A DNA stretch of 39,736 nt, from assembly GCF_004010195.1 (NCBI RefSeq), contig NC_057718.1:56368592-56408327 (forward strand). Direction: 5' to 3'. This document shows positions 1 through 39,736 of the stretch, piece after piece. The stretch is from Chiloscyllium plagiosum. Taxonomy: Eukaryota. The position numbers were made by a program, and so were the translations under genes. Positions within the stretch are counted from its first letter, which is position 1. Each line of letters opens with the position of its first letter. The notes beneath the pieces are model-generated. The model saw only the letters and a list, made by a program, of their open reading frames with translations, had not been told where the DNA came from and searched no databases.

Positions 1-1750
1 AAAAAGTAGAGGGCCCAGCACTGATCCTTGTGGCACTCCACTGGTCACAGGCCTCCAGTCTGAAAAACAACCCTCCACCACCACCCTCTATCTTCTAACT
101 TTGAGCCAGTTCTGTATCCAAATGGCTAATTCTCCCTGTCTTCCATGAGATCTAACCTTGCTAATCAGTCTCCCATGGGGAACCTTGTCGAACGGCTTAC
201 TGAAGTCCATATAGATCACATCTACTGCTCTGCCCTCATCAATCTTCTTTGTTACTTCTTCAAAAAAACTCAATCAAGTTTTGTGAGGCATGATTTCCCA
301 CGCACAAAGCCATGTTGACTATCCTGAATCAATCCTTGCCTTTTCAAATACATGTACGTCCTGTCCCTCAGGATTTCCTCCAACAACTTGCCCAACACTG
401 AGGTCAGGCTCACTGGTCTGTAGTTCCCTGGCTTGACATTACCACCCTTCTTAAACAGTGGCACCACGTTTGCCAACCTCCAGTCTTCCGACACTTCACC
501 TGTGACTACCGATGATACAAATATCTCAGCAAGAGGTCCAGCAATCACTTCTCTAGCTTTCCACAGCGTTCTCGGGAACACCTGATCAGGTCCTGGGGAG
601 TTATTCACCTTTTAACCGTTTCAAGACATCCATCACTTCCTCCTCTGTAATCTGGACATGTTGCAAGATGTCACCATCTATTTCCTTAGTCTATATCTTC
701 CATATCCTTTCCCACAGTAAATACTGATGCAAAATATTTATTTAGTATCTCTCCCATTTTCTGTGACTCCACACAAAGGCCGCCTTACTGATCTTTGAAG
801 GGCCCTATTCTCTCCCTAGTTACCCTTTTGTCCTTAATATATTTGTAAAAACCCTTTGGATTCTCTTTAATTCTATTTGCCAAAGCTATTTCGTGTCCCC
901 GTTTTGCCCTCCTGATTTCCCTCTTAAGTATACTCCTACTTTCTTTATACTCTTCTAAGGATTCACTCAAACTATCCCGACTATACCTGACATATGCTTC
1001 CTTCTTTTTCTTAACGAAACCCTCAATTTCTTTAGTCATCCAGCATTCCCTATACCTACCAGCCTTCCATTTCACCCTGACAGGAATATACTTTCTCTGG
1101 ATTCTTGTTATCTCATTTCTGAAGGCTTCCCATTTTCCAGCCATCCCTTTACNNNNNNNNNNNNNNNNNNNNNNNNNNNNNNNNNNNNNNNNNNNNNNNN
1201 NNNNNNNNNNNNNNNNNNNNNNNNNNNNNNNNNNNNNNNNNNNNNNNNNNNNNNNNNNNNNNNNNNNNNNNNNNNNNNNNNNNNNNNNNNNNNNNNNNNN
1301 NNNNNNNNNNNNNNNNNNNNNNNNNNNNNNNNNNNNNNNNNNNNNNNNNNNNNNNNNNNNNNNNNNNNNNNNNNNNNNNNNNNNNNNNNNNNNNNNNNNN
1401 NNNNNNNNNNNNNNNNNNNNNNNNNNNNNNNNNNNNNNNNNNNNNNNNNNNNNNNNNNNNNNNNNNNNNNNNNNNNNNNNNNNNNNNNNNNNNNNNNNNN
1501 NNNNNNNNNNNNNNNNNNNNNNNNNNNNNNNNNNNNNNNNNNNNNNNNNNNNNNNNNNNNNNNNNNNNNNNNNNNNNNNNNNNNNNNNNNNNNNNNNNNN
1601 NNNNNNNNNNNNNNNNNNNNNNNNNNNNNNNNNNNNNNNNNNNNNNNNNNNNNAACCATGCCCTGAGTTCATCTGCCTTCCCTGTTAGGCCCCTTGCATT
1701 GAAATAAATGCAGTTTAATTTATTAGTCCTATCTTGTCCCTACTTGCCCT
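1..1750 (-). mobile_element. CR1-clade LINE ORF2 fragment (endonuclease start, gap, linker and RT N-terminus), degraded, lying upstream of the first visible RPS27A exon
   Basis: Minus ORFs give NYRPVSLTS, QHGFVRGKSCLT and VDVIYMDFSKPFDKVPH (CR1 RT motifs). Right of the gap the minus strand reads NCIYFNARGLTGKADELRAW (APE endonuclease start). Frameshifts present. Confidence 0.93.
1153..1653. other. Assembly gap (501 N)
   Basis: Run of N; both flanks belong to CR1 ORF2 on the same strand. Confidence 0.99.
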
Positions 1751-1849
1751 GATTTGTGTTATTTAATTAATTTGTACAAATTTGAGTTAAATAATTTTTG
1801 GTACTTCTCTATCGTCTTATTCAATTAATAGTAAACTTTTAATCAATCT

Positions 1850-1985
1850 CACGACACACAAGAAATATCAATTGAAACACCTTACCTTAGCAACACGCGA
1901 GAGTTTGGGGGGGGGGGTGTTGGGGCACGGATGGGAGACACTACATGTGTAGCGTCTTGGGATTTCAGCCTCTGCCAAAATATAC
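1850..1985 (-). mobile_element. Probable CR1 5' UTR remnant
   Basis: ACCTTACC (1879-1886) and GGAGACACTACATGTGTAGCGTCTTGGG (to 1961) resemble 29298-29305 and 29352-29379, which lie upstream of ORF1 in the other CR1 copy. Confidence 0.55.
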
Positions 1986-2262
1986 CTGAAAATCCCGAGA
2001 AAGATTGATTTTCTTGGACTCATTGGTTTTTAAAGTGTCATTGTGAAGCTGTTTTTGAGCCACTATTCTAAACAAAATGCAGAAAGAGAATACTTTCTTA
2101 CAAATTTTAAATGATCAGAATGACTTTTTTTTGTTTTGTAACTGCCTTAATTCCTAGTGAGCACATTATGTGCTCAAAGCTGATATTAAATTATTTAAGA
2201 ATTTTTTTTCATAAGTGGAACGTCAGTCTAATTGAGCTTTTTTTTGTATGTTCTTATTCTAG

Positions 2263-2317
2263 GTTGAACCCTCTGATACCATTGAAAATGTAAAGGCTAA
2301 AATTCAGGACAAGGAAG
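2263..2317 (+). CDS. RPS27A: Ubiquitin-40S ribosomal protein S27a, coding exon (ubiquitin aa 17-34)
   Basis: 55 nt, ttctAG/GTctgg; encodes VEPSDTIENVKAKIQDKE. Confidence 0.97.
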
Positions 2318-2849
2318 GTCTGGAATAGTTTTCATTTAATTTTTTTTAGGAAAACTGATCTGTTAGCATTCCAAGAATTTAACATGGAGTCAAAATTTGC
2401 AATACAAGTGAACATCACTATGGGTTGTGATTTGCGCTATGGATATGTCATATTCAGTGGAAGTCCAGAAGAAAAGTCTGTTAAAACATTAACTAGGAAT
2501 AGAGTACTTCAGAACGTCTTTTTACATTTACACTCTTGAGGCTTGACTTCCCGAAAGATACTTTTTGGCTGAGATAGAAGACTGAATTGGGGGGTTTCTT
2601 TTTTTTTAAACATTCTATGCATTATGAACATTATTTCAGATGTCACATTTTCGCCTGAGCTGGAAGATGCTGAACTCTTAAAATGATGCTGGATGCCAAA
2701 ATTATGGTGTCCTGTTGTTTCTGGAGTTCTGCCTGAGTACTCAATAGTGATTGTATAGAATGGGCAGATATTTGACCCTTTTCCTTCTAAAATGGAGGTG
2801 GATTTTATTTCTAGGCACTTCTAATCTCTTTCATCAGAGATGTCATTAT

Positions 2850-3040
2850 AGACGGGAGCAGGTGGAACCTGAACTCAGGCCTATTAGCTCAGATGGGAAC
2901 ACTACCGATGCACCATAAGTACACTCATGGATTCTGGTACTAGATATTTTAAAGGCAGTCTGTTCAGGTTTGTCTTTTTCATATCTTTTAGTGCAGCTGG
3001 GCCTTGAACCTGAGTCTCCTGGCTCAGAGACCACAAGAGC
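2850..3040 (-). mobile_element. Two degraded tRNA-derived SINE-like heads
   Basis: Two similar segments, GAACCTGAACTCAGGCCTATTAGCTCAGA and TTGAACCTGAGTCTCCTGGCTCAGA, with B-box-like GGTTC on the minus strand. Confidence 0.35.
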
Positions 3041-3835
3041 CCTTGGAGGTTTTGTACCTGGGTGACCTCCGACCACAATCTTTTCTTTGTTTAACAGCTG
3101 ATTGCACCACGGAGAATGATAGTCCTTTGAATTATCTTTCTTTTATCTGAAAGTGTTACCCCCTCCCCCTCAACCAAATGGCATTGTTCCCATCACCAAA
3201 TCACCCGTGGTATGTTTTCTGTTATCCACCATGAGTAAATCACTTGGTCTCCAATTAATCAAAATACATCACTCCTTTGGATTACAATCTGAGCACAAGT
3301 AACATTCGCCTGTGACCTATTTAAGATTCTTGAAGTTCTGCATTATATTCAGGTAGTAAGTTACTTTGTATATAATATTTAGTTATGTATGCAAATGTAG
3401 AGAAAAAGCACATGCAAGGCCTCCAATTTCAGAAGTAATTAGGCCATCTGCTTTAGTGGTATTAAATGACAGAGCTATGGGATGTTTTATAAATTCCAAA
3501 AAGTCGTGCTTAATCATTCTCTGAAAACTAAATTACATGGTTACATATAGAAACTAACTAAATTTATAAGCTTTTCCATCTATACATGGAAAATTTCTGA
3601 CAATTGAAATACCATGCAGAAATAAAGTCCCCCTTTAAAGACCTCTGTTTATAGAAGGAAGAAATTAATTTCCAAGTTTCTTGTATTGATAATGACAACG
3701 TTGCTTTTCTTTTAGCATTCTGTTTGTATCATGTTTACAGAAATTAAGTTTTTCTGTATTGTATCCTTCTGGCTAGCTTGGCATCTTTATCAAATTCAGG
3801 TGTGATAACATTTTTTTCTGTACTTTTTATTATAG

Positions 3836-3921
3836 GTATTCCTCCTGATCAGCAACGACTGATCTTCGCTGGAAAGCAGTTGGAGGATGGCCGTACACTC
3901 TCTGATTATAATATCCAAAAG
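3836..3921 (+). CDS. RPS27A: RPS27A coding exon (ubiquitin aa 35-63)
   Basis: 86 nt, AG/GT bounded; [29 protein letters not shown]; phase fits the previous exon. Confidence 0.98.
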
Positions 3922-4062
3922 GTATATTTACTTTGTTTAATTATGTCTCTGAATTTGTGGCTAATGTACTGAACCTGACTCTTTTATGACAATACTTTTA
4001 TGCACCAGAACAAGTGAGATTATATACTTGATGCTTCACAAAAATTTGATACTGTTCAATAG

Positions 4063-4206
<144 letters not shown>

Positions 4207-5001
4207 TGATCAGATTGCCGAGTTGACATTTTTTGTTATATCACAGGTGGCTTGCTTTTCCTAAAGGCACATTTTGACATTTAAAGTTGTTGATCAAAAG
4301 TGGTGCAGTACTGTGTTTTGGGCAGATGAAGACTGGTATAAGATACTGAATATTATGCAGGAAAAGAAACTTGAAATATTTTGAATTCAATGCAACAAGA
4401 AAATAAGGTTCCAAGGAATATTATGCAGACTTTCCTTCCATAGTATGGAATGAAAAGTGACAATCTTTAGCTACAATTAATGGACAGAATTAGTTGACAG
4501 GTCCTTTTTGTTAATGCACAGAAGACATTGTTTAAAGTTAGAGAATTTTTGAATTTTTATAACTCTTTCTAAACAAGATGCTCCAAGTCATTTAAATTAG
4601 ATTTCTTTTGATTTCAAGTATTTTCACCTGAATTAGATTCTAAATTGTTTGCTGAGAGAGTTACTCTGTTTAAGAACAATTAGTCTAGATTCTGAGTTCT
4701 TCTAGCGAGTGGAGTCAAATAACTTTAATTAATCATCTTGCAACACTCTGCTTTATACAAAAAGAAATTTTATCATTACAAGACCTATTTGTACAATGTT
4801 ATTCAAAATAGTATAATTTAAAAGTGACAAACATATTAGCAGCATATTTGGCATAATCTTTCATAATTTGACAAGCATAATCAGTACACGAGGGTTTTTC
4901 TAAACTGTAAAGTGAGATTTGCTCATCCACTCTTGTATAGTTCATTAGGGAGATTTTTTTGTTTTACTTTGCACAAAATTAAACTCATCATTTTGACTTA
5001 G

Positions 5002-5151
5002 GTTGACGAGCATGGAAAAATCTCTCGGCTGAGACGTGAATGTCCTTCAGAAGAGTGTGGTGCTGGTGTCTTCATGGCCAGTCACTTCAATAGACAATAC
5101 TGTGGCAAGTGCTGTCTGACATATTGCTACAACAAGAATGAAGATGCATAA
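5002..5151 (+). CDS. RPS27A: RPS27A last coding exon (S27a zinc finger)
   Basis: 150 nt after tt[51 protein letters not shown] then TAA. Confidence 0.98.
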
Positions 5152-5165
5152 TTACACATATGTAT

Positions 5166-5171
5166 AATAAA
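5166..5171 (+). terminator. RPS27A: Polyadenylation signal of RPS27A
   Basis: AATAAA 14 nt after the stop codon, followed by a T-rich tract; short 3' UTRs are typical of ribosomal protein genes. Confidence 0.85.
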
Positions 5172-5456
5172 CTATGATGGAAAACTGTTGAACTTTTTTT
5201 TCAATCGAGTATCTTGCTTCTTCAGTTTATTTCTTTGAAATTGAGCAATAGTAGTGTAATCCATAGCAGCAGGCCAAAAGATTTTACCCACTGGCCAAGC
5301 TTAAATTAAGATTATGGAGTGTCAGCTGTTAACAGCATAAAAACTAATAACCTTGCATGTCTCAAATCACAAGAGGAATGTTCTGTGAGCAGAAATGTGG
5401 GTATATGATGTACTACTTGTAGAGTAGCAGAGGGAATTAGAATATTGAATATTATT

Positions 5457-6139
5457 AGAACGAACAGTTAGTGTGAGTAGTACAGATGTAGTAGAGGTGA
5501 ATTTAAATAATTGAAGAAAAGAAGATAGAAAAATATGCTAACAAGGAAAAAACTACTGTTGAAAGAGGGTTGTATGGAGCAATATCTTGGACCACTTGGG
5601 TGAACTGAATTGAATTTGGCCATTTAAAATGTTTATAAAATATTGTCTTGTCAATGTATTTAAAGGCTGCAATGTTTTAGTTAGGTGCTTAGTTGTTCTT
5701 TGAAAGATACTTACATGAAATATGACTGACTTTTAAGTAGCAAGTACTCTTGTGAGTAGGTGAAAGAGGTATTTAATAAAAATTAAGATATTTGCCTCAA
5801 TGGCTTTTAAACATAACCTAATCAGAACGAACAGTTAGTGTGAGTAGTACAGATGCAGTAGAGGTGAATTTAAATAATTGAAGAAAAGAAGATAGAAAAA
5901 TATGCTAACAAGGAAAAAACTACTGTTGAAAGAGGGTTATAAACATTTAAAATGTTTATAAAATATTATCTTGTCAATGTACTTAAAGGCTGCAATGTTT
6001 TAGTTAGGTGCTTAGTTGTTCTTTGAAAGATACATGAAATATGACTGACTTTTAAGTAGCAAGTACTCTTGTGAGTAGGTGAAAGAGGCATTTAATAAAA
6101 ATTAAGATATTTGCCTCAATGGCTTTTAAACATAACCTA
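5457..6139 (+). repeat. Two-copy tandem duplication (5457-5820 and 5824-6139)
   Basis: Both copies start AGAACGAACAGTTAGTGTGAG and end AAACATAACCTA; nearly identical, second copy about 48 nt shorter. Confidence 0.95.
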
Positions 6140-7504
6140 TATATGGACCATGTAAAGTTGGTGCTGTTGCATGTACTTGTTGTTCTTGCTGTTTCCACAA
6201 CTAGTCCTATATGTTTTCTTAGGTCGTTGAATTTGATTTGATGGCATTAGCAGTACATCTAATGAATAATAGCATAGTGGTTATGTTAGTGGACACCTGA
6301 ATTTAAATTCCACCACAGTTGGACCTCTAACTTGGATGAAAGATGTAATCACTAATGGTGATAAAGAAATTATGGTGTTTTTAATTTTAATGTGGTTTCG
6401 TGAAGATATGTCAACCTTACTGATTCTGAAATTGACTAGCAAGTCTGCAGTTGTATCAACACCTTGACATAACCTGAGAAATGTCTATAGTCTTGCATTC
6501 AGTGCAACAGGCTTCCAAGAGAAGCAAAGCTTTTTCCCCACAAAACTGGATTGTCTTAATTAGAAGTAGCTATCCTCGGCATTCACTCAACCACAAACTG
6601 TTTGGCACCAAAACTTAACATTGGTCAGGTGGTGGATATGGATATTCAAAATACCATTGAAAGAGCTGGGTTCAAAAAGGTTAAAACACAGCAGCAAAGA
6701 AAGGGTTAGAGGAACTCCACTTTCTGGCAACATCTGTTGTGTAATGTTTTGAGTCTGCTATGACTTTGATATTAATTCACTTTATTTCTGCATAGATGCT
6801 GTCAGACCTGTTGTGGTTCTTCATCTGCAGTAATTTTGTCTTAACAGGCAGGGACATACATTTCAATGATTTTGTGAGTGTACACATGGCACCACTGTTG
6901 CCTACCACAAAGTGAGGCATGCATAGAATGTTGTAAACCAACAATGGCTAACCTTGGTTTCAGCAATCTATAAGTGCATGCCAGCATAAGAATCAGACAT
7001 AGCTGAAAGTAAAGTGCCAATCTAGTGTAGCTGTAACAAAACTGCATATCTAATAACCAGAATCAGAATATTGGGGAGTGAAATAATTTTACAGATGAGA
7101 TAAGAACAGAATCATACCACACCTTAACCTAAGTTGGGGGAATGAAAGAAGGGACTTCAGGATCATCCCTGTAATCAAATTCAGCACGTGGATGGTATTT
7201 TTCAGCCAGAGTGCAGAACTGATTATCCATCTTTGCTCTCTGACATTCCTAACATTAAAGGCTAACTTTGAAATAATAAGTGAAATTGAGAAATGGCTGA
7301 TTTAAAGACTTAATCCAGGATCCCATAGAGCTGAAGGTTTGTACTCCAGAACAAGCTAAACTGCTAGCCACACTGATTTAGTACCACACTGGCATCAATC
7401 CAACAAAGTGGAATGTTGTAATTGTTCCATCTACAAAAACCACAAGTGTATTCTGGCCAATTATGCCCCTCCTCCAGCCCACTCAAAGTGTTGGAGGAAT
7501 AGGT

Positions 7505-7699
7505 CATGATTTGGAGATGCCAGTGTTGGACTGGGGTGCACAAAGTTAAAAATCACACAACTCCAGGTTATATTCCAACAAGTTTATTTGGAAGCACTAG
7601 CTTTCAGAGCACTGCTCTTTCATCAGGTGGTTCTGGAGTATAAGATCGTAAGACACAATTACAAAGTTAAAAATCACACAATACCAGGTTATAGTCCAA
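7505..7699 (-). mobile_element. PLE-derived short element, family B, partial tandem arrangement
   Basis: Same sequence family as 26037-26472; 7539-7577 is repeated directly at 7661-7699; contains a hammerhead core. Confidence 0.8.
7595..7629 (-). ncRNA. Minimal type I hammerhead ribozyme motif (family B)
   Basis: Minus strand CAC-CTGATGA-A-AGAGC-AGT-GCTCT-GAAA-GC-TA-GTG: 3-bp stem I, 5-bp stem II, palindromic AGCT in place of stem III. Activity not shown. Confidence 0.75.
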
Positions 7700-8296
7700 T
7701 GGGATCAAACAGATCCACAGGAATCGGTGACAGTACTGATGAGGTGCTTATTGAACAATAACCTGCCCATCAGTGTTTGGTTTAGTTTTCAGTAGAACCA
7801 CTCCGTTGAATACAGCTTTGATGTAAACATAGACCAAAGTTGAATTCCAATGATCAGGTGAGAGTGACTTACCTTGACATCAAGGCAGCATTTGACTCTG
7901 AATCAAGGTGTGCTGGCAAATCTGAAGTCAGTGGAAGTCATGGGGAGTACCCTCCACTCGTAATCATACCAATCACCAAAACAAAATCACTTAGCAGCTC
8001 AAACCTTTTATGTCCATGTCTTAGGAATCACTTCTTTATGGCATGATTAATGGAACTGACTGAGTGAACGTTCCCACTTTAGTTTGTGATGACGGTCAAT
8101 GTGTCAGATGAAGATGATTAGGTGTAGGGCAGAATCCTGAGGAACACTTGCAACAGTACACTGGGGTTTCTAATAACTTATAATTACAACACAAAATATA
8201 TATCAGAGTATGTAAAATGTTCTGTAATGTATGCTAGTAGTTTCTTGGCATTTTGCATTTTAAATTATCCTTTCAAATTTTCTAAAACCTCTCCAG

Positions 8297-8572
8297 AAGT
8301 CCAAAGATGTGCAAGTTGGTGGATTGGCCATGCTAAATTGCCCTGTAGTATCCAGGGACATGCAGGTTAAATGGGGTTAGCTTTCATAGAATCTTATAGA
8401 ATCCCTACAGTGCAGAAAGAGGTAATTCACCCATTAGGTCCACACCAACCCTCTGAGGAGCATCCCATCCAGGACCCAACCTATCCTTGTAACCCCACCT
8501 AAACCGCATGTCCCTGGACTCTACAGGGCAATTTAGCATAACGAATCCACCTAACATACAAATCATTGGACT
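8297..8572. mobile_element. Two opposed HE1-type SINE fragments (+ about 8297-8380; - about 8385-8572)
   Basis: GTCCAAAGATGTGCA...GCTAAATTGCCC and its reverse complement; similar to 11066-11300 and 25378-25710. Confidence 0.8.
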
Positions 8573-8944
8573 TGAGAGGTTTTTGATAGTTTAGAAGAAT
8601 AGGGATGTGATGGAAAATGCTAGCATACAAAACAGAACATTTTCATATTTTTCCGGTTGTAATTTAGGTTGTTAGAAATCTTATACTGTTCCAAAGTCAC
8701 AGGCATTACTCTTGACTGACATCCAAGTGTGCATTTCAGAAGAGGACCCTGACATATATTTTAAAAACTTTTGACATTGACTTTTTTTTAAAAGTCGAGC
8801 ACTGTAAGGGGAAAAAATCTTTCGCCATATTCATTGTTAATGGATATGATAAGCTATAACAATTGTTTGCAAAAGGATATGAATAAAATCAGAATTAGAG
8901 TTAAAAAACACAATTAAGAAACAAAGTGCAGTAATTTCTTTGAG

Positions 8945-9306
8945 GCAAATGTGAGGGCTGCAGATGCTGGAAATCAGAGTCTAGATTAGAGTGGTGCTGG
9001 AAAAGCACAGCAGGTCAGGCAGCATCCGAGGAGCAGGAAAATTGACATTTCAGGGAAAAGTCCTTCATCAGGACTGACGGCCGGGCTTTTGCCGAAAACG
9101 TCGATTTTTCCTACTCCTCGGATGCTGTATGACCTGCTGTGCTTTTCCAGCATCATTCTAATCGAGACGGAGCAGGAAAATTGACATTTCAGGGAAAAGC
9201 CCTTCATCAGGACTGACGGCGGGCTTTTGCCGAAAACGTCGATTTTTCCTACTCCTCGGATGCTGTATGACCTGCTGTGCTTTTCCAGCATCATTCTAAT
9301 CGAGAC
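8945..9306 (-). mobile_element. PLE-derived fold-back element, family A, with internal 139-bp tandem duplication
   Basis: 34-nt tail (8945-8978), arm 8979-9072, inverted arm to 9168; 9030-9168 repeated at 9169-9306; flanked by AGTAATTTCTTTGAG at 8930-8944 and 9307-9321. Confidence 0.88.
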
Positions 9307-9493
9307 AGTAATTTCTTTGAGGTAAAAACAATGACTGCAGATGCTGGAAACCAGATTCTGGATCAGTGGTGCTGGAAGAGCACAGCAATTCAGGCAGCAG
9401 CCGACGAGCAGCAAAATCGACGTTTCGAGCAAAAGCCCTTCATCAGGAATAAAGGCAGAGAGCCTGAAGCGTGGAGAGATAAGCTAGAGGAGG

Positions 9494-10440
9494 GACAGAA
9501 CTGGCTAAAGACAGAGGGTGGTGGTGGAGGGTTCTTTTTCAGACTGGAGGCCTGTGACCAGTGGAGTGCCAAAAGGATCGGTGCTGCGTCCACTACTTTT
9601 CATCATTTATATAAATGATTTGAATGTGAGTATAAGAGGTATAGTTATTAGGTTTTGCAGATGACACCAAAATTGGAAGTGTCGTGGACAGCGAAGAAGG
9701 TTACCTTGGATTATAACAGGATCTTGATCAGATGGGTCAATGGGCTGAGAAGTGGCAGATGGAGTTTAATTCCGATAAATGTGAGGTGCTGCATTTTGGG
9801 AAAGCAAATCTTAGCAGGACTTATACACTTGATAGTAAGGTTCTAAGAAATGTTGCTGAACAAAGAGACTTTGGAGTGCAGGGTCATAGCTCCTTGAAAG
9901 TGGAGTCATAGGTAGATAGGATAGTGAAGAAGGCGTTTGGTATGCTTTCCTTCTTCGGTTAGAGTATTGAGTACAGGTGTTGGAGGTTATGTTGCAGCTG
10001 TACAGGACATTGGTTAGACTACTGTTGGAATATTGCGTGCAATTCTGGTTGTGAAACTTGAAAGAGTTCAGAAAAGATTTACAAGGATGTTGCCAGGGTT
10101 GGAGGATTTGAGCTATAGGGAGAGGCTGAACAGGCTGGGGCTGTTTTCCCTGGAGAGGGCATAGGTTTAGGGTGAGATGGGAAAGATATAAAAGAGACCT
10201 TAGGAGCAACTTTTTCACGCAGAGGGTGGTACCTGTATGGAATGAGCTGCCAGAGGATGTGGTGGAGGCTGGTACAATTGCAACATTTAAAAGGCACTTG
10301 GATGGGTATATGAATAGGAAGGGTTTGGAGGGATATGGGTTGGGTGCTGGCAGGTGGGACTCGATGTGTTGGGATATCTGGTCGGCATGGTTGGGTTGGA
10401 CTGAAGGCCCTGTTTCCGTGCTGTACATCTCTATGACTCT
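9494..10440 (+). mobile_element. CR1 LINE 3' fragment (RT C-terminal half and 3' tail) with internal deletions
   Basis: [13 protein letters not shown] and NFFTQRVV..WNELP motifs; ends CTCTATGACTCT. Confidence 0.93.
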
Positions 10441-10660
10441 AAATCATCCCCAACCAGCAAATATTGAGTGTTTGTTCAAGCTGTAAAAGTCTCAGCTATC
10501 AATAGATATCTAGAAATGTTAGTTGGAGCAAGTACTGACTGCAGATTACAGTCCTCGAGTGGTCAAGTGAAAGCGATTGCATTGCCACAAATTAAAGTTT
10601 GATGGCATAAAGGCAGCAAATGCAGCTTATCTCTCCACGCTTCAGGCTCTCTGCCTTTAT

Positions 10661-10692
10661 TCCTGATGAAGGGCTTTTGCCCGAAACGTCGA
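10661..10692 (+). ncRNA. Minimal type I hammerhead ribozyme motif (family A, best-preserved copy)
   Basis: TC-CTGATGA-A-GGGC-TTTT-GCCC-GAAA-C-GTC-GA; palindromic ACGT for stem III; predicted cleavage after C10690; stem I very short. Confidence 0.72.
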
Positions 10693-11065
10693 TTTTGCTG
10701 CTCGTCGGCTGCTGCCTGAATTGCTGTGCTCTTCCAGCACCACTGATCCAGAGTAATTTCTTTGAGCAGAGTACCTTTCCCTAAACATTACATCACAATA
10801 CAAAATGTGCAGGAAATGCTTTTTTAAAATCAGTGTTTTACAACTCATGATTACTAAATCTGAAAACAGAAAAAATAAAAACCATGTCATGTGTACAAGT
10901 ATTAGCATACAATGTCTGCAATGACAGGGCTTCCCAAATTGTGCGCAATATCCTCCACACAAAAATGGGTTTTGGATTGTGATTCAGAGGCACAAAGGAT
11001 CTTGAAATGATAGCAGAGGTGTCCCTGTAAATCAATTTTTGTCTATTGGTGGCCATGAAGACTCT

Positions 11066-11300
11066 TAGATTAGATTCCCTACAGTGCGGAATCAGGCCCT
11101 TCGGCCCAACAAGTCCACACCGACCCTCCGAAGAGTAACCCACCCAAACCCATTCCCCTACTAATGCACCTATCACTATGGGCAATTTAGCATAGCCAAT
11201 TCACTTGACCTGCACATCTTTGGACTGTGGGAGAAAACCGGAGCACCCAGAGGAAACCCACACAGACACGGGGAGAATGTGCAAATTCCATGCAGACAGT
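11066..11300 (-). mobile_element. HE1-type (V-SINE) SINE, 5' truncated
   Basis: Reverse complement of the core TTTGCACATTCTCCCC...GGTTTTCTCCCACAGTCCAAAGATGTGCAGG plus a CR1-like 3' tail. Confidence 0.88.
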
Positions 11301-12659
11301 CTTGTATCACTGCCACAAAATAAAGCCTTTGAAAAAGCACGTGCTAGTTTTTATTTCTTGTAAACTTTTTTTCCTGATCAACTTCCTCAACTTACTAGTG
11401 AATGGTTAATTGACAGAAACCCATATCCTGGATATTGAGATAGATGCAACAAATTTGCCATCTCTTCTTTCATTTCAGTGGCCGAAGCTCATGCAAATCG
11501 GGGCAAATTTGAGGTGTGCACAGGCAGTTTTTAAAAATTAAATATATACACATGCTTGTTAGATATTAAATGAGTCATAACGTTTTCACAGGATGGAAAA
11601 CTTCCACAACAATATCACACTAATGTTTTCTGTTGTATACTCTAAACCTATGGGGTGACGATCATAAAATCTGGTTGTGTGTGTAACCTGCAGTTATTTA
11701 TATTAAATGTCCTGTAGATATAGAAGTGGAATTTCAAGATTTTATGCAGCTAACAATTATAAAGTTATAAAGAGAATTAGAAATAGTAATGTAAGAGTCC
11801 AATTTACAATGTGACTTGTACTATATATATATTACTTTAAGCTTTTCATTGTTGAACATTTGAAACAACAATGACTCTGGAAGCTTCTATGTAAAGTCCC
11901 TGATCCCCCTCAAAAGCTCTCATAGCCTCCAAAGTCTTCACACAAAGTCTGAGTCATTAAAATAGGCTCACACCAGGAAAAAGTCTTAGAAGCTCTGCAC
12001 GATGATGTGAAGGGAGTAATAGCCCATTGTGCAAAGGATGTCACCTGGAAAGGAAACTGAAATGGTGGTCAATCTACATTGCATTTGTTATAATTATAAC
12101 CAACTGACTGAACAGTACATTTCTGAACCATTGATATGTGTACACTTTGAAAACATATCCAAGTTATGTTTATATTTTAGGTATTACACTTAAGCAGTTT
12201 GAGATATTTAAATTTTAAAGTCACATTGCTGCATTTAAAAGCATTTAAGGAATTATACTAAGTGATCTCATTAGTGCTGATGGCTTTAAAATTAACGCTG
12301 GTTTCTGAAGAACATCATTATGCCATTCTTCCAGCACCATTGTTCCAAATTAGCATTTCTACTTGGCACCATACTCTATCAAGTATTGAGTGAGATGCAG
12401 CTTCTAAAATTCATTAAAAATTTCAACCACTGTCAGAGCTAAATTGTATAATTGCTGCACTTATGAACCATAAATGGGTGTTTTGAAAAGCTTTAATAAA
12501 GTAACAACGCTTGCATCAATTTGATTCCAGACAGATGGATCTATTAGAGCATTTAATACAGAAATAGTCAACGAAGCCAATACTTTCAAATATAAATATA
12601 TTTTAATATCAATGAAAAGAAAATTAAAATGTGATTCTGTTTTTCCATACATTAAAGGT

Positions 12660-13845
12660 TCCAAACTGGCTTACACATTGAAGGCAAAGGGTGATGGTAG
12701 AACATTGTTTTTGTACTTGGAAGTCTGTGACCAGTGGTGTCCACAGGGATTGGTGTGGGATCCATATTGTTTGATTTGTACATTAACAATCTGGATGTGA
12801 ATTTAGGGGGTTTAATTAGTAAGTCTGCAAATGACACAAAAAGAGGGGGTGTTGCTGATAGTGAGGAGAATGGTCTCAGGCTACAGTGTGAAATTGATCA
12901 GCTGGTAAATTAGGTAGAACAATGGCAGATGAAATTTAACTAGGAGAAAGTGAGGACTGCAGATGCTGGGGAACAGAGCTTAAAAATGTGTTGCTGGAAA
13001 AGCGCAGCAGGTCAGGCAGCATCAAAGGAGAAGGAGAATCAACGTTTCAGGCATAAGTTTCCTGAAGAAGGGCTTATGCCCGAAACATCGATTCTCCTCT
13101 GATGCTGCCTGACCTGCTGCGCTTTTCCAGCAACACACTTTTAAGCTCAGATGAAATTTAATCCCAATAAATGTGAGGGGATGCATTTTGGAAAGTTTAA
13201 GAAGGGAAGGATATACAAAATATGATAGGTTTCTAGGAAGTACTGAGGAATAAAGGGACCTTGGTGTTAAAATCCATTAATCCCTGAAAGTACAGTTGAC
13301 ATGGTGGTGAAGAAGGCATATGGGATGTTTGCCTTCACAGCAAGCGTGAAGAATATAGGACCAAGAAAGCCTTGTTACAACTTTATAAAGCATTCCACAG
13401 ATGAAATACAGTGTGCAGTTCTGGATACCACACTATCAGAAGAACATTGAAGACAGTACTGAGGAGATTCACCAGGATATTGCCTGGGGTGAAAAGTCTT
13501 AGTTATAAGGAGAGACTGGATGGGCTGGATTTGCTTTTCATGAAGCAGAGGATGTTGAGGAGGAATTTGACTGACATTTCCAAAATTATAAGAGTAGACA
13601 GTGAGAATCTAACCACAGATGGGCTTAAGTTTATGATGAGGAGTAAGTGGCTTCGAGGAAATTTGAGAAAAAAAACTTTCCACCCAGAGAGAGGTAGAGG
13701 TATGAAACATGCTGCCTGAGAGGGTGGAGGAGGCAGGTATTGTTACAAAATCTAAGAAGAATCTGGATGCATATTGAAAATGCCAGCAGCATAGTGGACT
13801 ATGGACCAAGTGCAGGTAAATGGGATTAGTGTAGTTTGATGTTTG
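12660..13845 (+). mobile_element. Degraded CR1 LINE 3' half, interrupted by a PLE fold-back element
   Basis: PQG-region, SKSANDTK (FADD-like) and RRFTRILPG..LSYKERL motifs; CR1-type 3' UTR. Confidence 0.88.
12940..13147 (-). mobile_element. PLE-derived fold-back element, family A
   Basis: 14-bp TSD CAGATGAAATTTAA (12926-12939, 13148-13161); 36-nt tail; inverted arms; + strand core CTGAAGA(13062)-AGGGCTTATGCCC-GAAA-CATC. Confidence 0.9.
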
Positions 13846-13859
13846 TTGGATGGTATACT

Positions 13860-13943
13860 GTGACGCTGGAAAGCACAGCAGGTCAGGCAACATCCGAGGA
13901 GCAGGAGAGTCGACATTTCGGGCATAAGCCCTTCATCGGGAAT
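13860..13943 (-). mobile_element. PLE family A single-arm fragment
   Basis: GCTGGAAAGCACAGCAGGTCAGGCA...TTTCGGGCATAAGCCCTTCATCGGG; hammerhead core mutated to CCGATGA. Confidence 0.82.
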
Positions 13944-14690
13944 GAGTCAAAGAGTTATAGATTGTCCTGTACGGAAAAAAACTCTTTGGTCCATCTACCA
14001 ATATCCTTTATTAATTTAGTGTCAGTTGCCAGCATTTTGTCCCTAATTCTTTTAACCCTTTCCTATTCATGTACTCAGCAAGATGCCTTTTAAATGTTGT
14101 AATTGTACTAGTCTCTACCACTTCCTCTGGCAGTTCTTTCCATACCCGTACCACCCTCTGTGTGAAAACGTTGCCGCTGAGGTCATAGAGAGGTACAGCA
14201 CGGAAACAGACCCTTCGGTCCAACTCGCCCATGCCGACCAGATTTCCCAACCCAATCTAGTCGCACCTGCCACCACCCAGCCCTTATCCCTCCAAACCCT
14301 TCCTGTTCACATACCCATCCAGGTGTCTTTTAAATGTTGCAATTGTACTAGCCTCCACCATTTCCTCTGGCAGCTCTTTCCATACACTACCATCCTCTGC
14401 GTGAAAAAGTTGCCCCTTAGGTCTCTTTTATATCTTCCCCATCTCACCTGAAACCAATGTCCTCTAGTTCTGGACTCCCCCACCTCAAGGAAGAGACTTT
14501 GTCTATTTATCCTATCCATGCCCCTCATGATTTTATAAACCTCTATAAGGTCACCCCTCAGCCTCCGACGCTCCAGCGAAAGCAGGCCCAGCCTATTCAA
14601 CCTCTCCCTGTAGCTCAAATGCTCCAACCTTGGCAACATCCTTGTAAATCTTTTCTGAACCCTTTCAAGTTTCACAACATCCTTCCCCAT
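13944..14690 (-). mobile_element. Two stacked CR1 3' ends (about 13944-14175 and 14181-14690)
   Basis: ORF 14307-14708 reads KDVVKLERVQKRFTRMLP...RRRLRGDLIEVYKIM; FTQRVVRVWKELPEEVV; same family as 9494-10440. Confidence 0.92.
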
Positions 14691-16283
14691 GAATATTTTC
14701 AGCTCCAAGAAAGTTTCTATTCAAAGTAACTTGGAAGTTCACATGAAAACACTTTGGTTAGAGTGACTGGCTCCCTCGAAAAGATGCGTGATGTACCTCC
14801 TAGGAGAAACTTTTCTCCCTTCTGAACAATAACCTTGAATCTTCTTTTCTGAAGTCAAAACTAAACTGTGGTTTTTCAGCCTTTTGTCAGCAATATAAAC
14901 ACTCAATCCATTAATGCCAGAAGGATTCTCCAAGGAATCTGACTGCAGTCACATGTCTTCTTGGAATTGATGCATTTTGGACACTGTTCAATTGACTTTT
15001 TAAATTGTTTAAAGAAATGACCTTCGCAGATCTGACCCACATCCTTCTGCCTCTGTTTTGAAATCCAGAACTCAAATTATTGATGTATAAAATATATCTT
15101 TTTGGAGCTTGGGTGGGGTAAAAGAAAACAAAGATACTGCAGTCACCATTGCTGTTTCCATTTCATTCTTTGCTAGTCCATTGGGTTACTTGGATTTACT
15201 GCCTCTATCAAAAAATGCTTTCCTGTTTTAAGTACAATTTAGCTGACTACTTGTATGCAAGATAAGTACTTTCATAAACAGAAAACATATGCAAACATGG
15301 GGCTTTCTTACCCTGTCACTCTCAAAGTACATCACATTGACCATTTTGTATTTTATAGTGTCATCTGCTGGTCTTTTTCCCAATGCTGTAAATTGCAGAT
15401 CTAAAAATAATTAATGAAGTTAGCCAAATCTATAAAAATAGATGCTAAAATGACTGAATTTTGAGCAAAGTAACCATTGTGGAGTTACATTTGACTATGG
15501 CTGATTACCAGGTAGGTTATCGAAAGACTAAAGTAATTGAGAAATAATTCAAGCTCTATTATCTTCATCTGATTTGATACACATTCCTCAATTTACATGA
15601 TCACAGTAGTTTTCAGGAATGCCCAAATGGCAAGCAGGCGTTAGAGGGTTACACTTGTAATTGATTGCAAGGATCTGCAACAGGATACAGTTGGATTTGC
15701 ATTCTGTAACAAAGCATTCATGCACTTTTTCATGTATAAATTATGTTACCAGACTATATTGATACATTATTTTATCAGTGTTGGCTCTTAATAATTTTTA
15801 CATAATTAACCTCTCCAATAGAAAACCACAAGGAACCTCTCCCCTTTTACAAGTTTCCCTTCTCACCTTAAACCTACGCCCTCTGCTTTTGGACTTATTA
15901 CAGTCTCAGTATTCCAACGCAGAAGTGTGATTATGTCTCTATCATTTTCAATTCTTTGGCAATAATCTTAATAAATTATTATACCCATATCAATGCTAAA
16001 TAGTCCCAGAATGAAATCCTATTGTGCCTTCCATCACCATAACGTGCTCAAGCACCCTACAGTTACTTCAACTTGTATCTAATTTTCAGACCAACTCAAA
16101 GACACAAAGTGGAGAAAACAATTTTGCAATTATAAGGTTCTTTCCATTTGATATTTAAAATTAGATTCAGTATCTAAATCTACTGGAAGTATATGAATTT
16201 TTTTTAACAAGCTTAGTTGAATCTTTGTTTGCTATAACCATTTTTAAATTCCAAGGAAGACCTGTAACTGCAAGTACTACTCC

Positions 16284-16289
16284 TTTATT
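16284..16289 (-). terminator. MTIF2: Candidate MTIF2 polyadenylation signal (AATAAA); alternative ATTAAA at 16845-16850
   Basis: Hexamer on the minus strand downstream of the stop codon; no transcript evidence. Confidence 0.3.
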
Positions 16290-16888
16290 TTGCATACTGC
16301 TAGTTATAAATGGAGATTCAATTGCAGTTGAGTCTTGTGAAAATCTTGTTCTTCAATACCATTGGGATTCTGAGCCAAATACTTTATGTTGAATACTGCC
16401 AATGGCCAACAACATTCCTTCAATGGAAAAGCACAAAGGAGACAATTACATCATGTACATTACCAGATATATCATTGGTATCTAGATTCATATTTAGCCT
16501 CTTTTTGTTATGTTTCATTGCTAATTAATGTTTAACCTGGCACCAGGGAGCAAAAATGCACACAACATTATATGAAGAACATTTCAAATTGTGGCTTTAA
16601 AACTCTCCAGGCCGTAGCAAGACTTTGCAATATTCATACCAGACAGTAACTTCAAGGATCTTGTTACATTCAAAATGGTGTCTGCGTGGATCCACTGAAT
16701 TAACCTTCACCATCCTTCAAAGTAGTTCCCAATGAAAAACTTAGACACATTTCATGTTGGCCAGTTTTCTAAACAAAAAGCTGAATACATCATTATCAAA
16801 TCTTCCATTTGGTCATTTCACTGGTCTTTATATTAACAGTGCAATTTAATTCAATTTAAAAATTCTTAGGCTCTTGTAGTAATCAAGT

Positions 16889-17058
16889 TTAAAATCCTGG
16901 ATCCCAAGATATTTTTTGCTGAATTTGTTTTTCTTCATAACAAATAATTTCATCACCAAGCTTAAAATTAAGGTCTTTATCCAAGCTGAGGCCACATTCC
17001 ATCCCTGTCTTCACAACTGGGACATCGTCCTTCAGATGTTTGAGAGAGGTGAGAAAAC
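16889..17058 (-). CDS. MTIF2: Mitochondrial translation initiation factor IF-2, last coding exon
   Basis: After ttcAG: (G)[55 protein letters not shown] then TAA; IF2 C-terminal domain. Confidence 0.96.
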
Positions 17059-17220
17059 CTGAATGAAAGGCAACATTTTTTCATTACTATAAATTTGGTT
17101 TTATTCTGTTAATAACAAATACTTAGCAAAACATTTAAAAACATATGCAACTAACTTGTCAGCTCTTTGAGCCTGCTCTGCCATTCAGTATGATCATGGC
17201 TGATCATCATGCTCAGTAAT

Positions 17221-17450
17221 ATAAAACAAAGAACGTGGATGCTAGAAATCTGAAGCAAAAACAGAAATTGTTGGAGAAACTCAACAAGTCTGGTAGTGTC
17301 TGGAGAGAAAGCAGAGTCAATATTTTGAGTTGTGACCTTTCTTCTGAAATGTTCTGAAAAGGGTCACTGGACTTGAAACATTAACTCTGCTTTTTTTTCT
17401 ACAGTGCTGTAAGACCTGCTGAGTTTCTCCGGTATTTTCTATTTTGTTTC
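17221..17450 (-). mobile_element. Older PLE-derived fold-back element related to family A
   Basis: Imperfect inverted arms (GGAGAAACTCAACAAGTCT / AGACCTGCTGAGTTTCTCC), tail of about 31 nt, degenerate core CTGAAAAGGGTCACTGGACTTGAAACATT. Confidence 0.72.
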
Positions 17451-18386
17451 AACCTACTCATATCTTGTTTCAGCCTTACCCCATACACCTTGATCCCTTT
17501 AGCCCTGAGAACAATATCTATCTCCTTCTTACAAACATTTAATATTTTGGTCTCAACTGCTTTCTGTGGCAGAGGACTCCACAAGGCTTACCACACCCTG
17601 GGTAAAGAAGTTTCTCTTCACCAGAGTCCTAAATGGCTTACCTCATATCCTTAGACCATGATCCCTGGTTCTGGACTCTCCAGTCATCAGGAACATCCTT
17701 CTTGCATTTACCCTGCCTAAACCCTGTTAGAATTTTATATGAGATCGCCCCACCCTCTTCATATGTTAGTCCTGCTATTCCAGGAATCAGACTGGTAAAC
17801 TTTTGATGTACCCTTTCCGTAGCTAGACTATTCTTCCTCAGGTGAGGAGACTAAAACTGAACACAATACTCCAGATGTGCTCTCACCAAGGCTTTATTAC
17901 AATTGTAATAAGACATCCCTGCATTCTCTTGCTATGAAGACCAACATTACATTTCTCTTCTTCACCACCTGCTACAACCTATATGCTTACCCTAAGCAAC
18001 AGGTGTACAAGGACATCCAGGTCACATTGCAACTTCCCCTTTTCTAATCTATCATCATTCAGATACTTTTTTTCTACCAAAGTGGGTATCCTCACATTTA
18101 TCCACATTTTCCTTCATCTGCCTTATATTTTCCCACTCACAGCTTGTCGAAATCACATTAAAGCTTCTCTGCATTCTCCTCACCATTCACCCTCCCACGC
18201 AGCTTTGTATCACCTGCAAACTTAAAGCTATTACATTTAATTCCCTCATCTAAATCATTAAACATACTGCGACTAGCTGGGATCTAAGCATTGATCCCTG
18301 TGGTTTGCTACTCGTCACTAACTGCCACTCAGAAAATTACCTGTTTATTCCGACTCTTTGTTCTGTCTGCTGGCCAGTTCTCTATC

Positions 18387-18516
18387 ATTCCTGATGAGGA
18401 GCTTATGCTTGAAACATTGACTTTCTTGCTCTCAGATGCTGCCTGATCGGCTGTGCTTTTCCAGCACCACACATTTTGACTCTGATCTCCAGCATCTGCA
18501 GTCCTCACTTTCTCCT
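18387..18516 (+). mobile_element. PLE family A single-arm element with hammerhead core
   Basis: 11-bp TSD AGTTCTCTATC (18376-18386, 18517-18527); CTGATGA(18391)-GGAGCTTATGCTT-GAAA-CATT. Confidence 0.88.
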
Positions 18517-19069
18517 AGTTCTCTATCCTTGGTAGTGCACAACGCCAAACTCATACTCTTTAATTTTACATGCGAAACCTTATCAAAAGCTTGGCGCCAT
18601 CTTCTTCATAGCTTCCACTGCAGTACCTCTATGGCCACACATCATTCCTGGTCAACAAAGCAGTCAAACCTGCCCTATCCCTACCACCAGACTTTGTGAA
18701 AAGAGAGTTTCTTCTGATAATTTTTTTAAAAATTTCACTATTTGTTTAAATAAAAATTTACATTTTATAGATCATTCTCGAGTTGTAGTAAGTTACTGAA
18801 TGATGTTCACAATGCTTTGCCTCCTGTTGGAATTATTGCAGGCGGATTGGGAGTAATTTGTTAAATAAGGGAATTTCATAGAAGGTATATAAATACAATT
18901 GCACAACAACTTGATAAAGTCCCTTAAGAGACTCATAATAGGCAAAATATACATTAACCTGGTTTTCAAAGAAAGAAAATTGTTGCTTCTGAAAGAGCAT
19001 GGTTGAGTCTATAGTACAGGAGCACTTTTGTAGGTTATATACACAGAACTGCACAAGAGGTAAACTTGC

Positions 19070-19210
19070 CCTTCCACAAAATATTTCCATCACGGATGAG
19101 CTTAAACTTCATCTTTCTGTGCAACTGACCCTTCTGGACTCTGCACCCTGCTACAGGAACCTTTGTTTTACCTATTGTTACATGGAAGAGTGCCAACACT
19201 GATGCTTCTC
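19070..19210 (-). CDS. MTIF2: MTIF2 coding exon (141 nt), followed by a GC splice donor
   Basis: (G)[46 protein letters not shown]; donor AAGG/GCAAGT keeps frame with the last exon. Confidence 0.93.
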
Positions 19211-19398
19211 CTGGAAGTAAAACAAAATTGAATTAAAGAATCGTGAAAACTGCTCTTGTAAAATACATATCTAAACATTTAAGAACTGGGCATACATCAG
19301 TTCATATTTACAACACATAGACAAAGAAGTGAGTTTAAAAGGCTGCATCTCACAAAGAACGTGATTTCAACTTATAAGTAGCAAAACACAAAACATAC

Positions 19399-19563
19399 CT
19401 ATTATACTTTCTTCAAGATCTGGTGGCAACTTATCACTCAGTTCATCCTTGAGGTCATCAATGAGTTTATAGATAACCTTATGCAATTTGATTTTTATTC
19501 CTTTCTTGGTAGCCATCTGTTGTACTTCTTTGCTTGCATTTACATTAAAACCAAACACAAGAC
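19399..19563 (-). CDS. MTIF2: MTIF2 coding exon (165 nt)
   Basis: (G)LVFGFNVNASKEVQQMATKKGIKIKLHKVIYKLIDDLKDELSDKLPPDLEESII; AG/GT bounded. Confidence 0.96.
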
Positions 19564-21272
19564 CTAAAAATTCAAGAAGAATGCAGTTTCTCTTCAAGGC
19601 ATATTCCATGTACTGCTTGTAATTGCAGTCATACATATCATTACTCCTTATCCTACACCAGAATCTTATCTCAACTGTATTCACAATATAAATTCAGGAA
19701 AACATTCACTGTAGGAGAGAGATGAAAAAGAACTTTGGGAAGGATAAATTCACCCTCTGCCAGGAAATGAACATTTCTACTGGTTTTTCACCCAATGTAG
19801 ATACATGATTAAACTATATTCATATTGCCTCAGTATTGCTTTCTAATTCCAAATAAGTTCATAAATGTCTGACAATATTTCCCGCAATAAGTTCCTCATA
19901 GGTTTTCAGTTATCAACATGTATTAAACTTCATGGGGATTCTATCAATCCACCATGGATTTAGAAGGAATAGGTAGTGTCAAACAAAACTAATGTAATTC
20001 ATACAATTCGTTTATGAAAACAGCAGAACCAAAATTGGTTGAACAATAACAATAGAAATATTGTGGAGCGTCAGTGCTTCAAATCCCTCTTCACTATGAA
20101 TAATATGATGGCAGCTGTTGGCAATATAAAATTTGCTGATGACATTAAACGTTACAGTTGAGTGATAGGCACAAGATAAATGGTAACTTTCAAAAGAATT
20201 TGAGACATTTTAATGGTCAGATTTGGAAAATACGTATGAATTTTAATGTCAATAGGCATTAAATACACATACTGAGATTGATAAGGTAATGGAAACTTGG
20301 GCTGGTTTCTTATGTATTCTTGAAACATTTCATGACGTTAATCTGATGTTATGTTCTGCATTTAATCGAACCTAGTATTGATTCCGCTAAGTATCTCTGG
20401 AATTATTAACTTCCATAGATAATGTAAAAAGCTTAACAACAGGAATCATCTCAGCATGGGACAAGCATTACTACAAGGTTGAAAACTGAATCAAGAGTTT
20501 GTTGGTGCTAGGGAGTGAAACGAAACGTCAGCTAGTTCAAGTTAAATTTAGCATTTTAATTCCCTCAGCCTAGCTTTCAATTGCAGCCTGAACTTCACAA
20601 AACATCTTTCATTTCACTATCTTACTGAATATGGCTTGCTGAATGTGAATTGTCCTTTGAATATCAACTTTTTCCAAGACTTGTTTCAAATTTTCTCTTG
20701 TTTAAAATTGTACTACTTGTCTATTATTTGCCTAACCTTAACAGCAATATTCTGGGCTCATTTTATTTGTCATTTGACATCTTATTATCTCAGTAAAAGT
20801 TAACATATTTCCTTAATATTGTAAGGCCTAAAAACCTAAGATCATTTAGTCTTTCATAATGGCTTCAATTTTCACTTCACCACTCTAGATTAAAATTTAA
20901 ATCAGGATCCAAAAATAAATGTGATAGAGCAATAACCATGGAAGCTCTCCATTCTCTTGTCTGGCCAACTACAGTCAGGACATTATTTCAAGAATCCTGT
21001 TGGCAATCTGACTTTAAAAGAGTTACATTTCTGTAAGTGTTCTGGAACTTAGATTCAACTCAGCCAGGTTTAATTTGTCTTATGCTTTCCCAATGTATGC
21101 ACAGGTGCAGGGTGTGAAATCAGAGGATTACCAATTTATTTTCCCTTCATATCCTTTGGGTTGTAAGGCAAGGACTGGGAAGCAAATCTCCAGCACAAAT
21201 GCTAAGGCATGTTGTAAGTACAGGAGAGAAACAGCAAAAAAAACGTAATTAAAAGCAGAATTTAACCCTTAC

Positions 21273-21413
21273 CTGAAAAAATCTCTGCTGAAACAATATC
21301 ATTTTCACTGATATCTCCAACACCAAAGTGAATCACTTTGAGTTTACACTGTTCATCAGCATCATAACTATCAAGGATGTTTAGAATGGCCTCTACAGAA
21401 CCATCAACATCAC
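21273..21413 (-). CDS. MTIF2: MTIF2 coding exon (141 nt)
   Basis: (G)[50 protein letters not shown] bounded. Confidence 0.96.
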
Positions 21414-22196
21414 CTACAGGGAGATAAAATAGACTTTTCAAATATTCAATCACCATCTCGGTTTAGGTTTCTGAACTGGTACCTATAACCAAGACAGAAC
21501 AACATACCAACACTGGATAAAGAGATAAAGCAACAAGGAAATAAATATATTCATCACCAAAACAAGAATGCAAGCAATAAATCCAACTGGCAACAGCTTC
21601 ATTCAAAATCAGATGGATTGAGAATGTCTGACAGCAACCTAATAACCCAGCAGAAAACCAAACTGTCCATCTCTTAAGCCTATGAAGAAAGGTAACAACA
21701 ATATACAGTATGTAGAATCAAGAATCTAATATGGTTGTACTGCACCAATAAAGCACATCATTATCTTCAAGTTCATTCAATGAGAGTTAGGTTATATACA
21801 TGAAGAAAGCTGCACAAGTGCAATCTTCATCTAGCTAGGAACATGGTATGGCTGCAATAACTGGATTTGGTTTTGGAGAAAAAAAATTGAAGTCTTTAAA
21901 GCTCCAAATTTTAGAAGAATACAAAGATGCTGGACAAGTACATAAATAGAAACCAGGCTGCTCTTGAATAGAATAATCACATTCACAATCAAGCATTATC
22001 CTCACATAACAGACACTAAGGCAAAGTGTTAGAGGGCTTTCATACTTTAATGAGAAAACCTTATTGCAGTCCCACTGCACTGAAAATTGATGCATAGGAT
22101 GGTACAATCACAGGTCCACGAGTAGCAGGGTGAAGGTGTGGTATTAGTGGTGGAAGGGGACATGACTCAGGACAACACATGCACATATACATTTAC

Positions 22197-22449
22197 CTTT
22201 TATTATTATTGGAAGTGAAAGCTCATCAGTCTCAGTCCTTTCTTTAGGCCTTGTTGCCATTAGATGTTTATTGGCCTTGTACATAGCCGATTTTCTCCGT
22301 CTCCAGCTCATGCTAGTAAAGCTCTCCCGTTCCTTCTTGTACATTTCCTGGTGTTCCTTCTGTTTTGCTTCAATCACCTCAAGGTCTTGTTTAAGTTTTT
22401 CTTGTGTCTCAACATACTTCCTCCAATCTAACACCTCTCTGGCCCTTTG
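22197..22449 (-). CDS. MTIF2: MTIF2 coding exon (253 nt), includes the vertebrate IF1-substituting insert
   Basis: QRAREVLDWRKYVETQEK...SMSWRRRKSAMYK...LPIIIK; AG/GT bounded; phases consistent. Confidence 0.95.
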
Positions 22450-22902
22450 CTAAACAACCAAAAATGCCACTTAGAAAACTGAAGAATTCATGTTTTCGAG
22501 CAAATCACTGCCAATGAGACATGCATAGGATAACAATAAACCTATTCTGAGGAGTCTTAATTGATCATGAGAACAAACATATTACAAGAACTAAGATGTA
22601 TTCTTCTCAAAAATTTTGTCTTTCCAGATAGTCTAAATAGCAGTAGATGCTCCCAAGGAATCACAAGAAATATGTTCAATTACCAGATTAATCTCAGAGT
22701 TCTAACCTATTACACTTAAACAGTTTGTAATATAAATTTCATAGTAGCAATTTCTTGTGTAAAGCCTCATAAAATATGTACATCATTCACTTTGAACCAA
22801 AACGGCAAGAGTCTTGATATTTTGCTGTCATCACTGATAATAGATTATAAAGAGTTGTAATACTAACAATCATTTATAGAATACAACATTTGGCTTCCAT
22901 AC

Positions 22903-23107
22903 CTCTGATTCCACTTCAAGAATTTCATCTCCAGCAGATGGAAGTTCCTTCCAACCAATTATCTCCACTGGGGTACTTGGTTCAGCAGCTTTCATTGGCT
23001 TGTTATTCTCATCAAACATTAACCGTACTTTAGCCCAACTCTTCCCTGCCACCAGGATACAACCTTTCGTTAACGTTCCACGTTGGATAATAGCTGTGGT
23101 GACTGGT
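22903..23107 (-). CDS. MTIF2: MTIF2 coding exon (205 nt)
   Basis: [34 protein letters not shown]...[18 protein letters not shown] bounded. Confidence 0.96.
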
Positions 23108-24132
23108 CTATCAAAAAAAAAGGGACTTGACAAATTTAATACATTTATGGTGGTGATATGAAAGAAAGATCGTCATTTATGCAGAAGATCAATAATGTCA
23201 ATCCCAGGACATCACTGCAAGAGTTCCTCAGGGTGGAGAAAGAGTTTTTGAAAATAATACATTAAGTCCATCACCTGAAGTATTGCTGCCTGCAGATAAT
23301 TTTTCTGGATGTGAGTTAACAATGAAACCAGCTGCCTCCCTGCAAATGAGAGGTAGCCAATTAATGCCTATTGACTAGCTACTTGGAGTCAGATTGAAGA
23401 TACTGCCAGGATCTTATTGGTAGTAGTTGGGCCCAACGTTTTAGGTGAACCTTGATAGGACCTTGGAAGAAGCCTCCATGCAGCTACGTAGGACCAGAGA
23501 GGCTTCTTGTATTTATCCTTCTGGAGAGGTTTCTGGAGCGGCTCCAGCCACAGATCCACAAATACAGCTGCAGGCCACCTTGTGGAAAGGGCTCCCTACA
23601 CAATAATAGCTTAGCAGGTGTAGCTGAAAGTAATTTAAACATTTTACATCTTCAGTTGAAGTGTCAGAAATATGGATGACAGAGATGATTTTGGCCATTA
23701 TAAGAAGAGAAATTACTTCTAAAGTTCCAAAGATTTGCAATTGATGGAGTTAAGATTTTTTTTAAAATAAATATCCCATCTACAACTTAGAAGGGAATCT
23801 ATTCCAAATTTCCGTTATTGTCATTCAAAAAATGTGAGCTGTTCAGAAGTTAAAGAATACAGTTTGACATAATTCTTCCTCCACTCTCTGTTTCTGTTTC
23901 GTGATGTGCCTGGACTCCACTCAGCACTCATGAGGTTGGGCACTTTAAATGTAGAGACTAGTAGAAATGAACTTATAGCCATTACAGCATGTTTACTGGC
24001 TTAGGTTTAAATTATTTAAGCAATAAATAATGAAGAAATAGGTTAGCTCGATCTGACAGTTCATTGCAAATACACGGTAAGGAAATACATTATCAATTTT
24101 CAAAGACAGGTCATGTATCATCAATAACTTAC

Positions 24133-24257
24133 CCCTTTCCTTTATCATTCCGACATTCAATAACAACACCCTCAACAGGTCCTGTACAATCAGCTTTCAA
24201 CTCCAACATTTCCGACAAAGCAATAGCAGCCTCAGCTAAAGCCATCAAATTGTCTCC
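24133..24257 (-). CDS. MTIF2: MTIF2 coding exon (125 nt)
   Basis: [41 protein letters not shown](G); AG/GT bounded. Confidence 0.96.
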
Positions 24258-24479
24258 CTAATAAACATTTACAGCATATTAAAACATTTAATTACAGTTT
24301 AAAAAATGTATACAGTTCAAGAGATCGACAACCTGTGATTAAATAAGAATGGGATAGGTTAGGATAGTTCCATCTCAGTTGGATAATGGAGAGATTTTCA
24401 ACACAGGTTGTTGAAGTTTAACTGTTAAAGGTTACAAACAGGGGTGAAAAGAAATAGTTTATAACACTTGCCTTTCCAA

Positions 24480-24950
24480 AGAAGATCATTTGTGACTTTG
24501 TCCAGAATGTTTCAGTACTATAGAAATCTGGTTGGTGCATTGTAAAGTGAAATTGTGGGAAAGAGGAATGAACTTTAGAAGCAATGACATGCTTATGGAC
24601 ACTGGAACAGACAGGAAGATTGGAACTGGAGCAAAAGTTTGTGGGTACAGAGGGGACATGAGCAATATATTTTTGAAGAATGATGACAGATTTGCGATTG
24701 GGGGTGAGGTGTGAGTAAGTACCTGAGGAGAGTGAACCATTAAATTCGCTTCTGGGCACCATGTTAGCTGAAATTATAATGTGGTCAACAGTTTGGTTGG
24801 GTTAGGGTCAGGGAAGCTGAAATTGGATGGATGACAAAAGGTTTGTGACAGTATTTCAGGAGATGAATAGAATCTAGACAGAATTGGGTTCACATCTAAA
24901 GGAGCAATGAACATTTTGGCAAAGTTTGTCCTGATGCAGTAGGGGAAGTG
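24480..24950 (+). mobile_element. Very degraded LINE ORF1 (esterase-like) remnant
   Basis: Weak resemblance to CR1 ORF1 esterase segments; no intact motif. Confidence 0.3.
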
Positions 24951-25377
24951 AAGGCAATGATAGCTCAGCTAAATACATTGTTTAAATCCTTGTACGCAAC
25001 AATCCATTAACTCCTTATACATACTTTGAGGTGAGGGGATTTAAGAAGATTGTTGCTGAGAAGAGAAGGCAGGAATTATGTTTGCATTTCTGACTGCATG
25101 TTCATTTTTCATGTTGGAGCATCATCTGATAATGCTTTCAAATGAAAAATAAATGGTTAAAATTGTTATTGTAACAATTGGCATCTCTGGAATTGAGGGA
25201 TAGAAGATGAAGAATATAATTGGGAATAATTGCTATGAGAAAATCATAATTCTAATGAAGATGAGGTCATTGAAGGTGGTGAAAAGCAAGTAACTTCAGA
25301 AATATTATGAAAAATTGTAGTGCAAAGACTAGACAGTTGGGATTACACATGTTCTATATACTAATAAACACAAGTTG

Positions 25378-25710
25378 GGGGCGGCATGTGGCTCAGTGGT
25401 TAGCACAGCTGCCTCACAGCACCAGGGACCTGTGTTCCATTCCACCCTTGGGTGACTGTCTGTAATTTGCACATTCTCCCAGTGTCTGCATGGGTTTCCC
25501 CAGGGTGCTCTGGTTTCCTCCCATAGCCCAAACACATGCAGGTTTGGTGGATTGCCCACAGTGTCCAGGGCTGTGTAGGTAAAGTGGATTAACAATGGGA
25601 AATGCAGGATTATAGGAAAGGGGTTGTGTCTGGGTAGGATGCTCTTTGGAGGGTTGGTATGGACTCAAAGGGCTGAATGGCCTGCTTCCACACTGTAGAG
25701 ATTTTGTGTT
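25378..25710 (+). mobile_element. Near full-length HE1-type tRNA-derived SINE
   Basis: A box TGGCTCAGTGG, B-box-like GTTCCATTCC, V-SINE core TTTGCACATTCTCCCC, tail GGGCTGAATGGCCTGCTTCCACACTGTAG. Confidence 0.9.
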
Positions 25711-26036
25711 CTAAATCCAAAATGCATCTTAGTTTACCTTTCAAAGGAACATAGACAATATTATATTCTTAAAAGGAAATGAACTATTTCTGCCAGAATT
25801 ACATGCTCTTCTGTTTACTAGAGATTGTTTCAAAGAATAAATGTTACATTGTTTGAGTAACTGGAAAATAATTATAATTTATCCCCTTACTCCAAATACC
25901 TTTACTAGCTTTGGCCTAATTTAAAATGCTACTGAGCAATATTCAAAATGGAAACAGCCAGAATTTTCAAAAATGTTGTTATGCTATTTTTTCCAAGTCT
26001 GTTTCTGTGCGTCCATAAACAGCTGGTTTCATAGTA

Positions 26037-26472
26037 TGATTTGGAGATGCCAGTGTTGGACTGGGCTGTAAAAAGTTAAAAATCACACAACACCAGGTAT
26101 AGTCCAACAGGTTTATTTGGAAGCATTAGCTTTCGGAGTGCTGCTCCTTCATCAGGAGGTTGTGGAGTATAAGATCATTAGACACAGAATTTATAGCAAA
26201 AGTTTAAATGTAACTTTTAAAAAAGCTTTGCGATTTATGTATTAAAGAACTGAAACCAACATGGTCATTCTAAAAGATGAGAGACTTAACAAACAATCCA
26301 GGTCTTTTTCAAAGTATAATTTCAGTTACATCACACTGTAAACTTTTGCTATATATTCTATGTCTTACGATCTTATACTTCACAACCACCTTATGACGGA
26401 GCAGCACTCCGAAAGCTAGTACTCCAAAAAAAACCTGTTGGACCGTAACCTGGTGTTGTGTGATTTTTAACT
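26037..26472 (-). mobile_element. PLE-derived inverted-repeat element, family B
   Basis: 14-bp TSD CTGGTTTCATAGTA (26023-26036, 26473-26486); 37-nt tail; arms about 26074-26206 and 26338-26472; hammerhead cores at 26124-26158 (-) and 26387-26421 (+, mutated CTTATGA). Confidence 0.9.
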
Positions 26473-26689
26473 CTGGTTTCATAGTAACAACTTGAACAAA
26501 GACTTTGTTGTGAATCATCACTTTTGTCCTTTTTGACAGTTCCGCGCTAAAGAAATCCAACATGGGAATGTAACCACTTTGAACAAGTGGTTGAAAAACT
26601 GGGCAGAATAATGGCAGATAGAATTTAATCCCAGTAAGTGTGATGTGATGCATTTTGGATGTCCAATAAGGAAAAATCAAAAACAACAT

Positions 26690-27305
26690 GACACCCTGTC
26701 ATAATTCAACAGGTTTATTTGAAAGCACAAGCTTTTGGAGCCTCACTCTTTCTTCAGGTGTTAGTGAAGAGGATATATCAGACACAAAATTCATAAGTTA
26801 AAGATCAAACGGTCATACAACTGATGCAAATATAACATACTAACCTAGATGAATGTTAAGTCTTTAATAGGTTAGAATGGAGATGCAGGTTCCTATTGAC
26901 ATATGTAAATCCCAAAATTTCTTTCAAGTCACTGTTCTGAGATAACTTAAAACTTTATCAGCATAAAAGAGGTGACATCTAGGTCAGACAATGCATTTTA
27001 GGTGTGAGGCCTTATTGAGAGTCGACTGTGTCCTAACCTGAAGTCAGACTGGTTTTATTTCCAAAGTAGGAATTCATAAAATGCCACATTGACTGCCTGG
27101 CTACAAATTGTGTGCTTTTTGAACAAAATAGAATTTATCTGCAAACTATACTTCAAATATGCACCTTATAGATTTGTATTTATATAAAAGTGTGTGTGTG
27201 CGCGCGCGCGCGCGGGTGTGAGAGAGAGAGAGTGAGAGAGAGAGATAGTGAGAATGAATGAGTGAGATACTGTGTGTGCGTGCTTTAGAGAGTGTGTATG
27301 TGAGG
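26690..27305 (-). mobile_element. Older PLE 3' region related to family B, ending in a microsatellite
   Basis: CAACAGGTTTATTTGAAAGCACAAGC matches family B; degenerate core CAC-CTGAAGA-AAGAGTGAGGCTCC-AAAAGCTT-GTG on the minus strand (26726-26760). Confidence 0.6.
27190..27300. repeat. Compound (TG)n(CG)n(GA)n microsatellite
   Basis: GTGTGTGTGTGCGCGCGCGCGCGCG...GAGAGAGAG seen directly. Confidence 0.95.
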
Positions 27306-27314
27306 TACTAAATT

Positions 27315-29520
27315 ATAGAACATAGAACATTACAGCGCAGTACAGACCCTTCGACCCTCCATGTTGCGCCGACCTGCAAAATTAATGTGATGCCCATCTA
27401 ACCTACACCGTTCCATTATTATCCATATGTCCAATGCCTGTTTAAATGCCCGAAACATCGCCAAGTCTACTACTGTTGCAGACAGGCTGATCCATGCTCC
27501 TACTACTCTCTGAGTAAAGGAACTACCCTAATATCTGTACTAAATCTATCACCTCTCAATTTAAAGCTATGCCCCCTTGTGTTAGTTTTCACCATCCAAG
27601 GAAAAAGACTCTCCTGTCCACCCTAACCAATCCTCCGATTATCTTATATGCCATAATTACGCCACCTCCCGACCTTCTTCTCTCCAACAAAAAACTGCCT
27701 CAGTTCCTTCAGCCTTTCCTCGTAAGGCCTTCCTTCCATACCAGGCAACATCCTAGTAAATCTCCCCTGAACCCTTTCCAGTCCCCCATAAAAACTACCC
27801 TGTTACTCTCACTCCCATTGTCAATCATCTTTGCTATCCTTTCCTCTACATCTCTGGAACAATTCGGAGACCTATCGAAAACCCCCAGTGAGTGACCTCT
27901 CCTTTCTTTTTCTAACCTCAGCCCAAACTACCTCAGTGGATAAGTCCTCAAACGTTACCTCAGCTGCTGTAATACTACCTTTGTTTAACAATGCCACACT
28001 GGTCTCTTTTACCATCTTCTTTATTCTTGCTGAAACATCTAAATCCTGGAATCTGCAACAACTATTCCTGTCCCTCCTCTAGTCATGTCTCTGAAATGGC
28101 CACAAGATCGAAATCCCAGGTACCAACCCATGCTGCAACTTCGCCCACCTTATTTTGGATGCTCCTGGCATTGAAGTACGCACATTTCAAACCAACATCC
28201 TGATTGCTGGTGCCCTCTCGCAACCTTGTAAACCTATCCCTGACCTCACTACCCTGAACCTCCTGTACACTGGACCTATAATTCACATTCCCATCCCCCT
28301 GATGCAGTAGTTTAACCCACCCCCATCCTGCAAAATGGATTAGCAAATGTCCCTCCCAGGATATTGGTACCCCTCTGGTTCAGGTGAAGACCATCCTTTT
28401 TGTAGAGGTCCCACCTTCCCCAGAAAGAATTCCAATTATCTAACAATCCAAAACCCTCCCTCCTGCACTATCCCTGCAGCCACATGTTCAGCTCCGCGCT
28501 CTCCCTGTTCCTCGCTTCACTAGCATGTGGCACGCACAAAAAATCAGAGATAACAACTCTGTTTGTTCTAGCTCTAAGCTTCCACCCTAGCCCCCTGAAT
28601 TTCTGCCTTAAATCGCGGTCTCTCTTCCTACCTATGTCGTTGGTGCCTATGTCGACCATGACTTGGGGCTGATCCCCCTCCCCTGAAGGATCCTGAAAAC
28701 ACGAACCCTGGTACCTGGGAGACAACACACCAATCGTGAGCCTCTGTCGTTCCCACAAAACCTCCTGTCTGTCCCCCTAACTATGGAGTCCCCAATGAAT
28801 AAAGCTCTGCTCCTCTTCCCCCTTCCCCTCTGAGCAACAGGGACAGACTCTGTGCCAGAAACCTGTGCCCCATTACTTACCCTGGTAAGTTGCCCCCCAC
28901 AACAGTAACCAAAACAGTATACTTGTTGTTGAGGGGAACCACCAAAGGAGATCCCTGTACTGCCTGCCGGTTCTCTTTCCTACCCCCGACCGTAACCCAT
29001 CTACCTTCTTCATGTGGCTGTGGAGTAACTACCCCGCCGTAACTCCTCTCAATAACTCCTCTGCCTCCGGAATGACCCGAAGTTCATCCAGCACCAGTTC
29101 CCTAACATGGCTCTCGAGGAGCTGGAGTTGGGTGCACTTCTCACAAATGAAGTCAGGAGGGACACCAGAGTGATTCTCACCTTCCACATACTGCAGGAGG
29201 AACATTCAACTGCCTTTACCTCCATTCCGACTATTCTAAATTCCCAAATAGACTGCCAACAAAAAAATCAAATGAAACACGAAAGAAAACACTTGTCACC
29301 TTACCAACCAATGCACATAACTTTTTTTTGGTTTGAGGAGGAGGATGGGAAGGAGACACCACCTGAGTAGTGTTTTGGGTAAAGCAACTTCTCAAATATG
29401 TGACCTCGTGACCTCTGACTGCGTCCAGGAGCTGAAGAAAAAACGGAACTAAAAGAAATTTAAACCATGTACTCACGTATCCTGACAGGCTCCGCTGCTC
29501 CCTGAGATATGGAACGTACT
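27315..29520 (-). mobile_element. CR1 LINE retaining both ends: 5' UTR, ORF1 (zinc finger and esterase), endonuclease start, large ORF2 deletion, 3' end
   Basis: ORF1 start MEVKAVECSSC (ATG 29223-29225), DIGTNDIG esterase motif, LKCAYFNARSIQNK endonuclease start, jump at 27780/27781 to the RT C-terminus, (GTTCTAT)n tail. Confidence 0.9.
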
Positions 29521-29529
29521 CCCTGAGAA

Positions 29530-29700
29530 AATGGTACAGGCAAGTACTCTTGCAAGATTTAAGAAGCATCTGGATAAATACTTAAAATGCCAGTGCATAG
29601 TTGGCTATGGACCAAGTGCAGGTAAATGGGGTTAATGTGTTTATTGGTCATCATAGACATGTTGGGCTGAAGGGCCTGTTTTCTGTGCTGTATGACTCCA
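29530..29700 (+). mobile_element. CR1 3' end fragment
   Basis: TTTAAGAAGCATCTGGAT...GGGCTGAAGGGCCTGTTTTCTGTGCTGTATGACTC. Confidence 0.85.
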
Positions 29701-29771
29701 TCTTTGGTAGATGTGATAAAATTACAACATTGAAACTGCAGTGAATGAAGGATACCATTAAAATAAATTAC

Positions 29772-29911
29772 CTTAAGGGCTGATATATTTATGGACTGAA
29801 CATCACCACCATATTCTTCACAAATCACATCATAAGCTAACAACTCCTTTTTTACTTTTTCATGATTTGATTCTGGTTTGTCACATTTGTTTACTGCAAG
29901 AATTATTGGAA
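29772..29911 (-). CDS. MTIF2: MTIF2 coding exon (140 nt; GTPase G4 and G5 motifs)
   Basis: (V)[50 protein letters not shown] bounded. Confidence 0.96.
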
Positions 29912-30750
29912 CTGCAATGAGAACAGTTAAAATTAGATGGAAATAAATATGTGGTACAATAGTAAAAGAGATTTGAAAACATTTTCATTATCAGCTATTT
30001 TTGATAATCAATCTCTATAGCTCTTTAGTCATTTACATTCATGAAAGGAAGTAAGCTTTTTAAAGCTTGGTTTGGCTAACTGCAGTAGAATTGCCACCAG
30101 ATCAGGACTCAGGTGATTGAAACTTTAAAGTTGCACTTACACTAGATCTGAAGCAGATTGCATGCAATGCTATACAAAAGAATCAGCTGATCTTTACTGT
30201 GTTTCAAGAGAGGACGTGGCGATTTTAATTCATTTGTTAAAAGGTACTTCTAAGATTTTGTGATTTTCAAAAGAGTGAATAAACTGCCAAATGCTACCCT
30301 TCTCCAATATTTCTGCTGCACAATGATGTAACGTTTGCAGTATCAGCAACCAAGAGGTTTTGAGTTAAAATACCATCATGATAAACTGTGAAACTGAAAG
30401 CATTATTTAGGTGATAATTCATAGGCTGGCATCAGACAACAATTACCTGCAATGTAATTGGGAAGGAAAACATTAATGTGGCTCAGGGAAGGAAACCTGT
30501 TATGCCTATCTGTGCTGGCATTTGATTCTGGTTCTAGACAACATGTTGATTGTTTATACCCTTTGATATGCCAAGCAAGACTCTTAATTACACAAAAGAA
30601 ACTCTAAAAGTAACCACACTACCTTCATGACAATATAAGGAAATGATATTAGCCACTTCCTGCGACTGAAGGAAAAGAAACATGAAGCATCCACTGACAA
30701 GTGACACACACTAGTTTCTGAAATCTGCACAACTCTAGATTTGAACTTAC

Positions 30751-30927
30751 CATTAGCATTTTTAGCATGTTGAATTGATTCTACGGTTTGCTCCATTACT
30801 CCATCATCTGCAGCAACCACTAGTATCACAATGTCCGTCACATTAGCACCACGGGCTCTCATTGCGGAAAAGGCAGCATGGCCTGGTGTATCTAGAAAGG
30901 TTATCTTTTCACCAGATGGTAAGTGCA
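30751..30927 (-). CDS. MTIF2: MTIF2 coding exon (177 nt; GTPase G3 motif); most 5' exon visible
   Basis: [58 protein letters not shown]; the G1 exon (GHVDHGKT) was not seen in the window. Confidence 0.97.
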
Positions 30928-31199
30928 CTGTGTAATCAAATAAAACATTTCAGTTGAGAAATGCAAACAAAAAATGGTTTGTTATCAGGAAGACACTGGT
31001 AGACTATTGCAGTAAAGAAGTGGATACTATAGAAATTAGAAGAACAAACATTCATGCTTTAGTTAAACTCCAGAATAAGTGTGGCATCTTTCAGAGAGTT
31101 TTATTGTACAAAAGGTCTAAATATTTTGGTATGCTGCATATTCTTTAAATGCACAATCATATAAGAAATTTTGGTTAAAATTTACTGAAGTACACACAC

Positions 31200-32830
31200 A
31201 AAAATTCCAGACAAATCCATCCAATTACTGCCTCATCTTGATCATTAGCAAAGTTCTGAAAGGGGTCATTGACAGTGGCATCAAGTGGCACTTAGTCAGC
31301 AATAACCTACTCATTGATGTTCATTTTGGGTTCTGCCAGTGCCACTCAGCTCCTGACCCCATTACAGCCAATGGGAATCAGTTAACAAGTCTTTACTGGA
31401 TGGAAGCATATTTAGCTCATAGGAAGATGTTTGTGGTTGTTAAATGTGACCTTCAACTATTCTGTCAATAATCAAATATGTCTTGTACACAAAAACAGGA
31501 CAATTCCAACTTGAGTGATTACCTCCCCATCAGTCTAGTCTCAATCATTCATAAAGTGATACTCAGTGTCATCAACAGTGCTCTCAAGCACCACTTACTT
31601 AACAATAACTTGCTCATAAAAGCTCAGTTTGGGTTTGACCAGGATACTAAGCTCCTGACTTCCTTACAGCCTTGGTCCAACTTGGACAAAAGAGTTGAAT
31701 TCAAGAGGTGAGAGCCATTGTTTTTGACATCAAGGCCACATGACTGCACAATGTTCAGCAGATGCTGAAGTAATCCATGCTCAAATACAGCAAGAACTGT
31801 ACAATATCCAGGCTTGGGATGACAAGTGATAACTAATATGTACAACTCACAGATACCAGACAATGATCATTTACAACAAGAGAGAATCTAACTATCGTCC
31901 CTTGATATTTATTAATATCACTGTCACTGAATCCCCACTATCGACATCCTGGAGGTTACCAATGAGCAGAAACTGAACTGGTCTGGTCATATAAGTACTT
32001 AGCTACAAAGTCCTAAGTTATCCACCATCCACAAGACACAAGTCAGGAGTGATGAAATGCTTCCCACTTGCCTGGATGAGTACAGTTCCAACCAACACTC
32101 AAGAAGCTTGACACTATCCAAGACAAAGCAACTTGCTTAATTGGCATCACATCTTACAAACATTTTGCCCCTTCACCACTGACATCCAGTATCTGCAGTG
32201 TGTGCTATCTTCAAGATGCACTGCAGAAATTCACCAAGGCTCCTTTGACAGCCCCTTCAAAACGCATGACCATTACCATCTAGAATGACAAGGGCAGCAG
32301 ATACATGGGAATATTACCTGCATATTCCCCTCCAAGTGCTCACTACCCAGATTTGTAAATTTTTCTCTGCCCTTTCAGAGTCACTGGGTCAAAATCCTGG
32401 AACTATCTCCCTAAAAGCATTGTGGGTATAACTATACACAATGGACTGCTGCTGTTCAAGAAGGTAGTTCACCATCTTGCTTGATTTTGACCCCATCCAC
32501 TACTGAAACACTTACTCCCTCTAGCACTGATGCATAGTGGTAGAAGTGTGCATCATCTACAAGATGCACTGCAGCAACTTCTTTAACAGCACCTTCCAAA
32601 CCTTTGAGCTCTACCACTGCTCAGAAAAACAAGATCATCAGTTGTGAGGGACTATTTGTAAGTACCCCTTCAAGCCACAGACCACGGTGACTTGGAACTA
32701 TATCCATTCACTGTTACTGCATCAACATCCTGGAATTCCCTTCCTAACATCACTGTAGAGCAATTACACATCAAATATAGCAGTTCAGGAAGATGGTCTT
32801 TCCAATTAGAGAAGGACAATATATGTTAGC
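31200..32830 (+). mobile_element. Cluster of old CR1-clade LINE fragments (at least two overlapping copies)
   Basis: Two DYLPISL..QFGF-type segments (31215-31360, 31495-31740) and two similar 3' segments containing CAAGATGCACTGCAG. Confidence 0.7.
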
Positions 32831-33150
32831 CTACACAGTGACACTTTTATGTCAGGAAAGAGAAAGAATACTTTCCAAAAAGAAGGATGTATGCCAGTAA
32901 TGACTTGTTTGGAAAATTATTTTCAAGAGTTTGATTTGAGAGAATGTAACTTAATTCATGGCTCAAACTACACACACACCAAAAAAACTGTTTTTTTTTG
33001 TTAAGCAGAACTTCTTCATTATGGAATCTCACAGGGACCATTTGGAATGTAACAACAACTTGCTATTATCAGTATTTTTAATGCGATGGAATGTTTTTAG
33101 GGATTTCACAGTGGTGTTAAAAAACAAAAACTGACACCAATTCACTACAA

Positions 33151-33450
33151 GATTAGAGTGGTGCTTGAAAAGCACAGCAGGTCAGGCAGCATCTGAGGAG
33201 CAGGAATGTCGATGTTTTGGAATTGGGGTAAGGTGGGGGGAGGGGAAATGAGCAAACTGGTGAAGTCCACATTGATGCCCTGGGGTTGAAGTGTTCCGAG
33301 GTGGAAGATGAGGCGTTCTTCCTCCAGGTGTCAGCTGGTGAGAGAGTGGCGATGGAGGAGGCGCAGGACCTGCATGTCCTTGGCAGAGTGGGAGGGGGAG
33401 TTGAAATGTTTGGCCACAGGGCGGTGGGGTTGATTGGTGAGTGACCTGGA
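33151..33450 (-). mobile_element. PLE fragment: GIY-YIG endonuclease C-terminal remnant joined to the family A terminus
   Basis: A minus frame not in the ORF track reads HRPVAKHFNSPSHSAKDMQVL...*HLEEERLIFHLGTLQPQGINVDF; 33151-33218 matches the family A arm with the hammerhead core deleted. Confidence 0.82.
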
Positions 33451-33479
33451 GACATTTTGGGGCAGATGAATTGGTTTTA

Positions 33480-34500
33480 AGAAAGCATTAGGATAAAAAG
33501 AGGAAGAGACGCTTAAGGTGAAGGAATTCCATTGTTAGAGGCATTGTGAAGGGATGGCTACAAATTATGGAAATGTTAAAACCAGCGATGCTCAGACCAA
33601 AATTGAAGGGGCACAAATATCTTGGAGGGGGTTAAAGAGATAGGAAGTAGCAAGGTCATCGAAAGATTTACAAACATGGTTCAGAAATTTAACTCTGGGG
33701 CATTGCTTAACCTAAAGCAATTAAGTAAACAGGTGCAGGAATAATGGGTGAAAGGCCTTTTGTGCAAATCAGGATATGGACAGAATTTTGGATGAGCTTA
33801 CACTCATGGAAGTTGAGAATCCAGCCAGGGCTGCATTGGAATAGTCCAGAGATAACAAGGCACTAAGGAGAATTTTAGCAACAGGTGAACTGAAACAGGG
33901 ATGGAAATGGGCAATGTTAGGGAGATGGAAGTAGATGGCCTTGGTGAAAGCACAGATTTATGGTTCGAAGCTCATCATGGGGTTAAATATAATAAACAAG
34001 GATTGCAAAAAAATGTCGAGTTACCAGTAGAAAGTGGAGTTAACAGCTAGGGAACAGACTGCCCTGTGTAGAATGTCTGAGAGAAAATTCCTGTTCATCC
34101 AGTGGCAGATGTTATACAAACAATTTTTACAACTTAGAAACAACACAGGGATCAAGGGATGTGGTGATCCAATAGAGATAGGAATTGTCAATATACTTGG
34201 GGAACCGGACTTGTTTTTGGATGATGTTAAAATTAAAGAATGGGTCAAGGCCAATTTCGTCCGTCATACTGCAGAACAGCACGTGAATGTGAAATAAGAG
34301 GGACCCAAGGATAGACCTGTGGGGGAGCCATAGATAACTGTATGGGAACAGAAAGAGAAGTATAGCAAGCAATTTTCACACTGCAACTGAATTGGTAAAA
34401 TTGGAACCAGGTAAGCATAAGTTTACTTAACTGGGTTTCAAAGGAGAAGAGTGTTATGGTCACCTCTGTGCAAAGCTGATGGCAGGTTGGGGAGAATGGA
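33480..34500 (-). mobile_element. Degraded L2-like LINE RT fragment
   Basis: PHRSILGSLLF (degenerate PQGSILGPLLF) near 34290-34325 and L2-like downstream sequence; interrupted by other DNA. Confidence 0.55.
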
Positions 34501-34512
34501 AAGTAATTTACC

Positions 34513-35110
34513 TGTCACAAAGCTAGTCCTTTTTTTCTAAAAACTGTTCCTTGGCTCAAGGATACTCTGTCCTTGATTTTTTTAGGAGAGGTAATAAACC
34601 AGGCCGGGCTCTGATTAGTCTGGTTTGGTTCAGAAATTAAAGGGTATTGAGAGACCTTTTTGTTTATATGTAAACAGATGAGACTTCAGGGGCTAAAGTG
34701 GTCATATTTTAGAAGTGACCTGTATAAAGAAAGTGGCCTGATCAGCTCTCTAGCTGAGCTGAGTAGTTTAGTTCAGATCAGAATTGGTTGGGAGTTCAAC
34801 CATGAGTATGTGGAAACTATCTCTTCTGCCCTTCTAAATTCAACCTGTAAGCATCTGACCCTTTTTTGTACTGTGTTTTAAAGGGTGTTTGCTTATTAGG
34901 ACTGGGTTCTGTAGGGGTTCTTTATTCTGTTCTTCGTGTTTCATTGTGTAGTTTTGTGAATAACATTTTTATCTGTTTTAAACCTGGCAATCAACCTCAC
35001 TAACTTAATCCAGGTAATTTTCACTGTACCCTTAACAAAACAATTTACAAAGTTATGGTCTGGGCCGCCTGCTTAAGAATGTTTTGAGTGATGTGGCCTA
35101 GTCCATAACA
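34513..35110 (+). mobile_element. 5' LTR of a Gypsy-type retrotransposon
   Basis: TGT...ACA termini (5' boundary less certain), directly followed by a PBS and gag. Confidence 0.7.
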
Positions 35111-35113
35111 GAC

Positions 35114-35132
35114 TGGGGGCTCTTTGTGGGAT
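35114..35132 (+). promoter_or_regulatory. Primer-binding site, tRNA-Pro type (degenerate)
   Basis: TGGGGGCTCTTTGTGGGAT versus the tRNA-Pro PBS TGGGGGCTCGTCCGGGAT; 3 nt after the LTR end. Confidence 0.75.
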
Positions 35133-35210
35133 TTTAAACAGCGAGTGGTAGGTGCTAGTGTCTTTATTTTGGGTGTTGGTTTGGTTGGGTAGACAAAGCT
35201 TGGAATAGTA

Positions 35211-36575
35211 ATGCCTCCTTCAGTTGCCAGAAGTTTTACAAAAAGTGAACAAGACCCAAGCTGCAGGAATTAGCAGAGAAGCTGGAATTGGAACTACCTG
35301 CTTCTGTGAGGTAAGGAGAGATAATTACAGCAGTAGCTCAGCATTTAAACTTGCTGGAGAAATCATCAGAATCTATAAAGATAGCCAGAATTCAATTGCA
35401 AATGAAGCAGCTTGAGTTAGAGACAAGAGATAAGGAAAGGGCAGCAGAAATGGAACAATTTGAGTTACAATTAAAAGCAGAAGAGAGGGAAAAAGAAAGA
35501 GCAGCAGAACAGAGAGAAAGAGAGAGGGCAGCAGAAGAGAGGGAAAAATAGAGACCTTTTGAACTTCAAAAACTGACACTTAAAAAGGAATGTCAGCTTA
35601 AAAGGCTAGAGATAAAGGCTGAGGGTAGGCTTAGTGAGGAAGAGAGTGAGGATGAGCAAGCCCCTGGTAATCAGAAGCCTAGTGAGAAACTGTTTAAGTA
35701 TGTTCAAACATTGCCTAAATTTGATGAGAAGGATGTGGAAGCCTGTTTCATCTCATTTGAAAAGGTGGCTAAACAAATGCAGTAGCCAGTGGCAATGTGG
35801 GTTTTGTTGATCCAAACAAAACTTGTCGGTGGGGCTGGTGAGGTATTCGCATCACTATCAGAGGAGGAATCTGGGGAGTATGAGGAGGTGAAAAAAGCCA
35901 TTTTAAGTGCATATGAGCTTGCACCAGAAACCTATAGATAATGTTTCAGGAATCTAAGAATGGATCCTGGTTAAGCCGAGATTGGGTTTGAAAGGATCAG
36001 ACAGTAATTTCGAAAGATGGATAAGAGCTTTAAAAATCAAGCAAACCTATGATGCCTTTAGAGAAGTGATTGTTCTGGAGGAATTCAAAAAATCACTGCC
36101 TGAAGTAGAATGAACTCATATGGAAGAACAAGGTTAGCAGTTGAAGTGGCTGATGATTATAAGCTAGTTCCTAAAACTCGGTTTGGCTTCCAGAATCAAT
36201 TTCAGTCCATGAGAGGTAGAAATTGGGGCAAAGACAAATCCTCACGTGGAAAGAGAAAGGTAGATCTCAGCAAAGATCATAAGGATAACTTACCAAAGGG
36301 TAAAAAAGAAACCAGTGAGGGGGACGAAGAAGTTAAAAAGCTCTGGTGCTTTCATTGTAATAATGTGGGTCACACGAAATCACAGTGTTGATGGGCTAGG
36401 GGAAAGCCAGATGCAGGAAACCAGACAAGCCTGGAAGTGTTATTGGACTAGTAACAAAAAACACAAGGGAAGTTAGACAACTGCCTCAGAGTGTACAAGC
36501 TGTTCAGAGGTTGGATAAGCAGGAAGTGCCAGATCTGTTTAAAAAATATACATGCAAGGGTAAAGTTTATTCACA
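35211..36575 (+). pseudogene. Disrupted Gypsy gag: coiled coil, capsid/SCAN-like region, CCHC zinc knuckle; pol absent
   Basis: LPKFDEKDVEACFISFEKVAKQM, VKKAILSAYELAPE and CFHCNNVGHTKSQC (36347-36388); several stops and frameshifts. Confidence 0.85.
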
Positions 36576-37341
36576 TAGACTCAAATTTTCCAGTGTCCTC
36601 TTGCATGCACATTTTGACTGCTCTCCAGACTTGAGATCATCACTCTGTTTCCACACTTTTTCTTTTTGATTACTACTTTTCTCTTTACCTCTCCTGACAC
36701 TCCCTGATATCAATGCTTCTCCATTTAAATTCTCTTCTCTCAGATGCTCTGCTCTTCCAATTCCGTATCCAGTTTTTTGATACTGCTTGATATTCCAACT
36801 CTCTTGCTGCATCCCAGGCTTCACTCCCTCTTAGATAAGCTCTATTTCCTGAGTCCATGTTCTCTTATTCTCCTGTAATCTCTGCTTGCATACATCTTCC
36901 TAAACTAAACTTATGGTCAACCCTTTGATCCTGCAATTGCACTATACCAATTTTATCAAACACAGAAAACGATATCTCTGATCACATTCTTACATCATTC
37001 TCCATTCACAATCTCCTGCCACACCTTGACAATACTTCCTTCTGTACTTGTCTATGGAGAAAGAAAAGCTCCCAATTCACTTACAATTGCACTTTCAAAT
37101 CCCAAACATCTAGTCTTTGGCCCTCTGTTCAGTTCAACATTTATGCAGCTGATTGTTTATTCAATATCATCACCTTCACATTTGTTGTCTTAGTTCCTGT
37201 AAAAATCATTTTCTCTCATGTTTGCCATGCCACTGATAAAGTCCGCATCTCTATTTCCTCTAGTCTGAAAGATATGACTTGAAATGGTCTGGCAGATTTG
37301 TCTTAGCCAATCAACACCAAGCTGGATCTAAGTTAGCTCCT

Positions 37342-37468
37342 AGGCGAAAGTGAGTACTTCAGATGCTGTAGATTAGAGTCAAGAGTGTGGTGCTGGAAAA
37401 GCACAGCAGATCAGACAGCATCCGATGAGCAGGTAAATCGACATTTCGGGCAAAAGCCCTTCATCAGG
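37342..37468 (-). mobile_element. PLE family A single-arm element with hammerhead core
   Basis: 12-bp TSD AAGTT(A/G)GCTCCT (37330-37341, 37469-37480); minus core CTGATGA-A-GGGCTTTTGCCC-GAAA-TGTC. Confidence 0.88.
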
Positions 37469-37559
37469 AAGTTGGCTCCTGTTGTTGTCTACCAAAACCA
37501 TCTAATCTATCGTTGTCAACAATACCTGGATTCAGGGTTGCATAATTCTGTCACTGATC

Positions 37560-38700
37560 TTCATGTGATGGAACTGAAAAATTTCTGATCTGCAGATATC
37601 TGGGCATATGGATTATGGTGTCCATAGTGCAGACTTTACTTTCTTTTCTTTCCTTTTCTGCTATGGTTATGTTAAGGCATTGGAACTTGAAGAATGATGC
37701 AACTTGGTGGACCTTTTTCTTCCAGTCTGACCCACTGGTACCAAACTTTGTCCAGTCATTAAAGTCAATGCTGCCAAATGTCAAGGAAGACTTCAGTGCC
37801 TTTTTGAAATGTTTTCTTTGACCTCACTTGGAAATTAGCCATTGGAGAGTTGCAAGAACAGGATCTAGCAGGAGAAACTATTTTCAGCCACACAGATGCA
37901 GTGGCTAAACAAAAATTGATTTTTCAGGAGTTTTGCCAAAAGATTTGTAGATATTCAAGAAGGACATGAGTGGTTGTTTAATGGCTCCCCTACTGAATCT
38001 GGAGGATGTGGTGGAAGCATTGCTTCTTGTTTTTATGCATCACTGATATACTGTTCAGATTTTGCTGCAAATAGGAGCATGGTGATGACAATTGCTCTCT
38101 AAATTTGGGAAGTGCTCAAAATATTCCAGATTTCCTCCTTCAATATAAATGGGAGGTGGAATATTTCACAAAGCAGATGTCTGTTGATACACAAGTTTTG
38201 TTTTGACAACTTCAAGTATGGGCTGAGACCTAGAAAATTCCATTAGCAATGTTTCCATTGAATCTTATGGATTCAATGGGAAGAGAGTTGAACAACTTCT
38301 GATGTCCCTGAAATTAATTCCACAAGCATTCTAGGCAAACTCCTTCCAGTTCTGAAATGCTGCTCTGCCACTGAAGGCATTTTGGAATGAGAAATTCTCC
38401 TTGGATTGCCACCTTGATGAAGCAAGAGGCTTGTGTATTCCAATGATCCCTGGAGCAATATCATCAGGAGCTTGTTGCTCCTGGTAGGGGCATCTGTGGA
38501 CATAAAATCGGGAAAAATGGCCAAAGTGCAATTTAAAAAAACTCTCAAGGACAGAACAACTGAAAGATCACGCTATTGCACTAGTTGTAATGTGAAAGAA
38601 GAATGCAGCAGAAGGTGGTGCTGGCACCATGATCTGACACATCACAGAAATCTAATCACCATCTGTCAAGGTCTTGTCTCTCTTCCAAGATCATTTTGGA
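37560..38700 (-). mobile_element. Highly degraded RTE-like LINE
   Basis: Minus strand GQRKHFKKALKSSL resembles the RTE C-terminal motif; the rest is weak. Confidence 0.4.
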
Positions 38701-38799
38701 ACATAATGGTAATTGCTTGCTTCTTTCTATACTGCAACCCATCTCCTAAAACACCACTCCCAACACTGCTGCCCCCCTCCTCCACCATGGACTTTTGTC

Positions 38800-39460
38800 A
38801 CTAAAACTGAGACTACCTGATAATTAGCTTCTGCCAATTCCTTCCCTTCCACTAGTTCACTGGTTGAAATTTTCTCAACTGCTCACCCCTTATAATTAGC
38901 CCTAAGCTTACATTTTCTCTAGTTCTTCTCTTATCTTCCCTCATGCTCATCTCAGAACTCAACTTGTCCATGACAAATTCTCCAAGTTGTCTATCTCCTG
39001 CCTCTTTGACCATATTCTCACTGAACAGATCATCACCCAACTTCTCTTCCTGATTCCAATATTAGCTGATATTATGAACAATTTTCTTTGTCTCGGTGCT
39101 TTTCCTCTCTCCTTTAAATTTGCCCTTAATAGTTTTCTCAAGAAACTAACTCCTGATCCTACCATCCTTATAAACTTTCATCTTGGCCACCAAACTCCCC
39201 TTCTTTTCTCTGAAGTCCAAGAATATGTTGCCACTAGCTAAATCTGAAACTCCATAGGTGACTCCATCAAATCAGATCTCATCTCTGCCGTAGCCAAATA
39301 AGTTCTTCTCAAAGTTGCAGAGAACACACTATGTAACAGTGAGAAAGGTAAACTATTCCTTCTCTTCTGCAGCCTTTCACACAATCCACTTCTAACATTC
39401 TCTAGCTATTCATCTTTTGGGATTGCTCTTGCCTGTTTCCATTCTAATCATTCTTGCAGC
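38800..39460 (+). mobile_element. Degraded L2-like LINE RT N-terminal fragment
   Basis: ILADIMNNFL..GAFPLSFKFA...LKKLTPDPTILINF resembles the L2 LKKPxLDP..L.NYRP region. Confidence 0.65.
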
Positions 39461-39462
39461 AG

Positions 39463-39736
39463 TGTTTGTCCAATGTGTGCAGGAGGGTTTCCTGACACAA
39501 TATGTAGATAGGCCAACAAGAGGTGAGGCCATACTGGATTTGGTTCTGGGTAATGAACCAGGCCAGGTGCTAGAATTAGAGGTAGGTGAGCACTTTGGGG
39601 ACAGTGACCACAATTCGGTGACTTTTACTCTAGTGATGGAGAGGGATAAGTGTGCACTACAGGGCAAGAGTTATAGCTGGGGACAGAGAAATTATGATGC
39701 GGTGAGGCATGACTTAGGATGCGTGGCCTGGAAAAG
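39463..39736 (+). mobile_element. CR1 ORF2 endonuclease C-terminal part, runs off the window end
   Basis: Open frame FVQCVQEGFLTQYVDRPTRGEAILDLVLGNEPGQVLELEVGEHFGDSDHNSVTF. Confidence 0.92.

Follow-up and report, generated by a model that had tools for sequence, protein, structure and literature searches.

Repeat arms of lineages A and B in the window

The window, a stretch of 39,736 nucleotides from Chiloscyllium plagiosum (contig NC_057718.1), carries 12 arms of repeat lineage A, to which subfamily C belongs, and five arms of lineage B in 39,235 non-N bases (Table 1). They correspond to about 10-12 insertion events, one per ~3.3-3.9 kb, close to the density of about one element per 4 kb estimated by the first-pass annotation. 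Target-site duplications of 11-13 bp were found around four insertions.

Table 1. Lineage A and B features and hammerhead motifs in the window (window coordinates)
Feature	Position	Strand	Core and other details	Flanking duplication
Lineage B terminal module, 5′-truncated, long ‘tail’ end	7503..7657	−		
Hammerhead in module 7503..7657	~7598-7626	−	CUGAUGA-A-AGAG..CUCU-GAAA-GCU-A	
Lineage B 3′-region fragment, 40 nt, ends at short 3′ site	7660..7699	−		
Older lineage A head-to-head insertion	8943..9305	−	decayed cores 9048-9071, 9187-9210	
Young lineage A arm	9320..9494	−	99.4% identical to L031 copy	
Young lineage A arm, short 3′ end	10624..10752	+	fully canonical minimal hammerhead 10663-10690	
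Head-to-head (palindromic) lineage A insertion	12940..13148	.		13 bp, AGATGAAATTTAA, 12927-12939 and 13149-13161
Short lineage A stub	13865..13943	−	mutated core CCGAUGA	
Lineage A subfamily C stub, 130 nt, long tail	18387..18516	+	begins 4 nt before core	11 bp, AGTTCTCTATC, 18376-18386 and 18517-18527
Head-to-head lineage B insertion	26036..26472	.		13 bp, 26023-26035 and 26473-26485
Old diverged lineage B copy	26673..27006	−	66-74% identity to reference; broken core (GAAA to AAAA)	
Lineage A copy with end of GIY-YIG coding region (33216-33452)	33157..33452	−		
Lineage A stub, 128 nt, long tail	37342..37469	−	begins 3 nt before core	11 bp, 1 mismatch, 37331-37341 and 37470-37480
Box-pattern matches	7602-7626, 9048-9071, 9187-9210, 9423-9446, 26131-26155, 37444-37467	−		
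Box-pattern matches	10663-10686, 13062-13085, 18391-18414	+		

The lineage B fragment 7660..7699 lies directly upstream of copy 7503..7657, forming a partial tandem. The older insertion 8943..9305 contains an internal 138-bp tandem duplication (9030-9306, 2.0 copies, 98% matches). It is flanked by the 12-mer GTAATTTCTTTG at 8931-8942 and 9308-9319, and a third copy of this 12-mer (10753-10764) follows the arm 10624..10752. In the latter arm a GUC cut site is predicted after position 10690. The arm 9320..9494 begins 48 nt ahead of the core and reaches to the long tail, and its hammerhead (~9419-9446) is intact, with G.U at 10.2/11.2.

The head-to-head insertion 12940..13148 pairs a reversed, long-tailed left arm with a forward, short-ended right arm, and CpG decay has destroyed the palindrome of its hammerhead (13062-13089). 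The lineage B counterpart 26036..26472 consists of a reverse arm (26036-26206) with a long tail and an intact hammerhead (~26127-26155), and a short-ended forward arm (26207-26472) whose core is broken near 26388. The stub 18387..18516 has a hammerhead (18391-18418) with stem II GAGC/GCUU, and in the stub 37342..37469 the palindrome of the hammerhead (37440-37467) has decayed to AUGU. An internal deletion in copy 33157..33452 fuses the GIY-YIG region to the tail and takes out the CUGAUGA box, which is missing from 33157-33220(−).

Hammerhead motifs and their architecture

The pattern CTGANGA-N4-30-GAAA matched 14 times in the window, against 4.55 ± 1.97 in 100 shuffles (largest value 12). Nine of the 14 matches coincide with sites of the first-pass annotation; those at 2808, 5199, 13459, 17814 and 29432 failed the stem II test and were discarded as hammerheads. 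A strict descriptor (perfect stem II of at least 4 bp, GAAA, palindromic 15.2/16.2 and UH) found eight sites, where 200 block shuffles averaged 0.03. Four motifs are fully intact (10663, 9446, 26155 and 7626), whereas 0.005 are expected per shuffled window, both strands included. Three further copies are degenerate: ~26387(+) with CUUAUGA, ~13940(−) with CCGAUGA and ~26767(−) with AAAA in place of GAAA. The first of these had been among ten sites originally proposed to carry CTGANGA-stem II-GAAA cores; nine of the ten keep both boxes. All sites in the window are copies of lineages A (with C) and B, so there were few independent origins, two or three rather than ten, and the excess over chance arises because these lineages recur across the window.

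The majority sequences of lineages A and B contain C3-A9, one extra A, G10.1-C11.1, a stem II of 4-5 bp, G12-A14, A15.1/U16.1, a loop-less palindromic 15.2/16.2 and C or A as H17. The catalytic boxes, A15.1/U16.1, a non-G H17, the extra A after A9 and G10.1-C11.1 are also present in the majority sequence of subfamily C; in the lineage B copy at 7626 A-U replaces G10.1-C11.1. As initially proposed, there are two architectures, GGGC/GCCC with ACGU-C and GGAG/CUCC with AGCU-A. Helix III has no hairpin; its palindrome reads ACGU in lineage A, where many copies have lost it through CpG decay, and AGCU in lineage B. In both lineages the terminal-unit motif is in sense with the RT-EN frame. Helix I is weak: 2 bp plus one isolated pair in lineage A; 3 bp, a mismatch and 2 bp in lineage B.

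Among 123 lineage A copies the stem II pair 10.2/11.2 was G-C in 77, A-U in 37, G.U in six, A.C in none and other in three. The G-C to A-U exchange between subfamilies is thus compensated, via a wobble intermediate. The tails of lineages A and B are unalignable outside the motif, in line with the first-pass description of two otherwise dissimilar families that retain the same architecture, and their best local alignment is exactly the core block. The score of this alignment (25; shuffle mean 19.8, maximum 29) is insignificant by itself.

Excess conservation of the core over its flanks was not found: within lineages the core is conserved no better than the remainder of the element, and the majority sequences of A and C differ at 1/13 core, 3/8 stem II and 18/75 other positions (Fisher p = 0.17, not significant). 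None of the Rfam hammerheads (type I, II, III, HH9, HH10) matched at gathering score, and the 12 Rfam matches at E up to 10 included no hammerhead family. Such a miss is expected because the motif has no helix III hairpin; we counted it nonetheless as a failed test. When single copies were folded at minimum free energy, alternative pairings tied up part of the core, and the 4-bp intermolecular helix was not predicted by cofolding.

Four emergent features of PLE (Penelope-like element) minimal hammerheads have been listed, including the extra base, G10.1-C11.1 and the palindromic helix III (PMC4209133). Judged by sequence, the motifs show all published sequence features of these ribozymes, and the hammerhead catalytic consensus recognized at the outset is present in the minimal form described for PLEs (PMC4209133).

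Linkage to PLE reading frames

The proposal that the carriers are PLE-derived was borne out by genomic copies in which the tails follow an RT + GIY-YIG frame; the window pieces of both lineages represent the last 85-270 bases of endonuclease-bearing PLEs. The lineage A tail is located ~220-240 nt downstream of the reading frame and in sense with it. The same lineage A subfamilies occur joined to the 3′ UTR and reading frame. The last part of the lineage A frame L032 has a Pfam GIY-YIG match of 22.6 bits, exactly the cut-off, and longer relatives of this frame carry RVT_1 and GIY-YIG; in P0006 these domains score 42.4 and 32.4 bits, respectively. A tblastn search with P0006 revealed RT and endonuclease segments, collinear and upstream of the hammerhead, in loci of lineage A (L019, residues 450-816; L024, L025, L009, L001) and lineage B (L064, residues 375-560, 583-651 and 699-898; L053). 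The endonuclease frames of the two lineages are homologous (E 1e-12, 33% identity); Pfam matched none of the five lineage B frames alone. All RT + GIY-YIG copies found were broken or partly N. The tail-frame linkage was seen downstream of the frame only; several loci read N upstream, so that no upstream pLTR of a complete element was seen.

We consider it highly probable that the carriers are terminal pieces (pseudo-LTR stubs and 5′-truncated tails) of two endonuclease-bearing PLE lineages, each with a sense minimal type I hammerhead motif predicted, by analogy with published PLE hammerheads, to self-cleave only when two copies pair through the 4-nt palindromic helix III.

Copy ends and insertion structure

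The 3′ ends fall into two classes, ~36-38 nt apart. Lineage A arms had 79 long, 69 short and five truncated ends (n = 153), lineage B arms 35, 23 and three (n = 61). Head-to-head pairs of lineage A combined a long with a short arm in 33 of 36 cases; three pairs had a truncated arm, and neither long+long nor short+short occurred. In lineage B, 4/5 pairs were long plus short.

The 5′ ends of the lineages differ. Among 37 unselected core-covering copies of lineage A, 23 begin 0-5 nt upstream of the core, four 6-12 nt upstream and three 1-5 nt inside it, and in a subfamily C sample homology further upstream was common to only four of 29 copies. The 5′ extents of lineage B range from 0 to >1,498 nt, with fixed 3′ ends; none of 17 copies starts within 12 nt upstream of the core, and ten extend >100 nt. 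The core begins 84-92 nt before the short end in both lineages.

These end classes and arms match what is reported for the anole element PAc, in which reverse transcription starts at two sites and both strands are cut and extended (PMC11167929). Following that in vitro work, copies would arise by target-primed reverse transcription from two sites near the RNA 3′ end, with priming on both cut DNA strands. Most lineage A cDNAs would stop just upstream of the hammerhead, presumably where the pseudo-LTR or the template RNA starts. The ribozyme would act solely on multimeric or paired master transcripts, and the genomic stubs would be dead copies in neutral decay. Two quantitative signatures fit the pair of start sites and the double-strand priming observed in vitro for the anole element: head-to-head arms strictly combine long with short, and 5′ ends of lineage A gather at the core.

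Abundance

We counted 57 lineage A arms in 180,639 flank bases (2.4% of bases), which by rough extrapolation gives about one million arms in the genome. The elements are therefore very abundant, as first suspected. Their description as non-autonomous retroelements holds for abundant PLE-derived pieces, but is not supported in the sense of a system of their own: lineage B copies are ordinary 5′ truncations of a long element, and lineage A stubs, often head-to-head, come from a PLE still found with its reading frame.

Two other classes did not match. A tRNA-derived SINE would have a tRNA-like head, whereas the stubs open with the hammerhead core and ARAGORN found no tRNA gene in the window. Tandem arrays of non-LTR retrozymes were sought, and the window contained a single two-copy duplication of 138 bp.

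Predicted cleavage

Dimer-dependent self-cleavage of the motifs is predicted. Dimer cleavage of PLE minimal hammerheads is attributed to Lunse et al. 2017 (cited in PMC6765202); published examples show low in vitro cleavage, dimers included (PMC4209133). Poly(A)-primed single-cell RNA reads, coarse in resolution, showed no excess of molecule starts or ends anywhere in a 3.5-kb stretch. RNA reads cross the predicted lineage B cut site to a downstream poly(A) site, which is used in vivo ~28 nt beyond the cut. For PAc, the report describes unaffected in vitro insertion by hammerhead mutants and no RNA-seq reads ending at the cut site (PMC11167929).

Alternative readings

The hammerhead-like boxes could be chance features of two repeat consensuses that were multiplied by transposition; every window site belongs to the two lineages, which leaves few independent events, and the core is conserved no better than its flanks within them. 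This is extremely improbable, given that the full descriptor, expected 0.005 times per shuffled window, is present in both unrelated tails, in sense and at equal distance from the 3′ end, that the extra base, G10.1-C11.1 and palindromic helix III are not required by the boxes alone (PMC4209133), and that stem II underwent a compensated change through a wobble intermediate. The 85-130-nt lineage A units might, on the other hand, be a self-propagating non-autonomous family, SINE- or retrozyme-like, with its own transcription and PLE enzymes acting in trans. Very high copy number (2.4% of flank bases), a sharp 5′ boundary and subfamily structure speak for it, as does a 2026 preprint in which animal non-LTR retrozymes are argued to stem from PLE pLTRs and are recorded in the single chondrichthyan genome it covers (10.64898/2026.07.22.740005). 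We nevertheless think it quite unlikely. The units have no tRNA-like head (ARAGORN, 0 tRNA genes in the window), the sole tandem repeat in the window is the two-copy 138-bp duplication, and identical subfamilies are found attached to the 3′ UTR and frame. RNA reads over lineage A arms are about equal on both strands and the unique flanks are silent, which looks like passive transcription within other transcripts; moreover, long+short pairs inside one duplication show that the PLE machinery builds each insertion.

With respect to the motif itself, master elements might retain it for a role other than cleavage, catalysis being vestigial. Such a role might be to delimit the pseudo-LTR or template RNA at its 5′ edge, by stopping reverse transcription or by signaling strand transfer or protein binding, or to contribute to a promoter. 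The concentration of lineage A starts near the core (23/37 at 0-5 nt upstream), the small share of subfamily C copies homologous further upstream (4/29) and the lack of such a start at the predicted cut site ~35 nt further on favor this explanation, together with the minimal helix I, the low published in vitro activity (PMC4209133) and the dispensability of cleavage for PAc insertion (PMC11167929). However, lineage B does not cluster (0/17 within 12 nt upstream) yet keeps the full catalytic consensus, so a boundary role would not be general, and the nucleotides kept are the catalytic ones, including a cleavable NUH triplet and the dimer palindrome. We regard such a role as a minority possibility. 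In a more speculative version, which seems to us rather improbable, the minimal hammerhead would mainly be the 5′-terminal module of the copied RNA rather than a processing ribozyme: as cDNAs of lineage A terminate 0-5 nt before the core, the 95-130-nt hammerhead-to-tail unit would be a self-contained retrotransposition cassette, with about one million arms and able to carry foreign sequence between inverted arms, and as the lineage B poly(A) site lies beyond the cut site, a cleaved RNA would lose its poly(A) tail and might change between messenger and template roles.

Comparison with known elements

This kind of element has already been described; the novelty lies in two or three cartilaginous-fish lineages that are very abundant in a shark genome, and no new mechanism is shown. 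The terminal modules make up a few per cent of genome DNA, and repeat annotation has to reckon with them, since their palindromic stubs resemble microRNA hairpins. Lineages A and B also offer plentiful natural material for probing PLE hammerhead function.

The minimal hammerheads of PLEs (Cervera and de la Pena 2014, PMC4209133) share with the shark motifs the type I topology, the CUGANGA and GAAA boxes, a single unpaired nucleotide separating A9 from G10.1, the G10.1-C11.1 pair, a helix III that is palindromic at 15.2/16.2 and has no hairpin, and a helix I of small length. They likewise sit in the terminal repeat and have the orientation of the reading frame, are mostly solitary motifs of truncated elements, some head-to-head 100-700 bp apart, and form consensus families within a single genome. 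Stem II is 4-5 bp in the shark lineages, in contrast to 7-8 bp in Schistosoma and 6 bp in D. virilis, and the roughly extrapolated shark copy number is far above the 4,000-9,000 motifs of coelacanth and Xenopus (PMC4209133). The main text of that paper does not name lineages A and B.

The insertions also resemble the architecture described by Arkhipova et al. 2013 (PMC3846280), with direct or inverted terminal repeats within one target-site duplication; the optional 30-40-bp ‘tail’ of that scheme has its counterpart in the 36-38-nt extension on one inverted arm. Unrelated sequence captured between arms and fresh insertions beside older ones are further likenesses (PMC3846280; PAc, PMC11167929). 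Compared with known PLEs the shark terminal unit, at ~95-130 nt, is very short, and that of lineage A opens almost at the core. The PAc hammerhead overlaps the start of the reading frame (PMC11167929), whereas here it lies 220-540 nt past the stop codon. Animal non-LTR retrozymes (Cervera and de la Pena 2020, PMC7229834; Li et al. 2026) are similarly non-coding, carry a type I hammerhead, are akin to PLE pLTRs and have monomers dispersed across the genome. Retrozymes are, however, defined by tandem repeats that give rise to circular RNAs (PMC7229834), whereas the shark copies are solitary or head-to-head.

Hammerhead sites of the window fall into two repeat lineages

The window, which is part of a 3.56-Gb assembly, contains 14 matches to the pattern CTGANGA-N4-30-GAAA, against 4.55 ± 1.97 expected. 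Nine of these fall at sites that the first-pass annotation had picked out as hammerheads, and the remaining five lack a stem II. A strict descriptor (perfect stem II of at least 4 bp, GAAA, palindromic 15.2/16.2 and UH) found eight sites, four of them fully intact; the corresponding means in 200 block shuffles were 0.03 and 0.005. At the tenth site named by that annotation (~26387) a copy is indeed present, but its core is degenerate. Three more degenerate copies were found in the window.

Self-comparison of the window showed that every hammerhead site belongs to one of two repeat lineages: A, with 12 arms (an arm is one copy of the tail), and B, with five. The excess over chance therefore reflects the copying of two sequences rather than ten independent occurrences. 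In 189,968 bases of genomic loci 74 of 75 matches to the strict descriptor were of type A or B, in a sample biased toward these types because the loci had been picked with A and B queries. The hammerhead-bearing feature of the window is real.

The minimal hammerhead motif

The majority sequences of both lineages and the window copies have C3-A9, one extra A, G10.1-C11.1, a stem II of 4-5 bp, G12-A14 and A15.1/U16.1. The loop-less palindrome is ACGU in lineage A and AGCU in lineage B, and H17 is C in lineage A (GUC triplet) and A in lineage B (CUA triplet). In the accessible text of Cervera and de la Pena, the same features emerge, beyond the search descriptor, from the minimal hammerheads in Penelope-like elements (PLEs), motifs also described as having short helices I and as occurring mostly singly or on opposite strands (PMC4209133).

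Outside the motif the A and B tails cannot be aligned: the best local alignment between them coincides with the core block, and its score of 25 is no higher than shuffles can reach (mean 19.8, maximum 29). From the start of the core to the short 3′ end, one of two alternative ends of the tail, the distance is 84-92 nt in lineages A and B alike. In lineage A stem II has changed from GGGC/GCCC to GAGC/GCUC. Among 123 lineage A copies the 10.2/11.2 pair was G-C in 77, A-U in 37, G.U in six, A.C in none and something else in three: a single compensated change, made through a wobble intermediate and inherited by many copies.

The carriers are Penelope-like elements

The window copies represent the terminal repeat (pseudo-LTR), bearing a minimal hammerhead, of endonuclease-bearing PLEs with the known architecture of inverted arm and tail. 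Searches of the window's own genome with three seeds yielded 30 loci each; as 40 candidates were scored per seed, the numbers of first-look candidates (at least 978, 3,212 and 3,344) are lower bounds. Lineage B resembles a classic 5′-truncated retroelement tail, with 5′ extents ranging from 0 to over 1,498 nt and 3′ ends in two fixed classes. In the long form of lineage A a reading frame ends ~220-240 nt upstream of the hammerhead. This frame matched the Pfam GIY-YIG model with 22.6 bits, exactly at the cut-off. Longer proteins related to it in the protein collection have both RVT_1 and GIY-YIG. Among its named relatives, uncharacterised proteins from Chiloscyllium punctatum (81% identity) and Rhincodon typus (64%) come closest.

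The related protein P0006 (RVT_1 42.4 bits, GIY-YIG 32.4 bits) was used as tblastn query. Reverse transcriptase (RT) and endonuclease segments were collinear, upstream of the hammerhead and on the same strand at the A loci L019, L024, L025, L009 and L001, and likewise at the B loci L064 and L053. None of five lineage B frames matched Pfam, nor did the frame of locus L031; the lineage B endonuclease frame is homologous to that of lineage A (E 1e-12). Endonuclease-bearing PLEs are defined by this order of domains, RT and then GIY-YIG.

All element copies examined were broken, and neither a complete element nor an upstream terminal repeat was found among them, several loci reading N upstream. In L014, L018, L021, L024, L025 and L031 these N runs, which are either withheld stretches or assembly gaps, begin a short and variable distance upstream of the lineage A tails. 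In L031 ~1.8 kb over the expected RT region reads N. A 501-base N run also lies in the window, at 1153-1653. A tRNA scan of the window found none.

Anatomy of the insertions

Four insertions in the window have clean target-site duplications.

Insertions with clean target-site duplications in the window
Position	Type	Target-site duplication
12940-13148	palindromic insertion	11-13 bp
18387-18516	insertion	11-13 bp
26036-26472	head-to-head B pair	11-13 bp
37342-37469	insertion	11-13 bp

Both lineages have two alternative 3′ end sites, 36-38 nt apart, which define the long and short forms.

Arms of the two lineages by 3′ end
Lineage	Long	Short	3′-truncated	Total
A	79	69	5	153
B	35	23	3	61

Head-to-head pairs of lineage A combined a long with a short arm in 33 of 36 cases; the other three included a truncated arm, and pairs of two long or two short arms did not occur. 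In lineage B four of five pairs were long plus short. This pairing rule fits what the accessible text on an anole PLE reports: in vitro, reverse transcription begins at two adjacent internal sites, and both DNA strands are cleaved and extended (PMC11167929). By eye, a direct repeat, TTCCAGCA(C/T)C, stands before the short 3′ end and again inside the long tail of lineage A (e.g. 10727-10752, 9320-9360), so the two presumed RT start sites of this lineage may resemble each other. In lineage B the stretch before the short end appears, also by eye, complementary to part of the tail (CUGGUGUUG / CAACACCGG).

The two lineages have different 5′ starts. Among 37 unselected lineage A copies covering the core, the start lies 0-5 nt upstream of the core in 23, 1-5 nt inside it in three and 6-12 nt upstream in four. 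None of 17 such lineage B copies starts within 12 nt upstream, and ten reach more than 100 nt upstream. In a sample of C, an older subfamily of A, homology further upstream was common to just four of 29 copies; judged by eye, ~13 were head-to-head and ~12 simple stubs, i.e. copies starting near the hammerhead core. From the start distributions, the A stubs are terminal-repeat-sized units and the B copies of the window plain truncations. The first-pass interpretation of ribozyme-bearing retroelements was largely right, except that the copies do not form a separate non-autonomous system.

Composite and tandem arrangements

The 12-mer GTAATTTCTTTG occurs three times, exactly and in direct orientation (8931-8942, 9308-9319 and 10753-10764; 0.64 expected). 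Copies 1 and 2 flank an older head-to-head lineage A insertion, and copies 2 and 3 bracket a composite in which ~1.13 kb of unrelated DNA separates a reversed young A arm with long tail from a forward one with short end. The arrangement reflects either two uses of one staggered-cut site or a single complex event. It fits the insertion of PLEs beside older copies reported in the accessible text of PMC6765202. The DNA between the two young inverted arms (9495-10623) consists of a 5′-truncated CR1/L2-like LINE reverse-transcriptase fragment (~9510-10445, identified by eye from the translation) and ~180 nt. It appears to be foreign DNA transported between the terminal arms of a PLE, a situation known from rotifer PLEs (PMC3846280).

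At 9030-9306 a 138-bp unit with a decayed hammerhead is repeated in tandem (2.0 copies, 98% matches). The duplication places two same-strand cores 139 nt apart and is the sole tandem hammerhead arrangement in the window.

Predicted ribozyme activity, and transcription

Rfam hammerhead models did not match the window at the gathering score or at E values up to 10. Helix I is weak in the copies. No excess conservation of the core over its flanks was seen within the lineages, where the profile was flat save for CpG and subfamily-diagnostic sites, as expected for dead copies. Nor did the majority sequences of A and C differ significantly less in the core (1 of 13 positions) than in stem II (3 of 8) or the rest (18 of 75; p = 0.17). 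When one window copy each of A and B was folded and cofolded, stem II formed in A, and the hammerhead dimer was not the predicted minimum; this outcome was not counted in either direction. According to the accessible parts of two papers, PLE minimal hammerheads have low activity, dimers included (PMC4209133), and cleavage is dispensable for insertion of the anole PLE in vitro (PMC11167929). Catalysis and dimer dependence of the A and B hammerheads, the latter thought probable in the first-pass annotation, are predictions by analogy.

The palindromic lineage A insertion folds as a long hairpin and at 13003-13121 gave four sub-threshold matches to Rfam microRNA families, the sole noteworthy Rfam results; mir-1791 scored best, with 36.2 bits (gathering score 75) and an E value of 5e-4. 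Such palindromic stubs could be misread as microRNA precursors.

Transcripts were sought in X19, a raw poly(A)-primed single-cell RNA run with the same species label. Window positions 7400-10900 attracted 5,517 reads at 90% likeness; no read covered the unique flanks within this region, which means that the reads derive from other copies. Coverage was about equal on both strands over the lineage A arms and ~3:1 toward one orientation over the lineage B copy; from our reading of the library geometry, the favoured orientation would be B-sense RNA. No place in 7400-10900 had an excess of molecule ends. In 167 reads a non-templated T run abuts position 7574, in the B copy at 7503-7657 (minus strand). 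The run is a poly(A) tail, ~13 nt after an AAUAAA just downstream of the B hammerhead and ~28 nt downstream of where cleavage is predicted. Since these tailed reads cross the predicted cut site, uncleaved B RNA exists. B tails thus provide a poly(A) site that functions in vivo and lies upstream of the 3′ ends of the element itself.

Abundance and known relatives

In 180,639 flank bases lying at least 400 nt from the selected copies we counted 57 A arms, covering 2.4% of these bases, and 16 B terminal modules, covering 0.8%. Extrapolation gives ~1.1 million A and ~0.3 million B arms, as orders of magnitude from flanks possibly enriched by clustering. In our literature search "shark" stood beside "hammerhead ribozyme" and "Penelope" in a single paper, there for the shape of the motif; the supplements of PMC4209133 and of a 2026 preprint may list cartilaginous-fish motifs. 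That preprint describes PLE-related retrozymes from the one chondrichthyan genome it includes (10.64898/2026.07.22.740005). Lineages A and B are an additional instance of the already known type of PLE bearing minimal hammerheads.

What the first reader, a model, noticed from the sequence alone, without database searches (positions are those of the whole stretch)
9322..10766. Cargo-carrying PLE: 129-bp inverted ribozyme arms enclose a degraded CR1 plus about 180 bp of non-PLE DNA
Seen: the arms (9357-9485, 10624-10752) differ at one position and a 15-bp TSD bounds the whole unit. The interior is a CR1 3' fragment with several internal deletions, followed by 10441-10623, which resembles neither PLE nor CR1; I see no TSD around the CR1. 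Inference: the interior looks older than the arms, so it may have been captured from another locus (CR1 plus its flank) by template switching during PLE integration. That would be a PLE-mediated sequence-shuffling route.
Basis: partly seen in the sequence, partly recalled or inferred. Interest (0 to 1): 0.72.

Follow-up and report, generated by a model that had tools for sequence, protein, structure and literature searches.

The report
Foreign DNA inside a Penelope insertion
A young jumping-gene insertion in a shark-like genome carries, between its two mirror-image ends, about 1.1 kb of DNA whose tail end matches another, older place in the genome; this kind of capture is already described for these elements, and here the source can be partly traced.

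Summary
Observation confirmed; capture well supported but not fully proved. The unit is target(15 nt) - 35-nt tail - reversed hammerhead arm - 1,129-nt interior - forward arm - target. In 4 of 4 public runs laid (three organisms) the interior's last ~200 nt (CR1 tail plus unique flank) lie on contigs that run on into non-PLE sequence after 10628: a donor locus without the arm. The match is exact in organism A (0 differences in 209-210 nt) and overlaps arm 2 by 5 nt, a microhomology. Organisms B and C hold the donor-type flank but lack this arm at the orthologous target; A holds the arm-target junction. The PLE family continues differently before 10624, so the flank is not PLE, and a later nested CR1 is very unlikely. 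Best model: both nicked strands primed PLE cDNA, one cDNA end annealed to the donor and copied 1.13 kb before joining the other. Not seen: a record across either inner junction, or the donor's upstream 925 nt, so misassembly (about 12%) and a later repair patch (about 15%) remain. Capture between pLTRs is published (rotifer), and the cargo is dead repeat DNA. New member of a known kind; interest 0.4.

The parts
8930..8944 (+). First copy of the 15-nt AT-rich target sequence
   Evidence: 3 exact copies in the window
8945..9306 (.). PLE1: neighbouring hairpin PLE of another subfamily (left arm 84.4% identical to PLE2's), with a 139/138-nt tandem repeat 9030-9168/9169-9306 that may be an assembly artefact
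9307..9321 (+). Left target-site copy of PLE2 (also right copy of PLE1)
9322..9356 (-). 35-nt one-sided 'tail' of PLE2
   Evidence: absent from arm 2; matches the 30-40-bp tail described in PMC8557442 and PMC11167929
9357..9494 (-). Arm 1: reversed, 5'-truncated pLTR end; minimal hammerhead core at 9446-9419
   Evidence: inner end fixed by CR1 alignment starting at 9495 and family continuation
9495..10441 (+). Captured part 1: decayed CR1-like LINE 3' fragment (RT remnant to 3' tail), three deletions, frameshifts and stops; junction with arm 1 shows no microhomology against family consensus
   Evidence: Pfam RVT_1 17.2 bits, below the 29.6 cut-off
10442..10623 (+). Captured part 2: low-copy 3' flank of the donor CR1
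   Evidence: contigs in 4 of 4 runs carry it at depth 11-31.6 and continue without PLE after 10628
10624..10628 (+). 5-nt microhomology (AGCTT) shared by donor and arm 2
   Evidence: donor-type contigs of all four runs match to 10628; arm 2 begins at 10624
10624..10751 (+). Arm 2: forward, 5'-truncated pLTR end without tail; minimal hammerhead core at 10663-10690
   Evidence: junction to the target present in runs X1 and X15
10752..10766 (+). Right target-site copy of PLE2
   Evidence: orthologous contigs of organisms B and C align from 10752 onward

Best explanation
One recent integration of a Penelope/Poseidon-type element at a staggered 15-nt cut. Both free 3' ends primed cDNA from the element's RNA: the left end at the outer start (giving tail + arm 1), the right end at the inner start (arm 2). 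Both cDNAs stopped after 130-170 nt, within 9 nt of each other. Being the same sequence, they could not anneal to each other. The arm-2 cDNA end paired by 5 nt with a distant donor (3' flank of an old CR1 copy), was extended leftward for about 1.13 kb through the flank and the CR1, and was then joined bluntly to arm 1. Shown: anatomy, donor for the last ~200 nt, the 5-nt overlap, absence of this arm at the site in B and C. Inferred: dual priming, direction of copying, timing, and that the upstream 925 nt come from the same donor. The polymerase is undecided: I lean about 55:45 to the element's RT jumping to an unspliced CR1-sense read-through RNA over a repair polymerase copying DNA.
For: Donor-type contigs in 4 of 4 runs end their match at the same base, 10628 (X1: 209 nt, 0 differences, 141 run on; X15: 210 nt, 0, 142; X5: 5 substitutions + 8 gap letters, 500; X6: 6 substitutions, 413). 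A 5-nt overlap by chance is about 0.1-0.5%. Arm 2-target-flank is present with 0 differences in X1 and X15 (23 and 25 nt into the arm); in X5 and X6 the flank contig aligns only from 10752, with 27 unlike letters before: the insertion is younger than the A/B/C splits, while the donor flank is shared by all three. Both arms carry C10709/G9400, where about 97% of family depth in A reads otherwise, and arm 1 holds 9 nt of PLE beyond arm 2's break, so both came from one intact source subfamily. Poseidon protein cuts and extends both strands and has two adjacent RT starts that explain the tail (PMC11167929). Depth of the flank contig over the right-flank contig is 1.25 and 1.41 in A against 1.19 and 0.84 in B and C; two copies predict 1.56: weak support only.
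Against: No listed record bridges flank-to-arm 2 (10628/10629) or arm 1-to-CR1 (9494/9495); the tables were cut (673,135 pieces, 1,428 joints and 5,148 loose ends not shown), and in X1 and X15 the donor-type contig passes 10628 unbroken. The word share of X1 (0.73) is almost wholly explained by repeat baseline plus the two unique contigs, leaving 0.4-2.4%, so the CR1's private words are largely missing from these contigs and its deletions are unverified in the donor. Depth ratios fall short of 1.56 and overlap control noise. The window is a scaffold with a 501-N gap and two allele-like tandem duplications. The donor's position is unknown; no genome is held.
Confidence: 0.6

Rival explanations
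1. Later repair patch: PLE2 first integrated as a near-perfect head-to-head palindrome like PLE1; its centre broke and host repair (SDSA or microhomology-primed copying) filled it from the donor.
For: Same end product; microhomology and filler are the signature of repair-mediated duplication (PMC2671141 passages). Arms differ at 1 of 129 while the flank differs from the donor at 0 of 209, which does not separate the two times.
Against: Needs two events at one young site. The donor is not within the 9.3 kb left or 29 kb right held in the window, and 1.13 kb exceeds the 619-bp maximum of proximal repair duplications in PMC2671141, though distant ones there reach 3,424 bp.
Confidence: 0.15
2. Assembly artefact: PLE2 is real but the interior was joined in from the donor locus during assembly or gap filling.
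For: No listed record bridges either inner junction; donor-type contigs pass 10628 unbroken in both A runs; allele-like tandem duplications at 5454-6139 and 9030-9306 and an N gap; PMC8557442 warns that these structures trouble short-read assembly.
Against: Assemblers join through long shared words, not a 5-nt overlap or a blunt junction (established practice, recalled). Contig builders drop short low-depth links into very high-depth repeats (recalled; the tool says contigs show presence, not absence). Both A depth ratios exceed both controls.
Confidence: 0.12
3. 5' transduction: a single-arm PLE had first inserted at the donor (5' junction by microhomology); a read-through RNA of CR1 + flank + arm was then mobilised in trans, as proposed for the rotifer cases.
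For: Interior and arm 2 are in the same sense; microhomology at PLE 5' junctions and mobilisation in trans by pLTRs are reported in PMC3846280.
Against: The donor has no arm at 10629 in 4 of 4 runs; arm 1 holds 9 nt beyond arm 2's break, so such an RNA could not template it, yet both arms share the minor variant at 10709/9400.
Confidence: 0.08
4. 10442-10623 is PLE-derived and the CR1 is a later nested insertion.
For: CR1 copies are abundant, and lack of a TSD alone does not exclude it.
Against: Family contigs continue differently before 10624; the flank is at single-locus depth (11-31.6) against 10^5-10^7 in the repeats; CR1 tail plus flank is found in organism B, which lacks this arm at the target; the CR1 is far more decayed than the arms.
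Confidence: 0.02

Closest known systems
Host DNA captured between Penelope pLTRs in Adineta vaga (Arkhipova et al. 2013, PMC3846280; passages read)
   Same: Unrelated sequence between pLTRs, whole unit framed by a TSD, empty site seen in a relative or allele; non-coding captures mentioned; 0.9-1.5-kb host spacers in Pen1.
   Different: There the NRPS gene lies between two direct pLTRs and is read as mobilisation in trans; here the cargo sits at the head-to-head joint of two inverted, truncated arms, a donor is traced to the base with a 5-nt microhomology, and the host is a shark-like vertebrate.
Inverted, 5'-truncated PLE insertions with a one-sided 30-40-bp tail (Craig et al. 2021, PMC8557442, passages; Frangieh et al. 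2024, PMC11167929, parts 1-2 of 4)
   Same: Head-to-head inverted arms, 35-nt tail on one side, hammerhead in the arm, AT-rich target containing ATT.
   Different: Those passages describe no foreign insert at the inversion joint; this unit has no ORF at all.
L1 insertions with templated genomic DNA or a second RNA at the joint of twin-primed ends (PMC11702581, passages)
   Same: Two RT-extended ends at one site, discrete 12-18-bp TSD, microhomology, template switch before end joining.
   Different: Different enzyme class; L1 twin priming gives two non-overlapping parts of one RNA, here both arms copy the same part; their genomic templates were near the site.
Repair-mediated duplications (Pace et al. 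2009, PMC2671141, passages)
   Same: A copy of low-copy DNA interrupting a repeat, with 2-9-nt microhomology and no poly(A).
   Different: Mostly within 5 kb and at most 619 bp; here 1.13 kb, donor not in the window, and placed exactly at a PLE inversion joint.

Membership tests
Endonuclease-positive Penelope-like element insertion | Inverted 5'-truncated pLTR copies, head to head | tested here: met
   129-nt arms, 1 mismatch, hammerhead cores on opposite strands pointing outward
Endonuclease-positive Penelope-like element insertion | One-sided 30-40-bp tail | tested here: met
   35 nt at 9322-9356 only
Endonuclease-positive Penelope-like element insertion | Minimal hammerhead motif in the pLTR (core, one unpaired base, helix II, palindromic 15.2-16.2; PMC4209133) | tested here: met
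   Pattern and 4-bp helix II at 10663-10690 (+) and 9446-9419 (-); but Rfam gave 0 hits at gathering score and monomer folds were not significant, z -1.5, -1.6, -0.5; cleavage not testable
Endonuclease-positive Penelope-like element insertion | Target-site duplication with empty orthologous site | tested here: met
   15-nt copies; arm absent before 10752 in organisms B and C; the letters standing there were not shown
Endonuclease-positive Penelope-like element insertion | RT plus GIY-YIG ORF in the family (clade Poseidon, Neptune or other) | tested here: inconclusive
   No ORF in this unit; two short frames next to a related arm at 33202-33480 look like a PLE endonuclease end (recalled) but gave 0 Pfam hits. 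Clade name not tested.
CR1 non-LTR retrotransposon | RT domain in the 3' part of ORF2 | tested here: inconclusive
   RVT_1 17.2 and 13.6 bits in 2 of 5 interior pieces, below cut-off 29.6
CR1 non-LTR retrotransposon | High-copy 5'-truncated LINE ending in a short tandem tail; clade by RT tree or library | not tested
PLE-captured host DNA (PMC3846280 kind) | Cargo unrelated to the PLE, with a donor elsewhere lacking pLTRs | tested here: met
   Met for the last ~200 of 1,129 nt; upstream part not verifiable
PLE-captured host DNA (PMC3846280 kind) | Cargo moved in the same event as the pLTRs (not added later) | not testable with these tools
   Needs population long reads or an integration assay
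Non-autonomous cargo-carrying PLE family (multi-copy unit) | The arm-cargo-arm unit is present in many copies | tested here: not met
   Flank depth is 1.25 and 1.41 times the unique right flank in A: one or two copies
Proximal repair-mediated duplication (PMC2671141) | Donor within 5 kb, length up to about 620 bp | tested here: not met
   No donor in 9.3 kb left or 29 kb right; length 1,129 nt

The most novel reading that the evidence does not exclude
In these sharks, dual-primed PLE integrations are routinely sealed by the element's own RT jumping through short microhomology onto unrelated, distant templates, so the inverted-arm joint is a regular slot for kilobase cargo, including exons. This locus would be one dated, donor-traced case of a genome-wide shuffling route, and the junctions would show how PLE inverted structures are resolved. 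Unchecked notes on at least five other loci of this genome point the same way.
Probability: 0.35. Interest if true: 0.65.

Novelty: new member of a known kind. Interest (0 to 1): 0.4.

Why it matters
How PLEs form and close their inverted-repeat insertions is an open question (PMC8557442, PMC11167929). A young insertion with a tail on one arm, a base-level donor junction and empty sites in two relatives is a useful footprint: it predicts microhomology-primed copying from the no-tail cDNA end and can be tested with purified Poseidon protein. As a single event the cargo is dead repeat DNA about 6.1 kb downstream of an MTIF2-like gene and has no evident function. It would matter more as part of a genome-wide count of such captures.

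Tried and rejected
No whole genome is held, so the proposed genome BLAST could not be run. Blastn in the window found no donor; the CR1 copies at 2-115 and 14182-14678 are 92.5% and 89.7% identical and lack the deletions, so they are not the donor. Rfam: 0 hits in the window. Monomer folds of the hammerhead region were not better than shuffles. Pfam found nothing for 5 of 9 pieces, sub-threshold RVT_1 for 3 and one irrelevant weak hit. Earlier-finding look-ups near the locus, by the flank's sequence, by eight words and in relatives returned nothing. Absence of a listed junction contig was not taken as evidence either way. An extra low-depth record near 10578 in X1 could not be interpreted. Reading the CR1 deletions as spliced introns was rejected: 8 and 22 nt are too short and the 107-nt piece does not begin with GT in the in-window copy. 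A simple inversion of local DNA was rejected because the target copies are direct. Only 4 of 22 listed runs could be laid; the raw-read runs were left out because about 2,000 of 52,000 million letters would be read. The stretch laid (9460-11060) held one arm only, so the left flank, PLE1 and the tail were not tested against runs. Prokaryote, viral and metagenome collections were not searched. Searches listed no paper whose title or abstract start describes PLE capture in sharks (0 papers); most subscription journals are outside the library, so this is not proof of absence. No supplementary files were read; those of PMC3846280 may list the non-coding captures.

Full report
Setting. The window is vertebrate-like DNA with exons of an MTIF2-like gene on the minus strand (frames at about 16.9-30.9 kb; gene name recalled from the translations). 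The finding lies about 6.1 kb beyond the last such frame. The window is a scaffold with one 501-N gap. No whole genome is held.

Observation. The arms 9357-9485 and 10624-10752 are 129 nt with one mismatch. The 15-nt target occurs three times in the window, at 8930, 9307 and 10752, so the order is target - PLE1 (8945-9306) - target - PLE2 (9322-10751) - target. PLE1 is a hairpin of another subfamily (84.4% to PLE2's arm). PLE2's left arm has a 35-nt outer tail that the right arm lacks and runs 9 nt further inward, to 9494. Each arm holds a minimal hammerhead core with a 4-bp helix II, at 9446-9419 (-) and 10663-10690 (+), fitting the description in PMC4209133 (passages); Rfam gave no hit and monomer folds were not significant. 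Head-to-head arms with a one-sided 30-40-bp tail are the standard PLE insertion form (PMC8557442, passages). The interior is 1,129 nt: a decayed LINE 3' fragment at 9495-10441 with deletions of 8, 22 and 107 nt, and 182 nt of low-copy DNA. The CR1 label is recalled; Pfam gave only sub-threshold RVT_1 matches. No TSD frames the LINE (longest direct repeat 5 nt) and the 182 nt have no second copy in the window.

Test on public runs. One search listed 22 runs; I laid 4 (X1 and X15 of organism A, X5 of B, X6 of C; all contigs) on 9460-11060. First, in 4 of 4 runs one contig covers the low-copy flank and its match ends at 10628, after which it runs on for 141, 142, 500 and 413 letters unlike arm 2. 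In A the match is exact (0 differences in 209 and 210 nt, including 21-22 nt of LINE tail); in B and C it has 5 and 6 substitutions (2.5-3.1%). This is a donor locus without the arm, older than the split of these organisms. B's contig includes 16 nt of the LINE tail, so the tail/flank junction is old too; C's includes only 6 nt and says little on that point. Second, arm 2 starts at 10624, so donor and arm overlap by 5 nt; chance is about 0.1-0.5%. Third, PLE family contigs carry a different sequence before 10624 (64 records in X1), so the flank is not PLE. Fourth, the right flank is joined to arm 2 in X1 and X15 (23 and 25 nt into the arm, 0 differences; short of the tool's 31-letter bridging rule) but in X5 and X6 it aligns only from 10752 with 27 unlike letters before: this arm is absent there. 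Fifth, both arms share a base at 10709/9400 that about 97% of family depth in A lacks.

What the runs did not show. No listed record bridges 10628/10629 or 9494/9495; the tables were heavily cut, and in both A runs the donor-type contig passes 10628 unbroken. Contig builders remove short low-depth links into very deep repeats (recalled), which would give this picture, but it is not proof. The depth ratio of flank contig to right-flank contig is 1.25 and 1.41 in A, 1.19 and 0.84 in B and C, against 1.56 expected for two copies: a weak hint of two copies, and clear evidence against a multi-copy family. A word budget, taking the small runs' share of 0.40-0.42 as repeat baseline (my assumption), leaves 0.4-2.4% of words unexplained in X1, so the LINE's private words are mostly missing from these contigs. 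The upstream 925 nt of the interior are therefore not tied to the donor by data. The window also has two allele-like tandem duplications (98.1% and 99.3%), which shows that its assembly is not clean.

Mechanism. Poseidon protein from the green anole cuts and extends both strands, prefers ATT, and starts RT at two adjacent sites whose spacing is the tail (PMC11167929, parts 1-2 of 4 read). That explains two outward-pointing arms, one with tail, and a discrete TSD. The two cDNA ends are identical, not complementary, so the gap must be closed by end joining, as in PLE1, or by a bridge. Here the arm-2 end overlaps the donor by 5 nt while the arm-1 junction is blunt against family consensus, so I infer copying began at arm 2, ran 1.13 kb leftward and was joined to arm 1 (confidence 0.6). 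The cargo is in the sense expected if RT jumped to a CR1-sense read-through RNA, but that is a coin toss a priori; there is no poly(A) and no intron to test. I lean 55:45 to an RT jump over a repair polymerase on DNA. Rivals: a later repair patch at the centre of a palindrome (0.15), misassembly (0.12), 5' transduction from an arm-bearing donor allele (0.08; against it, the donor has no arm in 4 of 4 runs and arm 1 extends past arm 2's break), nested CR1 in PLE sequence (0.02).

Comparison. PMC3846280 (passages) reports an intron-containing gene and several non-coding sequences captured between pLTRs and framed by TSDs in a rotifer; PMC6431247 (passages) reviews this as PLE transduction. L1 gives templated genomic inserts and two-RNA inserts at twin-primed sites (PMC11702581, passages); PMC13526784 (passages) shows L1 cDNA ends recombining and added little. 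Repair-mediated duplications carry microhomology but are mostly short and near (PMC2671141, passages). So the unit works like these and meets the structural tests for a PLE insertion with captured DNA; clade and timing are untested. My searches (listings only, except the papers named) showed no report of this in sharks. Earlier notes of this scan (unchecked AI notes, not support) describe captures at PLE joints at several other loci of this genome, which suggests recurrence and lowers the rarity of this one case.

Verdict. Real feature, capture likely, donor partly traced, cargo without evident function. New member of a known kind; interest 0.4. The bolder reading, a regular RT-driven shuffling route at PLE inversion joints, has probability about 0.35 and would merit 0.65.

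Noticed in passing
window 8930-10766: Two PLE subfamilies (arms 84.4% alike, different tails) sit at the same 15-nt target with the same duplication edges: either strong site preference of the endonuclease or two alleles set in tandem by the assembler. In B and C a contig ends 27 letters before the target, as it would at a repeat such as PLE1, but the letters were not shown.
   Followed up: partly
window 5454-6139 and 9030-9306: Tandem near-copies (98.1% with 44- and 4-nt indels; 99.3%) that look like two alleles written one after the other; possible assembly artefacts.
   Followed up: partly
table 5, joints 10438-10442 to 10658-10662: Many contigs from other loci join the LINE 3' tail directly to a PLE arm at the upstream edge of the hammerhead (up to 24 contigs per row), in all four runs: single-arm PLEs seem often to sit at LINE tails.
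   Followed up: no
window 12926-13161: Hairpin PLE inserted in an old CR1-like copy with a 14-nt TSD (12926, 13148).
   Followed up: partly
window 18376-18527: Single-arm PLE with an 11-nt TSD, beginning just before the hammerhead core.
   Followed up: partly
window 33150-33480: Related PLE arm next to a minus-strand frame that looks like the end of a PLE endonuclease (recalled; no Pfam hit).
   Followed up: partly
window 7626-7598 and 26155-26127 (both -): Hammerhead-like cores of a second repeat family with a different helix II.
   Followed up: no
window 14054-14423: 131-nt internal repeat (84%) at the 3' end of a minus-strand CR1-like copy.
   Followed up: no
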